In this document: positions 1 through 64,000 of the stretch, piece after piece
Position numbering within the stretch: position 1 is the first letter of the stretch
Layout: each line of letters opens with the position of its first letter
Virus record (IMG/VR): IMGVR_UViG_3300028283_000231
Direction: 5' to 3' (one strand)
DNA length: 64,000 nt
DNA from: a virus
Taxonomy: Duplodnaviria > Caudoviricetes
The notes under the pieces: model-generated
What the model was told of the DNA's origin: nothing
Database searches by the model: none
The model's input: the letters and a program-made list of their open reading frames with translations, nothing else
Made by a program: the position numbers and the translations under genes

Positions 1-98
1 GCGGTTGATCAATTTAGAGAATTGAAAGATAAAGATCATAAATATGTTAAGTATTCTGTATTTGATACAGGGGATAAAAAAATGAAGAAATTAGATAT

Positions 99-1091
99 AT
101 GAAAAACTTTACAAGATTTATCAATGAAAATCTAGGAGAGAAGGATGATTTCTCTGGTGTACTATCAGCAATGATGGAACTACCAACAGAAGAAATTTTA
201 AGATTTCGTGACGAACTAAAAAGTTCTCTAAACGAAAGTGCTCTCAACGAAGCGTACTCCATAGATTTCTTTACTGGTTTAAAAGCTAAATTTAGAAGAT
301 GGTTTACTGATAAACTTTTCAACTTCTTGATCAACAGGAAGAAAGAATATTACGAAAAGTTAATTGATAAATTGGCTATATTTGATTTAACACAAATAGA
401 TGACGTTTACAAGGCTTTCCCAGCTTTTCAATTGAAATCCATGTACCTTGCTGGTGGTATGGACGCTGCTAAAAAAGGTGGCAAAGTTGGTTGGAGAAAT
501 TTAGTAGAATACGAACTCGAAGTTAATCACCCAGGTAATAAAAAGAATTGTCCAGAAGTCACGATATACCTTGGTCCTGAAGGGGACGAAGAAGTTGTAG
601 TTAAACCATCATATTGTATTGACGGTCCTATGTTGGATTTATTCATTACCAATCCAAAGAAATGTTTAAATTTATATAACTATCCAGCTTTATTAAACCC
701 AGTTAGAAAAGAAGTTGATAGAAATAAAATGGATTTTGATACCTACATTGGCGCACTAAAAAGCGCTAAATCAAATCAACAAGAAATAGAAGACGCTATC
801 AGATTCTTTAGAGAAACAGTATCTAAAAGAATAGCTTACGAAGACGAATTAATCATAAATAAATCAGACGCTATATTCTTGGGACTCAATCCTGTAGCTG
901 GTGCTGGAACTTACGCTGAGCTTCAGTTGCTTAGTTTCATAGAAAAACCGCTCTTCTGTACACTTGTAGAAGGATATGAGAATATGGTTGGTGGGTTTAA
1001 ATTATGGAACATGCCACAACTTTGTAAGATGACAAGAAATGAAAAAGAAATGTTAACACTGGTAGATACTCTATATGAGGCTGCTCATTAA
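99..1091 (+). CDS. Nucleoside 2-deoxyribosyltransferase-like fold protein with N-terminal capsid-targeting-like peptide
   Basis: Motifs MYLAGGM, SDAIF and GAGTYAEL match the NDT/Rossmann-like pattern; N-terminus MKNFTRFINE. Confidence 0.5.
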   Translation: MKNFTRFINENLGEKDDFSGVLSAMMELPTEEILRFRDELKSSLNESALNEAYSIDFFTGLKAKFRRWFTDKLFNFLINRKKEYYEKLIDKLAIFDLTQIDDVYKAFPAFQLKSMYLAGGMDAAKKGGKVGWRNLVEYELEVNHPGNKKNCPEVTIYLGPEGDEEVVVKPSYCIDGPMLDLFITNPKKCLNLYNYPALLNPVRKEVDRNKMDFDTYIGALKSAKSNQQEIEDAIRFFRETVSKRIAYEDELIINKSDAIFLGLNPVAGAGTYAELQLLSFIEKPLFCTLVEGYENMVGGFKLWNMPQLCKMTRNEKEMLTLVDTLYEAAH

Positions 1092-1293
1092 AGAATATCA
1101 AACCAAACGCTGTGTTCAGTGCTAAAATGAGATTTAAACTCATTAATAGTCTTTTCTAACAATTCGTTATCGCCAGACATTTCAATCTCTGTGATGTTAA
1201 TAATACTCTCAATGGTATCTTTACCATAATGTTTGATTCTGACTTCGTTCTCAAGCCAGTTAATCAATTCGAGTGTTTTTACTGCTTTCATAA

Positions 1294-1809
1294 TTATTCG
1301 GGTTCGTAATAAAAATTTTTTGTGTTCTCAATAACTTTAATGAGTTCCAAAACCTTTGGCCCACTAACCTCAAAAACGCTAACATAACGCATACCGTTAC
1401 GTCTACTCATATATATATTAAGAGTGTGATGGTCATGGGTCTTTTGGTGATGTATTCTAAAACAAATACTCACCGCCTCAGCTAATTTGTGTGTGAAAAG
1501 ATACTGTGTATAAGTGGTATAGTTCCTTCTTTCCCACATATAGGTACTAGTCTCATTTGTGGCCCTAATCAACTGATCAACAGCAACATCCTTAGTGATG
1601 TCTAGATTATTTGGAACTTCAAACATTACTTGGTCTTTAAGAAACTTTTCAACAATCAATAAATCGGTGTTATCCCATCCACCTAACTGGTTAAGTAACT
1701 TGGTGGCATCTGTATCACCACTCTTTAAGAATTCATTAACGATGTTCAAATGCCTTTGTGTGCAATGAGTTACACCTAATTGCGTGAGCAAACTTTCTGA
1801 TGTCTTCAT
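1294..1809 (-). CDS. Hypothetical protein
   Basis: 171-aa ORF in a minus-strand run of small genes. Confidence 0.6.
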   Translation of the reverse strand: MKTSESLLTQLGVTHCTQRHLNIVNEFLKSGDTDATKLLNQLGGWDNTDLLIVEKFLKDQVMFEVPNNLDITKDVAVDQLIRATNETSTYMWERRNYTTYTQYLFTHKLAEAVSICFRIHHQKTHDHHTLNIYMSRRNGMRYVSVFEVSGPKVLELIKVIENTKNFYYEPE

Positions 1810-1827
1810 ATATTTATAAATTTAATA

Positions 1828-2472
1828 TTACCAATCAATTCTAATTGAATATTCACCAGCGTCAATCAATCCCTTCATATATAGGTCGTTAGCTACTGTG
1901 TGAATACTTGGATAAAAATTTCTGTCCCACCACAAATCGGATTATTCAAGCACGGAAATAATATTACGAAGTAATGGTAAAAATCCTTTACTGTATGTAA
2001 AACTTGCGAACAACTCGATTTTTAATTTTTTCCCAACTCCTGCTTTTGACCCGTTCACTTTTTTCGGTTTTTGCAAGACTCTCCCATTTGGAAGAAATTT
2101 CACGAACTTCTTCCATGGTTACGGATAGTTTTCCGCGTCCGAGCGTGGTCTTTGGAGCGAATATTTTTAAATCGGTCATATTACCATGATTTTTGGGGAT
2201 GTCCATTCTTTAGTGTCACGTTCTAACCATTTTTGAAATTTAACACCCATAACTTCACCGTTAATGATTTCTGGGATTTCATCGTGCATTTCATCTTCCT
2301 GTTCGTCAGCCCAATCACAAGGTACTTCTAAATTAACAATTCCTCTAGATTGGCAACCATCTTGTTGCTGAAAACAATAAGGTTTATCGTAAGTACTTGA
2401 TACTAAATTGTCCCAATCCTGACAGTCAATCATTTTTACGTTCTTTATCCTTAGTTTTTTAACATGTGCCAT
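1828..2472 (-). pseudogene. Interrupted hypothetical phage gene
   Basis: ORF 2176..2472 stops early; the same frame resumes after several stops with a protein-like tail SDLWWDRNFYPSIHTVANDLYMKGLIDAGEYSIRIDW* ending at 1828. Confidence 0.45.
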
Positions 2473-2783
2473 ATATCGATCTATTTTTTCTTTTATATAT
2501 TAAATACAAAGATAATAAAATTATTCAACATAAAAAATTACGGTTTTAAAAATTTAATATATAAAGAAAAAATCTTTAACCATGAAGAATGTTTTCATTG
2601 TAGAAAAAGACGATTCTATCGTTATTACAGGTAAAGAAGGAACTAAAACCTATAAATTAAATGGTATCTTTACACAATTTAGTGATAAGAGTAAAAATAG
2701 ACCATATTATACAGAAGAAGAATATAAAGTACATCTTGAAGAATTGAAAAATAGAAAACCAGGAATAGAAACCAACGAACATA

Positions 2784-4184
2784 ATGGATAAATTTACTAA
2801 CAAATATATAGGACACTTCGATATTCTGAAAAAATCAATACTCGGTTTCGAATTTGAATTTTACACAGATAGAAGTTACTACAAACTATTAGAACTACTT
2901 AACAGAGAACTTGCCCCTATCAAAGTCTGGGGTAAGAGAAAATATCACTCCGACCAAGAAGTTGATGAATATAATTTCAAAATCGAACCTGATCTCTCTG
3001 GTGGTCCTAATATGGTAGAACTTATCACTGGTCCTATGCCCTATAACAACGCTAAACTTATATTACTCAAAATTTTAAGTATATTACAAACCTACGCTAA
3101 AACTGACGATAAAACATCCATTCACATTAATATATCTTTTGATAAAGATCTTAGTGATAAGACACTAGATCACCTTAATAAACTTAAACTCATCTTAAAT
3201 ACAGATGAAGAACTCATTTTTAAATTCTTCCCAACAAGAAAAGATAACTTCTACTCAAAAAGTGTGAAAAGACTTATTCCATTCAAAGGATACGACTACG
3301 TTAATGATGCTATTAATATTCTTGTAAACAATATACAATTACCTGATACTAAATATTATGGTATAAATATCAAGGAAGCGTATAACGGACGTCTTGAATT
3401 TAGATATATTGGTGATAAAGATTACCAGTTCAAAACCAGAGAGATAATGGAATTAATGGATTATTTTATTTCATTGACTTGGAATAGTATAGATGAAGAA
3501 CTTGACGACGAAGATATCGAGAAGTTAAGAAAATTCTTGGAAGAAAATATAAATAATTTCAAGAACTTTACTAAACTCGAAAATTTTATAGCTGAATTTC
3601 CTACAATCCAACTGGAGGTGGATAAAGATGAAAGTTTTGTAGTCGTAAAATCTTATTATTCGAATATATACACAAAGATATATGATTTAGTAAAGAACAT
3701 TTACAATTTGAATAACTGTTTAATAAATTGGGACACTGATAGTAAGATGTTGGAGTTGGTAGATGCTGATTTTCAGACTATATTTGATTTAAGTAATATA
3801 GGTATTATAGACAGTAATGCTGGTGGAGGAACTTATAATAATTGTACTTTTATAAACTGCGAGGTTAAAAATGCTCATTTACATAATTGTACTTTATTGA
3901 GTTGTGATGTTTATAATTGTAAGATGGAGAACACTGATGTGGATCAATCTTGTGTGTTAAAAAATTGTTATTTCTACGGTGGTAAGATGGATGGCGAATT
4001 TGTTTCTGGCGTCTTCCGTTCAGGAAAAGTTGGTGAATTCGGGGTGGTTTCCGATGACGTGAGAATAGTAACAGATATGGATAGTTACTTTAATACTTCC
4101 ATTGAACAGGAAAATCCAGAACAGAAGAAAGGTGTATCTAAACCGAAGAAACTTAACCCTTATAACAATCCAAGAAAATTTTAA
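2784..4184 (+). CDS. Putative amidoligase (COOH-NH2 ligase type 2) with low-complexity beta-repeat C-terminus
   Basis: GFEFEF, TSIHINISF and RLEFRYIG motifs typical of phage amidoligase_2 proteins. Confidence 0.7.
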   Translation: MDKFTNKYIGHFDILKKSILGFEFEFYTDRSYYKLLELLNRELAPIKVWGKRKYHSDQEVDEYNFKIEPDLSGGPNMVELITGPMPYNNAKLILLKILSILQTYAKTDDKTSIHINISFDKDLSDKTLDHLNKLKLILNTDEELIFKFFPTRKDNFYSKSVKRLIPFKGYDYVNDAINILVNNIQLPDTKYYGINIKEAYNGRLEFRYIGDKDYQFKTREIMELMDYFISLTWNSIDEELDDEDIEKLRKFLEENINNFKNFTKLENFIAEFPTIQLEVDKDESFVVVKSYYSNIYTKIYDLVKNIYNLNNCLINWDTDSKMLELVDADFQTIFDLSNIGIIDSNAGGGTYNNCTFINCEVKNAHLHNCTLLSCDVYNCKMENTDVDQSCVLKNCYFYGGKMDGEFVSGVFRSGKVGEFGVVSDDVRIVTDMDSYFNTSIEQENPEQKKGVSKPKKLNPYNNPRKF

Positions 4185-5049
4185 ATTCGGAATAATTTTT
4201 ATCTATTATAAATAAAAATTTATGTCCTCTGTTTAAACAAGATTTCTGTTTTTCTAAATTTTTATTTATATCTAATTCGTACCATATTTTACTTTTTATC
4301 TCTATGATCAAATTATACTGAGGTAAATAGAAATCTGGGTAATATTTTCTGATTTTATCATTTAATTTGTAGTCAATTGAAAATCCTCTTTCTATTTGAA
4401 AATAATTATAAAAATTATCTAGAAAGTCCTTTTCATATGATGATTGATAATATAAATCTGTATTTTTATATTTGTTTTCTTTACGAAGCGATCTAAATCT
4501 AGATTGCATCATTTTTTCTTTTACAAATTCATTATTTAATGGATTTTCACATCCATATCTTTGTAAATTTGTTATTTTAATTTTATTTTTAACCCCTTCA
4601 CATTGAAAAACATTTTCACAATCATATTTCACAATATTTGTGTTATTTCTTTTTTCTATAACTATGGGACTTGATAATCCCCAGTCGGTGCCCCAATGTT
4701 TTCTATTAGTTTCAATTTTTTTATTTTTTATTTCTCTGGATTTAGACACGTTATCAACATTATATCTATCCATAATAGTGTTCTTAGATTTCAATTTAAT
4801 ATCATCATTTTCAAATACGTTTTTACAACCATATCTTTCTAAATTAGTTTTATCTATTTTCACTGTTTTACATTTCACACAAGTACATATCTCCCCTTTT
4901 TGTATATACGACATGTACCTCCTATATTCCATTTTATAATGTTTTCTACAAATATCACATATTACTTCAACTTCAATATGACTACCAACTGATAAGTCTG
5001 AGACATTTATTTCTTTTCCCCTAAATTTAACTTTTTCTGTTATTATCAT
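4153..5049 (-). CDS. Homing-endonuclease-like PD-(D/E)XK nuclease with YG..N repeats
   Basis: CxxC pairs, repeated (R/K)YGxxN units, C-terminal YYPDFYLP..NLIIEIKS nuclease motif. Confidence 0.7.
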   Translation of the reverse strand: MIITEKVKFRGKEINVSDLSVGSHIEVEVICDICRKHYKMEYRRYMSYIQKGEICTCVKCKTVKIDKTNLERYGCKNVFENDDIKLKSKNTIMDRYNVDNVSKSREIKNKKIETNRKHWGTDWGLSSPIVIEKRNNTNIVKYDCENVFQCEGVKNKIKITNLQRYGCENPLNNEFVKEKMMQSRFRSLRKENKYKNTDLYYQSSYEKDFLDNFYNYFQIERGFSIDYKLNDKIRKYYPDFYLPQYNLIIEIKSKIWYELDINKNLEKQKSCLNRGHKFLFIIDKNYSEFKIFLDCYKG

Positions 5050-5441
5050 AACTTTATATATTTCTTTTACATAGGTATATATAAAAATATTTTAGTCATA
5101 TTTTTCTACTTTTTCTACAAAATGGAAAAATATGACTTTTTTAACTTAATATATACGATTAAAAACAACATGGAAGAAATTACTTATAAGATAGAGATTA
5201 TTGAACCTTTAACATTTGATGTTAAATTTGGTAAACCTTTTTATAATTTTAGTATAGATATAATAAAAATTAAAGACAATGGCAGCGAAGAAGAAGAATG
5301 TAAAAGTCTTTTTTACAATGGATGAAGAAATTTACAAAGATTTCGAAAAATATATAGAAGAGAATATTATTGATAAATCAAAGCTTTTAGAGAAGTTGAT
5401 TATTAAGTATTTAGAAGAAAACAAAAAAATAATAAAACAAT

Positions 5442-6063
5442 ATGGATCCAATATTTAAATGGACTGGTGGAAAAAGAAAAGAAATAAAAACGTTTGGAAA
5501 ATATTATCCAGATTTTGTTAAGAATAAAGAAAAGTATCTATATGTAGAACCGTTCTTTGGAGGAGGAGCAGTTTATTGGGATTTGGAAAATGATATGAAC
5601 ATTATAAATGACGTGGATTTTGATCTTATAAGTTTTCTAATGACATTAAAAAAACAACCTGATGAGATATCATCTATTATAGATGATATTGTTCCTAAAA
5701 TTGAAGATATAACAAATAAGGAGAAACAAGGTATTATAGATTGAAATATTTTCTGGTAATTATAAAGATATTATGATTAATAATGATAACGATAATGTCT
5801 TTATGTATTTAGATCCACCATATACTAGGGATTTTAAAGAATATAGTCACGGTAATGTTTTCGATGATGATTCACAAAAAGAATTATCAAAAGTCTTTAA
5901 AAGTATCAAAAAAGGAAAAGTAATGTTGATAATCAATAAAGACGAATTCACAACATCACTTTATAAAGATTACATTAAAGATGAATATGATTTAAAATAT
6001 GCTACTAATATAAAGAATAGATATGATAATAATGTTAAACATTTAATAATAACTAATTATTAA
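5442..6063 (+). pseudogene. dam: DNA adenine methyltransferase (Dam/D12 class), split and internally deleted
   Basis: 5442..5744 has KWTGGK and YVEPFFGGGAV; 5773..6063 has YLDPPY; the pieces are out of frame and the middle of the enzyme is missing. Confidence 0.75.
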
Positions 6064-6403
6064 ATGGTATTCAATTTTTTGGATATTACTGAGAGAACTC
6101 TTTTAATATTTTCTTCTTGATCAACTTTCTTAATATTTGCTATATGATCGAAATCTAAATCAAGAATTTTCGAAATTTCTCTACCTGTTCTTAACGAGAA
6201 ATCTTTTCTATTTGTTTTAATAGATGAATATTTTAAATCTGAACATCTCCATAAAACTAATCCGAAATCAACGTCTTTGAATCTTTATTGCCATTCCAAC
6301 TATCACAGAGTCCGGTGACATGTAACATGTTTGTTACTGAGTTGTAATCTCCCCTCATTCCTGTGTTTAGAACTATTTTAATTCCACCTAATATTGTAGC
6401 CAT
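6060..6403 (-). pseudogene. Frameshifted remnant gene convergent on dam (possible restriction endonuclease remnant)
   Basis: Protein-like tail KDVDFGLVLWRCSDLKYSSIKTNRKDFSLRTGRE...LNTI* preceded by frame breaks. Confidence 0.35.
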
Positions 6404-6487
6404 TTTTTTTTATTTTTTAAATTTTTACAAATATACTAAAATTATTTAAATTAAAAAACTTAATTCATCATTTTAATATATAGGATT

Positions 6488-7156
6488 ATGATAAAAGTAT
6501 TTGAACAGTTTAATGAAAATGATCCTTATGGCGAAGAAAATTGGGATATTCCAATAACTTTGGATAATTATTTAGAAATTATTAGAAATAATATAGATGG
6601 AGATGCTACAATAAAAGAAACGAGAATAGGATTGCATTTTGTAGAATTTGATATAATGAATAATCTTCCTAATAATATTAAAAAGAAACTAACTTTTCAT
6701 TTACATCATATTGGTGGAGGTATATTTGGATTATTATTAATAAACGACAATAGTGAAATAAATTTAGATCCAATTGGACCAGATGATATTTTTAGTGATT
6801 TAGATGAAAAGATTGATAAATTGATCCACTGTTTTTTTTATGAACCAAGTGACCCTTTCAAAGTAAAAAAAATATTTGAACAATTTAATGAGAATGATCC
6901 TTATAATGAAGAAGAATGGGGAGATAATGAAGAATTTGAGAAAGATGATTTATTAATAGCTAAAAAAAGTCAATTCAAAAGAAGAAAGTCTGGTATAGTT
7001 GAACGTATTGTTCAAGGTGAAATATATAGAGTAAGAAATGTTATTTATGCTGGCGGTTCAGGAACAAAATATCATACTATAATCGTCCCAGGTATCCTTA
7101 CTCCAGTTGCCGTTTTTGGTATTGAACAAATGAAAGAATTTTTTGAAAAAAAGTAA
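6488..7156 (+). CDS. Hypothetical virion-associated protein with two FEQFNENDPY..EE.W modules
   Basis: N-terminal MIKVFEQFNENDPYGEENWD repeated internally as KKIFEQFNENDPYNEEEWGD; ATATATA promoter upstream. Confidence 0.7.
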   Translation: MIKVFEQFNENDPYGEENWDIPITLDNYLEIIRNNIDGDATIKETRIGLHFVEFDIMNNLPNNIKKKLTFHLHHIGGGIFGLLLINDNSEINLDPIGPDDIFSDLDEKIDKLIHCFFYEPSDPFKVKKIFEQFNENDPYNEEEWGDNEEFEKDDLLIAKKSQFKRRKSGIVERIVQGEIYRVRNVIYAGGSGTKYHTIIVPGILTPVAVFGIEQMKEFFEKK

Positions 7157-7486
7157 AATAAAATATGGCATCAGTAAAAGAATGTTTAAGAAGATTAACA
7201 GAGCAGAATATAGATATGAGCGTTAATAAGCACGTTAAATACCTTATAGAAAACGTAGAAGAACCACAACTTCTATTTAAATTATCTTCTCACTCTGGTA
7301 TAAAGATAGATAATAATATAATTAATCTATGGTACAATCCAGGTGTGGGTTTCCAATGTGATAATATGTTCAGAGAACGTTACGGAAGATTACCTCTTTG
7401 TAATTATATTGAAAGGTTCCTTAACGAAGAAATAAGAAAACTTTAACCTCCTCTTTATTAATATATAGGAAGAAAACAGGTTAAAT

Positions 7487-7782
7487 TTGTCCCCAATATT
7501 CAAGTGTGTTTTAATGAGTGGTTCAACTGTTCTTCATTTAACTGAAATGGAGGAAGTTACTACTGGTAAAACTGCTGTAGAGCATAATGTTTATTTAACA
7601 GATCCAAGTATAGTATATACTGAATGTGCAGACACAGGTCCTTATTTTGCGTCAACTGGAGTAAAGCAGTTATAACAAACACTGCAGATCCGTTGAATAA
7701 TTGGCAATTATTCAACGGACTAGACTCAAATGGTTATCCCACAGCAACTTGGCCAGTTACTCCTATTTATAGTATTCCTTAA
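7487..7782 (+). pseudogene. Frameshifted hypothetical gene
   Basis: ORF ends at 7675; the -1 frame from about 7666 continues AVITNTADPLNNWQLFNGLDSNGYPTATWPVTPIYSIP*. Confidence 0.35.
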
Positions 7783-8510
7783 CCTCTTGTTGAGGTTGTA
7801 TTTATTGCTTCACGTGTGTCCCACCAGTTAGGTTCATCTGGTGGCATTTCCCTGGAAACTTCAACTGGTTCTTCTATCACTTGATCCCCCATGTCTTCAA
7901 TCTCTCGTGTATCGTAACCAACAGTATCATATCTTTGGGATACTTTCAATTTGGCTTCAGCGTATGGGTTTTTTGAAGACTTCTTTGGTTTATCCTGTTC
8001 AAATCCCTTAAAATCCTTGAATTTTTCCCTGAATTCTGAAAATTCGTTTTCAAATACGTCAATAGGAATCTGGTGAGTTAAGTCAGGATAAAGTTTAATT
8101 TGTGCGTCTTCATATTTAAAATCTTTCAACATTTTGATACACCTCTTAACATCTACTTCTTCGTCTTTCACGGAAAAAATAAACTGTTTCTGGTAATCAT
8201 CATTGTTAGTGGAATTACTATTGGGTTTAAGTTCTCCACCACTTTTCGAGAAAAAAGCTGGATTAATCAATAAGGCTGGACAACGAACAATATTGGAGAT
8301 ATGAAATCCCAAATATCCACCAAGAGAAGTACCTACTATTAAAGTAGGATTGTTACTACCAAATAATTCGTTGGCATAGGAACTAATCAAGTTTCTGTGA
8401 TTAGTATAATCGATATCGGGGAAATATACTTCGTCACCAAACTTTGAAAGTATTTTATACTTGGCGTCGTTAAAATGTCCACCCCAACCGTGAAAATAAG
8501 CTATTCTCAT
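7779..8510 (-). CDS. YqiA/YcfP-like alpha/beta hydrolase (esterase)
   Basis: YFHGWGG, GTSLGG nucleophile elbow, LLINPA, late H in THQ. Confidence 0.8.
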   Translation of the reverse strand: MRIAYFHGWGGHFNDAKYKILSKFGDEVYFPDIDYTNHRNLISSYANELFGSNNPTLIVGTSLGGYLGFHISNIVRCPALLINPAFFSKSGGELKPNSNSTNNDDYQKQFIFSVKDEEVDVKRCIKMLKDFKYEDAQIKLYPDLTHQIPIDVFENEFSEFREKFKDFKGFEQDKPKKSSKNPYAEAKLKVSQRYDTVGYDTREIEDMGDQVIEEPVEVSREMPPDEPNWWDTREAINTTSTRG

Positions 8511-8798
8511 ATTGTGTTTTTAAATTTTATTAAGGATTGAATCTACTGTACCTAAATCGTAATCTGAAAGAGAGTTAAACCAATCATCTTCACAATCATC
8601 AAGAGACACTCCGCATTTCTTATCTGACCTTCCGTTCTTTAACAGAGGGTAAACCATTTTAGTTTTCGAATCGATTGAACAACCAACAGAATTTAATTTG
8701 TAAACCATATCTTTTTGTTTTAAACTGTTAATATCGGACGAGTTACCGAGTGCTTCTCTGGGGAGGGCTCTCACCCCTATCGTTACAACGTCATATTT

Positions 8799-8972
8799 TT
8801 AGAAAACAACTTTTTTGTTATCTTTTCTGTTATAAGCTTTCTTGTTTTTGAAAACTTTGTGGGTTGCAACAAAACCATTACCTAACCCCATTTCTCTATC
8901 GGCAATTTTCACGGCTTTGATGTAATCCATTACACCGAAGGTGACTTTGTTGGTATTTTTAGTGTTTTTCAT
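8799..8972 (-). CDS. Small basic protein (57 aa), not in the ORF track
   Basis: Manual translation MKNTKNTNKVTFGVMDYIKAVKIADREMGLGNGFVATHKVFKNKKAYNRKDNKKVVF; TATCTTTG promoter at 9017-9024 on the minus strand. Confidence 0.7.
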   Translation of the reverse strand: MKNTKNTNKVTFGVMDYIKAVKIADREMGLGNGFVATHKVFKNKKAYNRKDNKKVVF

Positions 8973-9127
8973 TGTCGTAAGTTTTTTAATAGGGTTATTG
9001 TCTTAATTTGATAACACAAAGATACGACAATCCCGTTAGATAAAAAAATAATTTGAAAAATTTTCAAACTTTTTATTTCACCGTAATCCCTTATATATAT
9101 GAAAAATTTATTTGTTTTTTTCTATTT

Positions 9128-10195
9128 TTATCTCGCCCACCTTGGCGTTCCAATAGGTCCCTCCTTTGGTTTAGATTTAGGCTTCTTACCCTTTTCTGAT
9201 ATAGTATGAACTTTATACATCAGATCATTTAACTCTTCTATCGACGTTGCTTTCTTACAATCTTCGTAAGCGTCATAAACCTCAGCAAACCTGTCTTCCC
9301 AGTCTATTGAATTAGGCATTTCCCTTATCATGCCTTTAATTGCATCCAATGTGTATCTCCTGTAATCCTCTAAATCATTAGCCACAAGAAGTTCATGACT
9401 CTTTGGTTTCTCTTCAATAATTTTATTAAAATCTATTAAATCATTAATACTTGGTCGAGTGAGGAACGGTGATTCAAATTTTCTGCCTAGATATTTCTTA
9501 TTTAATTTTTGAATAAGAGCAATAAGTGCTGGATATTCTTTTAGAGATATACTTCTGATTACTGTTGTATTATGTGATATATTGCCAGTTTTATTTTCAG
9601 TTTTGAGTAGCACTCTAAGTATATTATCTTCTTTAATCTCTGATTCGTCGCAAGATCTAACAGAAAAAACCATCCCTTTAAGTTTTGTTAAAGCGTGTTT
9701 ACAAATGAAAGTAGCAACGTGCTTATCATGATAAGTATCTTCCCAGTTTAACTTACCTTCTTCTGTATGTTTAGTGAGCAGGGACAAGAGTTTCAGATTT
9801 TTTAATTTCTCTGAACGTTCTTTGCCTTCTGCGTCGTTTGTAAAAAATTCGTTCAAAACGCTTTCATTTAAATACTTAACATCTCCATCTCTGTGTTTTT
9901 TATTAAGAGCGTCAATGAGATCGTAAAGTAAAGGTTGAGTTCTAATTGTTAAAAGTGATACTAATGTTTCTAATTTGTTTTCACCAGTGGGGCCAAATGT
10001 TATAGATAAATCAGATTGATACTTCTCTCTTTTTGATGTTACTGTGAATATAAGATTCTTTTTATCTGTGACTTTTTTAATGTATTTGAAAACTAATTTA
10101 TCACTAGTCTCAATAGTATTCCACCACCTAATCTCTCTCGATTCAGTCTTTAATAGTAACTCTCTTACAACCTGTCTAGTATTTTCAATTGGCAT
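9128..10195 (-). CDS. Hypothetical protein with two copies of a dispersed paralogous domain
   Basis: Internal repeat L..T....(I/L).W ... (V/L)T..K...F. Confidence 0.7.
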   Translation of the reverse strand: MPIENTRQVVRELLLKTESREIRWWNTIETSDKLVFKYIKKVTDKKNLIFTVTSKREKYQSDLSITFGPTGENKLETLVSLLTIRTQPLLYDLIDALNKKHRDGDVKYLNESVLNEFFTNDAEGKERSEKLKNLKLLSLLTKHTEEGKLNWEDTYHDKHVATFICKHALTKLKGMVFSVRSCDESEIKEDNILRVLLKTENKTGNISHNTTVIRSISLKEYPALIALIQKLNKKYLGRKFESPFLTRPSINDLIDFNKIIEEKPKSHELLVANDLEDYRRYTLDAIKGMIREMPNSIDWEDRFAEVYDAYEDCKKATSIEELNDLMYKVHTISEKGKKPKSKPKEGPIGTPRWAR

Positions 10196-10245
10196 AGCAA
10201 AGATATATGTGAACTATTTTTCAATTATATATTAAAATATAATAT

Positions 10246-11508
10246 TCAAATATCAACTTTCATAGACTCATCTATTGATGACGCCTCCAGTTGTTTTTGT
10301 TTATAGACCGATTGCATTCCACAACCAGTCTCAAGTTCTTTTAAGAAATATTGATAACCTATATTTCTTATATTTATTGATGCGTTATAATCTCTATCAT
10401 GTTTCGTTCCACACCTAGGACATAACCATTCTCTAATATCAAGAGTTAAATTTTGATTTATCCATCCACATTTCGAACACATTTTACTACTTGGGAACCA
10501 TCTATTTATATAAACTATATTTCTCCCATACCATTTAGCTTTATATTCCAAGAAATTAGTAAATTTACTCCAAGAAACATCTGAAATCGATTGCGCCAAT
10601 TTATGATTTTTCATAATCCCTTCCACATTAAGATCTTCAAGACATATAACTTGGTTTTCGTTAATAAGTCTTATAGACAATTGATGTAGAAAATTTAATC
10701 TCTTGTTCTTTATTTTTTCATGTAAAGATACAAAATTTAATCTTTTATTATAATATTTTTTAGATTTTTTATTTTTTATTTTTGATAATTTTTTTTGTCT
10801 ATATTTTATTTTTTTTAAACTTTTTTTGAGAAATTTAGGGTTTTCAATTATTTGTTTATCAGATATCACTGCAAAATTTTTAACTCCTAAATCTATCCCT
10901 ATCACATTATTATTTTTTATTAATTCATTTATAAATACTTTCATATTTAGTGATATAAACCATTTTCCATTTGAATTTTTAGATATGTTTAAAGATATTA
11001 TATCGCCTTCAATTTTTCTATGGGGGTTGAATCTAATACCATCCTTAAACTTAGGAAAAGATATCTTATTTTCTTGAACTTTTATAGATATGTATCCATT
11101 CACGCTTTGTTGAGGAGATTTAAAAGACCCCCCATTTTTTTTAGATTTAAATTTAGGAAAACGATTTTGCTTTCTGAAAAATCGGAGATATGCTGCGTCT
11201 AAATTTTTTAAAGACCATTGTATTGATTGACTATTTACTTCATTTAGCCAATCGTATCTCTCATCTTTTTTCAATTCTGTTAACATTTTCGATGTTTGAA
11301 TATATGAAATGTTATCTTTTGAACTTAAATATCTGTCTTTTTTAAGATTTAAAAAATAATTATATATGAATCTAACACACCCTATATGTTTATTCAGAAC
11401 AATTTCTTGTTCTTTAGTTGGATATAATCTAAATTTATAAGATTTTATAATCTCTTTCATTGAAAATATCTTAATCTTTATTATTATATATAATAATAAA
11501 AAAGTCAT
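10246..11508 (-). mobile_element. tnpB: IS200/IS605-family TnpB RNA-guided endonuclease, solo, no tnpA
   Basis: YKFRLYPT HTH; RuvC motifs GIDLG, CLEDL and HDRDYNAS; zinc ribbon CSKCG/CPRCG; likely start MKEIIKSY at about 11460. Confidence 0.92.
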
Positions 11509-11544
11509 TTTTATCCATTTAGAATAAAAAAGTAAAAATAATTG

Positions 11545-14500
11545 TTAGTATTTTATTATATAAAATCTTCCATCCGCTATTATATAATAACCATAATTAT
11601 CAGTCACGTATCTATAATTTACACCAGAGAAATTATTATTAATCAATATGAAATTCCTACCTTCATTGTAATTAAACAACTTGTTATTAGTATAACCTAA
11701 ACCAAACTCGTTAAACGATTGAGTTTCAATATACATATAAGGATCAATATTCATATCTACGTTAAAACTATAAGATAACATATCAGTCTTATATAAATCA
11801 ATATATTGCACTGGTTCCAACTCTTGTGTAGATTCATTTAAATGGAAAGTCTTAATCTTTGCTGTCCAAGATTCTGGCATTGTTGACCCACTTGTTAGAT
11901 AGAAATTAATAGTAAATAAATAATTACTGTCTATATTCAATGTCTGTATGTAATCAAAATTAATAACTGTATTTTCTTGATTAACAACAATCTTCTTAGC
12001 GTAATTGGCTGCGTTATAATTAACGTACATTGAAGTACCAGCGTAAGCTAAACCTGTTATATCTAAAATATTGGCAGATAACGGTATAATGTGTTTTCTT
12101 AACCAATATACCATTTTAGTCAATTTTATTTGAACTTCCGCCAAAGAATACATATCAATATAATTTCCATCAAAATCAGTAATCTTGTAAGTTAAGTTAA
12201 ATAAATTAGTCTTTAGATAATTAACGTTATCAAACTCTGGCTCACTCCATCCTGGTATTTCGTTTACAAAAATATCCTGTATGAGAACTCTTTGTAATTT
12301 ACCGTAAAGAGGTGAAGCTGGTTTAATACATCTATAATATTCGTACAGATCTAAATCGTTATAACCAAAGAAATTAATAGAGTTGATAAGAGCCTTGTAA
12401 GATCCTATGAAATTATAAATCTCTGGATACATTGATAATAACTCTTTTCTTTTTCTGTTTAAAATAGTATAATCAATGCCTACTTCGTTAATATCAGATT
12501 CTTTGAATATAGGTTGAACGTCAGTATCAATGTTAGCACCAAGAAGTTTTAAATGTTGCACAAATCTATCGTCTTCTATTTCAGTTTGTCCGTATAAGTT
12601 TATTGTTGCAATTCTATCTGGTTCTGTTTTAATTGTGAAATCATATGTTTTACCACTGGCTGAACTATCAAAAGGTAATAATATATCAGATACAGTTATT
12701 CTATTATTTGTAACATCAGTAACTACGTAAGTACCGTAATTACCAAATATAGTATGACCAGTAACGGTGTTCTCTGAGAAATTAAGTGATATATGTTGAT
12801 GTGTTGCAAATCCTAAATTTGAAAAATTAAAATAAGTATCAGATGTAATATAATCAATATAAGATACCATATCTGATGTATCACCTGTGGTTATAGTAAA
12901 ATTATTTATAAGAGTTGTAGTGCCAGTGACGTTGCTTGTAGTTCCTGAAAATACTATATTTTCAATTTTTTCAAGTATTAAATTATTTTGGGTCACTCCT
13001 TCTAGTTTTGAGTTGAAACCAATAAATACCTGTAAAGGAACTGGAACGTAATTATAATTAACTGATGAATTAAGACGTTCTAGTGTATATGTTAAACTAT
13101 CAAATACAGTTTGTTGAAACTCTGGATCACTAACTCTATCTATATTAGTATTTGGATCAGTATTTAAGAAAACAAGATTATTAGTTGTACTGTTCCATAA
13201 AGGTTTTTGTCCTTGATAAGTTAATTCTCCATTTGGTTGTAATTGTGTGCCAGAATAGTCGTAATAGAATATATCTGGTGATACCTGTGGTGTGTTACCT
13301 TCGATCGGATCCCAAGAGAATTTATAATAAACATCCCTGTCGTAATATCCACGAGGGGATCTTAAGAAACTACTTATTGAAACTGTTAAATTACTAGCGT
13401 ACTCGTAAAAGAAAGGTCCTTGATAAGATAATTGAATTATATCAGGAGTTATCCTTAATATGTTAAACTGTTTATTATTCAAAGTGTGTGTACATCCACA
13501 TATATCAATAATCATACCCGTCGCCAACTCGTAATTGTAAAGACTGTTATTAGTATTAACAAGATATAATTCACTACTGTCTATTACAATAGAATGGTTA
13601 TTAATTCTTTGTATAAAGGCGTAATGTGAATATGAATTAATTTTCACCTCAACGTCGTAAAGGGTTATATTTGGTTGTTGTCCCTCTATAAACATAGTAT
13701 AACCAGTATGACCCCCACTATATGTATAACCACTATAAACACTAATTCCTTTATTATCAAGTATTTGATAATATTTATTAATAAAACTATTAATCGTGTT
13801 TAAAGTAAAATTAGATTTATTGTTAATTGACCATGTGCAATAATTTCCAATGCCTGTACTGACTAAAGATGATATAACGAAAGCTCCGCTATTAAAATCA
13901 TAAGATATAACAGTTGCTGTGAACTTATTATAAGTATCATGTACCACGTCAATTTCTTGCCCTGATACATAAGATAAAGATGTTCCACCTGTTAGATATA
14001 TCGTTGTACCACTTGTTGTTGGTATATTTATACAGGTATTAGATGTTGTTGTGTTGTAGCTCAGAGGTATATAATAATCTATACCGTTAAGATTGATATT
14101 AAAACCGTAACCACTTGAATCTCTTTGTATATCAAAATATATTTCAGTTAAGAAATTTTTGGCTAGTTTTGCGTCTTCGTAGTGGAAGACTTTTTCATAG
14201 GCTTTAAATTTCTCGTACATACTGAAATAGAATACATCAGAGTCTTGTACAGTTGAAGCTGTTGTTAAATAAGTGAATCCTGTGGCAACTGGTAAATATG
14301 TTGAGCCGATATTTGCTGTAGCTCCACTATAATAAGGTTGATAATTATAATCAAGTCCGTCAAAAACTAAATAGTTATCGTTACCGTAATGATAATGATA
14401 AAGATTTAAACCATATCTATCTAAAAGAGTTCTGTATTTATTTCTCATTGAAGATATAGTGTTCTCGTAGAAATAAGTAGATGTGCCAGAAGGCACAATG

Positions 14501-15834
14501 TCTTGTGTTAATGTTATGAGGTTACTTGTTGAGTAACAGACTGTATAACCACTAAATGTAGTTGGAGGAAGTACTGCAGATTGTTGGCAGTATAGTTTCC
14601 TTATTTTCTTTTTATTAATAACTTTATTTATAGTGTAGGTATAACCAGTTTCAGGAATAATATATTCCCTAACTTGTATTTTATTATCAGTTACGTTTAA
14701 AACCTGAAATTGACGTTTATCATGCAAAGTTCCTCCTGTAACATAAGGTGTAGCTAGTACTTCAATATAATCGTTATAAGTTAATCCAGTATATGTTATC
14801 GCAGAACATGTTTGTATGGTATTTATATCTTGATTTAAATAAAAATTAACAGTATCTACTGCAACTAGTTCTCTATCAATGAATCCTGTAATAGTAAAGG
14901 TTGGATCGTTAGCGTCGATTGGGCTACCGTCTGCTTTTTCGAATATAATAGTTTGACCAGTTGAAACAAAATCAATATTTGTATTGATATAATTATAAAA
15001 TTCAATTATGGTACCAGTTGGAGTATAATCTGTATATGTTATTTTAATGTCGCCTTCGTAAAGCTCTGGTCTTTGGGTCATTAAAAGAAAATCTAATTCT
15101 ATTGTTGATCCAGTGACGTAAGTTGGGTTTTGTGGCAACGTAAAGTCGTAGACTTTTGTTTTCAATATATTATAATCGTCGTAAGTATAGACCCCGTCGT
15201 TATATGAACTACCAGCCACGCTAACTTTTTTACCTCTATAATAGTTTAGGTTATTCATATCCACCAGTCCTTGGTGTCCGTAGTCTGGTGATTTAAAAAC
15301 ATTCACAGAAGAAACTGTACCTCCAGAAAAAACAAAATTAAAATCTCTGTTATTAGTATAAGTAGTTATAAGAAAAGCACCTTTTTTAGTACCAAGCACG
15401 TTGTAGTAGGTAGTGCCGCTACCGTGAAAATTATTAAGATTTATATTTGTTGAACCTGTAATATCGTTAAAACAAACTGATGTACCAACTGGAAATTTTC
15501 TATCAAAATTATCACCGTAAATCCATTTAGAATAAAAAAGTGGACTACTATTAACCTTTTGTATATTTGTAATTGTCTGACCTGTATATGTTTGAGGAAC
15601 GAAAGTTATACCGCTATAATTAAAGAGTTGGGACGCTCTAAGGTCGAATATATCTGTAAAGCTGTAGGCTGGTACGTTTTCGAATACGTATAAGCAAACT
15701 GTTCTAAATGTGTCGCTAGAGTTTTCGTCGAAATAAAGTTTTCCTCCCCATTCGTCGTTTGTTGCGTTATATGTTAAATTATATGGATAACCTTCTTTAT
15801 CGAAGAATAAAAGTTTATTAGTTGGTGTGCTCAA
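11545..15834 (-). CDS. Large structural protein (baseplate/tail-associated)
   Basis: 1429 aa, T/S/Y/N-rich beta-type composition, next to fibre-like genes. Confidence 0.55.
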   Translation of the reverse strand: MSTPTNKLLFFDKEGYPYNLTYNATNDEWGGKLYFDENSSDTFRTVCLYVFENVPAYSFTDIFDLRASQLFNYSGITFVPQTYTGQTITNIQKVNSSPLFYSKWIYGDNFDRKFPVGTSVCFNDITGSTNINLNNFHGSGTTYYNVLGTKKGAFLITTYTNNRDFNFVFSGGTVSSVNVFKSPDYGHQGLVDMNNLNYYRGKKVSVAGSSYNDGVYTYDDYNILKTKVYDFTLPQNPTYVTGSTIELDFLLMTQRPELYEGDIKITYTDYTPTGTIIEFYNYINTNIDFVSTGQTIIFEKADGSPIDANDPTFTITGFIDRELVAVDTVNFYLNQDINTIQTCSAITYTGLTYNDYIEVLATPYVTGGTLHDKRQFQVLNVTDNKIQVREYIIPETGYTYTINKVINKKKIRKLYCQQSAVLPPTTFSGYTVCYSTSNLITLTQDIVPSGTSTYFYENTISSMRNKYRTLLDRYGLNLYHYHYGNDNYLVFDGLDYNYQPYYSGATANIGSTYLPVATGFTYLTTASTVQDSDVFYFSMYEKFKAYEKVFHYEDAKLAKNFLTEIYFDIQRDSSGYGFNINLNGIDYYIPLSYNTTTSNTCINIPTTSGTTIYLTGGTSLSYVSGQEIDVVHDTYNKFTATVISYDFNSGAFVISSLVSTGIGNYCTWSINNKSNFTLNTINSFINKYYQILDNKGISVYSGYTYSGGHTGYTMFIEGQQPNITLYDVEVKINSYSHYAFIQRINNHSIVIDSSELYLVNTNNSLYNYELATGMIIDICGCTHTLNNKQFNILRITPDIIQLSYQGPFFYEYASNLTVSISSFLRSPRGYYDRDVYYKFSWDPIEGNTPQVSPDIFYYDYSGTQLQPNGELTYQGQKPLWNSTTNNLVFLNTDPNTNIDRVSDPEFQQTVFDSLTYTLERLNSSVNYNYVPVPLQVFIGFNSKLEGVTQNNLILEKIENIVFSGTTSNVTGTTTLINNFTITTGDTSDMVSYIDYITSDTYFNFSNLGFATHQHISLNFSENTVTGHTIFGNYGTYVVTDVTNNRITVSDILLPFDSSASGKTYDFTIKTEPDRIATINLYGQTEIEDDRFVQHLKLLGANIDTDVQPIFKESDINEVGIDYTILNRKRKELLSMYPEIYNFIGSYKALINSINFFGYNDLDLYEYYRCIKPASPLYGKLQRVLIQDIFVNEIPGWSEPEFDNVNYLKTNLFNLTYKITDFDGNYIDMYSLAEVQIKLTKMVYWLRKHIIPLSANILDITGLAYAGTSMYVNYNAANYAKKIVVNQENTVINFDYIQTLNIDSNYLFTINFYLTSGSTMPESWTAKIKTFHLNESTQELEPVQYIDLYKTDMLSYSFNVDMNIDPYMYIETQSFNEFGLGYTNNKLFNYNEGRNFILINNNFSGVNYRYVTDNYGYYIIADGRFYIIKY

Positions 15835-15880
15835 TTCTTATTTCTTTTTATTTTTATATATTAAATAAGCGGTGTTCAAG

Positions 15881-16597
15881 TTATAATATTTGATTACACT
15901 CCACTAATAAACCGTAAACGTAAACAAACTCCCATGTTCCATCTGCTACCTGAGCAATACTTGGAGATAATAAAGCGTCCATTATAAATGTACCTGTCCA
16001 ACCATATGTCCCTTCACCGCTACTACCACTTGTTCCAGTTCCTCCCCCACTTGTGCCACTGACTGTACTCACACCACTTGTTCCATATGGTCCTGTGTAA
16101 CCACAATCCCCAGATGTACCACTTGTACCGGGCATACCTCTTACACCACTTGATCCTGTTGTACCACTAGTTCCAGTAGTTCCAGCAGTTCCACTAAAAA
16201 CACCACTAGTTCCAGATTCACCTGTTGTTCCTGATGTACCGTTTGTTCCTGACACACCAGCTGTCCCATCCTTTCCACTTGTGCCGCTACTACCTGATCT
16301 ATTACTTGTACCGTCTTTTCCACTACTACCACTATTATTAGATGGTGATATTCCACTTGATCCACTTAGTCCTGCTGTTCCTGATGAACCAGATACTCCA
16401 CTATACCCGCTTGTTCCTGAATCCCCTGTTGCTCCTTTACTACCTATTCCTGAAGTGCCAGTAAATGTAATATCAGTAGTTCCAGACGCGGTTAAAAATG
16501 GGGTTCCGCCAGAATTACTATAACCTAATAATATCCAACCTTCTCTTGGCGGATCTTGTTCGTTAAAATCAACTATTTCTAAATTTAAGATACTCAT
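15881..16597 (-). CDS. Collagen-like (Gly-Thr/Ser-Ser) repeat fibre protein
   Basis: Long G-X-Y run with X/Y mostly T/S; N-terminus paralogous to 16612..17361. Confidence 0.7.
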   Translation of the reverse strand: MSILNLEIVDFNEQDPPREGWILLGYSNSGGTPFLTASGTTDITFTGTSGIGSKGATGDSGTSGYSGVSGSSGTAGLSGSSGISPSNNSGSSGKDGTSNRSGSSGTSGKDGTAGVSGTNGTSGTTGESGTSGVFSGTAGTTGTSGTTGSSGVRGMPGTSGTSGDCGYTGPYGTSGVSTVSGTSGGGTGTSGSSGEGTYGWTGTFIMDALLSPSIAQVADGTWEFVYVYGLLVECNQIL

Positions 16598-16611
16598 TAA
16601 ATATTATTATT

Positions 16612-17361
16612 TTAAGTTACTTGCACTAATAAACCGTTATTAAATTTGAAATTCCAAATTTTTGATCCTGGACTAGGTACACCAGACGTTACATTTGCTG
16701 TCCACTCACCAACCCCACTAAATAAGAAAGGATTTGGTACATATCCACTACTACCACTTGTTCCTGATATACCACTAGTACCACTTGTTCCAGTTCCACT
16801 CGTGCCTGAAGTTCCATCTGCGCCTGATGTTCCACTTGTACCAGTTGTTCCGCTTGTTCCTGTTATACCACTTGTTCCACTTGTTCCACTTGTTCCACTT
16901 GTTCCACTAGTACCCATTCCCGTCGCACTAACACCAGATGTACCAGAAGTTCCAGAAGTTCCAGATGTACCAGAAGTTCCAGAAGATCCACCTAACCCAC
17001 TTGTACCACTACTACCACTAACACCACCTGTACCGTCAATACCACTCGAACCACTTGTAGATGAAGGTGATATACCACTTGTTCCGCTAATACCAGATGT
17101 TCCAGATATTCCGCTGCTACCCCCTTTTCCACTAGTTCCTGCTGATCCAGCGTTTCCTGTTGGTCCTGTTACTCCTGAAATTGGATAAGATATATTTCCA
17201 AATTCATCTTTTTGGGTTAGATATGATGTACCGCTCACATCACTATAACCAAGTAATACCCATCCTTCTCTTGGGTTTTCAACGTTGTTGAAATCTTGTA
17301 CTTGTAATTTTAAGATACTCATGGTAAGTGTTTTCTTTTTCTCTATATATAAATAATTCAA
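16612..17361 (-). CDS. Collagen-like (GTS)n repeat fibre protein
   Basis: MSILKLQVQDFNNVENPREGWVLLGYS matches the neighbour; 9-nt tandem repeats encode GTS. Confidence 0.7.
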   Translation of the reverse strand: MNYLYIEKKKTLTMSILKLQVQDFNNVENPREGWVLLGYSDVSGTSYLTQKDEFGNISYPISGVTGPTGNAGSAGTSGKGGSSGISGTSGISGTSGISPSSTSGSSGIDGTGGVSGSSGTSGLGGSSGTSGTSGTSGTSGTSGVSATGMGTSGTSGTSGTSGTSGITGTSGTTGTSGTSGADGTSGTSGTGTSGTSGISGTSGSSGYVPNPFLFSGVGEWTANVTSGVPSPGSKIWNFKFNNGLLVQVT

Positions 17362-17442
17362 ATTAGAAAACTAAATGAAAATAATAAATGGGAATAACAA
17401 TTCAGGCCTCGCATTATTTTATATATACGAATAAAAAATATT

Positions 17443-18228
17443 ATGGAAACAACCAATATTTATGTTCTAAAAGACCCAAGAACTAATGAAGTTAGATATA
17501 TTGGAAAAGCCAATAATCCTGTTGAGAGATATAGAAATCATAACAATAAAGGAAGGGATAAAAATACACATAAAAGGAATTGGATCAATGAGTTGTGGAA
17601 GAATAAATTGAAACCGATATTAGAAATAATAGATACTGTTCCAATAGATAAGTGGAAAGAATATGAAAAATTCTATATTAAAAAATATATAAACGATGGA
17701 TGTGATCTCGTTAATTATACTGACGGTGGTGATGGTGCTACTTTTGCAAATGCTACTTCATTTAAACCAGGTAACGGTGCTAGAAAAGTGGTGATGTTGG
17801 ATAAAAATGGTACATATTTAAGAACATTTGATATGATAAAAGATGCTGAAGAATTTGTAGATATAAAGACAAATGGAGTAATGCAAGTTTTAATAAAAAG
17901 AAATAAAACTTGTAAAGGATTTCTTTTTATATATGAAGATGAATATAAAAATATGACTAGTGATGATGTTAATAAAATAGTAAAAGATGCAGTTTATATT
18001 CCAAAAGCAAATAATGGTAGTTTTAAAAAAGGAGACAAACCAAAAAATATTAAAAAGACATATCAATTTGATAAAAAAGGTAATTTTATAAAAGAATGGG
18101 ATTCAGCAGCAGAAGCTCAAAGAGAATTAAAATTAAAAGGTGGTGTAATTAATTGTGCTATAGGAACAGCGAAATCAGCAGGTGGATATTTCTGGTCTTA
18201 TGATATAACAAAAAATAAATATAACTAA
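17443..18228 (+). CDS. GIY-YIG homing endonuclease with NUMOD1 repeats
   Basis: NIYVLKDP..VRYIGKAN; two QFDKKG..IKEW.S..EA-type modules. Confidence 0.88.
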   Translation: METTNIYVLKDPRTNEVRYIGKANNPVERYRNHNNKGRDKNTHKRNWINELWKNKLKPILEIIDTVPIDKWKEYEKFYIKKYINDGCDLVNYTDGGDGATFANATSFKPGNGARKVVMLDKNGTYLRTFDMIKDAEEFVDIKTNGVMQVLIKRNKTCKGFLFIYEDEYKNMTSDDVNKIVKDAVYIPKANNGSFKKGDKPKNIKKTYQFDKKGNFIKEWDSAAEAQRELKLKGGVINCAIGTAKSAGGYFWSYDITKNKYN

Positions 18229-18230
18229 TT

Positions 18231-18878
18231 GTGTTACTGATACTTATAAACGGAGCGAATAATAGTGGTAAAGATCAATTTGTAGAGTTCTTCGCTAAAC
18301 ATTATAAATTTAAGACTGTGAACTTATCTACGATAGATAGAGTTAAAGAATTATCCGAACAATATTTCGGTTGGAATGGTAAAAAAACGGAAGAAGCTAG
18401 GAAATTTCTAGCTGAAATGAAAAGGATATGGGCTGAGTTTAATAACGGTCCTTTTTTATATACTGTTAAGAAAATTAAATCCCATTTATCTAAATTGAAC
18501 AAAAAGAATAAAGATAATATCGTTTATTTTGTTCATTGTAGAGAGCCCGAGGAAATACAAAAATTTAAAGATAAATACAAGGATAAATGTTTGGCTATAC
18601 TTCTTGAAAGAAAAGAAAGACCAGAATCAAAAAAAATAGCAAATAATCACGCTGATATGGGTGTGGATAATTATAATTACGACGTGATTATATCAAACAA
18701 CGGTAGTAAAATTGATCTAGAATTAGAGTCTATAAAATTCATCGAAGAAATTAAAAACAAATCATATCCTAAAGAATATATTAGTAGAAGAAGTATAGGT
18801 AAAATTGTTGATGGTTTGGTCACAGAAGAAACATGGATAGAAGATAGTCCTATAACAATAACAAAAAATAAAACTTAA
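18231..18878 (+). CDS. P-loop dNMP-kinase-like protein
   Basis: ILINGANNSGKD Walker A; VHCREPEE; DYNYDVIISNNG. Confidence 0.6.
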   Translation: MLLILINGANNSGKDQFVEFFAKHYKFKTVNLSTIDRVKELSEQYFGWNGKKTEEARKFLAEMKRIWAEFNNGPFLYTVKKIKSHLSKLNKKNKDNIVYFVHCREPEEIQKFKDKYKDKCLAILLERKERPESKKIANNHADMGVDNYNYDVIISNNGSKIDLELESIKFIEEIKNKSYPKEYISRRSIGKIVDGLVTEETWIEDSPITITKNKT

Positions 18879-19846
18879 AATTATGCCAAAGTCGAAATTA
18901 AGAAAAGACCATAAGAAGAAAGCAAACGCTTTCAAGAAGAGAGTAGAAGACAGAAAGAAATCATTTGAAAAACAAATGCGTTCACTATACGAAAGACAAC
19001 AACAAGAAAATCTTGAAAAACAAATGGCTGCTGGCGATGTTTCCACACAAGAAATTGAAGGACTCAACGTTGAAGACTTTAAGATGGACACAGAAGAAAT
19101 ACCAACAATGGGTAATTTTGGTTTACCAACGGAAGAAGCCATGCCAGTTATAGTAGAAGGTGTAACAAGTCCAGATCAATTATGAGCCAGTTTTCAGAAT
19201 ATTTCGGTTTAAGTAAAAACAAACTATCACCAGACCAACAAAGTAATATTGGTAAATATATATTTTTAGGAGTGGTGATATTTTGTATTTTATTCTTCCT
19301 ATTTACTGTAATAGGTGCAATATTCTTCCAAGAAGAGATATCTAAATTTATATTCGTATGATAGATAGCCCCTGTAAACATATATGCGTTCTGGAAGAAG
19401 GTGTATGTATTGGTTGTTATAGAACCAAAGAAGAAATTTCTAAATGGAGTAAAATGACTGACGAAGAAAAACAAAAAGTGTTAAATAGAATTAAAAAGGA
19501 GGAATAAATATGTTTCAGACACAATCAGATTATAATAATATTAAAATAAACGAAGAGTTGATCAAGACATTAGATAAAGATAAACAATATCTACTTAAAC
19601 AAATGTATAGTATCACAGAAGCTGAATCGCCCGGTGATATGTACGATATTGCAGTAGAATCACTTAAACATTTTAAATTAAAAGAAGCACCACAAAATGA
19701 GTACTAAATTACCAGAAGGTTGGTTAGATTGGAACACTTTAACTCTTGATCAAATGGTAGAATATTTGGAAGAGAAATACAGGTTTTCTAGTAGTGGTGA
19801 GGCTTTATGTATTTTTCGGTTGATAGAATTTTACGAAAAGAATAAA

Positions 19847-19873
19847 AAAACCCAGTCTAAATGACTGGGTTTT
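19847..19873. terminator. Bidirectional intrinsic terminator
   Basis: aaaacccagtc-taaat-gactgggtttt between convergent genes. Confidence 0.8.
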
Positions 19874-19876
19874 CTT

Positions 19877-20392
19877 TTATACACAACTTAATGCGTTCAC
19901 TTTTTTACTTCTGATTTGTTTTCTCAAATCTATACCTTTCATATTATTAATATTTAAGGTACTAGATCCGTTTTTTACACTCATCAAAGACACTGGGTTA
20001 GTAGTGCCTAAACCTATTGAGGTACTATAAGAACCTGACGATATCGTCATTGTGCTACCAGACCATCCGTTCCAAAGAGGTGATGAATAATCAAAATTTG
20101 TGGTGGTTGGTGGCGAGTGGGAACTATCCCAACTTTTCACATTTCCCCAGGCTATTCCACCTGTTCCGCTTGTACCACTTCTACCACTTATTCCTGACGA
20201 TCCACTTGTTCCTGAAATGCCTGATGTTCCGCTATATCCAGATACTCCTGATTTTCCTGTATGGCCTTGTGGGCCTTTCGGTCCAACATATCCTGCCATT
20301 CCGTCAGTACCAGATGTTACTGAACTACCATATGAACCAGACGTTCCTGATGTTCCGGACGTCCCAGATCTTCCTTGATTCCTACCAGCCAC
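19877..20392 (-). CDS. Small collagen-like GTS-repeat protein
   Basis: G-X-Y run with S/T. Confidence 0.6.
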   Translation of the reverse strand: MAGRNQGRSGTSGTSGTSGSYGSSVTSGTDGMAGYVGPKGPQGHTGKSGVSGYSGTSGISGTSGSSGISGRSGTSGTGGIAWGNVKSWDSSHSPPTTTNFDYSSPLWNGWSGSTMTISSGSYSTSIGLGTTNPVSLMSVKNGSSTLNINNMKGIDLRKQIRSKKVNALSCV

Positions 20393-21211
20393 GTGACCTG
20401 CTGTTCGGTATCTCTTGTATTTAAAAAGATCTTGGAGTTCCTTATGTCCCCATTTACTTAAAAAGGGCGCACTATAACGTCGATCTGGTCAAGTTGATCT
20501 TTGTACTCACCTTGTAGAAGTGAAACTGCCGTCATAAAGACTGCTTTTTCTTCTTTTGCCAACATACACTTTGGTCCGTCGACGATGGTTGATTTCTTAC
20601 CTTCTTTTTCTTGTAATTCATTTGGATGCCACACTACTGCATACTCAAATAATGTTGATTTTGTTGTTGCCATAATTTTAGTTATATTTTTTTGGTTAAT
20701 TTATTGCATTATTTTTGATATCGTGGGTCGTTTTCATATGTCTTGATATCTGATAATATCTCATCCATATTTCTTAAGCGACATTCAATATTTTCTTCTT
20801 TATATTCTGGGTGCTCAATTAATTGTTTACTCCAGAAATCGAAATATTTTCTAATGTTTTCTCTTCCTTTTTTAAAATATTTCTGTTTATTTGGATCTAT
20901 AAAATCATGTGGAAAATTATTATATTTATGACTATCAAAATAAACTCCGAACTCATTAGCTAGTTCTTCACCATCTTTAAAATCTCCAATTTTCTGATAA
21001 ACTCTTTTAGGTTTCAGAAAATCAACAAGATATGATGTGTTTTCTTTTTTAAGACATATGATGAAATTTTCACTACGATCAAGATCATATAAATCTGTGT
21101 AGAATCTATAAGTAAATCTAGCTTTGGGACCTTCTGGAAAATTACAATAACATCCACTAAAGGTATCTATATTGTTTTCAAGAAAATATTTCTTTAGTTT
21201 ATCTATTTTTT

Positions 21212-22447
21212 TCATCTTTTCCTTCTATTCTTTACTTTTTTCGATTTAAGTCCCACATTTATAGCTTTCATAACAATATCATCACGATACCATTTGTGGC
21301 TATTTTTCTCTTGCCACATCGCTTCTGATTGTGAACCTAAGTTTTTTATTGTATCATCTAAGATTAAATTGGGATTTGGTTTGACTGGACCGTCATTATA
21401 ATTCATTGAATTCTGTCTGTCGTAATTAGACATAGAAAATAATTCCTCGTATTTAGCGTGATATTCATCAGACATTCTATATGGTCCTGTGTTTCTCATA
21501 TATCCAAACTCAATTGGTTTATCGTCATCTGTTCCCTTTTCAGCAATAATTCTTTCGAAATTAGGAATCATATACCCATCCTCCACTATTGAGGAGAGCA
21601 AACCTGTTACAGTAACATAAGTTTTTTGGGTTGTTAATTCTTTTGCTTCAACTTGGGACAGATGAGCGTTCCAATAAGCTCCTTTATTAAAAAACTTTTT
21701 AATCCATCCGTCTATTCTATCACTACCATAACCAGCACTTGTCCATAAAATACTTCTCCAAAAAGCGTCATTCTTCCAATTATCAATTATACCCTGAACA
21801 GCTTCTTTAGCCCTTCCAATATAATCTTGTAAAGGAACCACTCTGTTAAACCTATCCAAAGCGTCTAACATTAACTCGTAATCAGCCTTCTTTCCAAGTA
21901 TCTTGATTTTATTATAATCACAGCCAATCCATTCATAAGTGTAGAAATTCGATACCATTTCTAAAAATGTTGTGGAAAAAGCAAATCTACTATCATCATC
22001 AGATGTTGTAAAGGCTGGAAGTATATCCCCTCTTTGTATATCCATAGGTACATTTTCCAGCACCAACTCAACAAACTGATCTATTGGCATGTGTATCAGT
22101 GAATTATTATGTCCTTCTATCGTTATTTTACCCTTCTTTTTGTAAGTAAAGTATTTTCTACACTCTTCGGGATTAGCATTCACTATTGATGATAATTCAC
22201 ATAATATAGTGTACCATATAAAATCGGGTTTTATAATAATACCGTAATCCATATTGTAAGCAATCTTTAAATAACTTACAAAATTATTATGAGGCACAAT
22301 ACCTTTAATATTATTATACACTATATTCTTGTGGTACAAATCTTTAGGACAACCTCTATGTTTTGTAAATATATCTATTGGGTTCAGTCCTTCCAGTACT
22401 ACCCTGAAATCTTTCAGAGGAGTATTCTTTACTAATATCTCTCTCAT
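21212..22447 (-). CDS. DUF4419-like hypothetical protein
   Basis: AYNMDYGIIIKPDFIWYTIL, FTTS, YFTY-like and IDGWI segments recalled from this family. Confidence 0.6.
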   Translation of the reverse strand: MREILVKNTPLKDFRVVLEGLNPIDIFTKHRGCPKDLYHKNIVYNNIKGIVPHNNFVSYLKIAYNMDYGIIIKPDFIWYTILCELSSIVNANPEECRKYFTYKKKGKITIEGHNNSLIHMPIDQFVELVLENVPMDIQRGDILPAFTTSDDDSRFAFSTTFLEMVSNFYTYEWIGCDYNKIKILGKKADYELMLDALDRFNRVVPLQDYIGRAKEAVQGIIDNWKNDAFWRSILWTSAGYGSDRIDGWIKKFFNKGAYWNAHLSQVEAKELTTQKTYVTVTGLLSSIVEDGYMIPNFERIIAEKGTDDDKPIEFGYMRNTGPYRMSDEYHAKYEELFSMSNYDRQNSMNYNDGPVKPNPNLILDDTIKNLGSQSEAMWQEKNSHKWYRDDIVMKAINVGLKSKKVKNRRKR

Positions 22448-22456
22448 TTTATTACC

Positions 22457-23698
22457 TTATTTTTTCACTTTTCTGCCACATATTGGACAGAAACTCCAAC
22501 CGCCTTTGCCTCTGCTTACTCTATAACCACATTTACAATATTCTCTGATGGCAGATTCGTTCTTAACGTAAGTATTTGTCTGTGTTCCATCAATGATATT
22601 CTTTATGGTATCAGAATCGTAGAGTTTTTTTTTGACTGGTTTAAGTGAAAAAGGTAATAATTTGAATTTAACTCTGTAAAATGGTTCACCCACTTCAAAG
22701 GTTATTGGTGAGAAGTATTGATTAGAAACACCGCCTTTTTCAATACGTCCTGTTTCTATTCTCTTTCTTGCAAGTTTTGTTTGGACTGGTGTTCCATTTG
22801 GTCCTATTGGTCCATTTGGTCCGTTCATAGTTATGCCTCTACTCATTTCTTGTGGGGCGTAATCTATTGAAGTATAACTCGCATTAGCCATACCAAGGAA
22901 ATTAGGTACACCTCCACCGAAACCTCTTGTTCCAGCTCTTCCATCGTAACCTGATGTACCAGAAGTGCCCGACACACCAGACTTACCAGAAGTTCCAGAT
23001 GACCCTGATGTGCCGGATGTGCCGCTGAAACCGCTAACTCTGCCATTATTTATAGTAGCATTACTCACTATCAATTGACCGTTGTTAATGTCGAGGGTGC
23101 CATTGATTTTTAAATTACCATTAATAACAACGTCAGTTCCACTAACAGATAAGTTAGTAGTTGAATTTGATGTTCCTATACCACCTGCTGTTCCTGATGT
23201 TGAAATAGTACTTCCACTATACGAAATATTAGTATAGAGTGGGGTTGTGTACCAATTTGGATTAATGGTAATGTAATTTGGATCGTAAGTGGTTATACTT
23301 GTTGTATATACTGGTGGAGCTTTTTTCTCGTTCCAGAATACTACTTCTAGTACACCGTTTTTTTCGATAGCTTTGATTGCTTGTTGTACTCTTTCTTCCG
23401 ACATACCTTTGGTATCGATATCGTAAGCGTTAAAAGTTAATTTACGATTAGTACCAATGTATCTTTCGATAGTAATTTCCTGTCCAGGATTGAGTACGAG
23501 TAGATCGTTATCTACTTTAATACCGTTCATGCATAGTTGAACACCGATGCGTTCTTGAAGTGGGTTAAAAAATTTTAGTTGAAAATTGTCTCCGTTGCGG
23601 AGGTAAACTTTATTTTTCTTCTTTCCGTAAAGTTTACGTTGTTGACCGTTGACGCAGATTTCACACGTCGGCAAGGTCATGCCGTGCAGATCATTCAT
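22457..23698 (-). CDS. Hypothetical protein with GTS insert and C-terminal zinc ribbon
   Basis: YCKCG...FCPICG; GTSG block; AAGGAGG 5 nt upstream of the ATG. Confidence 0.7.
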   Translation of the reverse strand: MNDLHGMTLPTCEICVNGQQRKLYGKKKNKVYLRNGDNFQLKFFNPLQERIGVQLCMNGIKVDNDLLVLNPGQEITIERYIGTNRKLTFNAYDIDTKGMSEERVQQAIKAIEKNGVLEVVFWNEKKAPPVYTTSITTYDPNYITINPNWYTTPLYTNISYSGSTISTSGTAGGIGTSNSTTNLSVSGTDVVINGNLKINGTLDINNGQLIVSNATINNGRVSGFSGTSGTSGSSGTSGKSGVSGTSGTSGYDGRAGTRGFGGGVPNFLGMANASYTSIDYAPQEMSRGITMNGPNGPIGPNGTPVQTKLARKRIETGRIEKGGVSNQYFSPITFEVGEPFYRVKFKLLPFSLKPVKKKLYDSDTIKNIIDGTQTNTYVKNESAIREYCKCGYRVSRGKGGWSFCPICGRKVKK

Positions 23699-23956
23699 TA
23701 TGTCCTCCTTTTTTCATTTTTTATTTCTGAAATACTAATTTTTTCATTGCTCTTCACAATTCAAAAGTGGAATACACTCAAAATCAGTATGACCAAAAAG
23801 ATCACTCGTTTGTGACGATATTATATATTTAAACACTACGGTCCGAAACCCAATTTTTAGAAAATATTTTTTAATATATAGCGTTATGAATACGGAATTT
23901 GAAAACTTTATTAACGAAAGCTATGCTTTCCCTAAGTCCGCTGAGCCGTTAAAAAA

Positions 23957-24355
23957 TTATTTAATTAATTTATCGTTGGATAAATTTAAATGGTGGTTAA
24001 ATAGAAAGGGACTAGCAAATTTCATTCTTGTTCCAAATTGACCGATAGCGTCTCTTATGAAATTTCTATTTATATCAACGCCAATATAGTTAATATTCAA
24101 TCTAATATCCTTTGTATAACTATATAAATCACCAAGACCACAACTGAAATCTAAAACTGAATCGTTATTTTTAACTCCAATTTCTAAAAGGTTTTTGAAT
24201 CTTTCAGTTTGTTCTTTAGGACCGTGCTCCCAATAAACTTTATAGGCATTTAACCCCTTGTCCAACTTTTTAGTGGTTGTCTTATAACGATTTCTGTTAT
24301 TGTTATAAACATCTAAAGTGGCACTCTTATCAAATTCATATAGTTTATTAAACAT
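23957..24355 (-). CDS. Class I SAM-dependent methyltransferase, probably truncated
   Basis: SVLDFSCGLGDL and YIGVDIN motifs; abrupt C-terminus overlapping a convergent ORF. Confidence 0.6.
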   Translation of the reverse strand: MFNKLYEFDKSATLDVYNNNRNRYKTTTKKLDKGLNAYKVYWEHGPKEQTERFKNLLEIGVKNNDSVLDFSCGLGDLYSYTKDIRLNINYIGVDINRNFIRDAIGQFGTRMKFASPFLFNHHLNLSNDKLIK

Positions 24356-24375
24356 AAAACTATATATTAAAAAAA

Positions 24376-25737
24376 TTATTGAGGTTTCTTACCTTCCATA
24401 CCTTTTGTTGGTATAGGTCTTCCCCTAGACTTACTCTTCTTACTCTTCCCCTTCTTCTCTCCACCACCTTCTACTTCTCTGAATTTGTTGTAGACGTCTG
24501 GGTAAAGTCTTTTATCAGCGTCAATATTGAAACTTAATTTGAAGTAATCATTGAAGTTAAGTAAATCAGATTTTTGTAAGTTGTACTCTCTGTTGATATT
24601 CAATAATTTATCAACGTGTGCATTTAATTTATCTACAAAATTGTTAAAGATTTCTACTGTTTGATCGTTAAAAACACCAACTGGTTTCTTTCTTCTTCTA
24701 TTAAATGTACCAAGAATGACCTTGAAAATATATTCAATCTTCTTATCTGATTTAATATGTTCAATAGTTTTCTTATTATTCAATAAATCAACATTAATCT
24801 TAAATTTCTCGTCTTTGAAAAACTGTGGTATATTTATCTCCCAATCATCAATATGCTTTTTTACATTTTCCATATATTCGTTGAATAACTGGCAAATTAA
24901 ATCTATATAGATTTCGTCTTTAATATTAGCCTTAACTTTATAAGATTTTATATCTATTAACTGGCAATATTCCAAGAAGTTAAGTATGATTAAACTATAC
25001 ATTTCAACGTATTCTGCTGTATTTTGGTAGGACATTCTTTTATAAAGTGGGTTTAGTACTTCAAAAGACACGTCGTCGTTACCATCCACTTTGATAACAA
25101 TTTTTTCCAGATTGTCGTTGAATTCGTCGTTGTGCATTAAAAATGAATTCTTTAACTGTGGATTTAATATATCGTAAAAGAATTTGGCGAAATTAGCCTC
25201 ACCAAAAACGAATTCCAAGTCTTCTTCTGATGTGTGTAGATATAGATTAATAACTTCTAATTGCTTGTGATTTAATTTACCCATAAAAATAACAGGAAGA
25301 CAATCACAATCGAAAAGATTGGCGTACTCTTGTAATTCAGCGTAATCATATTTATATTTATTCCCCTTAACAATACAAGTAAGAATAAGATTGTTCTTTG
25401 GATTTTTAGCGTACTCTATGTTAGCAGGACAAGCATCGTAAGGTGGGAAATATTCAAAACAGAACCACCAGTTCTTTGATAATAAATCAGTTACGTATGA
25501 AGGTAACGAGTTAAAGTAGTTGAATGCTTGGTTATAAAATTTTTGCACGGTAAGGTCTATAAAGTTAAGAGGATCGTTTTTAGTTGATTTTGGTTTAACT
25601 ATAAATTTATCACCGTCATATTTAACGAAGATTTTGCTTCCTTGTATATCTTCGAAAATAACTAAATTGTTGTTTGTAACTAAATTTAGGAAGTCTTGGG
25701 TGTTTTCAACACCAGTTAATTTAATAATTTGCGTCAT
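24376..25737 (-). CDS. RNA-ligase-like nucleotidyltransferase-fold protein lacking the catalytic lysine
   Basis: IFEDIQGSKIFV at the motif I position (usually EKxDG); EKIVIK at motif IV/V. Confidence 0.45.
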   Translation of the reverse strand: MTQIIKLTGVENTQDFLNLVTNNNLVIFEDIQGSKIFVKYDGDKFIVKPKSTKNDPLNFIDLTVQKFYNQAFNYFNSLPSYVTDLLSKNWWFCFEYFPPYDACPANIEYAKNPKNNLILTCIVKGNKYKYDYAELQEYANLFDCDCLPVIFMGKLNHKQLEVINLYLHTSEEDLEFVFGEANFAKFFYDILNPQLKNSFLMHNDEFNDNLEKIVIKVDGNDDVSFEVLNPLYKRMSYQNTAEYVEMYSLIILNFLEYCQLIDIKSYKVKANIKDEIYIDLICQLFNEYMENVKKHIDDWEINIPQFFKDEKFKINVDLLNNKKTIEHIKSDKKIEYIFKVILGTFNRRRKKPVGVFNDQTVEIFNNFVDKLNAHVDKLLNINREYNLQKSDLLNFNDYFKLSFNIDADKRLYPDVYNKFREVEGGGEKKGKSKKSKSRGRPIPTKGMEGKKPQ

Positions 25738-25815
25738 AAGAAATTCTTTTGTTTTTTGAATTTGTAAACTTATATATTAAAAATCGAGGACCAGAATTTT
25801 ATATATAGTTGCAAT

Positions 25816-28758
25816 ATGGAAAATTTAGTACCTTTTGATTCTTTTTTAAATGAGAAGCTTGGTGTTTCTGATGTTGTTTACAGAACAGCAGAAAAAATAT
25901 ATGCACAGAAGAATTTAAAAAAATGGGAGACTAAATTTAGTAGATCCAACTTAAAAGGTAAAATGACCCTTGATACAAAAGAATATGAAGCACCTTTCAA
26001 TGAAATGAATCTTGTTATACATTTTACTAATAACGAACGTCCAAAGAATAGACACGGTGGTATGGATAGAATTGATCAGAATACTTACGATATTTACATA
26101 TATCACCATTGTAATAACGTATTTAGAACACTTGCTCACGAATTAGACCACGTATATCAAGTTTATTTAAAGAAAGAAAGATATAAAACTAATTTCGCCA
26201 AACCATCTGTGCTAAGGAAATCTGAACAAAGCCCAATAATGATGTCTGTTTACACTCAACTAAAACAGAGAGGGGTGAAGTCAAAAGAAGAATTTATAGA
26301 GAAGTTAATGAAGTTACCGAAGTACAAGAAGTACGTAGAAATACTTGATGATCCAAAACAAAGTAATAAGAATAAGGCTGTAGCTGATAAGATGATAAAG
26401 AAGATGCATAAGTTGTACGCTGTGTTCGCAGACGAAAAATAAGTTAAAAAATGATGCTTAATTATATGCAATACATAAAAGAAATGGAAGATCCTTTATC
26501 TGGTACAACGTCAGATATAAAGATCAAAGTAGAAGGTAAAAACTCTCTAGTTCAAACCCTTATAGATAATCTTTCTATTGTTGTTAAGAAAAGAAAATTA
26601 AAAAGTGTTCGTATAAAAGGCATTACGGGTTATATCAATAGACAAACATTTACACATCACGGTAATTTTTACGATACTTATCTCGAAGTCACTCTTACTA
26701 ATAAAGACGTTATAGTGGGTGAATATAAATCGTCAAGTAATAGTGTTCTTGTTAGAATTAATGATGATATAGTTTACGATATGGATAATAAAGCGTTTGA
26801 TAACGAAGTTTTAATTGATAAGATGGTAGGTGAATATATTAAGTATTTAAAAGAGAAGAGATTCAGTATCAATGAAGCTGTTACAGAAAAAGAAAACGGA
26901 GATAAGGTTTACGATTTTGATAATATTATAGAACATGCGGTAAAATATCTAAAAGCTGATGATTATGTAATAAATGACGCTATAAGAAGAATGTTATTAA
27001 ATAAAAATGCTACCTTTTGGATGCTTTTAGATGACGATCAAGTGGGATCTTTTGAAAAGACTTCTATCATCAAAGACGTCTCTTATCAATACAATATGAT
27101 TCTTGTAACTACTAAGAATAACATGGAAGGGTTTATCGATTTAAGTAAACCTGTTACAGTTCACCCTAATTTTTTTAAAGAAGAAAAAAAGGCAAAAGAA
27201 GAAAGAGTAAGATGGTACCATAAAGGAAAATTAAATTAAGTTTTGTATTGTAATATTTTTTTATTAAATTTGCCGATCAATATATAGAATTAAGAATTAT
27301 AAAGATAAACATGAGTCTAAAAGGTTATAAAAAATTCAACGAAGCACGTAGGCACAAGCCAAAAGGAAGGCATAGAGGGGGAAATATGAACACTATCCCT
27401 CAACAGCGTTTCCCCAATTCTTCGTGGAAAGAAGACGTACCAAGGTTCACCAATAGGGTTGAACCACGTGGTATGAATATGACCTTTTCAGAAAGATTTA
27501 AATATATTCTCACTAAAATAAGTAAAAAAGGAAATAAAATAGCAAAAGAACTACTTGAACTCCCTAATAAACCAGAAGCCAAATTTGAATACTCTTATCT
27601 TGACCTAACAGGAAGACAAGATACTATGTCTTATCTACCTAATGGTGCAAAAGATATTCCAGAGGAAGAAAGATATAAATCTAATAAAAGACAACATTCC
27701 AAAATTTATAAAACCGTAAAAACTATATTTGGTAGTAAGTACACAAAAAACGAGGTTACTAAATTTGTTTCTATTTACAACGAAGTTTATAAACAAGGAC
27801 CAGATAAAGCAGATACCTCAAAACCAAAACAGTCTGACGAGCAATTACTTAAAAAGATAATTGAGGACACAAAGAGTGATAAATTAAAATGGAAAAAGGA
27901 GACAGGTGCTGGTAATATGGCTAGATATGAAGCCAAGGTTACTATTACAGAAAAGAAGTATCTTGTGTTTTGCTTCTTTCATTTTGATCAATCTATAAAA
28001 GAAGAGGCTATGTCTTTCATAACTATTAATCTTTATAACGATTTAGGTAAGACTAAAGATGATAAAACAATGTGGATAAACACGTTACAATTTAAAGATA
28101 TAACAGATTTCTTACCAGTTTTCAAAGAAAAATATAAAATTGAAGTTGAAGCCTAATGGATCTAAATAAACCAAAGGACGTATTAAAAGATTTACTTAGA
28201 GATACTGAGAACGATAAAATAAAATGGGACGTTTCCATTGAAGAACAGTTCATTAAGGCTACTCATTTTATAGACGTGACCAAAAATAAAAAGGTCACTT
28301 TCAAATTAGTATATTTTCTTAATCATCCCAAGGGGTCAAAATTAACTATAATTTACGACGTTAGAACAGACTTTTCCAGAAGGTCAGCCACATTAATGGA
28401 TTCAGGTGGTAAGAATAAGAAGTCAGAAGTTAAAGATATATCTTACCTTCTTCATAAAATATTATTAAAAGAAGAAAGATATAAAGACGTTGAAATCTTC
28501 ATAGAAGATAAATTTGATATTGGTGATAGAGTTGTTGTTACAAAGGTTCAGGAATTTAATGGAGACGAACTTGGACAAAAGGGAACAATTCTAGCTGAGT
28601 TATCTGGAAGAGATAAAGAAGTTCTTTTCTTGATTAAATTTGATAATAAGTTTAGTGACGTTATGGTTGACGGTGAGTTTGCTTTAAACACGGGACAAAC
28701 AAGAGATGGTAATGCTTGGTCTTTTAAACCTGAAAATATAAAAAGAATTAAAGATTAG
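25816..28758 (+). CDS. Cluster of four hypothetical, probably late/virion-packaged genes (25816-26442, 26451-27239, 27311-28156, 28156-28758)
   Basis: Three begin with F/Y-xx-F/Y-x-N/K-E peptides; ATATATA promoters upstream. Confidence 0.6.
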
Positions 28759-30652
28759 CCTATTCTAACAAAATCGTAATCTTTTACTTTATTAAAAGGA
28801 ACTATAAATCTAGATCCACCATTGGTAACAAAAGTGACTTTAATTCTATCATAATCTATATCTGTAACAACGTAGGAGTTACTTCTAACACCAATATCAG
28901 ATCTAAGAGTATAGAATTGATTTAATCTAACATCTTCAATATTGGATGGAAAATCGTCACCTATTTCAACAGGATCATCGTCTTCAATGATATCGTCTTC
29001 AATATCTTTAATTAATTTACCTTTTGAATACCATTTAACACCTTCTTTTGTAGGTTCTACATTTTCTTTAATAGATTTCATTACACGCTCTAAAATTAGA
29101 AATATACCATCTCTACCTTCTATTATATCAACATTACCTTGTTGATAACGATGTGGTCCAGTTTTTGCTCTTTTCGGATCTCCTTTAACGTTATATCTGG
29201 CATAAAGATTGCCAGCTAGTCCGTCTACAAATAAAGCAAAATAATTACGTTTATCTTCTACTAATTCTTCACCGTCTTCTTTTAATAACTCAAAACCTAG
29301 TGGATCATCAGCGTAAACTAATTGATAACCAAAGTTCCAGTCTATTCTCTCTACTATAAAGTCGTATAATTCTTTTACTTTATTACGCTCGTCCCATATT
29401 TCTTCCCCATAAGGATCTAAATCTTCGTGGCCTTCTCTCATCAAACAATACTGCTCGTATGTGGCAATCTTTCTTGCTGACGGATCTGTTCCGCCTGCAG
29501 CCTTATTAGTTTTGGCTTTACCAGATTTCTTCATCAGTTTCTTAAACTGTTTCACAGTAGATTTTCTTGGTAATCCAGGCATTAGAAATCATTAATTTTT
29601 GGACGTTGGCCAGTGCCACTCATAGATTCCCACTCTTTCAAATAACCAGCTAATCCTATATTCCTATAAAACATTATAACATCTCTTCTTTCAACTTGGT
29701 AAAATTTAACAAGTATAAGATTTAATTGATCTATTTTAGCTAAAAACTCGTTGAATTCTACATCTTTATCTACCGACGTTTTTGCTTGTAAACTATCCAC
29801 TATTCCCACTAAACTTCTTAGTGAAGTATCTTTTATGAAAGAGCTCCAACTTTTATATTTATTAAGATAACCGTCTACTATATTAAGGTTTTCTTTTGTT
29901 TCTGGTGGAACGTCATCTATCTCTCTTCTGGGGTTTACTTTTTTAACTGCTGTTTTAGGTGGTCTTGTTAAGTCGTAATTTATTCTGCGGTGTCCTTCTT
30001 CGCCAGCGTAGAATTCAGTTTTAACTGATTCGGGAGCTAGTTTGAACCAACCTTTGGGTCTATCTAATTTATTTTGTTTACCTATTAACATCATGAGTTT
30101 CCAACAATTATCGTAGGTGTTGTCGTATTTCTTTTGGAATATAACGTCACTATAAATAAGTTTCATGATGTCTGCTGAATCCTCTGGTTTCTGTAATATT
30201 AAAGATTGTTTAATAACTTCTTCTGAGAAGGATAAATCTTTCATACCAGCTTTATAGGCGTCATCAAGTCTTTTCTTTTCTTCGTTGATGAAAAGTTGTC
30301 TTTTATGTTTAGTTAAGTTTGGTTTTAAATAGTGAAGATTATTACGCATCTCTTTTGTGCCTTTAATATCTCTAACACCCAACCATCGAGTATCTTCTTT
30401 TTTAAAGAATGTTCTAGCTTTTTGGTCTCCTCTTTTCCATCTCTTCATAAAATCGTCAAGAAATTTATCAAGGAAAGAAGGGCTGATTGTGATTTTATGA
30501 TCAGTCATGAGGACGTTGGACATTTCTTCAACGTCTATGGTTTCTTTGGGTTCGAGTGAAACTATGACGTCGTGCATTGCGTCTCTTAATTTTCTACTGG
30601 AAATCATAGCCATGTCCTCGTTTAAAAAATCATTGTAATTTAATTCTATCAT
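28755..30652 (-). CDS. Two hypothetical probably late genes (28755-29582, 29582-30652)
   Basis: MIELNYNDFLNE start; DPYGEEIWD motif. Confidence 0.6.
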
Positions 30653-31273
30653 AATATAATTATATTTTGGAGGAACTAACCCCTTTTTTAATATATAACT
30701 ATATATAAAAATAATTTGTTAAAAAATCAAACTTTACCTGTAAATAAAAATAAAACAATAAAATAATATGCCCACTGTGAAATTAAACCTTAAAGAGAAA
30801 ATAGCCTATCGATCTTTCGATAGCCAAGATAAATTGAACGAGTTTATGGTAGAATATATATTCAACGCCAAAACTGATAAAATCATTTTTAAAGGAGATC
30901 CTTGGGAAATAAACCTTAAACTCTTAAAGAAACTTATTGATAAGGAAAATCCACTTGTTGAGAACAACGACATAAGGGGAGCTTTTAGAAAGATTATACA
31001 ATTAACTATGAATGAACCTTATTGTGTTATTTACAAGGAGTAATCACATATCTGGTTTATCGTGTTGTGATCTAACACATCTTTCGTATTCTACAATTTT
31101 CTTTTTATATTCAATAAAAGCCTTTTGTATTACTCTTATCGATTCTTCTACGTCACAAGGCTTTTTCAAATCAACCTTCATTAGTAGATTAACTATTCTT
31201 GTTGCGTAAACGAATTCTTCTGGGAGATTCATTTCTTTCGCTGTTGGCTTATTTTCGTCTAATATTTCTTTCA

Positions 31274-31552
31274 TCACTTATTAGTCATTTCATCTATTAA
31301 TTTCGTCCTTCTGAAATTTTGATATTCTTCTGTATCATGTCTTCTACCATTTACGTAAAACTGGTGTCCTATACCATCAAAAAATTCAATGGCCGGACCG
31401 TCTTCTCTATGTAGTTGATTATTAAATTTATATTCAAATCTATCTCCGAATCTAATTTTTTGAGGTTCGTTGCATTTAAGCCAATTTAGTACACCTACTT
31501 CTTCTGTATAAAATTCGGCATCAAGTTTTGCTTCTTTAGTTTTTACGGGCAT
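31274..31552 (-). CDS. Small protein with LHREDGPA repeat unit
   Basis: NQLHREDGPAIEF..G...FYVNG is a common phage beta-hairpin repeat. Confidence 0.65.
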   Translation of the reverse strand: MPVKTKEAKLDAEFYTEEVGVLNWLKCNEPQKIRFGDRFEYKFNNQLHREDGPAIEFFDGIGHQFYVNGRRHDTEEYQNFRRTKLIDEMTNK

Positions 31553-32067
31553 AATTCATCTATTAGTTTTGTTCTGTGGTGATTTTTAAATTCCCCTAAT
31601 GATAAAAACATATCGAAAATTTTACCTTCCCATTCACATTTATCACAAATATAGTTTCGATCTTTCATATCGGCCATGAAATCATCTATTTCACCAGTAT
31701 TATTACCACATTTGGGGCAATGTATGGTAGATGGCCAACTACTTCTACCAACCCATCCATATGAATTAGGAACAGCTCTACTTACATATCCACTTTCGTT
31801 ATACATTAAATGGTCTTTACGATATTGATTATTGTTCCTAGGAAATCTTTAATCCAGTTACCAATGAGGGAACCACTCCAAAGCGGAAAAAACAAAATTA
31901 CAATAATTAAAATGAAAAGCAAAAACTTTTTTATATTTTTTCTATTATTGTGCCAAAACAAGATTAGATTAAATGGTCTCTTAGCTGGATCTTTTATTTT
32001 TCTACCATCGTGAATATTCATAAGATTCTGGTTTTGTTGATTATATATTAAAAGACGAAATAAGTTT

Positions 32068-32556
32068 TCAAAATGTTTCCCAAACATTTTCCAAACATTT
32101 TCTGTTAATCACTTGGCACATAGTGAATATACATTTCTTACCGTTAAGTTCTATAACTGAACCACTAAATAAACCTCTGAGTTTCTTCCCCTTTATAGAT
32201 CTAAATGGTATCGTAATATTTTTGAAAAATTCCCCCTCTTTTATAACACCGTACATTTTGTCTTTAACCTCTTTATCTATTATACCGTGATTGAGCACGG
32301 AAGTATCATGTCCAATTACTTGATATTTATTATCTAACTCTATAATCTTAACAAAAGCCTCATTAACATCTATTATTATATTAGTTTCGGCGTCAGCTAT
32401 AGCCATAGGACAAGGATTAAGATCAAAAATTTTAAAGAATTTTTCTTCCACAATCCTTAATTCATCAGCAGTACATTTTAGTTCTCTTTCTACGTATTCT
32501 TGTTCTATAACAATACCCGATGTAATTAGCTCTTCATTATGATTAATTAATTTCAT
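32068..32556 (-). CDS. Stand-alone PAS-domain protein
   Basis: FFKIFDLNPCPMAIAD..IIDVNEAF...VIGH pattern of PAS S-box domains. Confidence 0.75.
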   Translation of the reverse strand: MKLINHNEELITSGIVIEQEYVERELKCTADELRIVEEKFFKIFDLNPCPMAIADAETNIIIDVNEAFVKIIELDNKYQVIGHDTSVLNHGIIDKEVKDKMYGVIKEGEFFKNITIPFRSIKGKKLRGLFSGSVIELNGKKCIFTMCQVINRKCLENVWETF

Positions 32557-34012
32557 AAATTAGCGGTTTTTTACTCATGTATATATTTAAAATCAAAAAT
32601 GGAAATCGTCAAAATTTTTTACAATCCTCTTTCTATGAGATGTTCCCGTATAGATTGAAATTTTCCTTCTTTGTCTGGCTCTACTATATCCCACACTTCT
32701 TTTGGATCAACTTTTGTAATTGACTTAGATTTGAAATCTATAACCAGGTACCAAGAATTTCCATTAGATACAATAGTATCTAGAATTCTACAATAAGTTC
32801 TTCCGTCTTTTAATAAGACAATTTTATTTTTCATTTATTTAAATTATTTTATATCTACTATTCATCAACATTTTTGGTGTAAATTCCTCCATTGCCATCA
32901 ATGAAATAGATTTAACAAGTATATCGATATATATGGTATTTTTTGTTTCAAGTTGTCTATTTATATCAGTTACTAAAGCTTCAACTAATTTATTCTCCAT
33001 CTTTTGAACAATATCCATACCAGTAGCGGCCTCAATATCCTTCTTATTTTCATGAGATAAAGTTATACCATATTCCTTCTGCTCTAATCTAGGCATTATA
33101 TCAAATGTTTTCCCACTTAAATTAAGTTTAGATAATACTTTCATACTCATAGGTAAAAGATTTTGTCCTATATCCCTACCGTCGGCTGGTGGATCAGCGT
33201 AAGGAAAAAATCCTCCCATACCATGTCTATGTGAATCGTAATCATAACTTTCTAATTGATGATATTCAGCGTAAATAGCCATAAACTGCCTTATTTCTGG
33301 ATCTACTGCTTTTAAAGCGTCTAAAACTGGAGCCCACTTCCTTGAAGCTTTTTCAGTATCTATCTTGTAGTTTCTACCTTTTATTTCATATTCCTTTTCC
33401 ATATTACTCTTCCTTATTTTTTTCAGCGTACTCATTTACCCACTTTTGACGCTCAATTTTTTCCAATCCGAACTAGAAGCCACTTTGGGTTATTATTATT
33501 TCTTTTTCGGTTGGGCATCTATGTTAGAAGGATCATCTAAAAAAGAAGATTTTAAAGAAGGTGTAGGAATAAATGATTGTAATTCAAGTAGATCAAAAAC
33601 AATATGGTTTTATGAAATTGAATCAAGTAATGAGAAGAACTTGAGGAGACTAAAAATAATTGATAGATCTTTAAATGAAACAGTACAAAGAAGTTGAAAA
33701 CAAAATTGAATACGAAGTGTTTGAGTTTGATGAAACCGAACAAGACTACGAAGTTCGTATCATAGAAAGATTTGATTACGCTAAAATTAAAAGAGTCTAT
33801 GATACTTACACTAACACTTACTATTTTAAAAGAGGTGAAGCACATAACGATTACGGACCAGCAATGGTAGCTGAAGCAACAGGTCCAGTCTATTACAGAT
33901 TTGGAGATAAAGTAAAAGACGAAGAGTGGAAAGCTTATTATCGCACAATGATAATGGATAGAATGTTAAATAGTGACGAATTTCCACCAAAACCAAAAAA
34001 ATTAGAAGACGT

Positions 34013-35479
34013 ATGAAAAAATTAGAATCCAGATCGAAAAAGAAAATAATTGAATTTTTATCAATAGACCCTATATTTAATGTCTATACTAGAAAATATA
34101 TGGACTATCTCATCATTAAAAATGATCTGAGAATGATATATATTGTTGACTTTGAAAGAATTGGAAAATTAAATTCAGAAATTGGATACGAAGAAGTTAA
34201 CAAGAAATTTAGAAATATTTTCAAAAAGAAAATAGATGGTTGTTATATTGGTAGATTCTTCTCTGGTGACGAATTAATAATAGCTTTTGATAATGATTGG
34301 GAACAAAAAGATTGTAAAAACGCCATTAAAAAAATTAGGAAAAAAGCTAGAAAAGAAGGATTGAATTTTAAATGTCTTCACGTAGGATTGAGTAATAAAT
34401 CTGGTGGAACTAGTGGTATGGATGGCGGACATAAGGATCATACTATTGATTGGGCAAATAAATTAAATAGATTAAAACATAAAGTCTTACCTATGAAATC
34501 AGAAGATTTGCGTAATATAGGTTTTTATACTCTTTCTGATTATAGGGCTATGAAAACTAATATTGATTCTGATATGCAAAGAGGTGAAATTATAATTACT
34601 GAGTATTGTAATTTTAAATGTCCTTATTGTAGAGGTCTTAATGATGAAATTTATAAAGACAGGAAGTTCAAACAACTCACTCTTGATGAAGTTAAAGAGA
34701 TAATAGATTTATGGAGCCCACTATCTAATATAAGATTTTCGGGCGGTGAGCCAACTCTTCATAAAGATTTACTTGAAATGGTTAAATACGCAGCTGATAG
34801 CGGAGTAATGAGAATAGCTATATCTACAAATGGAACAGCCGATTTGGATTATTATAAAAAATTAATAGAAGCTGGCGTTAATGATTTCTCGATCAGTTTA
34901 GACGCTTGTTGTATTTCAGACGGTAATAAAATGTCTGGGGTTGAAGATTCATGGTATAAAGTAGTTTACAATATACGTGAAATTAGTAAACTATCATATG
35001 TAACAGTTGGTGTAGTTTTAACGCCAGATAATGTAGAATCTTGTATTCTAACTGTAAGATTCGCTCACGAATTAGGAGTATCTGATATTCGTATAATTTC
35101 AGCTGCCCAGTGGAACGAAAAAATTGCAGGATTAGATTTAATAGAGAACGAAATACTCAGTGAACATCCAATTTTAAAATATAGGGTAGAACATTTTAAT
35201 AATGGCGTGAATGTTAGGGGATTATCTGAAACGGATAGTAAGAATTGTGGTATTGTTATAGATGATAGTATAGTAGCTGGTCAAATGCACTTTCCTTGTG
35301 TAATTTATATGCGTGAAGGCGGACAACCTATCGGTAAAGTTGGACCCAATATGAGACAAGAAAGATTTGATTGGTTTAAGAATCATAACTGCATTGAAGA
35401 CAAAATATGTAAATCTCAATGTTTGGATGTGTGTAGGGATTATAACAATAGGGTAAAAAAATTACAACCAGATTTATGA
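34013..35479 (+). CDS. Degenerate GGDEF-like domain fused to a radical SAM domain
   Basis: VDFERIGKLNSEIGY...GRFFSGDELII, then CNFKCPYC, FSGGEPT, ISTNG. Confidence 0.7.
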   Translation: MKKLESRSKKKIIEFLSIDPIFNVYTRKYMDYLIIKNDLRMIYIVDFERIGKLNSEIGYEEVNKKFRNIFKKKIDGCYIGRFFSGDELIIAFDNDWEQKDCKNAIKKIRKKARKEGLNFKCLHVGLSNKSGGTSGMDGGHKDHTIDWANKLNRLKHKVLPMKSEDLRNIGFYTLSDYRAMKTNIDSDMQRGEIIITEYCNFKCPYCRGLNDEIYKDRKFKQLTLDEVKEIIDLWSPLSNIRFSGGEPTLHKDLLEMVKYAADSGVMRIAISTNGTADLDYYKKLIEAGVNDFSISLDACCISDGNKMSGVEDSWYKVVYNIREISKLSYVTVGVVLTPDNVESCILTVRFAHELGVSDIRIISAAQWNEKIAGLDLIENEILSEHPILKYRVEHFNNGVNVRGLSETDSKNCGIVIDDSIVAGQMHFPCVIYMREGGQPIGKVGPNMRQERFDWFKNHNCIEDKICKSQCLDVCRDYNNRVKKLQPDL

Positions 35480-35824
35480 TAGAACTCAAAACAGGACATG
35501 GTGGAGAATGGGTATTTTTGTTGAGTTCGGAAGAATTTGAAAAATACAATCTTCAAGGATTTAAAATGGATATAAATTCTTATTTCGACGCTGACGGTGA
35601 ACCACTTATCTGTGTTAGATTTAATAAAGATAACGAACTTAAAAGTTTTAAAAGATCAAAACTAATAGATAAGATGTTAGATAAAAAAACATAACATATA
35701 TGGAAGACGAACCTTTATTTTACGAAGATTTTATATCAACAGAAGACTTTATCAGAGAATTCACGTCAACGAGTGGAAAAATATAAGAAGAACCCAGTTG
35801 ATAAAAGATATGATAAATGGAAAG

Positions 35825-36526
35825 TTAACTAAATGATAACACTCTATTTAAAATTTCCATAGCAATTTCACTCTTTCCAGTAAGTTTTTTAAGATTTTTA
35901 CTACCGTCAAAAGCGTAAGCAATATGTTCTTTAGCATTAACCATTTCTGATTTTTCGTTAGCTATAACCAAATCACAATGATTTTTAATGAAAGAATCAG
36001 CTGCGATTTTAATTAGTTCATCGTGTTCAACACCGTCTTCAAACTTAAATGATACAAGATAACATTTTGGGTTCCATTCTTTAATATGAGCAAGAATCTT
36101 TGGTGTCTGGTAAATCCTTTCCCTTAAACTTTCAATAAAAGCTTCAGGGTCATTACTCTTTAGTTTAGTATGAATTGGACGGAAACCAAAATCAGAAACA
36201 GCCATAGGATGAATAACAACATCCATTTCAGGAACAAGTTTTTCCATTACATTGTAAACAGATTCAACATCAGTTACTTCGTGTAATTTAAGACAATTAA
36301 AATTATATGGAAATTTATTTTCCGATTTTCCAATTCTAATAAAACCATCTGATTTAGGTAATTCAGATCCTTTCACGTAAACAAAATTAATTTCTATTTC
36401 AGTATTACTATGTGATATAATAGTATCAGCAATCATTGCACCTAATTTACCAGATGAAATGTTTGTTAAAACTCTTACTCCGTCAATATATTCGCGGGTT
36501 CCGCCACTTGTGATTAAAATTTCCAT
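35825..36526 (-). CDS. coaB: Phosphopantothenate-cysteine ligase
   Basis: ILITSGGTREYIDGVRVLTNISSGKLG, AVSDF, VSFKFE, DLVIAN. Confidence 0.88.
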   Translation of the reverse strand: MEILITSGGTREYIDGVRVLTNISSGKLGAMIADTIISHSNTEIEINFVYVKGSELPKSDGFIRIGKSENKFPYNFNCLKLHEVTDVESVYNVMEKLVPEMDVVIHPMAVSDFGFRPIHTKLKSNDPEAFIESLRERIYQTPKILAHIKEWNPKCYLVSFKFEDGVEHDELIKIAADSFIKNHCDLVIANEKSEMVNAKEHIAYAFDGSKNLKKLTGKSEIAMEILNRVLSFS

Positions 36527-37632
36527 TTGATTGATTTTATTAAATGTTTAGTACAGTCTAATTTTCCAAAAGGTTTTTCTCCTCCTCTGTGCCAATGTCC
36601 ACAATGAGGATGGTCTTTATGATGAAGTTCAATGTGTAACATACTCATTGGACGACCTTTATCTTTTATAATTACTCTTTTAACTTTACCTAGGTACTGT
36701 TGTTTAGAAATTTTATCTCCAACTTTAAGTTCAGGGTTGGCTTCAATTTCACCGTAAACTACAACTCCTGATTCACCTTTAATATAAATACCGTCAGTAT
36801 CTAACCAAAAGTCATATCCAGCTTTAGGACCAGTGAAAGGACAAATATCAATTATTTCACCATCTTCAACTGAAAATACTTCAGTTCCTTCTGGTGCGTA
36901 GAGGTCAACTCCACAGTGATGATCAAAACGTCTACGGATTCCAAATGATCCAACGTGAGGATAAACAGGAATCTGAACTTCTTTATTCAAATCTAAATCG
37001 AGAAATGAATAAGAATCATTACTTGTTCCAACACACTTTAGATTAAGTGGAAATTTCCATTTAGGAGTAGGATTAAGAATATCCATTACCTTTTCAACAA
37101 TTTCTCTTGTGTTAGGAAGTTTACCCATTCCTAAGTCACCACAGGCTAACATACCTTCAACTGGGAAGATTACATGCCAACCATATCTTTTAAGCTTATC
37201 AATATTTTCCTGAGTAATAGGATTTTCCCACATATTAGTATTCATAGCGGGACATACAATACGAACCTTATCAGGAAGGGCCAGAACAGTGGCTAACAGA
37301 AAACTATCTGATATTCCACCAGCGATTTTTGCTATTGTATTTGCAGTACCAGGCACTAAAAGGAAAGCATCACACCATTTAGATTCTTCGATGTGGATAG
37401 TCTGGTCTGGGGTTTCAGTTTTAAGATTACCTTTACTTATAACATTAACTGCTGCAGATGGACAAAAATTATGAGCACTATCACTCATAATAACATGAAC
37501 TTCATTACCCATATTCTGCAAGCCTGATATAACATCAATGGCTTTATAAGCAGCGATACCACCCGTTATTCCTACTAAGATTTTCATACATTTTATTTTA
37601 CTATACAAAATTACTAAATATTCCTTAAACAA
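36514..37632 (-). CDS. coaC: Phosphopantothenoylcysteine decarboxylase fused to an M23 peptidase-like domain
   Basis: ILVGITGGIAAYK, PAMNTNMW, LACGDLGMGKL; then HCGVDLYAPEGTEVFSVEDG and MLHIELH. Confidence 0.85.
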   Translation of the reverse strand: MFKEYLVILYSKIKCMKILVGITGGIAAYKAIDVISGLQNMGNEVHVIMSDSAHNFCPSAAVNVISKGNLKTETPDQTIHIEESKWCDAFLLVPGTANTIAKIAGGISDSFLLATVLALPDKVRIVCPAMNTNMWENPITQENIDKLKRYGWHVIFPVEGMLACGDLGMGKLPNTREIVEKVMDILNPTPKWKFPLNLKCVGTSNDSYSFLDLDLNKEVQIPVYPHVGSFGIRRRFDHHCGVDLYAPEGTEVFSVEDGEIIDICPFTGPKAGYDFWLDTDGIYIKGESGVVVYGEIEANPELKVGDKISKQQYLGKVKRVIIKDKGRPMSMLHIELHHKDHPHCGHWHRGGEKPFGKLDCTKHLIKSIKWKF

Positions 37633-37692
37633 AAAATAAAAATAATGTTAAAAATAACAATTATGACAATATTTATATAATATATACGTTTT

Positions 37693-38905
37693 ATGGAGAA
37701 CAAATTTGAGATATTAGAGATTATAGATAAGCATATTGATTTGGAAAATTACGTTGCTCCGTCTATTAATTCACCCAGACAGGATTGGTTTGATGCTCAT
37801 AATAAAATAAATGACGAACTCAGAGAAAAGGGATTAATAGGTGAGCACCAGAATATTTATTTTTCTTTTGACGTGCGTGGTAAGATTGATAACATCCATC
37901 TTCAATTAGAAACAAGGTGTTTACCAGATAGAATACCAGAGGAAAGATTTGAAATAGATGGTGCTGACGTGGTGGTAAGAAGAAGAGATTTAGAAGACAT
38001 AGAGGCTGCGGCTGAAGCTGAAAGAAAGGCTAGATTCGATTTTAGATCAGATGAATGGAAGAACTATAAGAGAACAAAAATGATGGATAGAATGTTAAAT
38101 GGAATTTGAATACGAAGATAGAATGGAGATGATTAAGGTCATCGATAGTTATTTAGATATAGCTAATTACGAACACAGTAGAAGAAATTACGTACTTAAT
38201 AAGTCTGGTTTAGTTATACCTAATGTAACAGTTAATAAAGACTGGCACGAAATACACGCACTTATTAATGAAGAACTCAGAGAAAAAGGGTTTTTTTCTG
38301 ATAGACATACGCTCTTTATTCATTTTGATGCATATACTGGAAAAATAGAATCTATTTATATTGAATTAGAAATTCCGCACGAAACAGAAGAAACTCACGA
38401 CGAATACGAAGTTGGTGATTGTGAAATAAAAATAACAAAAAAAGATTCTTTTGTTATAAGTAAAAAAACTGAATTGAGATTTGATTTCAGTCCTTCTGAA
38501 TGGAAAAATTTCAAAAGAACAGAATTAATGGATAGAATGTTAAATGAAAAAGTTTTATGTAAAAAATCAATATATTACGAAAATCAATTTCACCCAGGTT
38601 TAAACGGTTACTCATTTCTAGAAGGTAATTTATATCTCATTGTTAATCACTATCAACAAGGAGAAAAAGGCGAAGGTTACTGGGTAGAAACAGAATTATT
38701 TAATAGAAACCAAGAGAGATTTCCTGGTCGTATGACTACTGGTTTCTTTGCTACCGATGATGAATTTTCAAGAAAACATAAAGCTTACGGTTACATTCAT
38801 TATATAGGAGATTATTTCTTTTTACCAAATGAAACTAGTAATATAATAAGAACTAATTTAATAGATAAAATTTTAAATAAAGAAAAATTTAGCTTATCTT
38901 TGTAA
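37693..38905 (+). CDS. Two tandem paralogous hypothetical genes (37693-38109, 38099-38905)
   Basis: Shared IDxxxDxxNY, INxELREKG and RFDFxxxEWKNxKRT segments. Confidence 0.7.
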
Positions 38906-38919
38906 AAATAAACAAAACT

Positions 38920-40056
38920 ATGCAGCGACATCTCTTTAAACTAAGCAAACAGAACAAGATATTACACTACGTTGTTCAAGTTATAGATAATAAAACTAGT
39001 TCTCAACTAGTTACAGATAAAGGGCAATTTCTAGGAGCCTACCAGTCTGATACAAAAGAATTTGTGATTGGTAAAAATGTTGGTAGAGCCAACGAAACTA
39101 CACACTTTCAGCAAGCTATATCAGAGGCTGATTCCAAAGTAAATAAACAAAAAGACGAAGGTTATAAATTATGGGATGGTGATCTTGTTCCAGGACCAAA
39201 TGTAGCAAAAGAAATTTTAGAATGGCTTACAGATCAAGGCAAAGGCACTGACGCATCTGGTGATTTAAAACCAATGTTGGCACACAAAGATTTAAAAAGT
39301 ATCAAATTTCCATGTCTCATTCAAAGAAAATATGACGGAATTCGTTGTTTCAGTAAAGTGAATGGTGGAACCACAATGAAATCTAGAAACGGAAAAGATT
39401 TCAACTATCTTCAACACATTATGAATGATTTAGGATTAAATTTCACTAACTGTATTGTTGACGGTGAACTTTATTCTAATACACTCACTTTTCAGGAAAT
39501 ACTTTCAAGTGTGAAGAGGGAACAGGCTTCTAATAAACTTATTTCTTTACGTATTTATGACGTAATTCCACTTGATAATCTTAAATTAAAACAATCAGAA
39601 AGAGTAAATTTACTTAATCTTAAACAAGATTCTACTTGTCTTCACCCAGTTGAAACTTACACGGTTAACAACATCGAAGAGGTTAAAGTGTATTTTGCTC
39701 AATTTATTGAAGAAGGGTACGAAGGTGCTATTCTTAGGAACCTTAACGGTGAATACGAATTCGGTGGAAGGTCTAGGGATCTTATTAAATATAAGGAATT
39801 CGATGATGATGAATTCGAAATCGTTGATGTTATTGAAGCAAGTGGTAGGGACGAAGGAACTGCTATTTTTGTAATGTGTAATAAAAACGATCAAATCTTC
39901 AACGCTAGACCAAAAGGCACTAGGGAAATTAGAAGGGAATATCTTTTGAATAAAAAAGAACTGATTGGAAAAATGGGAACTGTACAATATCAAGGTCTAA
40001 CTGACGACGGTGTGCCTCGCTTCCCTGTTTTCAAGTGTGTGAGGGATTATGAATAA
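38920..40056 (+). CDS. lig: ATP-dependent DNA ligase
   Basis: QRKYDGIRC (motif I), VDGELY, EGAILRN, KYKEF, OB-fold PRFPV. Confidence 0.92.
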   Translation: MQRHLFKLSKQNKILHYVVQVIDNKTSSQLVTDKGQFLGAYQSDTKEFVIGKNVGRANETTHFQQAISEADSKVNKQKDEGYKLWDGDLVPGPNVAKEILEWLTDQGKGTDASGDLKPMLAHKDLKSIKFPCLIQRKYDGIRCFSKVNGGTTMKSRNGKDFNYLQHIMNDLGLNFTNCIVDGELYSNTLTFQEILSSVKREQASNKLISLRIYDVIPLDNLKLKQSERVNLLNLKQDSTCLHPVETYTVNNIEEVKVYFAQFIEEGYEGAILRNLNGEYEFGGRSRDLIKYKEFDDDEFEIVDVIEASGRDEGTAIFVMCNKNDQIFNARPKGTREIRREYLLNKKELIGKMGTVQYQGLTDDGVPRFPVFKCVRDYE

Positions 40057-40855
40057 ATACTACATACCAACGTACAGAGAATGCTTAAGAATTACAAAAT
40101 CATTTCCACCAAAGACTTTCTACGAAACTAGAAGACTCTACGATGATTATAAATTCTCTTTCTTTAATTATAGATTAGCCGAATATAAACAATTCAGAGA
40201 AGCTAACGCCTTTGAAATGAAAGGTATAACTTTTCTACATCACGAAGGCGTTACTACACATTCTTTAATGTTTAATAAATTCTGGGAACTTAATCAGTAC
40301 CCAGAATTTAACTACGATCTCTTTAAAGATAAAAAAATTAAAAAGGTCATGGTGAAAGAAGACGGTAATCTTATATCCTTTATAAAATTACCAGACGGTA
40401 GAATAATATCTAAAGTTAAAGAAGGTTTTAAATCTATCTTTAATAAGACTGCCAACCAATTCATACAAGATAATCCTATCTATTATAAATTCATAGAGTA
40501 TTGTATTGATAATGATATTGTTCCATTATTTGAATTAGTTGGGGAGAACAGGATTGTTTTGAAGTACGATAAGAATGATTTGATACTTTTAAATTTAAGG
40601 AACAACTTAACTGGTGAGTATATTGATTATTTGGATTACGATTTAGAAGGTATTAATATAGTTAGAAATGAGAACCATAGTCTTGATGAATTAGTGGAGT
40701 TAGCTAAAGAGAAAGAATATTTTGAAGGTTGGGTAGTGCAGTTCGAAGACGACACTCTTTTAAAGGTAAAGACACAATGGTACTATGATTATACTGAGTT
40801 TTTACTTGATAAATTTAATATGAAAAGGAAGAAAGAGAATCAATCAAATATGTAA
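40049..40855 (+). CDS. T4 Rnl1-like RNA ligase
   Basis: KFWEL, KEDG motif I, FELV, EGWVV, LKVKT. Confidence 0.8.
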   Translation: MNKYYIPTYRECLRITKSFPPKTFYETRRLYDDYKFSFFNYRLAEYKQFREANAFEMKGITFLHHEGVTTHSLMFNKFWELNQYPEFNYDLFKDKKIKKVMVKEDGNLISFIKLPDGRIISKVKEGFKSIFNKTANQFIQDNPIYYKFIEYCIDNDIVPLFELVGENRIVLKYDKNDLILLNLRNNLTGEYIDYLDYDLEGINIVRNENHSLDELVELAKEKEYFEGWVVQFEDDTLLKVKTQWYYDYTEFLLDKFNMKRKKENQSNM

Positions 40856-41264
40856 TTATCAATCTCTTGATAAATGAATCTTGTTAGGTTATCTAAATTC
40901 TCTTCTGAAATATAATCCTTGTAATCTAAACCAACTAAACCTATAACGTAATCTCTAATATCGTCAAGAGGTGGGAGTATTGTACCATAACTTTTTGCAG
41001 CTATCTGTTTTTCAAACCATTCCATAGATTTTTCAACTATATCTTGATATTCGAGAAGTCCCATGAGTGTAAGTTTTTGGTAATTTATATGGAGTATCAT
41101 TGAATCAGATTGTTTATCGTAATCCCAAGCGTTATCTATTCTACCTTCTTCTCTACATCTATATTCGTCCATTGGTTGGTCGTCGTCCCAATAGGATTCG
41201 AAAACTTTTTGATTGAATTTACCGTCAACGTAGAAAGCCTTTTCGAATTTTTCGTAATTTTTAA

Positions 41265-42296
41265 TTGGCATTAAGAGATTATAATTTTCTACTATATATT
41301 AAAAACTTAAATCGGATTTTATTCTATATAAATAAAAAATCGTTTATGATAAGAATATACGACTGTTCTAATTCACCCGAGAGTGAACACGGAAGAGATT
41401 ACGGTCCAAAAGAAAATGATATAATTAAAAGTTTAAAAGAGTTTGCTAGGACTTTTGATAGTAAGTTTGTAAATAGTATGGCAGACGTTCTAATAACAAA
41501 CGATATATTTCCCAGTGAATTAAGAGATATAGATATGCCTAAGATTAAAAGAATGGATGGTATATACTGGCACAACGAACAAAAACATAAAAACGATCAA
41601 CTTAACGCTTCAGCAGAAATATCTGATCACGTTATATTTATATCAGAATTTAGTAGAAAAGCTTTAACCACACTTTACCCAGACATTAGAATTAAATCTT
41701 CATCTGTTATTCTTAACACAGCAGATAATAGAATATTTAAACCACTTAAAAAAAAGGAAGGAGTTATGTCTAATGTAATTGCCAGTTGCACAAATTGGAA
41801 CAGAAAAGAGAAAAGGTTTAATAGTCTTATGCAATTAGCTAGACTTATACCAGATACTTTATACCTTATAGGCGAATGTGATATGGAAGTTCCACCAAAC
41901 GTAGTTAAACTTGGTTATAAATCAGATTATTACGAAATAAATGAAATATTAAATACATCAGACGCTTTTATAAATTTATCTTATAGAGACGCTGCCCCGA
42001 AGGTTGTTTGCCAGGCAGTTGCCGCTGGATTACCAATATTATACGCAGACTCCGGTGGATTATCAGAAATAGTTGATAAAGGTGTACCTATTCCAGATGA
42101 GAAGGAAATATATTTTAGTGAAGAAGTACCTGAGCTCGATCCAGTTGATATGCTTAAAGCTTATAACGAATTGAAAAAGAATTATAACAGTTATTTAGGG
42201 AATGTTAAAACAAGTCATTTGGCTATGATTACTAATTATTATAAAATTATAACACAATATGGAAATAGAGAGAAAATTTTGGATAAAGGAATCTAA
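41265..42296 (+). CDS. GT-B (GT4-like) glycosyltransferase
   Basis: VIFISEF, DAFINLSYRDAAPKVVCQAVAAGLPILYADSGG; likely start MIRIYD. Confidence 0.75.
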   Translation: MALRDYNFLLYIKNLNRILFYINKKSFMIRIYDCSNSPESEHGRDYGPKENDIIKSLKEFARTFDSKFVNSMADVLITNDIFPSELRDIDMPKIKRMDGIYWHNEQKHKNDQLNASAEISDHVIFISEFSRKALTTLYPDIRIKSSSVILNTADNRIFKPLKKKEGVMSNVIASCTNWNRKEKRFNSLMQLARLIPDTLYLIGECDMEVPPNVVKLGYKSDYYEINEILNTSDAFINLSYRDAAPKVVCQAVAAGLPILYADSGGLSEIVDKGVPIPDEKEIYFSEEVPELDPVDMLKAYNELKKNYNSYLGNVKTSHLAMITNYYKIITQYGNREKILDKGI

Positions 42297-42780
42297 CCTT
42301 ATATTCGATTACGAAAGAATGTCTATGGTAGAGCAAACATATCTCAACAAACCAGATGATTATTACGAAATTAGATTGAGAAAATATCACGGTGAAGATA
42401 GGTACTATCTAGAATTTAAAAGTAAAGGTAATCTCAAAAGAGAAGAATTCGGAACCAAATTAACAGAAGAACAATATTATAATATACTGAATGGCGCTGA
42501 TCCTAAACACGTTAAAGAAAATACTATTTTAAAAAAGAGATATTATCTTGGAAATGAAGTTTTCTTTGATGAATATGAAGGGGATTTGAAAGGGTATAAT
42601 TCTCTTGAAGTGGAGGGTGATTGGGAATATGTAACTAAATTTAATTTACCGCATCCATTTAACAACGGAGTAGAGGTAACTTATGATAGAAGATTTAAGA
42701 ATAGGAATCTTGTTGGTTGTTACTGGGAAGATGTAAAAGATTATGATGTAATACCTATAACACATGAAAGAAGATTATAA
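42259..42780 (+). CDS. CYTH-domain (triphosphate tunnel) enzyme
   Basis: MEIERKF, IRLR, KKRY, EVE motifs. Confidence 0.85.
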   Translation: MEIERKFWIKESNLIFDYERMSMVEQTYLNKPDDYYEIRLRKYHGEDRYYLEFKSKGNLKREEFGTKLTEEQYYNILNGADPKHVKENTILKKRYYLGNEVFFDEYEGDLKGYNSLEVEGDWEYVTKFNLPHPFNNGVEVTYDRRFKNRNLVGCYWEDVKDYDVIPITHERRL

Positions 42781-42783
42781 TAT

Positions 42784-43554
42784 ATGTTAGAACTTAATAA
42801 AATATACTGTGGTGATACCATAGAGTACATGAAGAAAATAGAAGATAAATCTATTCAATTAGTAGTTACGTCGCCACCATACTCAAGAGGACAAAGAACA
42901 GACGGATTAAATAATATTTACGAAAAAGCTGATACAAATTATAAAGACAACTTATCTGATGAAAAATATATTGAATGGATGACTAACGTGTTTAAAGAAT
43001 ACGAAAGAATTCTTAAAGATACTGGTGTAGTGGCTTTTAATTTAAGTTATACAAAATATTCTCCTTCTTTACCTTATTACGTTATACATAGTATATTTGA
43101 AAATACTAACTTCGTTATCGCTGATACAGTTGCTTGGGAAAAGAGTAGTGCTATTCCTATATCTGGACATCCAAATAGATTAACTAGAAAAGCTGAATTT
43201 GTTTATATCTTTGTTAAGAAGGATTATTTGAACACTTTTGATGCTAATAAAGAAGTATCTTCTGTGAGTAGAACAGGACAAAAATTCTATAAAACATATT
43301 ATAATATATTAAAGGCTAAGAACAATGACGGAAAAGTAGAAGGACACGGTGCAACTTATTCAAGTGACTTTGCCAAGTTCTTTATTGATCTTTATTCTTT
43401 TCCAGATTCAATTGTTCTTGATAATTTTATGGGTACAGGCACCACCGGTTTGGCATGTAAGATGTTAGGTAGAAATTATATAGGAATAGAATTAAGTGAA
43501 AATTATTGTGAAATCGCTAAAACAAGAATTAAGAATTATGAACAATCAAGATGA
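42784..43554 (+). CDS. Beta-class N4-C/N6-A DNA methyltransferase
   Basis: VVTSPPY and VLDNFMGTGTT. Confidence 0.9.
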   Translation: MLELNKIYCGDTIEYMKKIEDKSIQLVVTSPPYSRGQRTDGLNNIYEKADTNYKDNLSDEKYIEWMTNVFKEYERILKDTGVVAFNLSYTKYSPSLPYYVIHSIFENTNFVIADTVAWEKSSAIPISGHPNRLTRKAEFVYIFVKKDYLNTFDANKEVSSVSRTGQKFYKTYYNILKAKNNDGKVEGHGATYSSDFAKFFIDLYSFPDSIVLDNFMGTGTTGLACKMLGRNYIGIELSENYCEIAKTRIKNYEQSR

Positions 43555-43743
43555 AAGATTATTAAAGTGTGACGATAAAGGGAATGTTATTGGTTTCGCT
43601 TTAAAGGATATAAGAAGAAATGAAATTGAGGACATAACTACTAGAATAAGAAAAGCCTCAACATTAGAAGAGGCTATGTCCTTATTAGAAAATTACACAG
43701 ATAATTACGCTAAACTTTATAGAGCTGGTAATTTCACTAGATA

Positions 43744-44760
43744 TTAAATTTCGTTTAAAAGATCTTCTTTATTAATTGGAACTACGCCTACTTTTTCACA
43801 AACTAATCCGCCTGCTATGTTTGATACTCTAGCTGTGATTATTTTATCTACTCCATTTATAGTCAATAAAGTAGCAACTGATATAACTGTATCACCTGCT
43901 CCTGATACGTCAGCCACGCTTCTCTTTTCACCTTCTATGTGATGATGTGTTATCTTATCTTTATCTTTAAATGAAAGAAGAATTCCTCTATTACCCATAG
44001 TGGTATAGAAGGTATCTATTTCTTTTTCTTTTATAAGTTTTTCAACGTGTGGCATTATTTCTTCCCATTTATCTATATCGAGACTCTCTTCTTTTAGACC
44101 TCTTTTTAGTTCGTTAAAATTTGGTTTAAAGATTGTTACATTTTTATAATGATCAAAGTTTTTTAATTTTGGATCAACAAATAGAGGTATATTTCTTCTC
44201 TTTGATAACTCAATTATATATTCGATCATCTTTTTAGATATAACACCTTTATCGTAATCTTGAAAAATTATGGCGTCTATTTTATTTTCAGCTACAGCGA
44301 TGATAACGTTTTCCTTTAATCTTTCATATATTTCATCATTAAGTTCCTCTTTAGATTCTTCGTCTATTCTAATCATTTGAGTATTGTTTCCAATCACTCT
44401 AATTTTATTAGTTGTTTTTCTAGTATCAGTTGCTTTTATGTATTTGGTTTCCATTCCACTATTTTTAATAGTAGCTTTAAGTTCCCAACCGTGTTGATCA
44501 GCACCTATAACAGAACAAATGATAGGAGTAGAGAGGGGAGGAGAAGAGGAGAAGGGGAAGGCACCTAGTTCTTTTATATTTAAAGCAACGTTGGCTGCTC
44601 CACCCAGTTTATCTATTTTATCGTGAATATCTACAACAGGGACAGGGGCTTCGGGGGAAATGCGTTCTACTTTACCGATGAGATATGTATCTAGCATTAT
44701 ATCACCGATTAGTAGTATTTTATTGTTTTTAAAGTTCTCAAAAATATTTTTCCAATTCAT
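43744..44760 (-). CDS. hldA: D-glycero-D-manno-heptose-7-phosphate kinase (HldE kinase domain, PfkB family)
   Basis: IGDIMLDTYLIGKVERISPEAPVPVV, GGAANVA, QDYDKG, DVSGAGDTV. Confidence 0.88.
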   Translation of the reverse strand: MNWKNIFENFKNNKILLIGDIMLDTYLIGKVERISPEAPVPVVDIHDKIDKLGGAANVALNIKELGAFPFSSSPPLSTPIICSVIGADQHGWELKATIKNSGMETKYIKATDTRKTTNKIRVIGNNTQMIRIDEESKEELNDEIYERLKENVIIAVAENKIDAIIFQDYDKGVISKKMIEYIIELSKRRNIPLFVDPKLKNFDHYKNVTIFKPNFNELKRGLKEESLDIDKWEEIMPHVEKLIKEKEIDTFYTTMGNRGILLSFKDKDKITHHHIEGEKRSVADVSGAGDTVISVATLLTINGVDKIITARVSNIAGGLVCEKVGVVPINKEDLLNEI

Positions 44761-45219
44761 TTTTGTGTTATTGTTTTTTTAATTATATTTGCATTCTGTG
44801 TTATAGTTTTTGATTTTTTAGATTTAATATATAAAGAAAAATTCTAATTACACAGAATGACTAAAAAGTTTGAAGATTTCTTATTTACTGATAAATATCC
44901 AGAAGCTAAGGTTTTAAAATTTTCTGAATATAGAAAAGGATCTTCTGAGTACGGACAATTGTTTCAAGATCTTATGATGGTACTCAGAATGAAAAGAGAA
45001 GAGAATAAGGATTCTGAAACTATAATATTAACAAGTGATGATATAAAAGGATTAGATAGTGATAAACTATTTAATTTGTTATCTGATAAGAAGAAGATGA
45101 GAAAACTTGGTATGAGTTTTGATGTTGAAACGACTAATGACGGTATAATATTTTCAAATTTAGGAAATAAAGAATCAAGACCTTGGGAGAATAAGGAAAC
45201 TCTTGACGAAAAAGCGTAA

Positions 45220-45621
45220 ATGAAAAACGATAGAATTTTACTTGAAAAATTAATTAAAGAAACCGTAGACGATACTATCCTCTGGGTTAAAGCGGATAAA
45301 CCCGATTACGGGTTTACGTCGCAATACGACAAGTGGAAAGGTGAAAAGATGGTCACTGAGAATAAATACGTTGCTTTTATATTAAATTATCACGTAGATG
45401 ATTATAGAACATGTGAATTGAGAACATTTCTGGTTAATGATCTTCTTCAAACAAGAGATTTGATTTACGATATAGACCCAGGATTATTTAGTTTCAAAAC
45501 CAAGAGATTACTTGAAGAATTGATTGGTATTATAAACAAGAAACATAAAGAAAAAATTGCTTCAAGAGTGAAAGAAATCATTGGACCTATCAATAAAAAC
45601 TGGGAAGAAGTAGTTTACTAA
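45220..45621 (+). CDS. Hypothetical protein, member of a dispersed paralogous domain family
   Basis: LIKETVDDTILW...VTENKYVAF. Confidence 0.6.
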   Translation: MKNDRILLEKLIKETVDDTILWVKADKPDYGFTSQYDKWKGEKMVTENKYVAFILNYHVDDYRTCELRTFLVNDLLQTRDLIYDIDPGLFSFKTKRLLEELIGIINKKHKEKIASRVKEIIGPINKNWEEVVY

Positions 45622-46162
45622 AACACAATTAAAATAATGAACACAGAAGAGATTAAACACATCTTCTCTTTACCACACGTTAAAGAAGAAGTTAAAAGAT
45701 ATATGACTGGTTTCAAAGGCGAAGCTAGAGATACAAAAGAAGCATATTTTATCTTCGCTAAATATATGAAACGCGAAGATATAACAGACGAAGAAAAGAA
45801 AATATTTAAAGATCAAATGATCGATCTTTTAAAAGGAGTCGGCGTGGTTGTACCATTCCAATTAATTCCTTTACCATTCGTGAGCACTATACTAATGATG
45901 TTAACAGAACAGGTAGCTAACGAAATGGGTATCAAGATATTACCAAGTTCTTTTTACGAAAAAGAAAAAGAAAAAGAAGAAAAAATAGAGGTATAATTTT
46001 TTTAATTCAAACAAACGACGTATCTTTGTATAACAATTAGAAATAATAGAAAGATATGATAGTAGAAGGATTTGGAATATTAATGTTAGGACTCTGTGTA
46101 GTAGCAGTAGGATTAGAAGTTAAGAATACGTTCAAATTTGGAAAAAAGTGACTTTTTTTTCA

Positions 46163-46179
46163 AAATATATAAAACAAAG
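46163..46179 (+). promoter_or_regulatory. Promoter of tRNA operon 1
   Basis: aaatatataaaacaaag is identical to 58025-58041. Confidence 0.7.
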
Positions 46180-46221
46180 ACAAAAAGATAGAATACAAAC
46201 AATATTAAAAAAATAGAAATC

Positions 46222-46317
46222 ATGTTATACACATCTAAACATAGTAAACATTTTAGTTCATCATCCAAGTGGTTTACCACATTCGGGGTTGAAACGGATT
46301 TGCTATGTGTTAGCTGA
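46222..46317 (+). CDS. Attenuator leader peptide 1 (MLYTSKHSKHFSSSSKWFTTFGVETDLLCVS)
   Basis: Manual translation; core S/K/H/F/W matches the downstream tRNAs; contains antiterminator segment ttcggggtt (46282-46290). Confidence 0.75.
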   Translation: MLYTSKHSKHFSSSSKWFTTFGVETDLLCVS

Positions 46318-46337
46318 TACAAACATAGTAATAACGG

Positions 46338-46375
46338 AAAACCCCGAACTCAAAAAGTTTGGGGTTTTTTGTTTT
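46338..46375 (+). terminator. Intrinsic terminator/attenuator before tRNA operon 1
   Basis: aaaaccccgaact-caaaa-agtttggggtttt followed by a U-rich tract. Confidence 0.88.
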
Positions 46376-46393
46376 AATAAAGTTCTTAAAAAT

Positions 46394-46464
46394 ACGGGTG
46401 TAGCACAATGGCAGTGTGACGGTCTCCAAAACCGCTGATGGGGGTTCGAATCCCTCCACCCGTG
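46394..46464 (+). tRNA. tRNA-Trp(CCA)
   Basis: Cloverleaf; anticodon arm acggt-ctCCAaa-accgc; GTTCGAATC. Confidence 0.92.
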
Positions 46465-46498
46465 CAAAGTGTTCATTGAAATATTGATTTAATTTATT

Positions 46499-46614
46499 GG
46501 GGAAGTAGCTCAGTTGGTAGAGCAACGTAAAAACGTAATTTGGCATAAATTACTAACAGCAAAACAAAACGCCTTCTAAGCCGTTGGCCACTGGTTCGAG
46601 TCCAGTCTTCCCCT
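46499..46614 (+). tRNA. tRNA-Arg(TCT) interrupted by a 43-nt insertion in the anticodon stem
   Basis: Removing 46528-46570 restores acggc-ctTCTaa-gccgt. Confidence 0.7.
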
Positions 46615-46621
46615 CTTATAT

Positions 46622-46696
46622 GGTGCTATTAGCTCAATCGGTAGAGCGCATGCCTGTGGAGCATGAGGCAATGGGATCGAAACCCATATAGCACCC
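46622..46696 (+). tRNA. tRNA-His(GTG)
   Basis: catgc-ctGTGga-gcatg; atypical T-loop GATCGAAA; C73. Confidence 0.85.
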
Positions 46697-46697
46697 T

Positions 46698-46774
46698 GTG
46701 TTTGTAGCTTAATTGGTATGAAAAGCGCAAGATTGTGACTCTTGTAGATACGGGTTCGACTCCCGCCAAACACC
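46698..46774 (+). tRNA. tRNA-His(GTG)
   Basis: caaga-ttGTGac-tcttg; C73. Confidence 0.88.
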
Positions 46775-46779
46775 CAACT

Positions 46780-46860
46780 ATGTAATGAAGTAGCTGAAAC
46801 CAGATAACGCAACTGGTCTGCCTTCCAAACTCGGAGAGAGTCCGACTCACTTCATTACAT
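46780..46860 (+). ncRNA. tRNA-like RNA with 12-bp terminal stem
   Basis: atgtaatgaagt/acttcattacat plus two internal hairpins; no canonical anticodon loop. Confidence 0.5.
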
Positions 46861-46864
46861 ATAT

Positions 46865-46936
46865 GGTCGGGTAGCTCAGGGGTAGAGCGTCAGCCTGAAG
46901 AGCTGAGCGTCGGGGGTTCAATTCCCTCTCCGACCA
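46865..46936 (+). tRNA. tRNA-Phe(GAA)
   Basis: tcagc-ctGAAga-gctga. Confidence 0.92.
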
Positions 46937-46941
46937 CACAA

Positions 46942-47014
46942 GGTTCCGTAGCTCAATTGGCAGAGCACCACACTTTTAATGTGGGGGTTATGGGTTCGAT
47001 TCCCATCGGGGCCA
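46942..47014 (+). tRNA. tRNA-Lys(TTT)
   Basis: ccaca-ctTTTaa-tgtgg. Confidence 0.93.
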
Positions 47015-47094
47015 CGAAAGCGGGAGTTCATGGTTCGAGTCCATGTGAGGGGTCGGCCGACCTTTATAGTGAAATGGTTATCATGCCCGCCATT
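47015..47094 (+). other. tRNA halves in permuted order (3' half, then 5' half)
   Basis: gcggg + T-arm + acceptor 3' strand, ggcc linker, then acceptor 5' strand + D-arm + cccgc. Confidence 0.55.
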
Positions 47095-47180
47095 GGAGAC
47101 ACCTATTGGCGCAGTTAGCTACCTCGAAAATAGTGAAGTCGATGAGAGTCGATGTGAAGGTTCAACTCCTTCTGTCTCCG
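47095..47180 (+). tRNA. tRNA-Ser(CGA), atypical D-arm
   Basis: ggagaca/tgtctcc acceptor, ctCGAaa loop, long variable arm, G73. Confidence 0.75.
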
Positions 47181-47241
47181 CAGGATTAGAGACTGTTATA
47201 ATTTCATAGTACTACCATATAAGGAAGCGTAGAAATTAAAT

Positions 47242-47326
47242 GGAAGATTGACTGAGTGGTCTATAGTGCACGCTTGGAAAGCGTGTGGGTGTAACAGCTC
47301 CACAGGTTCGAATCCTGTATCTTCCG
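47242..47326 (+). tRNA. tRNA-Ser(GGA)
   Basis: cacgc-ttGGAaa-gcgtg, long variable arm. Confidence 0.92.
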
Positions 47327-47334
47327 CAAAATAT

Positions 47335-47423
47335 GGAGAGTTGGCAGAGAGGTAATGCACCAGTTTGCTAAACTGCGGTCTGCGGTAGCACCAGCGGGGG
47401 TTCGATCCCCTCACTCTCCGCCA
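47335..47423 (+). tRNA. tRNA-Ser(GCT)
   Basis: cagt-ttGCTaa-actg, long variable arm, encoded CCA. Confidence 0.9.
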
Positions 47424-47428
47424 AAAAT

Positions 47429-47509
47429 GTGGTTGTAGCTGAGACGGTTTAGCATCGGGTTGAAGCCCCGAGATAGGACAGGACGGTGGTTCGATTCCGC
47501 CCAATCACA
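47429..47509 (+). tRNA. tRNA-Phe(GAA) with enlarged variable region
   Basis: tcggg-ttGAAgc-cccga. Confidence 0.8.
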
Positions 47510-47518
47510 CAAATAACT

Positions 47519-47605
47519 GGAGGGTCCTATGTGGCGCAGTTAGCTGTCTTGAAAACAGTGAAGTCGGCGAGAACCGGCGTGGGAGTTCGACTCTCCCATC
47601 CTCCG
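47519..47605 (+). tRNA. tRNA-Ser(TGA), atypical D-arm
   Basis: gctgt-ctTGAaa-acagt, long variable arm, G73. Confidence 0.82.
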
Positions 47606-47657
47606 CAATGGCGATGATAGTAACGCAGTTTGAAATAGAACAAATAACCTATCACAC

Positions 47658-47735
47658 GCGTCTGTAGCTCAGATGGTAGATACAAGCACCACTCTTTTAA
47701 AGTGGGGGTCGTGGGTTCGAACCCCACCAGGCGCA
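47658..47735 (+). tRNA. tRNA-Lys(TTT) with enlarged D-loop
   Basis: ccact-ctTTTaa-agtgg. Confidence 0.85.
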
Positions 47736-47751
47736 CAAAAAATTAAATGAT

Positions 47752-48483
47752 ATGAAATACTTAATAGGAATACAACCAACAGGAAAACTACATATAGGAA
47801 ACTATCTTGGATGTCTGGCAAAAGGTTTACGCCTTCAAAACGAAGGTCACGACGTCACATTCCTTATAGCAAACTATCATAGTATGACCACTGGTTCATA
47901 CACAGAAGAAACTGAAAATGAGTTAGTTAGATTGGGTTGTAAAAATATAAAGCGTCAAACACCTGAGTACACAGAGAAGTTCTTTGAATTATGTTGTAAA
48001 ATGAATTTGGGTCAACTTTTAAAGATGCCTCAATACAAAGATAAGAGAGACAAGGTGGAATATGATTTAGGATTACTTTTATATCCAGTGTTAATGACGG
48101 TAGATATAATAATCAACGATCCAGATGTGATTATTGTAGGATTAGATCAAGTGGCTCATATAGAATTAGCTAATGATATAGCAAAAAGAGTAGGAATAGA
48201 TAAACATTTTGAGTACGAACTGGGGGATATAAATAAGATAATGTCTTTGATAGATCCAACAATTAAAATGTCTAAATCATCTGGTGAAAAACACGTTCTT
48301 TATATCTTTGATGAAAACTATAAAAGTAAATTGAAGAAGGCTAATATGAATGACGAAGGATTACTTAATTTGAGAAAGATTGGTGATTTCTTTGGAATAG
48401 AAAGATGTGATTCAAATTTTGAATATAAAATGAGATTAGCTGAAGTATTAGAAAAAACCTTCCAAGAGGAAGAAGTCTTCTGA
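47752..48483 (+). CDS. trpS: Tryptophanyl-tRNA synthetase, minimised (243 aa)
   Basis: GIQPTGKLHIGNYLG (HIGH), YPVLM..DI, VGLDQVAH, KMSKS. Confidence 0.88.
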   Translation: MKYLIGIQPTGKLHIGNYLGCLAKGLRLQNEGHDVTFLIANYHSMTTGSYTEETENELVRLGCKNIKRQTPEYTEKFFELCCKMNLGQLLKMPQYKDKRDKVEYDLGLLLYPVLMTVDIIINDPDVIIVGLDQVAHIELANDIAKRVGIDKHFEYELGDINKIMSLIDPTIKMSKSSGEKHVLYIFDENYKSKLKKANMNDEGLLNLRKIGDFFGIERCDSNFEYKMRLAEVLEKTFQEEEVF

Positions 48484-48565
48484 GGTAGCTCTGGTATAGG
48501 TTCGCGCGCAGGGTCTATATTGGGAATTAGCAAAAGGAAGAGCAACTCACAAATCTTGGAAGAAT

Positions 48566-48640
48566 GGGATCATAGGTCAATTGGTAAACTAGTAGACTTT
48601 TAATCTACGGCTCCGGGTTCGACCCCCGGTGGTCCCACCA
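48566..48640 (+). tRNA. tRNA-Lys(TTT)
   Basis: gtaga-ctTTTaa-tctac; encoded CCA. Confidence 0.92.
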
Positions 48641-48645
48641 AACAC

Positions 48646-48717
48646 ACGTCTATGGTGTAATGTGCAGCACAAAGGCTTCCAAACCCTTTTGTCCGAGTTC
48701 GAATCTTGGTAGGCGTA
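48646..48717 (+). tRNA. tRNA-Trp(CCA), one anticodon-stem mismatch
   Basis: aaggc-ttCCAaa-ccctt by cloverleaf register (a TCC reading is less well paired). Confidence 0.65.
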
Positions 48718-48719
48718 CA

Positions 48720-48833
48720 AAAGTTAAGTGGCGAAACTGGTAACGCTTGGGGATAAGCTCTCTATAAAAACCTGTGATGGGTTAGTAAGTCTAAATCTTC
48801 GGATAGTATAGGTTCGAGTCCTATCTTAACTTT
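48720..48833 (+). ncRNA. Enlarged tRNA-like RNA / pseudo-tRNA
   Basis: aaagttaag/cttaacttt acceptor-like stem, D-loop tggcgaaactggtaacgc, intact T-arm, extra hairpins. Confidence 0.5.
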
Positions 48834-48838
48834 TATTT

Positions 48839-48911
48839 GGGTTCATAGGTCAATTGGTTAAACTAGTAGACTCTTAATCTACGGCTCTGGGTTCGAATCC
48901 CAGTGAACCCA
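48839..48911 (+). tRNA. tRNA-Lys(CTT)
   Basis: gtaga-ctCTTaa-tctac; near-copy of 48566-48640. Confidence 0.92.
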
Positions 48912-48916
48912 CAAAC

Positions 48917-48989
48917 GGGATGCTAGCTCAACTGGCAGAGCTGGACACTCTTAATGTTCAGGTTCGGGGTTCGAGTCCCCGGCGTCCCA
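48917..48989 (+). tRNA. tRNA-Lys(CTT)
   Basis: ggaca-ctCTTaa-tgttc. Confidence 0.9.
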
Positions 48990-50160
48990 CAGTTAGGTTT
49001 TTTTACAATTTTTACATTTTTTCAGAACCATAATTTTATATATCTTAGCACCTTCTTTGTTTGTAGAAGCCAGGAATGTTACTTTCACTGTTCCTTTTCT
49101 AGTGAAAGTCATTTTCTTACCAGTTATATCGTATGTTATTAAACATTCTTTCCCGTTTTCTTCTGCTACTATATTAAGTTCGTAATCTTCCTTTTTAATT
49201 TCTTTTATTTCGCTATATAAGTGAACAACACTAGTTTGTTCTTCTTTCCTTAATTGTTTATCTCTCGATAAGTATATAGTGAAAGGCTTCTCTATATCTA
49301 CTTTCAGATTCTGGTTGAACTTCATCCACTAATGGTAAAGGTTTAATTAATAAATCTTTAACAGATTTCCATGTCAACTTTTCTTTTAAAAAATCGTCGA
49401 AGTGTGTAATGTTTTTTAAATTTTTCATCGTCCAGATTTTTTTATTGCTATATATTGTTTTAATTTTGCAAAAATAAAACAATTAATAAGTTATATACTA
49501 TATTAGAGGTAATTAAGGATCATTTATGAAGATATTTTTAACAATTATATTATTAGTATTATCTAATATAAATTTATATTCACAAGAAGGCGTTGGTAAG
49601 TTTAAAATAAACAAATCTACTGTTGATGTAATCAAAGACGTAGAAAGTGAAATTGGTAAAACTTACGATATTACCAACGTCTTGGAGTTTTATAACAATC
49701 ATTATATCAATGGTGATTTGAAATTCCAAGAGATAATTATGGACACTACTACTAATTGTAAAAATTCTAGAATATTTTATATATCAGAATACACTATATC
49801 TAATATCAAATTAAAGGAAATTTATTTAGTTTTCTTTAAAGACTTGCTTGTAGAATTCAGATGTGATAAGAGTAAAGAACTAGATATATTATTTTCTAGA
49901 AAATATGGAAGACCTTACGTGTTTCAGAAATTATCACCAGATATGGTTTCCAACACTTTAAAGTACGACGAACATATGACCAAATTTGTTTGGAGGGAAA
50001 GTAATATAACTACTATATCATTTGAAAAGAAACAGGTATTTGACGGTATTGTTAGAGACGCTGGATCATATTTTATCATATATGACGTGACTTACAGAAA
50101 AATTATTGAAGATTGTGATATTTTTAACGATAATTTTGAAAATAAAATAATTTATTAACT

Positions 50161-50625
50161 ATGTGTGAATTAAACTCTTTAATTGAAAAGGCTAACAAAG
50201 CTTCAACAGAAAAAGGTTTTTGGGAAGATTACGATAATATGATTAAGAAAATGAAAGGTCTTCCCAAACAATTTATTCAATCTGATATTGATAGAATCAA
50301 ATTAGCTTTCTACAATGAAAAAATATCTTTAATATCTTCTGAGCTTGGTGAAGCCACTGAAGCTATGAGAATAGGAAAATATTGTGCTTTGAACGAAGAT
50401 GGTTTGAAAAATATTAAAGATCTTCTCGATGAAGAGAATAGTGGTTTTAAATATCAAGGTGCTTATATTACTCATATTAAAGATACATTTGAAGACGAGA
50501 TTGCTGATTCTTTCATCAGATTATTTGACTTGTGTTACAAGATGGGTATTGATATTGAGACCTTTATCTTAATGAAGATGGAGTATAATATGCTCAGAGA
50601 TTCTAAACACGGTAAAAAGTTCTAA
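50161..50625 (+). CDS. MazG-like nucleotide pyrophosphohydrolase
   Basis: SELGEATEAMR and EDEIADSFIRLFDL. Confidence 0.75.
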   Translation: MCELNSLIEKANKASTEKGFWEDYDNMIKKMKGLPKQFIQSDIDRIKLAFYNEKISLISSELGEATEAMRIGKYCALNEDGLKNIKDLLDEENSGFKYQGAYITHIKDTFEDEIADSFIRLFDLCYKMGIDIETFILMKMEYNMLRDSKHGKKF

Positions 50626-50669
50626 TAAATTTTTTTATTTAGATATTTATTATTACTTTCGTTAAAATA

Positions 50670-51200
50670 ATGCTTACTATGGAAGAAAAATATAAAGAGC
50701 TATTATCTTGGATTGATGATGTTCTTGAAAGTAAGAAAGTATCTATATTAATGAATGACCATATATCTGGTTTCATTGCGTCTAAAATTGCCTCAAATAA
50801 AGTTGGTAAAGATAACGTTGTGAACGTTATAATCCCTTGCTATTCAAACACAGAATACATTTTAACATCAGCCTTGTTTAGCAACGAACAAGGTATTAAA
50901 TATAAAAGTATAGGTATAAAACACGTTTTTGATTCTATAATGGAAAAAGACATAGAAGACGAAGATTCTATTGATATTACTAATATTCTTCGTGGACATA
51001 TCATGGAAGAAATTAGTCTTAAAAATAAGAGTGTTGTATTTGAATTTGTAAAAAAAGAGGGGTCAGGATGGTGGAGAGCTGATGGCAACTACGCTTTCAG
51101 AATTCTTCGTCCCAATAACGAACAAGAGTTAATATGGTCTTTTGATTTTTCAGAAAAAGAATTGATTGAATTTGCTAAATATTTAGGCATTGATGGATAA
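50670..51200 (+). CDS. Degenerate NAD-synthetase-like N-terminal domain
   Basis: SGFIASKIA...GKDNVVNVIIPCYS resembles NadE, but the SGGxDS loop is lost. Confidence 0.45.
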   Translation: MLTMEEKYKELLSWIDDVLESKKVSILMNDHISGFIASKIASNKVGKDNVVNVIIPCYSNTEYILTSALFSNEQGIKYKSIGIKHVFDSIMEKDIEDEDSIDITNILRGHIMEEISLKNKSVVFEFVKKEGSGWWRADGNYAFRILRPNNEQELIWSFDFSEKELIEFAKYLGIDG

Positions 51201-51552
51201 TTTCATAGATACACCTGAACTTTTCCTGGAAACAACTATCAATGATACCTGGAAAAATAAACTCATTTGGATCAAAGAGTTATTGGAGTACGGTTCTAAA
51301 TATACTGTTCTCATTCCAGTTATAGGTTATAAATATCTTAAAATAGAAACATTAGATATTGGTCAACCTTCTTTTGTTAAAGCTGAATATCATACAGGAG
51401 TAGCTAAAAATAAAGTGGACTTTATATCATTGAAGGCACACGAACACCCAGAAAGAATACAAAGATTAATACTAGCAATAAGAAGGCAACAAGACGCAAA
51501 AAATTAAAATAGTTATTAGTTATTATATCATGATTTTGCATGATCTTATAAA

Positions 51553-51771
51553 TTGTTGATTATGAAAGAGGGAGAAGATTATTTTGTTTGGCACTGTGGA
51601 ACTAAATTCGACGATGAAGGTACTTTAATTACTGATGGTGGTAGAGTTCTAGCTGTAACAGCGATGGGAGAAACACCGGAAGAAGCTTTAAAAAGGGCTT
51701 ACGAAGTAGCTGAGAAAATTCAATACGAAGGTAAATATTATAGAAAAGACATTGGTCAGGATTTATTATGA
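51553..51771 (+). pseudogene. PurD (GAR synthetase) C-terminal domain fragment
   Basis: HCGT...LITDGGRVLAVTAMG.T.EEA..RAYE....I.YEGKYYRKDIG; no N or ATP-grasp domain upstream. Confidence 0.7.
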
Positions 51772-51936
51772 AAAAAGAAGAAGAAATAAAAGAAAAATTA
51801 GAGTGTGCATTAATCGCGTTAAAGACATACGAAGACTTTGATGAAGTAGGATATGCCACATATAAAGGGTGGATTGATGCACTTAAATGGGTATTAGAGT
51901 CGGAAGACAAACTTACATGGATAAAGGATAAAACAA

Positions 51937-52389
51937 ATGAAAAATAAATTAAGTATAAAAAATAAGAAAGCATTTTTCAATTACGAAATTATTGAAAGTG
52001 AAGTAGCTGGGCTAGTTTTACTTGGAACAGAAGTAAAATCCATAGTGGATGGTAAAATCAGTTTTACAGACGCTTATTGTGATTTTGTAGAAAACGAATT
52101 ATGGCTTAAGAATTTTCATATCAGTGAATATGAAAAGGCTGCAGAAAATCACGATCCTAAACGTGATCGTAAACTCTTGTTAACTAAACAACAGTTAAAT
52201 AAATTCAAAAAGAAATTTGACGAGAAGGGATTAACTATTGTTCCTCTTAATATTTTCATTAATACTAAAGGACTTGTTAAAATGGATATTGCTCTAGTGA
52301 GGGGTAAGAAACAATATGATAAAAAAAATACAATTGCTGAGAGAGAAGAGAAAATTAGAATAAAAAGAGATTTTAATATTAATATATAA
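51937..52389 (+). CDS. smpB: SsrA-binding protein
   Basis: NKKAFFNYEI, AGLVLLGTEVKS, HDPKRDRKLLL, GLTIVPL, RGKKQYDK. Confidence 0.95.
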   Translation: MKNKLSIKNKKAFFNYEIIESEVAGLVLLGTEVKSIVDGKISFTDAYCDFVENELWLKNFHISEYEKAAENHDPKRDRKLLLTKQQLNKFKKKFDEKGLTIVPLNIFINTKGLVKMDIALVRGKKQYDKKNTIAEREEKIRIKRDFNINI

Positions 52390-52409
52390 GGAAAAGAACT
52401 TTATGTATT

Positions 52410-53315
52410 ATGAACAATTTTAAAATAAAAAATCTAAAGACCGATAGAAGTGTATTTTTAGAAAGATATTTAATTGAAAATTATTCGGTAAAATCAAAAG
52501 ATGATATAACGAAGGAATTGGGGTTATCTTGGAATTATATACAAAAATTAGTTTGTTTATTTGGGTTAAAAAGGGAATTTAATGAGTTTAAATATAGTTT
52601 TTCTATAAAGAAATTATTGGAATTTGATAATATGTCTTGTTACTGGTTGGGGTTTATATTAGCTGATGGACATATATCAAAAGTTAAAAATATTCAAATA
52701 AATTTGGCGATAAAAGATAAAGAACATTTATATGAACTGGAAAAATATGTGGGTCATAAAATAAGCAAATATGAGGATAATACTAAAATTAGATGTATTA
52801 TACAGGATAAACCAACAATAAATCAAATATCAAAAATGTTTAAATGGAAAACCAATAAAACAAAAAATCCACCAGTGATACCTCCGATAATAAGAGGAGA
52901 TAAATTATTTAGTTTAATAATAGGATTTATAGATGGAGATGGAAGCGTATCGAAAAAAGGAGATTGTATAAGAATAAAATGTGACAATACGTGGAAAGAT
53001 ACAATAGAAGAATTCTATGAAAATATAACTGGTGAAAAAAGAGAATTTGATATAACCTCTGATAATTGTTCAATTATACGCATAACAAAATATAAAGAAT
53101 TAGAAAGAATAAAAAATAAAGCTAATATGTTGGGACTTCCAATTATGAGAAGAAAGTGGGATAGAATTATAGACAATAGGATCGTAAAATCTGATAAATA
53201 TTTAATTGTTGAGAATTTATTGAAATTAAATAAAAGTGTAAATGAAATAATGAAAGAAACAAATTTTAGCGAGTCGTTTATATATAAAATTAAATCAAAC
53301 ATAAAAAATTACTAA
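52410..53315 (+). CDS. LAGLIDADG homing endonuclease
   Basis: YWLGFILADG and IIGFIDGDG. Confidence 0.85.
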   Translation: MNNFKIKNLKTDRSVFLERYLIENYSVKSKDDITKELGLSWNYIQKLVCLFGLKREFNEFKYSFSIKKLLEFDNMSCYWLGFILADGHISKVKNIQINLAIKDKEHLYELEKYVGHKISKYEDNTKIRCIIQDKPTINQISKMFKWKTNKTKNPPVIPPIIRGDKLFSLIIGFIDGDGSVSKKGDCIRIKCDNTWKDTIEEFYENITGEKREFDITSDNCSIIRITKYKELERIKNKANMLGLPIMRRKWDRIIDNRIVKSDKYLIVENLLKLNKSVNEIMKETNFSESFIYKIKSNIKNY

Positions 53316-53768
53316 AAATAAGGAGAAAAATATGCCACAGACATTTGAAGTTTATAGTTTTCCAGCTGACCTGGTTGTTACAGAAGAAATGGTTTTCAAT
53401 TTCACTAAGTTTATTGATTTTGATCTAAATAAAGCTATTCTTAAACATTATGATGTGAATGTTTTAGATGTTGAGACTTTCTATAAAATAATTAAAGATC
53501 TTATCAAAGAAGGAACCGTTGGGGGAGGCGATAGCAAATGGAGTGATAAATTATATAGAATAGTTGAAACTATTATGTATGATAAATATCTCTCTAAGAG
53601 TTTTGGTTTTTTCAAAGTCGATAAATATACAGACGAAGAAGGACATGATCAATATGATTATTACGAATACGTTAGCACTGAAAAACATATTAAAAATGCC
53701 ATAAGTGAGATTGAGAAACAAATCAAAGCACTTGAAAAATATGGTAAAAAAGTAAAATTCGAAATATC

Positions 53769-54746
53769 ATGACTAAAATAAGTAAATTTAAGAAACTTCT
53801 CTCTGAAGCTGTTGATATCGCTAGATCATACGGATTCGATATTACAGTTGAATCCATTATGGAGCGTTGGAGTGAAACACACAGGCATTGGCATACTCCA
53901 GATCATCTGAATGAAATGTTAGAAGGAGTTAAAGAACTATACAAGGATAAAAAAGTAAGTGAAAGGGAATACAATATCCTTATGATTGCCGCCATTTTCC
54001 ACGATATTGTTTACGACACTAAAAAGAAAGATAACGAGGAAAAAAGTGTTGAGTACATGATGTCCAAATTTAATAAAGAACTAATTGATACTAGAATATC
54101 TATATCTGATTGGAGAGTAGACGAAGATATAATTAAAATTACAGATGTTATAATGGGAACTAAAACCCACGATTCAATAGAAGGTCTATTGAAGAAATTC
54201 AATAAACTAGATACAGCTATACTCGACTCCCAATTTATTGATATGCTTGATTGGGAAAATAAAATCTATAAAGAATATAAATGGGTGGGTTGGAAAGAAT
54301 ATAAAAAAGGAAGAACTAAATTCCTTCTTAGTCAAATTAAAGGACACACTCATAACGTTTTAAATATTAAGAACTTAATCGATTATATTAATAAGAAGGT
54401 TCCAAAGACTGGTATTGTTTACTACGATATAGATAAACTACCAACTATTGAGAAGTTTATTGAGAACAACAATAAAGTCAATAATTTATTTGATAATGTT
54501 ATGACTTTAATTGTGTTTAATTCAGACAATTACAATAAAGAGAAGATTAAAGAGTACGGTATTTGTTCGGATGGTAACAATGAATTTTTTGCTCTTATGG
54601 AGGATTCTGTGATTGGTTTTGTAAGTAAGCAGACTGGTGATGTTACTATTGTGAAGGAAATGAAGTATATGGATAAATATAATAATAAGGCTTTGGATCA
54701 ACAATTAAGTACTAAGTTAGGAGATTTTAGAGTAATTTATATTTAA
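53769..54746 (+). CDS. HD-superfamily phosphohydrolase-like protein
   Basis: RHWHTPDHL, AIFHDIVYD, DNEEKS. Confidence 0.75.
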   Translation: MTKISKFKKLLSEAVDIARSYGFDITVESIMERWSETHRHWHTPDHLNEMLEGVKELYKDKKVSEREYNILMIAAIFHDIVYDTKKKDNEEKSVEYMMSKFNKELIDTRISISDWRVDEDIIKITDVIMGTKTHDSIEGLLKKFNKLDTAILDSQFIDMLDWENKIYKEYKWVGWKEYKKGRTKFLLSQIKGHTHNVLNIKNLIDYINKKVPKTGIVYYDIDKLPTIEKFIENNNKVNNLFDNVMTLIVFNSDNYNKEKIKEYGICSDGNNEFFALMEDSVIGFVSKQTGDVTIVKEMKYMDKYNNKALDQQLSTKLGDFRVIYI

Positions 54747-54795
54747 TTTTTTTATTCTGAGATTTATTTTTATCTTTGTATAAATAACAGGTATT

Positions 54796-54963
54796 ATGTT
54801 CACATCAACAGAAAATAAGATAAAGCTAACCATTGTTAAGGCTAATATCGCAAAGAGCGTTAGAGAGTTAGCGATCTTTTCTATCTTGGATGAAATCAAG
54901 AAGAAGGCTGGTGATAACTATATTCCTGCTGATCCTTACGGTGAAGAAATTTGGGATAAATGA
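54796..54963 (+). CDS. Small protein ending DPYGEEIWDK (not in the ORF track)
   Basis: Manual translation, 55 aa; TATCTTTG promoter at 54771. Confidence 0.7.
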   Translation: MFTSTENKIKLTIVKANIAKSVRELAIFSILDEIKKKAGDNYIPADPYGEEIWDK

Positions 54964-55211
54964 GAAATCTTAAAATAGGTAATAGGGTAAAATATAAGAA
55001 CAACGAAGGAGAAGTGTTTGATATACAGTATCAAAATTACGATCAAGTTGTTGGTGTAAAATTCGATAGACGTTGGCGTTGGGATATGCCTGAGTCTAAA
55101 GAGTTTTATTTTCATTATAATGCTATTAAGAAAATCATAGTTAGGGTTTTCAGTGCTGAAGATCCTTATGGTGAAGAAGATTGGGATTATTAACTATTAA
55201 TATAAATAAAA

Positions 55212-55394
55212 ATGAAAAAACTTTACAAATCAAAAAATGACGCTGTGATAAGTGGAGTATGTGGTGGTTTGGCTGAATATTTTAACATAGATTCATTTCT
55301 TGTTAGATTGTTATTCGTACTCTTTTCCTGGATGGGATTTTTCCCTGTATTTCTTTATCTTATTTTAATGTTAACTTTACCTGAAAAACCATAA
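55212..55394 (+). CDS. PspC-domain membrane protein
   Basis: KLYKS..D..ISGVCGGLAEYFNID..LVRLLFV. Confidence 0.88.
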   Translation: MKKLYKSKNDAVISGVCGGLAEYFNIDSFLVRLLFVLFSWMGFFPVFLYLILMLTLPEKP

Positions 55395-55398
55395 CGTT

Positions 55399-55926
55399 AT
55401 GATAACGATGTTTGTAACATACGATCTAGTATGTAAAGAGTACGAAAAAGAGTCTCAAGAACTCATTAATGTACTGAGAAATAGTAACAGTAAGTATAAA
55501 GACACCCCAGTTGAAAAACTCCATTGGGCATATTCTTTTTCTTATTTCAGAAAAAAGTCTGAAAACACACCTGAATATTACGAAACACTCTTTAAACTTC
55601 CCTTTGAGGAAAGATTAGAAGTGGAATTGAAAAGAGTTAGAGTAAGTCTAGCTTTATCTGCTGGATATTTCTATCTATCAGATAGGGTAACTAACGTTTC
55701 TGATTCAGTTAAAGAAACAGTTAGGCTTATCACTACACAGAAAATGGTAAACGAACAACAAATGATAGGTGACGAAAATGTACTCAACTCTATACCATTT
55801 GTTAAAAATGAAGAAAAACCACAACCAACATCTTTACAGGATCAGTTAAAACAAGCTATTGATACTGAGGATTATATGGAGGCGGCTAGGATTAGGGACG
55901 AAATTAAAAAATTACACGAGGCGTGA
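55399..55926 (+). CDS. Hypothetical protein with C-terminal UvrB/C (UVR) motif
   Basis: LQDQLKQAIDTEDYMEAARIRDEIK. Confidence 0.75.
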   Translation: MITMFVTYDLVCKEYEKESQELINVLRNSNSKYKDTPVEKLHWAYSFSYFRKKSENTPEYYETLFKLPFEERLEVELKRVRVSLALSAGYFYLSDRVTNVSDSVKETVRLITTQKMVNEQQMIGDENVLNSIPFVKNEEKPQPTSLQDQLKQAIDTEDYMEAARIRDEIKKLHEA

Positions 55927-56962
55927 CGATATTATTATATTTTGGATTAATATTTGCTTTTTATATTGTACCTATTGTAATAGTCTTTATCATTTCGCAT
56001 AATAGTAATGATTTTGAACTAAACAATAGAGGTATGGTAATTCATTTAATACCTCTTGTTGCTATTATCAGTTTGGTTATAATAGCTGCGTCTATTATTA
56101 AAGATTGGTGGGATGATAACGGATTTGAATTTACAATTATTGATAATGTTAAAGAGAGTTTAAGAGAAAGAAAAATAAGAAAAGAAAAGAGAAAAAGGGA
56201 TTTAGAAGAAAGATTAAGGAAGATAAAGTTGGGTATTATTAAGATTTCACCTCAAGATCCGTATGGTGAAGAAAATTGGGATTAATATGTTACCAAAAAC
56301 TAAAAGAGAAAAATTATTATATTTCATGCCAAGTGATGTGAAAGAAGTTTGGGATAAATTAGAACAAAATGTGCAAGAAAATATAATAGGCGCTTCTGAA
56401 TTTTATATTCTTGATAGTTCATGGAAAGTGGAACAGTTTTGGAAGACTAGACGATTAGATTTATATATAAAAAAGGTCATTAAAAGAATATTCAGCGCTG
56501 AAGACCCTTACGGTGAAGAAAATTGGGATTAAAAGATTTATATATAAATAAAAAAGATTTAAATAAATTATGAACATTAAATTTAATACCTTTTTAAACG
56601 AAGAAATGACTCATAAAGAACTAGCGGAAGATCTAAAAACAGCAAAATTCATTCAAGTTGAATTCGTTGGTAAAGGTAAAAATTGGGGACTAACATATAC
56701 CAAAGACGGTGAAAAACACGAAGAAGGTGGGTTTAATACTAACGCTGATGTTCATAATTTCTTAGTAGATAACGATATAGATTACGGTGGTAAGCCAGGT
56801 TATTTACAGATGAAGGGGTTTAGGGATAAACAAATCGCCAAAGTACCTTTTGGTAATTATCAAAGGCAATTGATGGATAACGGAATAGATCCAGAATTAT
56901 TGATGTAAATTTTTTTTATATAGAAAAGAAGCTTATATTTGTATTAGTAATTATCAGTGAAC

Positions 56963-57108
56963 AGATTTTTATTGAAACTAGTGTAACAAGATACGATCCA
57001 AAAATTAGCACGTCTTTAGCGGTAGTAAACCTATAACGATTGGATGATACAGAGGCCAATTACAAGAAAGAGCGGTGGAGAATCGGGAGTCCGCATCAAT
57101 AAAAGTCT
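56963..57108 (+). ncRNA. Candidate structured ncRNA (about 145 nt)
   Basis: 13-bp closing stem, nested stems, downstream of TATATTTG promoter (56934). Confidence 0.5.
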
Positions 57109-57451
57109 TTAAATTTAATTTTATGAAAAAAGAAGCCTGTAAATTCGCTAAGTGGTTAGGTAAAAACGGTTGGTATTGCATTTCTCATAGTGGTAAACTT
57201 TGGGAAAGACCCAATGATATTAAACACCCAAAGAAAGGTGTGTATCATATGACTATTGATGAACTTTATGATGAGTATAATGGAGAAAAATAAAGTGTGT
57301 GGGAATTGCGTACATTGTAAACCTTTTTACGACGTGAACACTGTTTGTTTCATTGGCCATCCAATGAGATATAAATCTGTTAAGAAAACAGATAGTTGTG
57401 ATAAATTCAAAAAGAAATAACATAAATTTTTTTTAAATTGGAAAACTTTCG

Positions 57452-57459
57452 TATCTTTG
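57452..57459 (+). promoter_or_regulatory. Bacteroidota-type sigma-A -7 element TAnnTTTG (representative copy)
   Basis: Also intergenic at 38895, 44784, 46021, 54771, 56934, 63745 (+) and 2507, 9017 (-); 57452 and 63745 share 21 identical nt. Confidence 0.75.
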
Positions 57460-58024
57460 TATTCTAAATCCAAACCTATGAAAAAATTTCTGTTTTATAA
57501 GAAAAATTTAAATACAGGAAGAGTAAGGAAACATCCATTTTTCACAGTAGAATGTGAAAATATAGATGAAGCAAAGAAAGCTTTTGAAGCTAAAAATGAA
57601 TTAGTGTTTAAAGAAACTGAAACATATATTATAAAATGAACAAGAATACAGCTAATAAATTGTGGATGGATTTATATTTTGGTATAAGTCCTTTGTGTTT
57701 CTCCTTATCAAAAGATGGTAATGATTACGCAATCATCTTCAAACCAACAAAAGAAAAAGTACTCACTTTCGAAGAAGGAGTTAATTTGGCAACTAAACAC
57801 AATCTTATAAAAGTAAAGAAATGATAGAAAAAAGATTTGATTTTATTCTCGAAGATCTCAATGAGATCGAATCCACTCTTCAAAAGATAGGAGTTGATAC
57901 AGAGAACATTATGACGGAAGGCGGTGATTTCTTAATCACTTTATTCAATAACATTAGAATAGCTTGTGATCTTAAAGACGACGAACCAGATAACTGGTAA
58001 TGGAAAAAAGTGATATTTTTGATT

Positions 58025-58041
58025 AAATATATAAAACAAAG
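58025..58041 (+). promoter_or_regulatory. Promoter of tRNA-Leu operon
   Basis: Identical 17-mer to 46163-46179. Confidence 0.7.
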
Positions 58042-58067
58042 TAATAATAATACAATATATAAAACAT

Positions 58068-58136
58068 ATGAATAACATTCTACATATTAACCTTCTGAAC
58101 AGTTTATGCCTCTTGGGTATAAAGTTGATTGGGTGA
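58068..58136 (+). CDS. Attenuator leader peptide 2 (MNNILHINLLNSLCLLGIKLIG)
   Basis: 7 of 22 codons are Leu: CTA, CTT, CTG, TTA, CTC, TTG, TTG; antiterminator segment tgattgggt (58126-58134) overlaps the stop codon. Confidence 0.85.
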   Translation: MNNILHINLLNSLCLLGIKLIG

Positions 58137-58172
58137 AGTATGTGTGGATGTCTCAAAAGGAGCTTCGAACTC

Positions 58173-58206
58173 AAACCCAATCAGCAATGATTGGGTTTTT
58201 TGTTTT
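58173..58206 (+). terminator. Intrinsic terminator/attenuator before tRNA-Leu operon
   Basis: aaacccaatca-gcaa-tgattgggttt plus U-tract. Confidence 0.9.
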
Positions 58207-58234
58207 TATGTTCTTTAACATTTTGAAATAATAA

Positions 58235-58375
58235 AGATTGCTTACAGCAAACAAAACGGCTCCCGCCAAAAATTGGGAGAGTAGTGTAAGGGTAACACAC
58301 CATTGGACGCAGAGAAAAAGCAAAGATGGAGAATGTTGGTTCGAGTCCAACCTTATTTTAAAAAGGCAATCTGTT
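58235..58375 (+). ncRNA. ACAGCAA-motif stem enclosing a degenerate tRNA
   Basis: agattgctt/aggcaatct stem, ACAGCAA, internal D-arm-like and T-arm (gttggttcgagtccaac) elements. Confidence 0.5.
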
Positions 58376-58378
58376 TAT

Positions 58379-58460
58379 GCCCTTGTGGCGGAATTGGTAG
58401 ACGCGCTAGACTTAGGATCTAGTGTCTCCGGATGTGCAGGTTCGAGTCCTGTCAAGGGCA
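58379..58460 (+). tRNA. tRNA-Leu(TAG)
   Basis: ctaga-ctTAGga-tctag, long variable arm. Confidence 0.93.
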
Positions 58461-58465
58461 CAAAA

Positions 58466-58549
58466 GCGGTTATGGCGGAATTGGTAGACGCGCCAGCTTG
58501 AGGGGCTGGTGTCCGCAAGGACGTAGGGGTTCGAGTCCCCTTAACCGCA
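58466..58549 (+). tRNA. tRNA-Leu(GAG)
   Basis: ccagc-ttGAGgg-gctgg, long variable arm. Confidence 0.93.
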
Positions 58550-58551
58550 CA

Positions 58552-58670
58552 ATGAAGTATGACGAAGAGGTAGACGTATTACCCGCCAAGGGTAAACATG
58601 GGAAAGACCGAAGTACAAGGGCTAACCGCTGATAAATCAGTCTTATAGGTTCGAATCCTATTACTTCATT
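58552..58670 (+). ncRNA. Enlarged tRNA-like RNA
   Basis: atgaagt/acttcat acceptor, intact T-arm, non-canonical anticodon loop, about 45 nt of extra structure. Confidence 0.5.
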
Positions 58671-58675
58671 TACAA

Positions 58676-58759
58676 GCCGATGTGGCGGAACTGGTAGACG
58701 CGCCACACTCAAAATGTGGTGTCCGCAAGGGCGTGTGGGTTCGAGTCCCACCTTCGGTA
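58676..58759 (+). tRNA. tRNA-Leu(CAA)
   Basis: ccaca-ctCAAaa-tgtgg, long variable arm. Confidence 0.93.
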
Positions 58760-58765
58760 CAAAAT

Positions 58766-58838
58766 GACTCTGTAGCCTAATTGGTAGTGGCGTTGGGTTT
58801 AAGCCCCAAATATCTCGGTTCGACTCCGTGCAGGGTTA
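58766..58838 (+). tRNA. tRNA with Leu(TAA) anticodon and short variable arm
   Basis: ttggg-ttTAAgc-cccaa; 4-nt variable region; A73. Confidence 0.8.
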
Positions 58839-58843
58839 CAAAT

Positions 58844-58917
58844 GGCTCTATGGCGTAATAGCGTAGTCGCGCAAGTCTTAGAAACTTGATGTCCCAGTTC
58901 GAGTCTGGGTAGGGCCA
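58844..58917 (+). tRNA. tRNA with Leu(TAG) anticodon and short variable arm
   Basis: caagt-ctTAGaa-acttg; 4-nt variable region; A73. Confidence 0.8.
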
Positions 58918-58972
58918 CAAATATGAAACAATGGGACCATATAATTTTTATATATAAGAATAAAACTCATAT

Positions 58973-59743
58973 ATGGAACAATTCATTTACACTTTAACAG
59001 ATCCAGAAGACGGTGATATAAAATATATTGGAAAAACTAACAATATTGAAAAAAGAATTAAAAGACATTATTCTGATTATTATATTCAGTTGGAACCTTG
59101 GACAAAAAAGAATAAATGGTTAAAATATTTAAAAAATAAAAAATTGGTTCCGATTATAGAAATATTGGATATTGGTGATGATAATAATATCAATAATTTA
59201 GAAAAATATTGGATATGCCAATTTAAAGTTTGGGGATTCAAGTTAAAGAATCAGACTGATGGAGGTGATGGAGTATCTTGGTTAGGTAAAAAACACAGTG
59301 ATGAAAGTAAAAGATTGATGAAAATATCTAACACTAGAAAAAGGTCAATAATAATGTATGATTTAAATTTAAATCCAATAATAAAATTTATTAGCATAAG
59401 AGGGGCTGAGAGAGAAACTGGAATATTTAGACAACAAATAAAATTTAGTTGCGATTTAAAAGGTAGTGCCGGCGGTTGTTATTTTAGATATGATGAAAAC
59501 AATTCGAATATTCTTGAAGATAAAAACTGGAGAGATTATATAAATATAAGAAATTATGGAAAATTTGATAAAAATCTAGATAAAGAATATTTTGAAACAG
59601 TTGTTAAAAAATCAAAATCATACCGTGATGTAGTTGATAATTTGAATGTTAATTATGATAGTAAAGTGAAACACCATGTTTATAGAATCATAAAAAAATA
59701 CAATATAAATATAGATCATTTCACAAGAAAGGAAAAGAAATGA
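58973..59743 (+). CDS. GIY-YIG homing endonuclease
   Basis: FIYTLTDP..IKYIGKT; LKNQTDGGDG; own ATATATA promoter. Confidence 0.88.
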   Translation: MEQFIYTLTDPEDGDIKYIGKTNNIEKRIKRHYSDYYIQLEPWTKKNKWLKYLKNKKLVPIIEILDIGDDNNINNLEKYWICQFKVWGFKLKNQTDGGDGVSWLGKKHSDESKRLMKISNTRKRSIIMYDLNLNPIIKFISIRGAERETGIFRQQIKFSCDLKGSAGGCYFRYDENNSNILEDKNWRDYINIRNYGKFDKNLDKEYFETVVKKSKSYRDVVDNLNVNYDSKVKHHVYRIIKKYNINIDHFTRKEKK

Positions 59744-61266
59744 AGAAAAAAATGTTTGTGGTTCCGATGATACCATACCCTAGCGGTAATATCCATATGG
59801 GTCATATGAGAAATTACACCATATCTGACGCTATAGCCAGGTACTGGAGAAATAAAGGATACGAAGTTTGCCACCCTATTGGATGGGATTCCTTTGGTAT
59901 GCCAGCAGAAAACGCAGCTATCAAAAATAACATTCATCCTAAAGAATGGACAGATGCCAATATTGATAACATGCGAAACCAAATGAAAAGAATGAATATG
60001 TCTTTTGATTGGGACAAAGAAATATCTACATGTGAAGTTGATTACTGGCAACACGAACAAAGATTCTTTATAGACGCTTGGAAAGCAGGGTTCATTGAGA
60101 AGAAAATTGGCATAGTAAACTGGGACCCAGTGGATCAAACAGTTATGGCATCAAATCAAGTTATCGATGGAAAGGGTTGGAGATCAGGAGCTAAGATTGA
60201 GAAGAAAGAGATGGTTCAATATTATTTCAAAACTACTATGTTTGCTGATGAGATGTATGAATCAATAAAAGATATTGAGAATGATTGGCCCGAAATCATA
60301 ACAAAACAACAAAAACAATTTATTAAAAACGGTATTAGGGAAGGAGACGAAGTAAGACCTTTCGCAGATTGGTGTATTTCAAGACAAAGATTTTGGGGAA
60401 CTCCGATTCCTATGATTAATTGTCCAAAATGTGGCACTGTTCCAAACGAACAAATACCAGTTATTGCTCCACATGACGTAGAATTTAACGGTAAAGGTAA
60501 TCCTATCGATAATCATCCAACTTGGAAATATATTAAATGTCCAGTTTGTGGCAGTGACGCTGAAAAAGAAACAGATACTATGGACACATTCGTACAATCA
60601 AGCTGGTACTTCATTCGTTACATATCAGACTTTAATGGTGTTAGATTTGATTGGGATAAGATAAAACATTGGTTTCCAATTGATTATTATATTGGTGGAG
60701 CTGAGCACGCTACTGGTCATATGATTTATGCCAGATTTTTCTGGAGGATTTTTAAGAAGATGGGATATATTCCAGAGGATGCTCCCACTGAACCTTTTGG
60801 TAAGGTTATTACTCAGGGTATGGTGAAGAAGGATGGTAAGAAAATGTCTAAAAATTTTGGTAACGGGGTATCTCCAGATGAAATGGTGGAGAAGTATGGT
60901 AGTGATGTAATAAGAATGTATATTATGTTTGCTGGTCCTCCTGATCAAGATTTTGAGTGGATTGATGATAATATATCTGGTTGTAATAGATTTTTCAAGA
61001 AATTCAAGAATGGGTTTGAAAGAACTAAAGGGATGGTTTATGTAGAGAATAAGAAGAATGAAGATTGGGCGAAGAATAGAATAGAAGTGATGAAACAGAG
61101 AACTAAAGATGTTTACGAAAGGACATATAAGTTTAATACTATTGTATCTACGGCGATGGAAACTTATAACGCCATATCGAAGACAACAGATATAAACATT
61201 TGGAGGAATGGTTATGATGCTATTATGGACGCGATGGAGCCAATTGCACCGGGATTCAGAACGTAA
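59740..61266 (+). CDS. leuS: Leucyl-tRNA synthetase lacking CP1 editing, Leu-specific and C-terminal domains (508 aa)
   Basis: PYPSGNIHMGH, GWDSFGMPAENAA, DWCISRQRFWGTPIP, TMDTFVQSSWY, YIGGAEHA, KMSK. Confidence 0.92.
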   Translation: MKKKMFVVPMIPYPSGNIHMGHMRNYTISDAIARYWRNKGYEVCHPIGWDSFGMPAENAAIKNNIHPKEWTDANIDNMRNQMKRMNMSFDWDKEISTCEVDYWQHEQRFFIDAWKAGFIEKKIGIVNWDPVDQTVMASNQVIDGKGWRSGAKIEKKEMVQYYFKTTMFADEMYESIKDIENDWPEIITKQQKQFIKNGIREGDEVRPFADWCISRQRFWGTPIPMINCPKCGTVPNEQIPVIAPHDVEFNGKGNPIDNHPTWKYIKCPVCGSDAEKETDTMDTFVQSSWYFIRYISDFNGVRFDWDKIKHWFPIDYYIGGAEHATGHMIYARFFWRIFKKMGYIPEDAPTEPFGKVITQGMVKKDGKKMSKNFGNGVSPDEMVEKYGSDVIRMYIMFAGPPDQDFEWIDDNISGCNRFFKKFKNGFERTKGMVYVENKKNEDWAKNRIEVMKQRTKDVYERTYKFNTIVSTAMETYNAISKTTDINIWRNGYDAIMDAMEPIAPGFRT

Positions 61267-61558
61267 AAAATATATATAGAAATAAAAACAAATTATGAAA
61301 GTTTTTGTTAAGATTTTATTAGTGATTATATATTTAGTTGTTGTTCTATGGGCCATTGGACAAAGTATAGACACATTACCATTCCATTTTGCTGATTTTC
61401 TAGTTGCTTTATTTGCTTTTGGTGGTATAATATATTGGGCAGAGCTTGACGTAGAATATATTTTTAAGTTCATTGATTGGTTAAAAAGTAAGAAGAAATC
61501 TTAAAAATGGATAAATATCAAACTTTTCCTGTTATATATAATATGTATATCGTAGAAC

Positions 61559-61786
61559 GTGTTGTTCTGCGATAAAAAAATAAATATAATAATGAATATG
61601 AATGGAAAAGTAAAGTTCTTCAATGAAGCTAAAGGTTTTGGTTTTATTTTAGAAAATGAAACAGGAAAAGAGTATTTTGTACACGCCACAGGTTTAGTCG
61701 ACAGAATACAAGAAAATGACGAGGTTGAGTTTGAATTAACTCAAGGTAAAAAGGGATTAAATGCAATTGATGTTAAGCTAATATAA
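61559..61786 (+). CDS. cspA: Cold-shock protein
   Basis: GKVKFFNEAKGFGFI, YFVHATG; real start probably MNMNGK/MNGK at about 61592-61598. Confidence 0.93.
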   Translation: MLFCDKKINIIMNMNGKVKFFNEAKGFGFILENETGKEYFVHATGLVDRIQENDEVEFELTQGKKGLNAIDVKLI

Positions 61787-61811
61787 TAGTAATCAACATA
61801 AACATTTATCT

Positions 61812-61843
61812 AAAAGACCCTGAGAAATCGGGGTTTTTTGTTT
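61812..61843 (+). terminator. Intrinsic terminator after cspA
   Basis: gaccctga-gaaa-tcggggtt plus U-tract. Confidence 0.8.
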
Positions 61844-61913
61844 TAATATACCACGACAACCAAGTGTACCATTTTTGACTTTTTATTTTTAATATATAAG
61901 AATAAAAAGAAAT

Positions 61914-62384
61914 ATGAGAAAAGATATATTAGAGAAAAAAGATCAAATTGTAAAATGGATAGAAGATAATCAATCTAAGGCTTTTATATGTAGAGAAATA
62001 GAATGTAAACCCTTAACATTAGATCTTTATTTGAAGAAATGGAAAATAGAATATTCTGGTAATAAAGGATTAAAGGGTAAAAAAATAGCACATAATAGGT
62101 CACACGTTTCTAATTATTTGATTAAAGGTTCTTTAATTACAAGTTATAAGTTAAAGAAAAGACTAATTAGGGATGGGGTAAAAGAAAAAAAATGTGAAGT
62201 TTGTAGGTTAACTGAATGGAATAATAAAGAAATTCCATTGGAAGTACATCATATTGATGGTGATAGTTTTAATAATGAGTTAACAAATATAATGTTATTG
62301 TGTCCTAATTGTCACGCGCAGACTGATACTTATAGAGGATTGAACAAACATATATATAAAAATAGGAAAAAAGACATCAAATAA
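61914..62384 (+). CDS. HNH endonuclease
   Basis: CEVC...LEVHHIDGD..NN...N..LLCPNCH. Confidence 0.88.
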   Translation: MRKDILEKKDQIVKWIEDNQSKAFICREIECKPLTLDLYLKKWKIEYSGNKGLKGKKIAHNRSHVSNYLIKGSLITSYKLKKRLIRDGVKEKKCEVCRLTEWNNKEIPLEVHHIDGDSFNNELTNIMLLCPNCHAQTDTYRGLNKHIYKNRKKDIK

Positions 62385-62436
62385 TTTTTTTAATATATAA
62401 AAAAGTCGTAATTTTGACGTAGTTCTTTGAAGATAT

Positions 62437-62520
62437 GCCGATGTGTTGTAATAGGTAGCCAAGACAGACTTAAAATCTGTTGAGAGTAATCTCGTGCCGG
62501 TTCGAGTCCGGCCATCGGTA
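62437..62520 (+). tRNA. tRNA-Leu(TAA), canonical long arm
   Basis: acaga-ctTAAaa-tctgt. Confidence 0.92.
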
Positions 62521-62533
62521 CAGTAAGGCGTAC

Positions 62534-62714
62534 AGGAAACCCTGCTTGAAGACAACAGTAACAATTGAGGGTGCAAGACTCTCCGGTGGAATACACTAAT
62601 AGCAGTATAGACTGGTTGTTATAGACTATTCCAGTAGTCGTTGTTTGTTGTAAAGATAGTGTAGTGGTGGTCATGTCCCCGACCTATTCCCTGGAAAATT
62701 GGACAGGGTTTCCT
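62534..62714 (+). ncRNA. Candidate structured ncRNA (181 nt)
   Basis: Perfect 11-bp closing stem aggaaaccctg/cagggtttcct with several internal stems. Confidence 0.55.
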
Positions 62715-64000
62715 TTCTTATTTTTTAAACTAAATAACTATGGATTATTACGAAACTATTGCTAAAATCGATCAAGACATTAAAGATCGAGAAGAGTTAG
62801 ATAACTATATTGAAAATGTACTTGATGGTACATTTCACACTATGGAAAGTGGAGATTATCCATATCCGTATTTAAAAGTAAAAACAGAAGATTTCAGTAA
62901 GACATTTAACCTTAAAGGTAAAACTATTGAATCTTTAAAGAAAGAAATAAGGGAAGCTCTTAATACAAAAATTAAGTTTTACCAGAATATATTAGACGAA
63001 ATATGAACATCTATAAAATAGAAGATAACAGACAAGGCGGACCAGCATGGGACGTTTACATTGGAGCTATTGTAGTCGCTGAGTCGCCCGATGACGCTAA
63101 GAAAATTCACCCTAACGGTTACGGTGTGGATTTTGCGGAATGGGACGGAACGGGAAGAAGGAATTACGAATGGGTTGATAAATATTCTGAAATTGATGTT
63201 ACTGAAATAGGTGTAGCAAATATTGATCAACCAAGAGGTGTTATAATGGATTCATATTGTGCAGGTTAATACTTAAAGTGATGAAAATGACTTGGAGACA
63301 ATTTTTCTTAAAATTGGGATTATCGTGGATTTTAATTAGTTTCATTTGTTATCTTATCATGACTTCTTTTTGGAGCTATAGACTAGGAATGAATCTACCT
63401 ACAATGCCGTTAAATATTGAAAGTATATTTTACACTATTTCAATGTCTCTTTATATGGGTGGATTGTTAACAGTTATGGGACTAGCAATGATCATATTAA
63501 TCGCTTTAATTAAGTCGTGGTGAAAACTTTAGAGGATAGAATAGAAAAAGATATTATAATAGGAATACCCAGTGGTGAAGTAATCTTTGTTGATAATATT
63601 GAAAAGGTGAAAGAACTTAAAAGATTAAAACTCATATGGATTAGAGTAATGCCAAATAAAACATTTGCTAGTGTATTTGAGGACAGGGATTTAAAAAAGA
63701 TTAAAAAGATATTGGAATAATTTTTTTATATCGTACACTTTCCGTATCTTTGTATTCTAAATCAGAAACAAAATTTTTTTGAGATTATTAAAACTTTTAA
63801 TAATTTCACAATATAATACATAACAATTGTTCTTTTATTAATGGTTTTTAGTGCGATTTGGTCGGACTACTTGGACTTGGACTTGGGATTCGCTACCTTG
63901 GGTCCACATTGGAAAATCCAGTGTTTAGTTTAACCAAAATAACACATAAAACTATGAGTAAGAAAGCTAAGTTAAATAACAGGGAAAAACGTTTACAGGA

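Follow-up and report, generated by a model that had tools for sequence, protein, structure and literature searches.

The window, by which we mean the whole 64,000-nt stretch of DNA analysed here, comes from a giant lake-water phage (Caudoviricetes). It contains an operon in which a short leader is followed by a TrpRS-like gene and 15 intact tRNA genes: four for Ser (anticodons CGA, GGA, GCT and TGA), five for Lys (TTT three times, CTT twice) and two each for His, Phe and Trp. A second, sister attenuator precedes a Leu operon in the same window. The features, all on the + strand, are as follows.

46143-46179, +: promoter-like motif, GGAAAAAAGTGA, a T-rich spacer, then AAATATATAAAACAAAG; promoter function inferred
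46222-46317, +: leader ORF, 31 codons plus TGA, encoding the 31-aa peptide MLYTSKHSKHFSSSSKWFTTFGVETDLLCVS
46232-46248, +: segment 1, inside the control codons; pairs with 46299-46316 as anti-antiterminator stem
46234-46275, +: control codons, residues 5-18, SKHSKHFSSSSKWF, composed of S, K, H, F and W only
46257-46293, +: local hairpin sequestering the antiterminator strand (arms 46257-46272 and 46277-46293)
46282-46290, +: antiterminator 5' strand, codons F21-V23, complementary to 46340-46348
46299-46316, +: segment 2, partner of segment 1, with an alternative pairing to 46320-46333
46334-46374, +: intrinsic terminator (stem, CAAAA loop, T run); termination activity inferred from folding
46394-47015, +: tRNA-Trp, interrupted tRNA-like gene (46499-46615), His, His, a stem-enclosed element, Phe, Lys-TTT
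47095-47736, +: tRNA-Ser CGA, Ser GGA, Ser GCT, Phe, Ser TGA, Lys-TTT
47752-48483, +: TrpRS-like protein, 243 aa, catalytic domain only, matching PF00579
48566-48990, +: tRNA-Lys TTT, Trp, interrupted tRNA-like gene (48721-48833), Lys CTT twice; operon end
58005-58201, +: sister attenuator of the Leu operon, with the same promoter motif
58068-58136, +: Leu leader (MNNILHINLLNSLCLLGIKLIG), with its antiterminator at 58125-58135 and terminator at 58173-58201

The TrpRS-like protein matches PF00579 with an E value of 5e-35, and its best NCBIfam model is trpS, for which it scores under the cut-off because its C-terminal domain is missing. The Ser-CGA tRNA (47095-47181) is called by ARAGORN at a relaxed threshold only. 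Both interrupted tRNA-like genes of the operon (46499-46615 and 48721-48833) receive unstable identity calls from ARAGORN, and one of them is probably Arg-TCT. If functional, the two have no counterpart in the leader, which is a weak point for the match described below. At gathering thresholds, Rfam finds only tRNAs in the window; no T-box or other riboswitch appears in it in either gathering or E-value searches of Rfam, and the Thr_leader model (RF00506) aligns to 46300-46373 with 34.9 bits, below its gathering threshold of 55.

Leader codons match the tRNAs of the operon

The 14-residue run of S, K, H, F and W in the leader is the single instance of its kind in the window. The runner-up reaches 7 residues among the 367 short ORFs and 9 when all six frames are translated in full; these five amino acids together have a frequency of 0.24 in the long ORFs of the window. 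A chance origin of the leader composition can be all but ruled out.

The match extends to individual codons. All 16 in-set leader codons are readable by anticodons of the operon and, conversely, each of the eight anticodons in the default ARAGORN calls is probed by leader codons. Four Ser codons (TCT, AGT, TCA and TCC) lie within the core and a fifth, AGC, encodes residue 31, while Lys is represented by both AAA and AAG. The leader has no TCG codon to probe the relaxed-threshold Ser-CGA tRNA.

The Leu leader follows the same plan, with seven Leu codons that cover all six synonyms (P = 0.0065 under phage codon usage), and its operon includes a class I synthetase-like gene.

A predicted RNA switch

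The whole leader folds with z = -5.0 against dinucleotide shuffles. The terminator stem joins 46334-46350 to 46356-46372, with its core 5' arm at 46340-46348 and the T run next to it, and only 23 nt separate the T run from the first tRNA gene (tRNA-Trp). The antiterminator helix that 46282-46290 can form with the core arm has nine perfect pairs and an energy of -15.3 kcal/mol, as against -6.0 +/- 2.1 in shuffles; the z score of this complementarity is -4.3 for the window leader and averages -2.0 over 23 leaders. By folding, the competing stem of 46232-46248 with 46299-46316 comprises 16 pairs and is bulged. Since segment 1 sits among the control codons, this anti-antiterminator stem would be opened by a ribosome that stalls.

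In equilibrium folds with ribosome masks, the terminator of the window leader has a probability of 0.95 without a ribosome. This probability drops to 0.04-0.09 for several A-site positions among codons 12-17 (0.04-0.52 over the whole codon 12-17 stretch), and it returns to 0.95 once the A site is past codon 19. The local hairpin at 46257-46293 is melted with the A site at codons 11-17, and the switch is flipped by stalls at codons 10-17 only. The window leader is thus predicted to behave as a textbook attenuator in silico.

The same equilibrium folds gave no clean switch for most other leaders, several of which keep the terminator at all ribosome positions. A truncated-transcript (co-transcriptional) approximation, more informative than equilibrium folding and still a model rather than a measurement, has most of these other leaders freeing the terminator 5' arm only with the ribosome in the last third of the ORF. 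In this model the antiterminator forms even without a ribosome, so the untranslated state remains ambiguous. Every examined leader is followed by a hairpin and T run (for the Y/N/D/C/I leader, only if one stem mismatch is allowed), and in most leaders the segment complementary to the hairpin arm sits in the last third of the ORF.

A consensus promoter and terminator scan made no call at either the promoter motif or the terminator of this locus. For the terminator, the likely cause is that the stem runs into the T tract, and our call rests on folding rather than on that scan. The promoter motif is not sigma-70-like. Its 17-mer at 46163-46179 is identical to 58025-58041 ahead of the Leu operon, and the upstream GGAAAAAAGTGA is common to both sites. 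The same type of motif precedes all five attenuators of the related phage LR756501 and also some protein genes. We rejected the idea of a shared promoter specific to tRNA operons, as looser versions of the motif also stand before protein genes; judged from sequence alone, 46163-46179 would belong to a general phage promoter type.

Most of the anatomy given in a preliminary description of the locus held. This applies to the 31-codon ORF at 46222-46317, to the perfect complementarity of 46282-46290 and 46340-46348 (nine pairs) and to a 14-residue core of only S, K, H, F and W that matches the 15 intact tRNAs and TrpRS. A terminator placed at 46338-46368 held with a longer folded stem (46334-46372), as did a competing stem of about 13 bp (46236-46248 with 46299-46312), for which folding gives 46232-46248 with 46299-46316. 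The leader does use five of the six Ser codons and both Lys codons, the fifth Ser codon, AGC, being outside the core. The 17-nt promoter said to be common to the Leu operon held for sequence identity, its promoter function being inferred. The claim of a single unmatched, interrupted Arg tRNA held only in part, there being two interrupted tRNA-like genes of unsteady identity.

Leaders follow tRNA content across relatives

As proxies for a whole genome we used LR756501 (a 735-kb phage) and LR756502 (a 642-kb phage). The window is about 88% identical to LR756501, in which the leader is 99% conserved and its flanks about 88-93%. All five large tRNA operons of LR756501 have a leader core that matches their own tRNAs, with the sets L; S/K/H/F/W; Y/N/D/C/I; M/Q/E/I(ATA); and T/P/A/V/R/G, so that the five leaders jointly span all 20 amino acids. 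The tRNAs of LR756502 are grouped otherwise, and its six leaders track those groupings (K/H/F; S/R; E/Y; I(ATA)/G/A; N/L/T/V/I/R; Q/D/P). Each of these 11 leaders scores highest with its own operon, and the true pairing ranks first among 120 permutations in LR756501 and first among 720 in LR756502. Across 11 leaders, the terminator ends 2-26 nt before the first tRNA, too close for a separate promoter to fit in between.

A composition-blind finder, which requires only an ORF and a terminator, was applied to relatives in IMG/VR and returned matching leaders for W/H, I/R, K only, S/R and S/R/W, plus one ten-amino-acid leader. By permutation and codon-level tests, the leader set equals the tRNA set in the window leader and 22 further leaders, and the observed pairing score of the pooled 23 was reached in none of 200,000 shuffles. 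Pairing permutations were chosen because whole-peptide binomial enrichment is weak for some leaders (E/Y; I/G/A), whose N- and C-terminal parts dilute the control codons.

The leader family of the window recurs in 16 of 19 IMG/VR and 52 of 80 metagenome pattern matches, and the downstream tRNAs, wherever called, include F, H, K or W. The same pattern search in bacterial genomes gave no real leader match, only chance matches without tRNAs. S-rich leaders have Ser tRNAs within the same operon; where the leader is S-poor, 8 of 11 loci place the Ser tRNAs after an S/R leader of their own. The L010 core has the in-set residues in another order, SSFSS instead of the FSSSS of the window, as selection on composition and not on sequence would predict.

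The antiterminator strand and the terminator arm also co-vary across 17 homologous leaders, as judged from the duplex energies of cognate and non-cognate arms. Cognate pairings beat non-cognate ones in the homologous K/H/F/W leaders, with only 22 of 40,320 permutations equally good; an example is TTCGGGGTT/AACCCCGAA versus ATCGGGGTT/AACCCCGAT.

One observation fits less well: LR756501 lacks the equivalent of window positions 47241-47657 (Ser GGA, Ser GCT, Phe and Ser TGA), yet its Ser-rich core is still identical. A recent indel is one possible explanation. The question raised in the preliminary description, whether leader composition co-varies with tRNA content across relatives, is answered by a clear yes, with the absence of these four tRNAs from LR756501 as a weaker point.

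Discussion

We interpret the locus as a phage tRNA operon under the control of a ribosome-mediated (leader-peptide, trp-type) transcription attenuator, a reading to which we give a probability of about 0.85, its function in vivo being inferred. Four features that define the class are present: an ORF with clustered codons, a terminator (predicted from folding) without an intervening promoter, an antiterminator (in silico only) and sensed amino acids that match the genes. The analysis shows the anatomy, the codon/anticodon match, both co-variations (of leaders with tRNA content and of antiterminators with terminator arms) and a spacing too tight for a separate promoter.

In the mechanism that we propose, the phage promoter motif would start transcription, and the 31-codon leader would be translated by a ribosome that closely follows the polymerase. 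With ample Ser, Lys, His, Phe and Trp aminoacyl-tRNAs, the ribosome would reach codons 19-31 and cover 46282-46290, the terminator would form, and transcription would stop 23 nt upstream of tRNA-Trp. Slow decoding of any control codon would instead stall the ribosome within codons 5-17 and melt the two helices that hide 46282-46290, which could then pair with 46340-46348 before the terminator 3' arm is made, and the antiterminated polymerase would continue into the 15 tRNA genes and the TrpRS-like gene. Because the products of the operon are the very tRNAs under test, this would amount to negative feedback in which supply tracks decoding demand.

Translation of the leader, its coupling to the polymerase and the response of read-through to limited decoding in vivo are inferred from sequence alone. 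In three lake metatranscriptomes, parts of the region are represented by low-depth contigs, none of them over 46008-46388 and all possibly DNA carry-over. Two proposals of the preliminary description likewise remain inferences: that the leader is an OR gate over five tRNA families, for which the equilibrium model flips at codons 10-17 only, and that the operon is a 'backup'.

Three other explanations can be considered. In the first, a translated leader senses the same codons and the output is Rho-type polarity or the processing or stability of the tRNA precursor rather than intrinsic termination. In its favor, termination of the relevant polymerase by the hairpin and T run lacks direct support, and the equilibrium switch is weak for some leaders. 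Against it, a hairpin and T run follow every examined leader (with the one mismatch for Y/N/D/C/I), and most ORFs have the complementary segment in their last third; in the homologous K/H/F/W leaders this segment co-varies with the hairpin arm. We consider it unlikely.

The second keeps the same hardware and makes the synthetase (TrpRS here, the class I synthetase in the Leu operon) the target that matters; the signal would be amino-acid starvation, and the tRNAs would be mere passengers. A synthetase-like gene is indeed present in both window operons, and pheST is known to be under a leader-peptide attenuator. However, only one of the 14 control codons is for Trp and composition tracks the whole tRNA set; most examined matching operons show no synthetase within the tRNA run; and leader composition shifts when tRNAs such as Ser change operon. 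Leaders that match their tRNAs in genomes lacking any operon-borne synthetase, which would speak against this explanation, have already been seen in part, and we regard it as very unlikely.

Also very unlikely, given the comparative data, is the absence of any regulation, with a fortuitous ORF or unrelated micro-gene and a hairpin that is a leaky constitutive terminator or insulator: short ORFs are abundant in AT-rich phage DNA (367 in the window) and a simple scan did not call the terminator site, but nothing else in the window shows such a match of composition and codons, the match recurs in 23 distinct leaders and only with the correct pairing, leaders follow tRNA content across relatives, and the leader is conserved above its flanks.

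The proposed attenuation of the tRNA operon by its leader also invites a bolder reading, which we hold tentatively and would not yet bet on. Huge Bacteroidetes-type phages may have a complete closed-loop tRNA supply, with a few codon-matched ribosomal sensors for the decoding of all 20 amino acids, that serves as inducible counter-defence and not mere dosage control, each matching set being switched on only when the corresponding group of host tRNAs fails. The switched sets would include synthetase-like and even bL12 genes, and possible triggers are host anticodon nucleases, Schlafen- or PARIS-type tRNA cleavage and phage-induced host shut-off.

For decades the purpose of phage tRNA genes has been under debate, the main ideas being codon compensation and counter-defence against tRNA-targeting immunity. 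A sensor that reads exactly its own tRNAs, one codon after another, implies that in these phages tRNA supply is a regulated, demand-driven quantity, and the leader offers an experimental handle, as it reports the decoding shortages that the phage expects. Attenuation would gain a new class of target in RNA genes for the translation machinery, would take in as many as ten amino acids with one sensor, and would extend to viruses and probably to Bacteroidetes-type hosts. Ribosome binding sites are unusual in such hosts. As compact natural parts, the leaders could also become reporters of isoacceptor-specific decoding capacity.

Leader-peptide attenuation is a known mechanism; its use on tRNA genes is apparently undescribed in the literature that we searched. 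Full-text searches returned no publication describing demand-sensing leader control of phage tRNA genes, and neither 'attenuat-' nor 'leader' occurs in the paper on LR756501 and LR756502. Phage tRNA clusters have been discussed as codon compensation or counter-defence for mycobacteriophage tRNAs (PMC10264068) and for a T5 tRNA against PARIS (PMC11464382). Those clusters resemble the present one as phage-borne arrays that supplement or replace host tRNAs; to our knowledge, no demand-sensing leader has been reported for either.

T-box riboswitches likewise let the state of specific tRNAs decide, by a choice between terminator and antiterminator, whether translation-related genes are expressed, but they bind uncharged tRNA directly, without translation, and read one codon, whereas the phage leader would use the ribosome as its sensor. 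In the pheST attenuator of E. coli, a leader peptide (pheM) also controls a component of the translation apparatus and not biosynthesis; pheM responds to a single amino acid and its target is a synthetase, whereas the composition of the phage leader follows the tRNA set, and Trp, to which the synthetase of the operon corresponds, makes up only a small part of that leader.

Parallels also exist with the attenuators in amino-acid operons of enterobacteria, among which thrL (Thr/Ile) and ilvL of ilvGMEDA (Ile/Val/Leu) are multivalent and trpL, hisL, pheL and leuL are further examples. They share with the phage leader a short translated ORF with clustered control codons, mutually exclusive antiterminator and terminator helices, an upstream stem in the control codons, a decision set by ribosome position, and the sensing of several amino acids by one leader. 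There is no sequence homology between them. The phage leader differs in that it would regulate tRNAs and a synthetase-like gene rather than biosynthetic enzymes, so that its output would feed back directly on the quantity sensed. Moreover, phage leaders take in five to ten amino acids each, spread their synonymous codons so as to probe nearly every isoacceptor, and are phage-encoded, each one of a set that spans all 20 amino acids.

Leader region and source of the DNA

The element ahead of the window's Ser/Lys/His/Phe/Trp tRNA operon likely works as a leader-peptide attenuator of that operon (probability about 0.85), an inference for which there are no functional data. The preliminary description had proposed a leader ORF, a terminator and competing stems here, and all of its coordinates held to within a few bases.

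Features of the leader region
46143 (start), + strand: promoter-like motif, its last 17 bases shared exactly with the motif ahead of the Leu operon (58025)
46222-46317, + strand: leader ORF of 31 codons, after the promoter-like motif
46334-46372, + strand: hairpin followed by a T run to 46374, a terminator identified by folding
46232-46248 with 46299-46316: long stem of the minimum-energy fold, involving control codons
46257-46272 with 46277-46293: local hairpin of the minimum-energy fold

The leader folds far more stably than dinucleotide shuffles (z = -5.0), and its minimum-energy form also includes the terminator, whose T run ends 23 nt before tRNA-Trp. Strand 46282-46290 complements the terminator 5' arm (46340-46348) perfectly over 9 nt, and their duplex has an energy of -15.3 kcal/mol versus -6.0 +/- 2.1 in shuffles. 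The Rfam Threonine operon leader (RF00506) gives a sub-threshold match at 46300-46373 (34.9 bits; cut-off 55 bits; E 4.5e-4). A further motif, GTTCTT(T)GA(A/C)/GTTCTTAAA, recurs in several operons, either between terminator and first tRNA or ahead of a lone tRNA (46380-46390, 58208-58218 and 62424-62434 in the window, with equivalents at loci L002, L003 and L007), and could be a processing signal or second promoter element.

The window DNA occurs in lake-water metagenomes. LR756501.1, a 735-kb uncultured huge phage of the Mahaphage clade with predicted Bacteroidetes hosts (PMC7162821), is ~88% identical to it over the attenuator/tRNA region.

Leader codons and downstream tRNAs

Leader residues 5-18 read SKHSKHFSSSSKWF. 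Six-frame translation of the whole 64 kb found no other run of F, H, K, S and W longer than 9, the next best among the window's 367 short ORFs is 7, and these residues make up 24% of its long ORFs. The intact tRNAs downstream are Trp x2, His x2, Phe x2, Lys x5 and Ser x4. All in-set leader codons (16/16) are readable by operon anticodons, and one or more leader codons probe each of the eight anticodons called by ARAGORN at default settings; no TCG codon probes the ninth, Ser-CGA, which was detected only at a relaxed threshold. In the sister Leu leader (58068-58136), all six Leu codons occur within seven positions (P = 0.0065 given the codon usage of this phage).

Both operons carry synthetase-like genes: at 47752-48483, a TrpRS cut down to its catalytic domain (243 aa, aligning to positions 7-218 of the 328 in the trpS profile), and at 59740-61266 in the Leu operon, a 508-aa class I protein of the I/L/M/V type.

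Leader sets follow operons in related phages

The decisive evidence is that leader composition co-varies with tRNA content across relatives, a check that the preliminary description had proposed. We located all tRNA genes of LR756501 and inspected the DNA before each cluster: upstream of 5/5 large tRNA operons lie a promoter of one and the same type, a short ORF and a terminator. The ORF cores correspond to the tRNAs downstream, the five sets together covering all 20 amino acids. In LR756502 (642 kb; 71.5% DNA identity in the TrpRS gene), the tRNAs are grouped differently and six leaders differ accordingly.

Leaders of two related huge phages
LR756501, 7 Leu among 21 residues: tRNAs Leu
LR756501, S/K/H/F/W: tRNAs Ser, Lys, His, Phe, Trp
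LR756501, core YNDYCIND: tRNAs Ile, Cys, Asp, Asn, Tyr
LR756501, core IINMIQEQMQQIQ: tRNAs Met, Gln, Ile(TAT), Glu
LR756501, core TPAPAVAFRRGTGTGTGTCVPAG: tRNAs Arg, Thr, Val, Ala, Gly, Pro
LR756502, six leaders: K/H/F; S/R; E/Y; I(ATA)/G/A; N/L/T/V/I/R; Q/D/P

Even the Ile codon follows the anticodon, ATA accompanying an operon tRNA-Ile(TAT) and ATT accompanying GAT. When each leader was scored against each operon of its own genome, its top score always fell on its own operon. Among all possible pairings, 120 for LR756501 and 720 for LR756502, the true one ranked first without ties. With 23 non-redundant leaders pooled, 0/200,000 shuffles reached the observed score.

Counting against the match, LR756501 has lost four tRNAs of the S/K/H/F/W operon with its leader unchanged, 1.3 kb of other DNA standing in place of the window's Ser-GGA, Ser-GCT, Phe and Ser-TGA. 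Homing-endonuclease genes (GIY-YIG, HNH) lie inside tRNA operons (window 58973-59743 and 61914-62384; 17181-18482 of the LR756501 locus L001); together with the 1.3-kb replacement, they suggest endonuclease-driven turnover of tRNA content.

Just past the counterpart of the window's end, LR756501 encodes a bL12 (L7/L12) ribosomal protein homologue (L001 35394-35765; Pfam PF00542 and PF16320). It lies between the Y/N/D/C/I attenuator and that attenuator's tRNAs, and thus would be co-regulated with them.

A further weak point is that singleton tRNAs of LR756501 and its suppressor-type tRNA(CTA) pair have no leader, which is expected for tRNAs not probeable with sense codons. The two adjacent CTA-anticodon (amber-suppressor type) tRNAs, at 3586-3739 of locus L005 (LR756501 690585-690737) and without a leader ORF, are relevant to the question of whether phages of this group recode stop codons.

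Leaders in wider collections

Further loci were retrieved through the TrpRS protein and then scanned with a finder that relied solely on a terminator preceding a tRNA and on a short ORF next to it.

Leaders recovered by the finder
NHIHKHQIWH: tRNAs Trp, His, His
ITRIIRIRRR: tRNAs Ile, Arg
K-rich leaders: tRNAs Lys only
SSSRSS-type: tRNAs Ser, Arg
RSWSWRRSSSSSR: tRNAs Ser, Arg, Trp
Ten-amino-acid leader: ten-amino-acid operon

A K/H/F/W leader pattern search yielded 16 true leaders among 19 matches in IMG/VR, 52 among 80 in metagenome contigs (~35 distinct peptides) and none among 22 in bacterial genomes. Wherever tRNAs were called 3' of these leaders, Phe, His, Lys or Trp was among them. Ser-rich versions, of the window type, have Ser tRNAs within the operon; for Ser-poor versions, Ser tRNAs lie behind a separate S/R leader (8/11 loci). 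A close relative (locus L010) has SSFSS at the window's FSSSS position, a within-set permutation that is expected if selection acts on composition.

Models of the proposed RNA switch

We modeled a ribosome by masking 26 nt of footprint and refolding the window leader. Without a ribosome, the terminator has a predicted probability of 0.95. This falls to 0.04-0.09 when the A site is at several of codons 12-17 (the stretch as a whole spans 0.04-0.52) and returns to 0.95 from codon 19 on. The equilibrium model gave no switch for most other leaders. A truncated model, in which the transcript ends short of the terminator 3' arm to represent the point at which the choice is made, predicted for most leaders that a ribosome on the control codons leaves the 5' arm base-paired to a segment within the final third of the ORF, and that a ribosome moving onto that segment frees the arm. 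For an untranslated leader, the two folding models disagree.

Complementarity between this segment and the arm exceeds that of shuffles (mean z -2.0 for 23 leaders, -4.3 for the window leader), and arm and partner co-vary among 17 homologous K/H/F/W leaders (TTCGGGGTT/AACCCCGAA; ATCGGGGTT/AACCCCGAT; GAACTTGG/CCAAGTTC; GTTCGG..ACT/AGTCCGAAC). Cognate arm pairings are better than non-cognate ones, with 22/40,320 permutations equally good. In eleven leaders, only 2-26 nt separate the T run from the first tRNA, which can therefore only come from read-through.

Interrupted and unusual tRNA elements

The preliminary description's single unmatched, interrupted Arg tRNA held only in part: the operon contains two interrupted tRNA-like genes, which have no counterpart in the leader and, if functional, count against the match. 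For the first gene, ARAGORN gave either Arg-TCT or a CTA anticodon, and for the second either CTA or Leu-CAA; one of the two genes is likely Arg-TCT. Group I introns were rejected as the identity of the inserts, which are too short.

Unusual elements in the window
46499-46615, 48721-48833 and also 58240-58360: interrupted tRNA-like genes, inserts of ~35-45 nt with an ACAGCAA motif
46778-46860 and 58553-58672: elements between tRNA genes of both operons, enclosed by stems of ~10-12 bp (aatgaagt...acttcatt); neither called as a tRNA, the second with T-arm-like GGTTCGAATCC
62368-62521: lone tRNA-Leu(TAA), a promoter-like motif directly 5', no leader and no terminator; in the LR756501 counterpart, 205 nt are inserted in the anticodon loop

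Discussion

In the proposed mechanism, the quantity sensed would be how fast the A site is filled, the product of tRNA abundance and charging. Because the operon's product would raise this same quantity, the circuit would be one of negative feedback, matching phage tRNA output to demand. Its trigger might be a mismatch between phage and host codon usage, the decay of host tRNAs that follows shut-off or cleavage of tRNAs by tRNA-targeting host defences (PMC10264068, PMC11464382), possibilities that our data do not distinguish.

No description of tRNA operons under attenuator control, whether from phages or from other sources, appeared in the full-text literature that we searched, and the paper publishing LR756501 and LR756502 (PMC7162821) mentions neither attenuation nor leaders. 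We regard the inferred mechanism as classical and the target class, breadth of sensing and viral setting as new. Like attenuators of the trp, his and ilv type, the window element would work through a leader peptide; it differs from them in its cargo, namely the tRNAs by which its control codons are read.

Follow-up and report, generated by a model that had tools for sequence, protein, structure and literature searches.

What decides whether a phage tRNA operon is transcribed past a terminator that stands in front of it? The question is raised by two loci in a 64,000-nt stretch of DNA (the window) from the virus IMGVR_UViG_3300028283_000231, a huge freshwater phage of the Mahaphage type with 31% GC and a predicted Bacteroidota host. 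At both loci a promoter-like box stands first, a short leader ORF and an intrinsic terminator come next, and a tRNA array with its cognate class I synthetase lies behind them; ARAGORN places 14 tRNA genes in module 1 and five in module 2, with further tRNA matches from Rfam. To judge from the sequences, both loci are very probably ribosome-mediated (leader-peptide) transcription attenuators that gate phage tRNA operons; the tRNA arrays and the TrpRS, perhaps also the LeuRS, would probably be supplied on demand, when cognate codons are read slowly. An earlier note on this DNA had described two loci of one design, with leader, antiterminator/terminator, tRNA array and cognate class I synthetase, and the window sequence confirms this. 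It had also called the modules paired: two do lie in the window, but the pairing is an effect of the window, as at least four modules of this kind are present in close relatives.

Promoter region of the two modules

All features of the two modules described here lie on the + strand. A promoter-like 17-mer with a ATATATAA core occupies positions 46163-46179 in module 1 and is repeated exactly at 58025-58041 in module 2, and nowhere else in the window. Upstream lie a palindromic A6-GTGAC-T8 element (46140-46161) and an A6-GTGA-T-rich element (58002-58021), which contain AAAAAAGTGA at 46142-46151 and 58004-58013, respectively, separated from the 17-mer by the same 11-nt gap at both loci. The identical 17-mer preceded by AAAAAAGTGA is thus as the earlier note had it, but the promoter is not particular to these modules. 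The ATATATAA core stands before many ORFs in the window, and in LR756501 the same type of upstream element is found before the major head protein gene as well as before four attenuator modules, which points to a general promoter class. The promoter of the LR756502 modules, TTTG-N20-TATATTTG, is of the Bacteroidota type and thus compatible with transcription by the host RNA polymerase, which obeys intrinsic terminators.

Leaders, antiterminators and terminators

The leader ORF of module 1 (46222-46317) has 31 codons, and its codons 5-18 (46234-46275) form an unbroken run of Ser, Lys, His, Phe or Trp codons (14 of 14), all decodable by tRNAs of the array. It samples each of the eight canonical anticodons of that array. 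Region 2, the antiterminator strand, covers leader codons 21-23 (46282-46290) and is a perfect 9-nt complement of the terminator 5' arm; the duplex is worth -15.3 kcal/mol (z = -3.8 versus shuffles). The terminator (46340-46375) has a GC-rich stem with arms at 46340-46350 and 46356-46366, followed by a U-tract.

Module 2 repeats this layout with a single amino acid. Seven Leu codons are found in its 22-codon leader ORF (58068-58136), and they use all six synonymous codons (six distinct of seven, p = 0.007), sampling four of the four Leu anticodon species of the array. Region 2 (58123-58135) spans codons 19-23 including the stop codon, and its duplex with the terminator 5' arm reaches -18.5 kcal/mol (z = -4.1 versus shuffles). 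The terminator (58173-58206) combines a GC-rich 11-bp stem, a 4-nt loop and a U-tract.

Scanned with Rfam over its whole length, the window gave tRNA matches only and no known leader family. A T-box riboswitch was considered as the identity of the leaders and rejected, as there is no covariance-model match in that scan and both the specifier loop and the T-box sequence are absent.

Relatives carry at least 18 further leader-terminator-array modules (LR756501, LR756502 and IMG/VR contigs), found by the search for modules with other amino acids that the earlier note had proposed. In LR756501 and LR756502 a leader of Thr, Pro, Ala, Val, Arg and Gly codons precedes an array for Arg, Thr, Val, Ala, Gly and Pro, a Met, Gln, Ile and Glu leader precedes Met, Gln, Ile and Glu arrays, and four tRNA-Gln genes lie behind seven consecutive Gln codons. 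Some LR756501 arrays (for example Ile, Cys, Asp, Asn and Tyr) had no leader in the scan. Leader composition tracks the array, with an excess of 70 cognate residues that none of 200,000 permutations of the array assignments attained. An AGAAAT-N-ATG start context is conserved in several leaders. In relatives of leader 1 the cognate codons are shuffled and the composition is kept, and an independent Leu leader (L030) again uses all six Leu codons.

The complementarity behaves in the same way. The region 2/region 3 duplex beats shuffles in ten of ten modules (mean z = -3.1), with the partner always in the distal leader, and in orthologous leaders the sequences of regions 2, 3 and 4 differ, but region 2 in every case resembles the terminator 3' arm. 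That diverged, independent leaders keep both the composition match and this three-way relation between regions 2, 3 and 4 supports attenuation at both loci.

The ten modules, two from the window and eight others, were also folded with part of the leader masked by a ribosome and the transcript ending short of the terminator 3' arm. In these folds a ribosome on the regulatory codons leaves the antiterminator free to form, and the pairing is lost once the ribosome advances. The switch is clear in both window modules and most of the eight others; LR756501 L010 and LR756502 L012a show partial pairing only. In the equilibrium fold of the full leader the terminator is always favored, and therefore the switch must be kinetic. 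One detail of module 1 counts against attenuation as the best explanation: the stop codon lies 24 nt beyond the end of region 2 (46290), and with a ribosome parked there region 2 stays unmasked in the model.

From these features we infer that termination and read-through both occur, that transcription and translation are coupled, and that a physiological trigger sets the choice. Transcription would begin from a ATATATAA-class phage promoter, and a ribosome would then translate the short leader. With cognate aminoacyl-tRNAs plentiful, the ribosome would enter the distal leader and cover region 2, so that the terminator would form and RNA polymerase would halt before the array. If any cognate tRNA were scarce or uncharged, the ribosome would stall at a Ser, Lys, His, Phe or Trp codon in module 1 or at one of the six Leu codons in module 2, leaving region 2 to pair with the terminator 5' arm and allowing read-through into the tRNA array and the TrpRS; in relatives, read-through would reach the LeuRS as well. 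Fresh tRNAs would relieve the stall, closing a negative-feedback loop. The earlier note's proposal of a leader-terminator switch that turns slow cognate decoding into read-through of array and synthetase thus finds support, on grounds that are comparative and statistical.

Arrays and truncated synthetases

In module 1 the first part of the array (46394-47736) encodes tRNAs for Trp, Arg(UCU) with an insert, His (two), Phe, Lys, Ser (three), Phe and Lys, and the second part (48566-48990) tRNAs for Lys, Trp, Lys and Lys. Unusual tRNA-like genes also occur within the first part. Between the two lies a minimal TrpRS-like gene (47752-48483, 243 aa), which starts 15 nt past a tRNA without a promoter box of its own. 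HIGH-like and KMSKS motifs are present, and the protein aligns to residues 6-230 of a 326-aa TrpRS, the C-terminal anticodon-binding part being absent. It scores 105.3 bits against TIGR00233, below the cut-off of 176.75, and its best matches are TrpRS and not TyrRS; we therefore call it TrpRS-like and presume its specificity for Trp. The same length is kept in 12 IMG/VR relatives. A contig from a metatranscriptome RNA library spans 47896-48693, covering the TrpRS-like gene and the next tRNAs; as a contig it shows neither 3' ends nor levels.

The array of module 2 (58379-58918) consists of five tRNA-Leu genes with anticodons UAG, GAG, CAA, UAA and UAG. A GIY-YIG homing-endonuclease-like gene (58973-59743) is inserted between it and a minimal LeuRS (59740-61266, 508 aa). 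The inserted gene has its own ATATATAA box at 58950, which sets the LeuRS apart from the array in the window; it is absent from the relatives L029 and L030, where the LeuRS directly follows the array. Aligned to 7NUA, the LeuRS has HMGH and KMSKN motifs and matches only residues 33-226, 429-586 and 631-759 of an 877-aa LeuRS, lacking the CP1 editing domain, the Leu-specific insert and the C-terminal tRNA-binding domain. It nevertheless scores 556.2 bits against TIGR00396, above the cut-off of 548.4. Both synthetases are thus truncated, as expected of the minimized class I enzymes that had been claimed, and the family assignment holds at the cut-off for LeuRS but not for the TrpRS-like protein.

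The CP1-less LeuRS of Mycoplasma mobile (PDB 3ZIU) likewise lacks the editing domain naturally, and residues 2-484 of the phage enzyme align to its residues 35-526 in one stretch. The phage enzyme is shorter, however, and is also without the C-terminal tRNA-binding domain.

Possible internal promoters

A different reading is that the terminators merely end or insulate upstream transcription, while internal promoters drive the arrays and the leader switch is minor. The candidates are a conserved GTTCTTTGAAGTATTGAAATA-like motif of 21 nt and the ATATATAA boxes. The motif directly follows the terminator in module 2 (58210-58230), 5-8 nt before the first RNA gene, and stands between terminator and first RNA gene in relatives too; a related copy in module 1 lies at 46471, after the first tRNA. 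It may be a processing signal or an internal promoter, and if it is a promoter the attenuator would be bypassed. Also in keeping with this reading are the ATATATAA box before the GIY-YIG and LeuRS genes, and an RNA-library contig that runs from upstream genes through the promoter and leader of module 2, although a contig shows neither 3' ends nor levels. Module 1, however, has no ATATATAA box from its terminator to position 49000. Internal promoters would also leave unexplained the match between leader composition and array in about 20 modules, and the resemblance of region 2 to the terminator 3' arm that is seen in each lineage. We consider this reading very improbable.

A separate structured RNA

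The earlier note had counted an (A)CAAAACG element, here named after its ACAGCAA motif, as part of the module design, which is not borne out. We considered the element as a part of the switch and rejected it: its two copies belong to a separate structured-RNA family, distinct from the attenuator. The ACAGCAAAACAAAACG copy at 46556 lies inside the tRNA-Arg(UCU) gene (46499-46614), in which a 43-nt insert (46528-46570) with a hairpin and the ACAGCAA motif separates nt 29 from nt 30; removal of the insert restores a canonical tRNA-Arg(TCT). The other copy, at 58244, belongs to a stem-closed RNA of 138 nt (58236-58373) with a tRNA-like interior, in which 58236-58244 pairs with 58364-58372.

These RNAs resemble the Class I RNAs of Dictyostelium (RF01414) in layout: the closing stem comes first, then a CUUACAGCAA motif and an interior that varies, and after these the complementary stem and UG. 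The phage copies, however, have tRNA-like interiors or are inserts in tRNA genes. Scores against RF01414 fall below the gathering threshold of 41.5 (19.3 bits in the window; 37.1, 25.7 and 20.3 in LR756501), and any homology is putative.

What the switches may respond to

Candidate triggers would be a host tRNA pool that does not match the codon use of the phage, loss of host tRNAs in infection, nuclease attack or starvation. The third is the basis of the proposal that the modules are primarily a counter-defense, which senses and replaces host tRNAs lost to anticodon nucleases or tRNA-cleaving toxins. The circuit would indeed respond to loss of any cognate tRNA, and among the tRNAs of module 1 is tRNA-Lys, which PrrC-type and PARIS-type nucleases are known to attack. 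Between the modules sits an SmpB gene (51937-52389; PF01668, E = 1.1e-50), context that the earlier note had correctly placed in the window. The Rnl1-type ligase that it had listed beside SmpB was not found: searches of the window detected no tRNA repair enzyme of this or another kind, and the sole ligase detected there is an ATP-dependent DNA-ligase-family gene (38920-40056). The promoter class shared with the major head gene would instead suit a supply for bulk late translation, and sequence cannot tell nuclease damage from ordinary tRNA shortage. Moreover, the attenuated arrays of the lineage, taken as a set, provide tRNAs for at least 16 amino acids (Trp, His, Phe, Lys and Ser; Leu; Met, Gln, Ile and Glu; Arg, Thr, Val, Ala, Gly and Pro), beyond the few known nuclease targets. 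This looks more like general supply on demand than a reply to one anticodon nuclease, and we regard counter-defense as the primary role as unlikely, though the attenuators would still answer anticodon nucleases as a side effect.

The leaders could instead be sensors of amino-acid starvation, as in the trp, his and leu operons, with the synthetase as the relevant product and the tRNAs as passengers. The mechanism would respond alike to a scarce tRNA and to an uncharged one, a cognate synthetase is present in two modules, and E. coli pheST is a textbook precedent for leader-peptide control of a synthetase. However, a scan of the six ORFs of at least 150 aa in the Met/Gln/Ile/Glu and Arg/Thr/Val/Ala/Gly/Pro arrays of LR756501 detected no synthetase. 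Leader codons follow the anticodons present in the array, and no Leu codon is left out of the Leu leaders, which would be needless for sensing one amino acid; extra tRNA is also no cure for amino-acid starvation. Starvation sensing is accordingly a decidedly doubtful account, and supply of tRNAs on demand remains the reading we prefer.

Comparison with known systems

The modules resemble the trpL, hisL, leuL, thrL, pheL and ilv leaders, in which a regulatory codon run is followed by a distal leader that pairs with the terminator 5' arm and by a terminator before the genes; the multi-amino-acid phage leaders resemble the thr and ilv type. Unlike these enterobacterial attenuators, they are phage-encoded, the leader mirrors an anticodon set, and the Leu leader samples every synonymous codon. 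Classical attenuators regulate biosynthesis or synthetase genes, whereas the first genes after both terminators here are tRNA genes. This cargo is the departure from known attenuators, and our literature search found no published trp-operon-style control of tRNA genes.

In the E. coli pheST attenuator, with its pheM leader, a translation component cognate to the sensed codons is likewise under leader-peptide control, but the synthetase alone is regulated there, whereas the phage cargo is mainly tRNA genes, with a synthetase in two modules only. T-box riboswitches of Gram-positive synthetase and amino-acid genes also sense tRNA charging and place a terminator/antiterminator before the synthetase; they bind uncharged tRNA directly, without translation, whereas the phage sensor would be the ribosome.

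Phages with large sets of tRNAs and synthetases may use them to keep translation going if host tRNAs are unsuitable or destroyed; the tRNAs of T5 and T4 are examples of a counter to anticodon nucleases. An account of the tRNA and synthetase repertoires of huge phages (PMC7162821) nowhere mentions attenuators, leaders or terminators. Prior reports of phage tRNAs thus concern gene content, whereas the modules described here would add a switch that senses demand.

Organization of the two modules

Over its tRNA region the window, which has a GC content of 31%, shares about 91% identity with LR756501, an uncultured phage of 735 kb, and with LR756503; the 642-kb LR756502 is a more distant relative. 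All three are Mahaphage genomes in PMC7162821, where their hosts are predicted to be Bacteroidetes and many tRNAs and synthetases are recorded.

At both loci, a leader peptide and an antiterminator/terminator precede a tRNA array and a synthetase gene, an arrangement claimed in the earlier note and borne out computationally. Module 1 consists of a 31-codon leader (46222-46317), a terminator (46340-46375) and an array (46394-48990) of Trp, His, Phe, Lys and Ser tRNAs with an interrupted tRNA-Arg(UCU). Module 2 has a 22-codon leader with seven Leu codons (58068-58136), a terminator (58173-58206) and five tRNA-Leu genes (58379-58918). Both arrays were delineated with ARAGORN and Rfam, and the Rfam search returned neither a T-box nor a known leader family. 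In array 1, several tRNA and tRNA-like genes are over-long or otherwise unusual (46698-46775, 47429-47510, 47658-47736, 46776-46862, 47016-47241 and 48720-48830), including a 78-nt His, an 82-nt Phe and a 79-nt Lys gene, and some of these stretches have T-arms yet are not called by ARAGORN.

The synthetases are reduced. A TrpRS-like catalytic core of 243 aa (47752-48483) carries a KMSKS motif and aligns to residues 6-230 of a 326-aa TrpRS, with a score under the NCBIfam cut-off. The 508-aa LeuRS (59740-61266) is of bacterial type, scoring 556 bits where the cut-off is 548, and has no CP1 editing domain, no Leu-specific insert and no C-terminal domain. Between the Leu array and LeuRS sits a GIY-YIG gene (58973-59743) that has a ATATATAA box of its own. 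At two loci in relatives (L029 and L030) the GIY-YIG gene is missing from the corresponding site and LeuRS lies immediately 3′ of the array, so the operon link is probably ancestral and may have been loosened in the window. No synthetase was found in the other LR756501 arrays examined.

SmpB, placed in the same window by the earlier note, is encoded at 51937-52389. The Rnl1-type ligase named alongside it was not recovered by Pfam, PHROGs or PDB sequence searches of candidate ORFs, the sole ligase detected being of the ATP-dependent DNA-ligase family (38920-40056). Mobile-element genes of IS605 OrfB/TnpB-like, LAGLIDADG-like, GIY-YIG and HNH endonuclease types are scattered through the window (10246-11508 on the minus strand, 52410-53315, the GIY-YIG gene and 61914-62384). 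Farther 3′, a putative phage cold-shock protein was recognized by eye (61594-61786), followed by an ordinary terminator (61811-61840). A GC-richer, apparently structured non-coding stretch (62520-62730) lies 3′ of a lone tRNA-Leu(UAA) and ends in a terminator-like hairpin; no Rfam family matches it at the gathering threshold.

Leader codons match the downstream tRNAs

Codons 5-18 of leader 1 form an unbroken run of 14 Ser, Lys, His, Phe or Trp codons, all 14 of which are readable by the tRNAs downstream, and the leader samples all eight canonical anticodon species of array 1 at least once. Leader 2 contains all six Leu codons in seven draws (p = 0.007 against phage codon usage), covering the array's four anticodon species. 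A different Leu leader, from a contig found via LeuRS (L030), again uses all six. Codon diversity is clear for the Leu leaders but marginal across leaders generally (p = 0.02 overall), and we dropped it as a general rule.

Predicted alternative folding of the leaders

Leader codons 21-23 of module 1 (46282-46290) complement the terminator 5′ arm perfectly over 9 nt; the module 2 counterpart, made up of the final leader codons and the stop (58123-58135), pairs over 11 bp with the 5′ arm and loop. Equilibrium minimum-free-energy folds of full-length leaders, computed with ribosome masks, kept the terminator every time. We therefore adopted a kinetic proxy in which the RNA is cut just 5′ of the terminator 3′ arm. 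Under this proxy, the antiterminator is present with a 30-nt ribosome footprint on codons 1-17 of module 1 or 1-15 of module 2, and is gone once the ribosome advances further. A caveat applies to module 1, where 24 nt separate the stop codon from the end of region 2 (the antiterminator strand in the distal leader) upstream of it, so that in a simple model a ribosome at the stop would leave region 2 unmasked.

Contigs from RNA libraries match the window exactly at 47896-48693, spanning TrpRS and the tRNAs that follow, and at 57472-58164, the latter including the module 2 leader and stopping 9 nt before the terminator stem; as metatranscriptome contigs, with possible DNA carry-over, they cannot establish ends, levels or termination.

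RNA elements within the arrays

The ACAGCAA element, previously taken as a component of the module, is not part of the switch and belongs to a separate RNA family. The 46556 copy is contained in a 43-nt insert (46528-46570) that interrupts the tRNA-Arg(UCU) gene between nucleotides 29 and 30; without the insert the tRNA is canonical. The 58244 copy opens a 138-nt RNA (58236-58373) with a 9-bp closing stem and a tRNA-like interior. Further copies occur deep in arrays, and their closing stems covary. This family of stem-closed RNAs with a C(U)UACAGCAA motif is also present at three LR756501 loci (L010, L007 and L035), its members occurring either as free genes with tRNA-like interiors or as the insert in the tRNA-Arg(UCU) gene. 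The family resembles the Dictyostelium Class I RNA (Rfam RF01414) at sub-threshold scores (19.3 bits in the window and at most 37.1 in LR756501, with a gathering score of 41.5).

Several arrays and sub-arrays share a 21-nt conserved motif (GTTCTTTGAAGTATTGAAATA-like) placed 5-8 nt 5′ of their first tRNA or RNA gene, at 46471-46491 and 58210-58230 in the window and at L006, L007, L010 and L030 in relatives. The 58210-58230 copy lies directly 3′ of the module 2 terminator, as it does in relatives. The motif might serve in RNA processing or as an internal promoter; in the latter case, attenuator control would be weakened.

Further modules in relatives

The pairing of modules noted earlier is an effect of the window edges, as the lineage has at least four, and the proposed search of relatives for units covering other amino acids recovered more. 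Both LR756501 and LR756502 group their tRNA genes by amino acid. In LR756501, a Thr/Pro/Ala/Val/Arg/Gly-rich leader precedes Arg, Thr, Val, Ala, Gly and Pro tRNAs, and a Met/Gln/Ile/Glu-rich leader precedes Met, Gln, Ile and Glu tRNAs. Six leader-terminator units were found in LR756502, among them one with seven Gln codons in a row followed by four tRNA-Gln genes and one whose Lys, His, Phe and Trp leader precedes an array containing TrpRS. At least ten additional units occur in 12 IMG/VR contigs retrieved via the TrpRS-like protein; among them are Lys tRNAs headed by a Lys-rich leader, and Ser and Arg tRNAs headed by a Ser/Arg leader.

Across ten independent modules, cognate residues in the leaders exceed expectation by 70, a value matched by none of 200,000 permutations of array assignments. 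The duplex between region 2 and region 3 (the terminator 5′ arm, tested together with the loop) is stronger than in shuffles in 10 of 10 modules (mean z = -3.1), its partner always lying in the distal leader. In orthologous leaders, regions 2, 3 and 4 have diverged in sequence, and region 2 still mimics the terminator 3′ arm (region 4) in every case. A closely related leader, in L017, has its Ser and Phe codons shuffled and recoded with composition preserved.

Just past the window end, an Ile, Cys, Asp, Asn and Tyr array in LR756501 (L007) has no leader that we could find; the ORF 5′ of it has a C terminus that by eye is bL12-like. Elsewhere in that genome, at about 690.6 kb (L011), two adjacent CUA-anticodon tRNA genes (amber suppressors) suggest that some of the genome may be decoded with TAG read-through or recoding.

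A general promoter class

Exact copies of the identical promoter 17-mer are confined to two places in the window, 46163 and 58025, and AAAAAAGTGA stands upstream of both with a gap of 11 nt each time. The promoter is nonetheless not specific to the module design. The ATATATAA core is found ahead of many window ORFs and one lone tRNA. An extended form, GGAAAAAA(A/G)TGAC (A6-(A/G)TGAC) followed by a T-run and then AATATATA, occurs at seven sites in LR756501, three of them at attenuator modules and another (76365-76394) ahead of the gene for the major head protein. These occurrences define a general promoter class, which probably serves late or strong expression. Sigma-70 promoters, tried in a scan, scored no better than shuffles. 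The Bacteroidota-type promoter TTTG-N19-21-TAnnTTTG fits the LR756502 modules but neither window module. Three LR756502 modules (L002, L013 and L014) carry a near-identical version, TTTG-N20-TATATTTG, 5′ of the phage ATATATAA box, with the two promoters in tandem before one leader.

The promoter class bears on the suggestion that the modules counter tRNA-cleaving immunity. Such a counter-defence function is compatible with tRNA supply on demand, the most likely function, but has no specific support. The attenuated arrays span most amino acids and share their promoter class with a head gene, and both features fit an AT-rich phage with a need for bulk late translation.

Probable function and relation to known attenuators

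Judged from sequence, the most likely function of the modules is demand-controlled tRNA supply via ribosome-mediated attenuation. Charging of the newly made tRNAs would feed back negatively on the attenuator, and TrpRS, as well as LeuRS in relatives, would be supplied together with them. In a broader and rather unlikely version, the modules would form a genome-wide decoding monitor that resolves isoacceptors, with a mini-ORF per tRNA block testing every anticodon and failing tRNAs, including those destroyed by anticodon nucleases, replaced in real time; if so, they would both control supply and act as an inducible counter-defence.

It has long been asked why phages carry tRNA genes and how these are put to use. 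With demand-controlled supply, codon-matched attenuators imply that huge phages sense how fast defined sets of codons are decoded and produce tRNAs as needed, which would turn the question into a directly testable circuit and the leaders into compact natural sensors of individual tRNA pools. The minimal TrpRS and the editing-less LeuRS would be placed in common demand-controlled units, the LeuRS part resting on relatives.

Our literature search turned up no account of tRNA genes controlled by leader-peptide attenuation, in phage or elsewhere, and a term search of PMC7162821 gave no mention of attenuators, leaders or terminators. In the modeled folds, both modules have the same geometry as trp-type attenuation, in which a stall leads to read-through, and would extend leader-peptide attenuation to tRNA genes as a new class of regulated product, in phages of Bacteroidota-type hosts.

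Follow-up and report, generated by a model that had tools for sequence, protein, structure and literature searches.

A probable leader-peptide attenuator ahead of the tRNA-Leu genes and leucyl-tRNA synthetase gene of a giant lake phage

Classical leader peptides control amino-acid biosynthesis genes in cells. In leuL of E. coli and Salmonella, as in trpL, hisL and pheL, a translated leader with control codons is combined with alternative 1:2, 2:3 and 3:4 hairpins and an intrinsic terminator; leuL carries four consecutive Leu codons, predominantly the rare CUA, and is read through when charged tRNA-Leu is limiting. Multivalent leaders precede ilvGMEDA (Ile/Val/Leu) and the thr operon (Thr/Ile), and in E. 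coli pheST the pheM leader forms part of an attenuator that stands ahead of an aminoacyl-tRNA synthetase gene and controls no tRNA genes. T-box elements bind uncharged tRNA directly, with no need for translation, so that a shortage of charged tRNA leads to antitermination of synthetase and supply genes. For phage tRNA arrays gated by a leader, including the layout seen in phage phiCbK, we found no description in the searchable literature.

We analyzed a 64,000-nucleotide stretch of phage DNA (the window; all features below lie on its plus strand), in which a sequence-only reading had proposed that a Leu attenuator controls a downstream tRNA-Leu array. The promoter-like motif, the 22-codon open reading frame with seven Leu codons of six types, the GCAA-loop terminator and the 9-mer on which that proposal rested were all recovered in place. 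We consider it likely that positions 58002–58207 constitute a ribosome-mediated (leader-peptide) transcription attenuator gating a phage Leu decoding unit, a reading for which the sequence comparisons described below provide strong support.

The element opens with a promoter-like motif at 58002–58041 (GGAAAAAAGTGA, then a T-run, then AAATATATAAAACAAAG), which begins directly after the stop codon of an upstream ORF (57821–58000) and which we infer to function as a promoter. Its terminal 17-mer (58025–58041) occurs exactly twice in the window, at 58025 and 46163, in each case ahead of a tRNA-array leader, and exactly twice in the whole genome of the 735-kb phage LR756501, at the two corresponding sites. 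The longer motif has about 14 copies in LR756501, ahead of genes. A scan with a promoter consensus performed no better than on shuffled sequences. Contigs from two metatranscriptome runs contain this DNA, and one contig from an RNA library covers 57472–58164; it would represent read-through from the upstream genes if it derives from RNA, and DNA carry-over otherwise.

The leader ORF (58068–58136) comprises 22 codons, an ATG and 21 further codons, followed by TGA. Its seven Leu codons are CTA, CTT, CTG, TTA, CTC, TTG and TTG, with the six types CTA, CTT, CTG, TTA, CTC and TTG represented by codons 5, 9, 10, 13, 15 and 16, respectively. Seven Leu among 21 codons is a significant excess over the phage proteome (P = 6e-4), and under phage codon usage the presence of all six types among seven Leu codons has P = 0.007. 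As the sequence-only reading had supposed, the leader samples the isoacceptors: all four anticodon species of the Leu array are tested (4/4), and the six codon types fall within the zone where, in a ribosome-footprint model, a stalled ribosome leaves the antiterminator free. Other leaders sample 5/6, 5/6 and 12/15 of the anticodon species of their arrays. Genome-wide, the cognate fractions observed for four leaders are matched by 1, 40, 27 and 3 of 2,392 short ORFs. The genome is AT-rich, and short ORFs are abundant in it.

Downstream of the ORF lies an intrinsic terminator (58173–58207) consisting of an 11-bp stem (5' arm 58173–58183, 3' arm 58188–58198), a GCAA loop (58184–58187) and a T-tract that extends to 58207. 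The 9-mer TGATTGGGT at 58126–58134, which overlaps the leader stop codon (58134–58136), is identical to sequence in the terminator 3' arm and complementary to 58175–58183. Three regions can be defined: region 1 (58075–58093), the 5' strand of a leader hairpin, in which two of the Leu codons (CTA and CTT) are located and which adjoins a third (CTG); region 2 (58124–58151), which includes both the antiterminator strand (58124–58134) and the alternative partner of region 1 (58131–58151); and region 3 (58173–58185), the terminator 5' arm, which is common to the antiterminator. The fold of the leader RNA has a z-score of −4.7, and the antiterminator duplex reaches −15.7 kcal/mol as compared with −8.9 in shuffles (P = 0.028). 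At full length the minimum free energy structure (−44.9 kcal/mol) contains the terminator together with the region 1:2 helix (58075–58093 / 58131–58151). When nascent RNA ending before the 3' arm is folded, 58124–58134 pairs instead with the terminator 5' arm (58175–58185).

Folds computed with a ribosome mask and without one bore out the behavior predicted from sequence. With the footprint on codons 2–15 the modeled antiterminator pairing probability is 0.99; it is 0.68 at codon 16 and falls to 0.07–0.15 on codons 17–22. A footprint at the stop codon leaves a residual pairing of 0.56 through a second TTGGGT at 58113–58118, and equilibrium folding of the truncated nascent RNA favors the antiterminator even when no ribosome is present. 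The switch would therefore depend on folding kinetics. No match to the Rfam amino-acid operon leader families was obtained in 58040–58210 at E ≤ 1, and no T-box riboswitch was matched in 45000–64000 at E ≤ 1 or in 58200–58700.

Comparison with relatives indicates which parts of the element are conserved. The nearest relative, LR756501, is about 91% identical across the region. Its sequence is 100% identical over 58068–58150, which spans the leader ORF and antiterminator segment, diverges after 58150 and is again 100% identical from 58175 onward in the terminator, while the 5' UTR and the spacer 58151–58174 show substitutions and indels. The expected leader conservation thus holds amid indel-bearing spacers, and it extends to more distant phages: the ORF is conserved in LR756501 and in the relatives L054 and L055, and in the latter two the peptide sequence changes while the Leu content is kept, with 10 Leu in L054 and 7 in L055, the latter again including all six codons. 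Covariation of the pairing arms, also anticipated from sequence, was observed in both of these relatives. In L054 region 2 reads GGATTGGGT and region 3 ACCCAATCC, giving a T-A to G-C change that supports the antiterminator helix specifically, because the changed C sits in the terminator loop. In L055 the terminator arms are wholly different (CCCCCAGTC / GACTGGGGG) and the leader has a matching GACTGGG. More generally, both pairing partners of the terminator 5' arm change together in distant relatives, and the duplex of the 3' part of the ORF with the terminator 5' arm is stronger than in shuffles in eight of nine leaders of the lineage (P ≤ 0.036). In a further relative (L057) a Leu run stands directly ahead of a LeuRS gene, without intervening tRNAs, and in another (L058) a leader with Leu and AGA codons precedes a tRNA array for Leu and Arg(tct).

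The terminator is separated from the first RNA gene by a stretch with a motif, GTTCTTTAAC...TTGAAATAA (58210–58232), that also lies about 30 nt ahead of many tRNAs within arrays of LR756501 and its relatives and that may serve either in RNA processing or as an internal promoter. The first RNA after the attenuator (58236–58373) has a closing stem, a CTTACAGCAAACAAAAC motif and an embedded tRNA-like element (58275–58359; Rfam tRNA, 37 bits) in which D and T arms are present but the acceptor is unpaired. The tRNA-Leu array proper (58379–58918), which encloses a 125-nt tRNA-like insert (58551–58675), contains five tRNA-Leu genes for which both ARAGORN and Rfam returned the previously listed Leu anticodons tag, gag, caa, taa and tag. 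The same programs detect a sixth tRNA-Leu (taa) at 62437 that has a GTTCTTTRA-type motif and no leader.

The further statement that a LeuRS follows needs qualification. A bacterial-type leucyl-tRNA synthetase of 508 aa is indeed encoded at 59740–61266, but it is minimal, has no editing domain and does not come directly after the tRNAs, as a GIY-YIG homing endonuclease gene (58973–59743; Pfam PF01541, E = 7e-7) is inserted between them. The protein scores 556.2 bits against TIGR00396 (leuS_bact; cut-off 548.4), an equivalog-level match with the catalytic core present. Against the best PDB LeuRS (E = 7e-133), residues 2–196 and 208–436 map to chain residues 33–226 and 412–644; because the alignment jumps from 226 to 412, the CP1 editing domain is absent, as is the C-terminal domain. 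A small hydrophobic ORF in the same orientation (61295–61504) and a cold-shock-domain protein gene (61559–61786; NCBIfam CspE-like, 62 bits, below cut-off) come next, and a strong terminator at 61811–61840 probably ends the Leu unit.

A second probable attenuator of the same kind can be recognized at 46140–46376, with the same promoter-like motif, ahead of a Trp/His/Phe/Lys/Ser tRNA array. Its 31-codon leader (46222–46317) contains the core SKHSKHFSSSSKWF; the antiterminator strand, TTCGGGGTT, lies at 46282–46290, and a terminator at 46338–46368 precedes the Trp, His, Phe, Lys and Ser tRNAs. Its segment 46300–46373 matches Rfam Thr_leader weakly, at 34.9 bits, under the gathering score of 55. 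The attenuator idea appears to extend beyond Leu: the remaining 19 amino acids are addressed by paralogous leaders that precede other arrays. The five arrays of LR756501 are EIMQ, DYINC, L, SKHFW and TPRGAV; each leader is enriched in the residues of its own array, and the five leaders jointly cover all 20 amino acids. In LR756502 and LR756504 the arrays are partitioned differently and the leaders follow; for example, a Q7 run precedes four tRNA-Gln, and SSRSRSS stands ahead of Arg-Ser-Arg. Within its genome the best match of a leader is its own array in 12 of 12 cases, and for 20 leader/array pairs none of 200,000 permutations reaches the observed fit. Fisher's combined P for the 20 pairs is 9e-41, although leaders of related genomes are non-independent and combined P-values therefore overstate the evidence. 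An unbiased scan of array loci found a short ORF ahead of 17 of 19 same-strand terminators; 15 of these ORFs were paired with downstream tRNAs in the permutation test. As judged from these comparisons, related phages appear to guard every tRNA block with such a leader, the exceptions being some leaderless arrays in LR756504 and LR756502.

The mechanism we infer for the Leu element is as follows. Transcription would begin at the promoter-like motif, with a ribosome translating the 22-codon leader behind the polymerase, which is assumed to obey intrinsic terminators. With every Leu-tRNA species in good supply, the ribosome would reach codons 17–22 and the stop codon and cover 58124–58134, leaving the terminator 5' arm free to form the hairpin, so that transcription would end at the T-tract. 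Slow decoding of any Leu codon (CTA, CTT, CTG, TTA, CTC or TTG) would instead stall the ribosome upstream, where it would break the region 1:2 helix and leave 58124–58134 free to pair with 58175–58185; with the antiterminator paired, no terminator would form and the polymerase would enter the tRNA-Leu and LeuRS genes. In an untranslated leader the region 1:2 helix might act as an anti-antiterminator and enforce termination, depending on folding kinetics. The gated unit would consist of the tRNA-like RNA, five tRNA-Leu, the homing endonuclease, the minimal LeuRS, the small ORF and the Csp-like gene, ending at 61811. As its products would relieve the stall, the arrangement would form a negative feedback loop that holds Leu decoding capacity constant whatever the host tRNA pool does. 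The Leu element would be one of a paralogous set of attenuators, five in LR756501, that together would sense, and supply, the tRNAs of all 20 amino acids.

We considered whether this anatomy might have another origin. The terminator could simply belong to the upstream operon, with a spurious short ORF ahead of it; the genome is AT-rich, short ORFs are common in it, and the promoter scan was no better than shuffles. This is scarcely credible given that the ORF is perfectly conserved in LR756501 amid diverged flanks, that the improbable use of all six Leu codons is seen twice, and that few short ORFs reach the cognate fractions and no permutation reproduces the fit to the arrays. On the basis of the conserved ORF, the rare cognate fractions, the leader/array match and the permutation test, we regard a chance origin as effectively refuted. 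It is also unlikely, in our estimate, that the ORF and terminator stand alone, as an insulator against upstream read-through or as a peptide or sRNA gene, with leader translation having no control over tRNA output and the tRNAs expressed from a GTTCTTTRA...TTGAAATA promoter of their own. Such a motif does lie directly past the terminator at 58210 and before many array tRNAs, it accompanies the leaderless sixth tRNA-Leu, and leaderless arrays exist in LR756504 and LR756502; if it is an internal promoter, which is possible, it would give attenuator-independent expression. However, independent promoters would not account for an ORF composition that follows downstream tRNA identity in 20 pairs and across differently partitioned arrays, for synonymous codons spread across isoacceptors, or for an ORF segment that covaries with the terminator 5' arm, and the motif departs from the TTTG / TAnnTTTG promoter pattern of Bacteroidetes, which is also seen in LR756502.

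A leader might also sense decoding and act on a different output, namely RNA processing or stability, Rho-type termination or downstream translation, with the hairpin serving mainly as a processing or stability element. A ribosome that has reached the stop codon leaves the antiterminator strand uncovered in the paralogous SKHFW and TPRGAV leaders, antiterminator complementarity is only marginal (P = 0.08–0.17) in three of seven leaders tested from LR756502 and LR756504, and tRNA precursors must undergo extensive processing regardless. We nevertheless think this very unlikely, since a canonical GC-rich stem and T-tract come next after every leader examined, and the alternative pairing always engages the terminator 5' arm and covaries.

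Under the attenuator reading, the giant lake phage probably makes its Leu tRNAs and LeuRS only when ribosomes read Leu codons slowly. We further lean toward the view that giant Bacteroidota phages (Mahaphages) operate a codon-resolved supply on demand for all 20 amino acids, through regulons each gated by a leader that tests its own isoacceptors, and that unrelated phages such as phiCbK follow the same logic. If this is true, some regulons are nested and some also include the matching synthetase; the phage would gauge how fast each codon is decoded and replace exactly the tRNAs running short, a shortage that could follow host shut-off or tRNA-cleaving defense nucleases.

The phage element resembles leuL in its short leader with Leu codons, its alternative hairpins and its terminator with a T-tract. 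It differs in spreading seven Leu codons over all six types and in having no sequence-family relationship to leuL-type leaders, as reflected in the Rfam search, and unlike leuL, trpL, hisL and pheL it would have viral targets, namely tRNA genes and a synthetase gene. As in pheST, translation capacity would regulate a component of translation, most directly in L057 where the Leu leader immediately precedes the LeuRS gene, whereas the phage attenuator would act first and mainly on tRNA genes. The paralogous SKHFW leader of the window and the EIMQ, DYINC and TPRGAV leaders of LR756501 are multi-amino-acid leaders like those of ilvGMEDA and thr, but a phage leader may address up to six amino acids, its synonymous codons are matched to individual anticodons, and the phage set covers all 20 amino acids. 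T-box elements share the functional logic of the phage attenuator, which differs in having a translated ORF, an RNA of only ~140 nt and no T-box model match. Finally, the cultured Caulobacter siphophage phiCbK belongs to an unrelated lineage with a different host, has a GC-rich genome and shows no sequence similarity, but it presents the same order of a small ORF, a terminator and a tRNA block. Its gp083, a 45-aa product in which S, L, P and K are abundant, is followed by an annotated terminator and then by tRNAs for Pro, Pro, Lys, Lys, three Leu and two Ser, and a second ORF with the core QFVRQIQVV lies ahead of Phe, Val, Ile, Ile, Val, Gln and Gln tRNAs. If the same logic does operate in unrelated phages such as phiCbK, leader gating would therefore be a general, so far undescribed principle of viral tRNA-gene regulation.

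The Leu leader is an ORF of 22 codons that starts with an ATG at 58068 and ends with a TGA stop at 58134-58136. Seven of its codons specify Leu (CTA, CTT, CTG, TTA, CTC, TTG and TTG), and the occurrence of all six Leu codon types among these seven has P = 0.007 under the phage's own codon usage. Downstream lies a terminator hairpin with a 5' arm at 58173-58183, a GCAA loop, a 3' arm at 58188-58198 and a T-tract that runs to 58207. The 9-mer TGATTGGGT at 58126-58134 overlaps the stop codon, is the same as the terminator 3' arm and is able to pair with 58175-58183. A sequence check found the leader, its seven Leu codons, the terminator and the 9-mer all present, as the sequence-only reading had listed them, and the leader RNA is more structured than usual (z = -4.7). 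A scan for sigma-70 consensus promoters did no better than shuffles and was dropped as evidence; the promoter call rests on a recurring phage-specific motif. Our terminator scan overlooks stems extending into the T-tract, such as 46338-46368. The region is present in two lake metatranscriptome runs as contigs, which carry no ends, strand or depth.

The minimum free energy structure of the full-length RNA combines the terminator with a helix between regions 1 and 2 of the leader (58075-58093 / 58131-58151). To mimic the decision point we cut the RNA just 5' of the terminator 3' arm and represented the ribosome by a 29-nt footprint. In this cut RNA the terminator 5' arm pairs with 58124-58134 to form the antiterminator, depending on the footprint position. 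The pairing probability is 0.99 with the ribosomal A-site at codons 2-15, 0.68 at codon 16 and 0.07-0.15 at codons 17-22. Leu codons at positions 5, 9, 10, 13, 15 and 16 represent all six types, and every one of them falls in the permissive zone; inside region 2 (58124-58151) the only Leu codon is the second TTG (codon 20). The sequence-only reading had proposed that stalling at Leu codons frees the antiterminator and that a ribosome at the stop codon masks it. The folding agrees with a free antiterminator for stalls up to codon 15 and with masking at codons 17-22, but an A-site at the stop codon leaves a probability of 0.56, for which a second TTGGGT at 58113-58118 accounts. Because the antiterminator at equilibrium forms without a ribosome too, and because of this residual pairing, the switch would have to be kinetic, as it is in classical attenuators.

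The region is 91% identical to that of the nearest relative phage, LR756501, a 735-kb record. Al-Shayeb et al. 2020 described a 735-kb genome as the largest phage genome known at that time, predicted that the largest genomes replicate in Bacteroidetes and placed them in the Mahaphage clade; their paper makes no mention of attenuators, leaders or terminators (PMC7162821). Between the window and LR756501, identity is 100% over positions 58068-58150 and over the terminator from 58175 onward, while the 5' UTR and the spacer at 58151-58174 carry many substitutions and three indels. An identical ORF, region 2 and terminator amid diverged flanks are the pattern expected under selection on all three. 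More distant relatives were found in IMG/VR with the leucyl-tRNA synthetase (LeuRS) as probe. Locus L054 (LeuRS 86% identical) has a leader of 25 codons, 10 of them Leu, with GGATTGGGT as region 2 and ACCCAATCC as region 3 (the terminator 5' arm). One pair is changed there from T-A to G-C, and since this pair uses a terminator-loop base it supports the antiterminator helix specifically. At L055 (81%) the 29-codon leader encodes another peptide sequence, yet its seven Leu codons again include all six types; the terminator arms differ wholly, and a matching GACTGGG occurs in the leader. The L058 leader (66%) mixes Leu and AGA codons ahead of an array of Leu(tag) and Arg(tct, cct) tRNAs, and at L057 (69%) a leader with a run of Leu codons and a terminator stand immediately 5' of the LeuRS gene. 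A scan of metagenomes with LeuRS returned nothing beyond a duplicate of L055, and L059, a class I synthetase at 23% identity with no tRNAs nearby, was not used. Conservation of Leu codons and covariation of the arms, the checks that the sequence-only reading had named, are both seen in the aligned leaders of relatives (covariation in L054 and L055), next to the identity of ORF and terminator in LR756501. When exact copies of terminator 3' arms were sought upstream of all 85 LR756501 terminators, only the Leu leader was recovered, plus chance hits, since no exact copy is present in the other antiterminators; in place of this search, duplex energies were compared with those of shuffles.

A second copy of the promoter-like 17-mer at 46163 heads a 31-codon leader with the core SKHSKHFSSSSKWF, in which TTCGGGGTT is complementary to the 5' arm of that leader's own terminator. 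It is followed by Trp, His, Phe, Lys and Ser tRNAs and a TrpRS-like gene. The latter (47752-48483), which lies inside the array, is truncated to 243 aa and scores 105 bits against the trpS model, whose cut-off is 177. In LR756501 five array sets jointly cover all 20 amino acids. The Ser/Lys/His/Phe/Trp array (SKHFW) again has a leader with the core SKHSKHFSSSSKWF, the Leu array has the counterpart of the 58068-58136 leader, and the cores are IINMIQEQMQQIQ for Glu/Ile/Met/Gln, YNDYCIND for Asp/Tyr/Ile/Asn/Cys and TPAPAVAFRRGTGTGTGT for Thr/Pro/Arg/Gly/Ala/Val (TPRGAV). The Asp/Tyr/Ile/Asn/Cys leader falls about 300-400 nt past the window end. In a leader-by-array matrix, cognate residues are enriched only on the diagonal (P = 4e-5 to 6e-4, four leaders tested). 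Synonymous codons are spread over isoacceptors, so that anticodon species are sampled 4/4, 5/6, 5/6 and 12/15. Joint sensing of Leu and Asp/Tyr/Ile/Asn/Cys by the Leu leader (9 such residues, P = 0.085) was rejected because the latter array has its own leader. Between L061 (673-753) and LR756501 (174214-174134), substitutions in the Glu/Ile/Met/Gln leader are mostly within the amino-acid set of the array (Ile to Glu, Ile to Met), as expected if any cognate codon will serve. Within LR756501 the suppressor tRNA pair and one small group have no leader.

LR756502 and LR756504 are more distant Mahaphages in which the arrays are split otherwise, and the leaders match the new splits. Judged from sequence, this re-partitioning is the strongest test of leader/array matching. 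Leaders with the cores KHKHFSK..KWF, FWHFHF, DQDQPD and LSLCLSLSLSL precede Phe/His/Lys, His/Phe, Pro/Asp/Gln and Leu/Ser/Cys tRNAs, respectively, and the cores IETIGYTGYEGAYSE, NLNMNLNTLTVVNNTL and IAIVEIAVIGGAEEGV precede Glu/Tyr/Ile/Gly/Ala, Asn/Leu/Val/Ile/Thr and Glu/Ala/Ile/Val/Gly tRNAs. An unbiased scan of the array strand at these loci found a short ORF ahead of 17 of the 19 terminators, six of these ORFs being internal leaders beyond our first leader survey. Among four of the clearest internal leaders, QQQQQQQ stands before four tRNA-Gln, SSRSRSS before Arg-Ser-Arg, IAMIIRMRIIR before Arg-Ile-Met and KKQQYKQYQPQYK before Tyr-Tyr-Gln-Lys x4. For 20 leader/array pairs Fisher's method gives a combined P of 9e-41, none of 200,000 permutations reaches the observed concordance, and in 12/12 cases a leader's own array is its best match within the genome. 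These figures overstate independence because homologous leaders are included; the real replicates are the differently partitioned genomes. Among the array loci scanned, L068, L071 and L074 have no leader; in L069 and L073 leaders occur only internally, with none ahead of the first tRNAs. The LR756502 leaders (L064, L066, L067) have a Bacteroidetes-type promoter (TTTG, about 19 nt, TAnnTTTG) ~50 nt upstream, in place of which the window's lineage carries a GGAAAAAA-TGAC-T-run motif. An AATATATA element 5-8 nt 5' of the leader ATG in LR756502 may be a phage-specific promoter or translation signal.

Downstream of the Leu terminator are five tRNA-Leu genes (tag, gag, caa, taa, tag; 58379-58918), a GIY-YIG endonuclease gene (58973-59743) and a LeuRS of 508 aa (59740-61266). 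The synthetase scores above the NCBIfam leuS equivalog cut-off; its C-terminal domain and the entire CP1 editing domain are missing. PDB chain 3ziu_A, a shorter LeuRS of 637 residues which we take to be the editing-deficient Mycoplasma mobile enzyme, can be aligned with it in a single stretch; by sequence, the missing editing domain may make charging error-prone or specialised. A small ORF and a cold-shock-domain gene (61559-61786) follow, then a strong terminator at 61811, beyond which are an HNH endonuclease gene (61914-62384) and a sixth tRNA-Leu. Both homing endonuclease genes, GIY-YIG and HNH, are insertions in the tRNA/synthetase unit; this stretch is partly absent from LR756501, and the match between the two sequences spans only 72% of the query. 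The best NCBIfam match of the cold-shock-domain protein, below cut-off, is the CspE 'transcription antiterminator / RNA stability regulator' model. Feedback on the attenuators by such a protein, which would melt hairpins and be produced once read-through has occurred, is pure speculation.

The best reading of the 58002-58207 region appears to be classical ribosome-mediated attenuation applied to tRNA genes. Slow reading of any Leu codon would leave the antiterminator free, transcription would continue into the genes for tRNA-Leu and LeuRS, whose products would relieve the stall. Conservation, covariation and the very strong concordance between leaders and arrays support the attenuator that the sequence-only reading had proposed. 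A chance ORF is excluded by the conservation pattern, the cognate enrichment and the permutation result; an insulator-only reading was also considered as a rival and is held to be unlikely. The main rival holds that the tRNAs are transcribed from their own promoter at a GTTCTTTRA...TTGAAATA motif, which does sit after terminators and recurs inside arrays. If real, this promoter would add basal expression but leave the codon matching unexplained.

A second rival keeps the sensing and replaces the output with RNA processing or stability, for which the SKHFW and TPRGAV leaders leave room: their antiterminator strand stays uncovered when the ribosome has reached the stop codon. A conserved GTTCTTTGA[AC]..ATTGAAATA motif, found at 58210-58232, 62419-62436 and many LR756501 sites, lies ~30 nt 5' of many tRNA genes and also directly after attenuator terminators, and could be an internal promoter or a processing signal.

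Several unusual RNAs accompany these arrays. The first RNA after the attenuator (58236-58373) is closed by a stem, AGATTGC / GCAATCT, and carries a CTTACAGCAAACAAAAC motif, and inside it a tRNA-like element (58275-58359) shows D and T arms with the acceptor stem unpaired. The same ACAGCAA motif is seen again in other tRNA-like genes, within their long inserts, and also behind a further promoter-motif copy in LR756501 (about 344,300-344,500, minus strand). Long tRNA-like RNAs of about 85-125 nt within arrays (58551-58675 and 46776-46860) receive no ARAGORN call; their T-arm is good, and AATGAAGTA / TACTTCATT form an acceptor-like stem of 8-9 bp. LR756501 further contains two tRNAs with the amber-reading anticodon CTA (690585-690738), an ARAGORN call with a 4-base anticodon (ttac; 204243-204333) and two tRNA-like genes with 2-base anticodon loops (228902-229090).

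The purpose of phage tRNAs and the timing of their expression are debated, the usual answers being compensation for codon usage, replacement of host tRNAs that have been degraded and evasion of anticodon nucleases. A tRNA block switched on by slow reading of its own codons would be a direct and testable answer and, if true, would make phage tRNAs a regulated homeostatic supply and not a constitutive supplement. The leaders also state which tRNAs share a transcription unit, an aid for the odd tRNA-like genes of these genomes. Such compact leaders, with the decoding speed of chosen codons or even of single isoacceptors as their readout, could find use as natural biosensors for tRNA availability. 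The idea is testable at the bench now because a phage in culture, phiCbK of Caulobacter, shares the design: there a matching short ORF, in one case the annotated gp083, is found at two of three terminator-preceded tRNA blocks.

Leader-peptide attenuation is a textbook mechanism whose known targets are, to our knowledge, limited to genes of amino-acid biosynthesis and those of a few synthetases. In the searchable full-text literature, genome papers included, we found no description of attenuator-controlled tRNA genes in phage or cell, in line with the sequence-only reading, which was aware of no such phage arrays. What would be new is the class of target, tRNA genes, for a known mechanism. The Leu leader belongs to no leader family in an Rfam search and, with no Rfam T-box match, is not a T-box; it would work like leuL, trpL and hisL, and it resembles the pheST leader as well as the multivalent ilv and thr leaders.

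Follow-up and report, generated by a model that had tools for sequence, protein, structure and literature searches.

Can a leucyl-tRNA synthetase (LeuRS) that has been stripped of its editing domain, its Leu-specific domain and its C-terminal domain (CTD) still charge tRNA? LeuRS is among the best-studied synthetases. In bacteria, its CTD is considered indispensable for the binding of tRNA, and its CP1 domain is seen as the safeguard that keeps out norvaline and other near-cognate amino acids. The question is raised by a stretch of 64,000 nucleotides from a virus of the Caudoviricetes (IMG/VR record IMGVR_UViG_3300028283_000231), hereafter the window. Here, the initial annotation recognised a LeuRS gene of 508 codons from which all three parts are missing. 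The features of the locus are listed in Table 1.

Table 1. Features of the LeuRS locus, ordered by position in the window. Ng, N. gonorrhoeae LeuRS numbering.
Feature	Position	Strand	Basis
Five tRNA-Leu: UAG, GAG, CAA, short-arm UAA, short-arm UAG; all A73	58379..58918	+	tRNA calls
GIY-YIG homing-endonuclease-like gene between tRNA array and LeuRS	58973..59743	+	Pfam GIY-YIG, E 7e-07
Minimal LeuRS gene, 508 aa (P0001)	59740..61266	+	ORF, phmmer against PDB, AF2, Foldseek, dN/dS
HIGH signature HMGH (residues 19-22)	59794..59805	+	H19, G21 and H22 invariant in 72 aligned LeuRS
CP1-hairpin segment ASNQV; N139 at the Ng E169 position	60148..60162	+	Alignment
KQFIK; F194 replaces the Trp of the NWIG motif (Ng W223)	60313..60327	+	Alignment
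Linker of 13 residues (197-209, NGIREGDEVRPFA) replacing the CP1 editing domain	60328..60366	+	phmmer blocks, family alignment
Zinc-binding CP2 module, CPKCG and CPVCG kept	60421..60552	+	Cysteine conservation
Priming loop and helix GGAEHATGHMIY; G326 at the Ng L550 position	60694..60729	+	Alignment
KKDG (363-366) replacing the Leu-specific domain, then the KMSKN loop	60826..60855	+	phmmer blocks, alignment
Helical anticodon-binding domain (~406-508) without its last helix	60955..61263	+	AF2 model
In-frame vestige of the last anticodon-binding-domain helix, past the stop codon	61267..61293	+	tblastn with P0041
Further genes of the apparent transcription unit, downstream of LeuRS: 69-aa hydrophobic protein and cold-shock-domain protein	61295..61786	+	ORFs
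Strong (11- or 13-pair) intrinsic-terminator-like hairpin with T run, closing the unit	61811..61840	+	Terminator scan

Identity and predicted fold

The gene encodes a bacterial-type class Ia LeuRS, nearer to LeuRS than to IleRS, ValRS or MetRS. In a phmmer search against PDB, N. gonorrhoeae (Ng) LeuRS is matched at an E-value of 7e-133, compared with 1.6e-28 for IleRS and 5.6e-21 for MetRS. All the best matches are LeuRS of the bacterial type, and the archaeal P. horikoshii LeuRS is found at 3e-23. The alignment to the N. gonorrhoeae chain (877 residues) falls into three blocks, i.e., residues 2-196 align to 33-226, 207-364 to 429-586 and 364-483 to 631-759. It confirms an uninterrupted LeuRS reading frame without CP1, Leu-specific domain and CTD.

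Structure prediction and alignment to the E. coli and T. thermophilus enzymes, proposed in the initial annotation as a check, agree with this. The AF2 model has a pLDDT of 92.1 and a pTM of 0.90. Foldseek gives TM-scores of 0.84-0.90 to the solved structures of N. gonorrhoeae, E. coli, T. thermophilus and M. mobile LeuRS, and every one of the top 50 matches is a LeuRS. The predicted fold consists of the LeuRS catalytic body, the zinc CP2 module and the helical anticodon-binding domain. The helices of the latter (409-499) are modelled at pLDDT 92-98 and superpose on LeuRS structures in Foldseek; Pfam PF08264 is unmatched in the window LeuRS.

Missing and reduced parts

About 200 residues have been lost where the CP1 domain is swapped for the linker, and PF13603 (the CP1 editing domain) has no match in a Pfam scan of the protein. 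The linker, at first put at about 12 residues, measures 13 by phmmer and alignment, and in the AF2 model it forms a beta-hairpin at 199-206. The cut that removed CP1 lies at the base of its beta-ribbon and has left a hairpin stub.

The loss of the Leu-specific domain amounts to about 45 residues. In the alignment, this domain is also absent from the nearest cellular LeuRS of 805-822 aa (GMVLKDGSKMSK), several of whose sources are named Nautilia or Campylobacteraceae. What is specific to the phages is therefore the loss of CP1, of the CTD and, in the subclade of the window, of the N-terminal 30 residues. Thus, the triple reduction described earlier holds in that all three parts are absent; however, not all of it is specific to phages, as the loss of the Leu-specific domain is common to the nearest cellular enzymes.

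At the C-terminus, the protein is about 93 residues short of the full-length enzyme when compared with N. gonorrhoeae by phmmer, so that three elements are missing: the final helix of the anticodon-binding domain, the tether and the CTD. The earlier observation that it stops before the tRNA-elbow-binding CTD is therefore correct, both by phmmer and by alignment. The alignment also shows that the first ~30 residues, a segment reading YNxKEIExKWQ in most relatives, are absent, on which the initial annotation was silent. Past the C-terminal end, a tblastn hit with P0041 reads through the stop codon, with KIYIEIKTN aligned to HVCEEIKSN. Upstream of the start, there is a faint in-frame likeness to the lost N-terminal segment. 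It is the CTD-less form that is the new part of the finding.

Relatives and origin of the short form

The same 508-aa LeuRS, with the same start and stop and 97% amino acid identity, is found in the curated 735-kb phage LR756501. The wider family comprises ~43 short forms (510-547 aa) on huge-phage contigs and three forms of 645 aa that retain a CP1 remnant. The CP1 junction is common to ~45 relatives from independent metagenomes. In every one of the 43 short forms W183 and W211 lie 28 residues apart, and none of the 43 has a frame disruption.

In the LeuRS tree, the members of the phage family form a single clade (SH-aLRT 100), whose sister group is full-length Campylobacterota-like LeuRS (SH-aLRT 99). 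Other CP1-less clusters branch elsewhere, and M. mobile LeuRS lies outside the tree set. The 645-aa forms nest within the short family. A regain of CP1 in these forms was considered and is not claimed: monophyly of the short forms is compatible with the AU test (p 0.187), so a single CP1 deletion is the simplest reading.

The anticodon-binding domain has a within-family identity of 0.55, against 0.72-0.77 for the core; in the cellular comparison group the values are 0.63 and 0.79-0.81. Relative to the core, the conservation of the domain is thus close to that in cellular LeuRS. The family-specific conserved residues are all in the catalytic body and none is in the anticodon-binding domain, so nothing indicates a new recognition surface there.

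Two further candidates were examined. P0226 (503 aa) was taken for a second lineage without CP1 and CTD and was discarded, as the gene runs to the contig end. P0268 (588 aa, CTD-less, with a CP1 remnant) has eukaryote-type neighbours (Spo11/TopoVIA, WD40, PTPA) and is probably an organellar protist enzyme.

The window LeuRS is not the most extreme reduction of this enzyme. A LeuRS-like gene in LR745206 (L010:2995-4263) encodes only 422 aa and is also without the zinc CP2 module. It is nearer to cellular LeuRS of 985-996 aa than to the family of the window, and is thus convergent and independently derived. A second huge-phage lineage has therefore reached a similar architecture on its own.

Integrity of the gene

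The dN/dS of the window LeuRS is 0.023 against LR756501 (dS 0.80) and 0.042 against P0002. The gene is intact and strong purifying selection acts on it.

In an independent lake-water DNA run, contigs cover 60117-60828 and 60803-61315 with 0 differences and bridge both the CP1 junction and the stop. A tblastn search of full-length LeuRS against the window returns only two blocks of the ORF itself. As a stand-in for the whole genome of the window phage we used its complete relative LR756501. A PF13603 scan of all 735 kb finds no CP1 domain (control, 14 of 14 genomes positive). Our home-made CTD profile, which recovers 71 of 74 held-out CTDs, finds no CTD in the window or in the six frames of LR756501. 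Searches of that genome with Nautilia LeuRS, with its last 89 residues and with PF08264 give nothing beyond the window-type LeuRS gene, and no tRNA_bind (PF01588) domain is present in it. These searches, the contigs and the LR756501 copy speak to the concern, raised at the outset, that a split gene or an assembly error might account for the missing domains; neither was found in the window or in this relative, a scope in which a trans factor peculiar to the window phage itself could have escaped.

RNA contigs from two metatranscriptome libraries are identical to the window, span the GIY-YIG/LeuRS and CP1 junctions and cover most, not all, of the LeuRS gene. They are a weak hint of expression, short of proof of transcription. 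One low-depth RNA contig has a one-base deletion at 60241; neither this deletion nor the uncovered bins of the gene carry weight.

It is extremely improbable that the gene is in decay, that it was produced by misassembly or that it is only half of a split gene. The vestige of the last helix past the stop, the faint N-terminal likeness upstream of the start and the flanking homing endonuclease genes could be read in this way. However, such a low dN/dS at a dS of 0.80, the same ends in LR756501, 43 family members without disruption, independent DNA contigs over every junction and the lack of other LeuRS pieces in the window or LR756501 all argue for an intact gene.

The tRNA-Leu array and neighbouring genes

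All six tRNA-Leu of the window carry A73. A tRNA-Leu array directly upstream of LeuRS is seen in four lineages, i.e., the window, L001, L015 and L004. LR756501 has 59 tRNAs, and all 5 tRNA-Leu called there by ARAGORN sit in the array upstream of LeuRS.

The GIY-YIG gene, in which Pfam gives weak NUMOD1/3 matches, has a stop that overlaps the LeuRS start (ATGA). It is present in LR756501 and absent from L015, an 86%-identical relative where LeuRS starts 17 nt past the last tRNA-Leu. From this sequence comparison, the gene is a mobile insertion. Homing endonuclease genes flank the window LeuRS. The insertion was also considered as the cause of the N-terminal loss and rejected, since the endonuclease-free relative has the same short N-terminus. 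The initial annotation suggested a promoter belonging to the GIY-YIG gene alone. It could not be demonstrated: in this AT-rich DNA the sigma-70 scan gives 35 sites where 23 are expected and is uninformative.

Downstream of LeuRS, the cold-shock-domain gene is also found in LR756501, L015 and L013. Besides the hairpin that closes the unit, the only strong terminator candidate on the + strand is at 58173-58198, upstream of the tRNA array. There are also two candidates of 5 pairs, one at 58335-58351 and one within the LeuRS gene at 60731-60744.

LeuRS of A. aeolicus is split into two subunits. It can be speculated that the phage LeuRS is active and needs a partner in trans for the tRNA elbow, either a phage RNA-binding protein such as the cold-shock-domain neighbour or a host factor. 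The CTD of bacterial LeuRS is a flexibly tethered separate module (PMC3561953), the cold-shock-domain gene follows LeuRS in the window and the three relatives above, and no strong (11- or 13-pair) terminator precedes it, only the weak 5-pair one at 60731-60744. However, the validated CTD profile detects no homologue in six frames of LR756501, that genome is without a tRNA_bind domain, and the cold-shock-domain neighbour is missing from the loci of more distant family members. We regard a trans partner as very unlikely.

Active site and altered switch positions

The KMSKS loop reads KMSKN at 368-372. Its first four residues (KMSK) do not vary within the family; at the fifth position, 4 of 46 members have Asn and the others Ser. 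In the CP2 module, C267 is invariant, and C228, C231 and C270 are at least 90% conserved among 72 aligned LeuRS. The roles of the pocket residues (Leu, ATP, adenylate) were mapped onto the window LeuRS from the N. gonorrhoeae enzyme (PMC9424281). All 46 family members keep Y43, D80, H49, H52, G544, E546, H547, H551, Q580, V583 and KMSK (Ng numbering); N55 is kept in 39 and M582 in 45 of them, and both are present in the window LeuRS. Ng F41, which contacts the substrate via its main chain (PMC9424281), is Ile here. The residues that bind leucine, ATP and adenylate are thus kept.

Three other positions are altered. The position of Ng E169 is Glu in 186 of 187 CP1-containing LeuRS and in 38 of 43 short forms, and Asn only in the subclade of the window; in N. 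gonorrhoeae, E169G makes Leu activation 24-fold worse (PMC9424281). The position of Ng W223 is Phe in every short form (43/43) and Trp in 186 of 187 CP1-containing LeuRS and in the three 645-aa forms. In the priming-loop region, G320, E322, H323 and H327 are invariant. Position 326, in contrast to the Leu or Met of 174 of 187 CP1-containing LeuRS, is S, G or A in 46 of 46 family members. The corresponding L550G mutant of N. gonorrhoeae LeuRS is 25-fold slower in aminoacylation and 31-fold slower in transfer, and activation is not mainly hit (PMC9424281). Gly, Ser or Ala at this "peptide-flip" position, together with the Trp-to-Phe change at W223, offers a natural test of the N. gonorrhoeae switch model.

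The same residues would fit a LeuRS paralogue that still forms the adenylate and no longer charges tRNA for translation. Such a protein could be a sensor or regulator of the tRNA-Leu unit, protect tRNA or donate leucine to another acceptor. The activation site is perfectly kept, the L550 position is changed family-wide in a way that mainly damages transfer, and the CTD is absent. Deletion of the CTD is reported to abolish aminoacylation in T. thermophilus and E. coli LeuRS, along with post-transfer editing (PMC3561953). A conserved non-charging LeuRS also has a precedent in Sulfolobaceae LeuRS-I, which makes Leu-AMP and binds tRNA-Leu without charging it (PMC9437257). However, the anticodon-binding domain of ~100 aa is under a constraint similar to that in cellular enzymes, and in four lineages the gene adjoins tRNA-Leu genes. 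The design of core plus anticodon-binding domain was reached convergently by two phage lineages, and no candidate genes for an alternative acceptor or pathway are conserved beside LeuRS. A non-charging paralogue is, in our view, rather unlikely.

Function of the short LeuRS

We suggest, with moderate confidence, that the gene encodes a working, stand-alone and non-editing LeuRS of a Mahaphage-type huge phage from lake water, which lies in the same transcription unit as the tRNA-Leu genes and boosts the supply of Leu-tRNA(Leu) during infection. Here, tRNA-Leu would be charged without the CTD. With CP1 gone, mischarged tRNA would not be cleared by post-transfer editing and the enzyme would probably be less accurate, which may be tolerable in a short lytic cycle. 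The lost elbow contact could be offset by other contacts. The family-specific lysines K340 and K363 near the active-site entrance are candidates, and the retained anticodon-binding domain is a further one. The changes at Ng L550, W223 and E169 may represent a dismantled switch that once coupled hairpin closure to movement of the editing domain.

Several findings count against an active enzyme. G326, N139 and F194 are natural equivalents at Ng positions that are costly when mutated. The subclade of the window has also lost 30 residues at the N-terminus and the final helix of the anticodon-binding domain. Finally, loss of the CTD is reported to inactivate the E. coli and T. thermophilus enzymes, and the other CP1-less clusters keep their C-terminal tRNA-binding domain.

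A broader proposal is that huge phages have, from at least two independent origins, a LeuRS that charges tRNA-Leu without the CTD-elbow contact. We think this unlikely. If true, it would be a mode of recognition not known for bacterial-type LeuRS. In the lineage of the window, the synthetase would form a dedicated pair with a set of tRNA-Leu that includes the class-I-like short-arm tRNA-Leu(UAA/UAG) co-transcribed with it. Leucine charging would be partly independent of the host, and hence of defences or shut-off acting on tRNA-Leu or LeuRS.

In either case, a natural LeuRS family without CP1 and CTD is strongly conserved and adjoins tRNA genes, and its architecture is convergent in two huge-phage lineages. 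If active, it would be the smallest natural tRNA-charging LeuRS body (core, zinc module and anticodon-binding domain) and would show how elbow recognition can be dispensed with. It would then be of use for studies of synthetase evolution and for the engineering of compact or orthogonal pairs, and giant phages would be seen to accept lower-fidelity translation late in infection. If inactive in charging, it would be a new case of viral recruitment of a synthetase body for another job.

Comparison with known systems

Al-Shayeb et al. 2020 described huge phages of the same clade as the window phage. They report up to 15 synthetases per genome, along with up to 67 tRNAs, and suggest that phage tRNA variants are charged by these enzymes (PMC7162821). 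The domain architecture of LeuRS is not discussed in the main text of that paper. No description of a phage LeuRS without CP1 and CTD was found in the freely accessible full-text literature.

The initial comparison with M. mobile LeuRS (PDB 3ziu) is apt. Both enzymes have a short linker instead of CP1 and a tetrapeptide instead of the Leu-specific domain. The M. mobile enzyme works with the nonapeptide KEEIDGKIT at the CP1 site and GKDG at that of the Leu-specific domain (PMC3643597), where the phage has the 13-mer and KKDG. In Foldseek the window model has a TM-score of 0.84 by query and 0.70-0.76 by target, and in phmmer residues 2-484 align to 35-526 of the 637-residue M. mobile chain. However, M. 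mobile LeuRS keeps the N-terminal segment and has ~87 more C-terminal residues, including the CTD. That the losses in phage and M. mobile are independent follows from the position of the phage family, whose sister group is the full-length Campylobacterota-like LeuRS.

Clean CP1 excision and linkers of similar length are also shared with other CP1-less clusters of 635-726 aa (P0130, P0144, P0155, P0167, P0182, P0196, P0199, P0207, P0213, P0259 and P0262). Unlike the window LeuRS, these keep the NWIG Trp and the C-terminal tRNA-binding domain, which extends 89-174 residues past the phage end. This domain is kept in 12/12 of the other CP1-less clusters found with a complete C-terminus. The engineered CTD deletions of E. 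coli and T. thermophilus LeuRS lack the same module as the window LeuRS, the one that contacts the G19:C56 elbow pair. However, these mutants are reported to be inactive, while the phage form is natural, conserved and also without CP1.

Sulfolobaceae LeuRS-I and haloarchaeal LeuRS2 are, like the window LeuRS, conserved LeuRS with changed editing and C-terminal parts (PMC9437257). They differ in being archaeal-type cellular paralogues that retain a disrupted CP1 and a divergent CTD (acidic in the LeuRS-I type). In the window LeuRS, CP1 and CTD are absent, not merely altered, and the best matches are of the bacterial type.

The 422-aa LeuRS of LR745206 has only 35% identity to the window LeuRS, no zinc CP2 module and no adjoining tRNA-Leu, and it keeps the NWIG Trp and has Met at the L550 position. 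Like the window LeuRS, however, it is without CP1 and CTD, and the two proteins stop at the same place in the anticodon-binding domain (…PGFNI and …PGFRT).

Domain architecture of the window LeuRS

Pfam finds class I synthetase catalytic families, and nothing else, in the 508-residue protein. Among PDB sequences, phmmer matches N. gonorrhoeae LeuRS at E 7e-133 and IleRS at 1.6e-28, i.e., LeuRS is far above the other class Ia enzymes. Three blocks of the query (2-196, 207-364 and 364-483) align to 33-226, 429-586 and 631-759 of the 877-residue N. gonorrhoeae chain, and the losses follow from this alignment. Residues 197-209 stand in place of the CP1 editing domain of about 200 residues, and KKDG in place of the Leu-specific domain of about 45 residues. 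The chain ends about 93 residues early and starts about 30 residues late. The initial annotation, which described a minimal LeuRS with a short linker for CP1 and neither a Leu-specific nor a C-terminal tRNA-elbow-binding domain (CTD), is thus right on all three absences; only the N-terminal loss was left out.

The structure prediction that it proposed agrees with the alignment. The AlphaFold2 model built with the family alignment (pLDDT 92.1, pTM 0.90) has a beta-hairpin at 199-206, at what would be the exit point of the two CP1 connecting strands, and an anticodon-binding domain made of helices 409-499. The top 50 Foldseek matches are all LeuRS (TM by query 0.81-0.90), and M. mobile LeuRS has the highest TM by target, 0.70-0.76.

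Integrity of the gene and search for the missing domains

The window is 91% identical at the nucleotide level over the region, and 97% at the amino acid level for LeuRS, to the 735,411-bp 'uncultured phage' LR756501/LR756503. LR756501 carries this 508-aa gene too, with start and stop at the same points and the same GIY-YIG gene before it. In Al-Shayeb et al. 2020, all the largest genomes belong to the Mahaphage clade, and Bacteroidetes are the predicted hosts of genomes above 634 kb (PMC7162821). The public runs containing the stretch are lake-water metagenomes. Contigs from an independent DNA sample match 58971-60128, 60117-60828 and 60803-61315 with zero differences and therefore run across the stop codon as well as the CP1 junction. 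An assembly error, which had been named as a possible refutation, is excluded.

A split gene supplying the missing domains, also named as a refutation, was found in neither the window nor LR756501. With tblastn, full-length LeuRS matches nothing in the window beyond the 508-aa ORF. LR756501 has one class Ia synthetase gene in all its 735 kb, and its single LeuRS match covers residues 22-226 and 425-730 of the Nautilia enzyme. The PF13603 editing domain (14/14 control genomes positive) and the tRNA_bind domain were not found in these 735 kb. A CTD profile made from the C-terminal domains of 75 LeuRS, which recovered 71 of 74 held-out domains, scored at best E 1.7 against six-frame translations of LR756501 and the window. 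As all these searches are empty, a split gene, or a CP1 or CTD homologue in trans, is very unlikely; the whole-genome searches concern LR756501, a relative of the window phage and not the same genome. A LeuRS active only with an unrecognised partner we consider rather improbable.

Table. Coordinates of features in the window (bare numbers) and in DNA pieces of related sequences (L-numbers)
Feature	Coordinates	Strand	Remarks
TrpRS-like gene	47752-48483	+	243 aa
Three successive small ORFs	54960-56532	+	nearly identical acidic tails
Strong terminator-like hairpin	58173-58198	+	5' of tRNA-Leu array
Rfam tRNA match	58275-58359	+	37 bits; not called by ARAGORN
Five tRNA-Leu genes	58379-58918	+	followed by GIY-YIG gene, then LeuRS
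tRNA-like stretch, ~118 nt	58553-58670	+	between tRNA-Leu(GAG) and tRNA-Leu(CAA)
LeuRS gene	59740-61266	+	ORF, 508 residues
Weak 5-pair terminator candidates	60731-60744	+	two listed; this one inside LeuRS gene
Strong terminator-like hairpin	61811-61840	+	3' of cold-shock gene
HNH endonuclease gene	61914-62384	+	3' of cold-shock gene
Sixth tRNA-Leu	62437		3' of LeuRS
236-aa ORF, LR756501	L001:5793-6503		between 69-aa and cold-shock genes
P0041 LeuRS gene	L006:6001-7938, L007:4412-6349		CP1 remnant
LeuRS-like gene, LR745206	L010:2995-4263		422 aa
tRNA with GTAG anticodon, LR745206	L010:5528-5601		ARAGORN
P0268 LeuRS gene	L012:6001-7767		588 aa

Origin of the phage LeuRS family

A search of 5.8 billion proteins gave about 45 relatives of 510-547 aa (61-86% identity, contigs up to 549 kb) and three of 645-647 aa with a Pfam-detectable CP1 remnant. 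The next-ranked matches are LeuRS of 805-822 aa at 42-49% identity, several named Nautilia or Campylobacteraceae by their sources. The entire short family is one cluster in a 50%-identity representative library. From the Trp of the WP motif to that of DWCISRQ there are exactly 28 residues in 43/43 short forms, and this constant spacing argues for one ancestral excision of CP1.

In the maximum-likelihood tree, the phage family is monophyletic (SH-aLRT 100) with a long stem, and its sister group is Campylobacterota-like full-length LeuRS (SH-aLRT 99). The 645-aa forms fall inside the family; however, short-form monophyly survives the AU test (p 0.187), so we claim no regain of CP1 and regard the 645-aa forms as a stage of the reduction that may have survived. 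These proteins (P0041, P0042 and P0043) have a CP1 remnant of about 105 residues with degenerate editing motifs, retain the canonical WIGKS junction and lack the CTD.

The three parts called a triple reduction in the initial annotation are indeed absent, but the Leu-specific domain is also missing from the nearest cellular relatives, so it was lost before the phage family arose. Most family members have a YNxKEIExKWQ segment at the N-terminus, and their anticodon-binding domain includes its last helix. The segment is missing only in the window subclade (P0001-P0004), and the stop about 12 residues early occurs only in the window and LR756501, where remains of the lost helix can be read beyond the stop.

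Selection and active-site residues

The dN/dS ratio is 0.023 against LR756501 (dN 0.019, dS 0.80) and 0.042 against the 86%-identical P0002 gene; in more distant pairs it is at most 0.22, with synonymous sites saturated. When residues are mapped through the N. gonorrhoeae study (PMC9424281), the window protein has Y43, D80, N55, HMGH, H551, Y554, Q580, M582, V583 and KMSK, and likewise the priming-loop residues G544, E546 and H547; the family conserves all of them. Beside such values and the difference-free contigs, we give hardly any weight to a remnant or artefact.

Other positions are altered. At the L550 equivalent, every one of the 46 family members has S, G or A (Gly in the window), whereas Leu or Met occupies it in 174/187 CP1-containing LeuRS. 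The W223 equivalent is Phe in 43/43 short forms and Trp in 186/187 CP1-containing enzymes, and Asn at the E169 equivalent is confined to the window subclade. In closed-state N. gonorrhoeae LeuRS, W223 and Y554 are bonded by E169; E169G lowers activation efficiency 24-fold, and L550G makes aminoacylation 25-fold slower, via the transfer step (PMC9424281). The replacements suggest that the switch linking hairpin closure, peptide flip and editing-domain movement would be dismantled, with no editing domain left to move. The transfer-step effect bears on an alternative that we consider unlikely, yet worth weighing, a paralogue that forms the adenylate and charges no tRNA. Against this alternative stands the anticodon-binding domain. 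Its mean pairwise identity in the phage family is 0.55 vs 0.72-0.77 for the core, but the cellular comparison group shows the same gradient (0.63 vs 0.79-0.81), so it is not in decay.

The tRNA-Leu array and its apparent transcription unit

All six window tRNA-Leu have A73, and two (UAA, UAG) are 73-75 nt long, with short variable regions. An array immediately 5' of LeuRS is also seen in LR756501, where it holds all five tRNA-Leu called by ARAGORN among 59 tRNAs, on the 549-kb contig with the relative P0028, and on the P0002 contig. None lies near the P0019 or P0041 LeuRS at the loci examined. On the P0002 contig the array adjoins LeuRS with a 17-nt gap and no endonuclease, which marks the GIY-YIG gene as a mobile insertion; its TGA overlaps the LeuRS ATG. 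As strong hairpins flank the stretch, the array, endonuclease, LeuRS, a 69-aa hydrophobic protein and a cold-shock-domain protein look like one unit. Identical contigs, among them pieces that cover 59584-59874 and 60140-60450, come from two metatranscriptome libraries of separate studies. This is a weak hint of transcription, as DNA carry-over is possible in RNA-library contigs. With moderate confidence, we suggest that the protein may be a LeuRS that is active on its own, does not edit and serves the tRNA-Leu genes beside it.

In the tRNA-like stretch within the array, an acceptor-like stem of 8 bp is accompanied by a GGTTCGAATCC T-arm; the stretch is called by neither ARAGORN nor Rfam. The HNH gene has no ORF counterpart of at least 50 aa at the corresponding place in LR756501, and the 236-aa ORF, with an N-terminal CxxxCxxC motif, belongs to LR756501; each being present on one side only suggests rapid turnover of inserted genes around LeuRS.

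Other features of the window and related genomes

The TrpRS-like protein (Pfam tRNA-synt_1b, E 5e-35) is encoded within a Ser/Lys/His/Phe/Trp tRNA array. Its alignment to the 326-aa Bacillus TrpRS is confined to residues 6-230, so that about 95 C-terminal residues are lacking, and the protein is thus a second class I synthetase of the window cut at the tRNA-distal end. The acidic tails of the three small ORFs (…AEDPYGEEDWDY, …PQDPYGEENWD and …AEDPYGEENWD), a motif retained in LR756501 (…MDPYGEENWD), may serve the three proteins as a common C-terminal tag for docking or targeting. By ARAGORN, LR756501 (L016-L054) has two CUA-anticodon ('Pyl') tRNAs and three of undetermined type, and huge phage LR745206 has one whose anticodon has four bases (GTAG); all of these might act in suppression or recoding.

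Comparison with known LeuRS

As the initial annotation stated, CP1-less LeuRS is known from some Mycoplasma. The exceptionally small M. mobile LeuRS has a nonapeptide for CP1 and GKDG for the Leu-specific domain, and the nonapeptide can substitute for CP1 in E. coli LeuRS (PMC3643597). A dozen further CP1-less clusters (635-726 aa) all keep the C-terminal tRNA-binding domain; the phage family is set apart by its absence. T. thermophilus and E. coli LeuRS with the CTD deleted reportedly neither aminoacylate tRNA nor carry out post-transfer editing, and truncation of the domain in M. tuberculosis LeuRS reduces tRNA binding (PMC3561953). A natural CTD-less LeuRS contradicts the expectation from these mutants and is therefore of real interest to synthetase specialists; its significance hinges on enzyme activity. 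Neither the full texts searched nor the main text of Al-Shayeb et al. 2020 describes a LeuRS without both CP1 and CTD.

A 588-aa bacterial-type LeuRS (P0268) has a CP1 remnant, no CTD and eukaryote-type neighbours (Spo11/TopoVIA, WD40, PTPA), and is probably an organellar enzyme from a protist whose genome is compact.

LR745206 (634,780 bp) encodes a LeuRS-like protein without CP1, the zinc CP2 module or the CTD, whose chain stops within the anticodon-binding domain just where the window LeuRS does. Ten tRNA genes, none of them tRNA-Leu, lie within about 2 kb 3' of its gene. The protein is nearer to cellular LeuRS of 985-996 aa than to the phage family, whose best member ranks 145th, so the architecture without CP1 and CTD arose at least twice in huge phages. 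Such a repeated origin favours a workable design over an accident.
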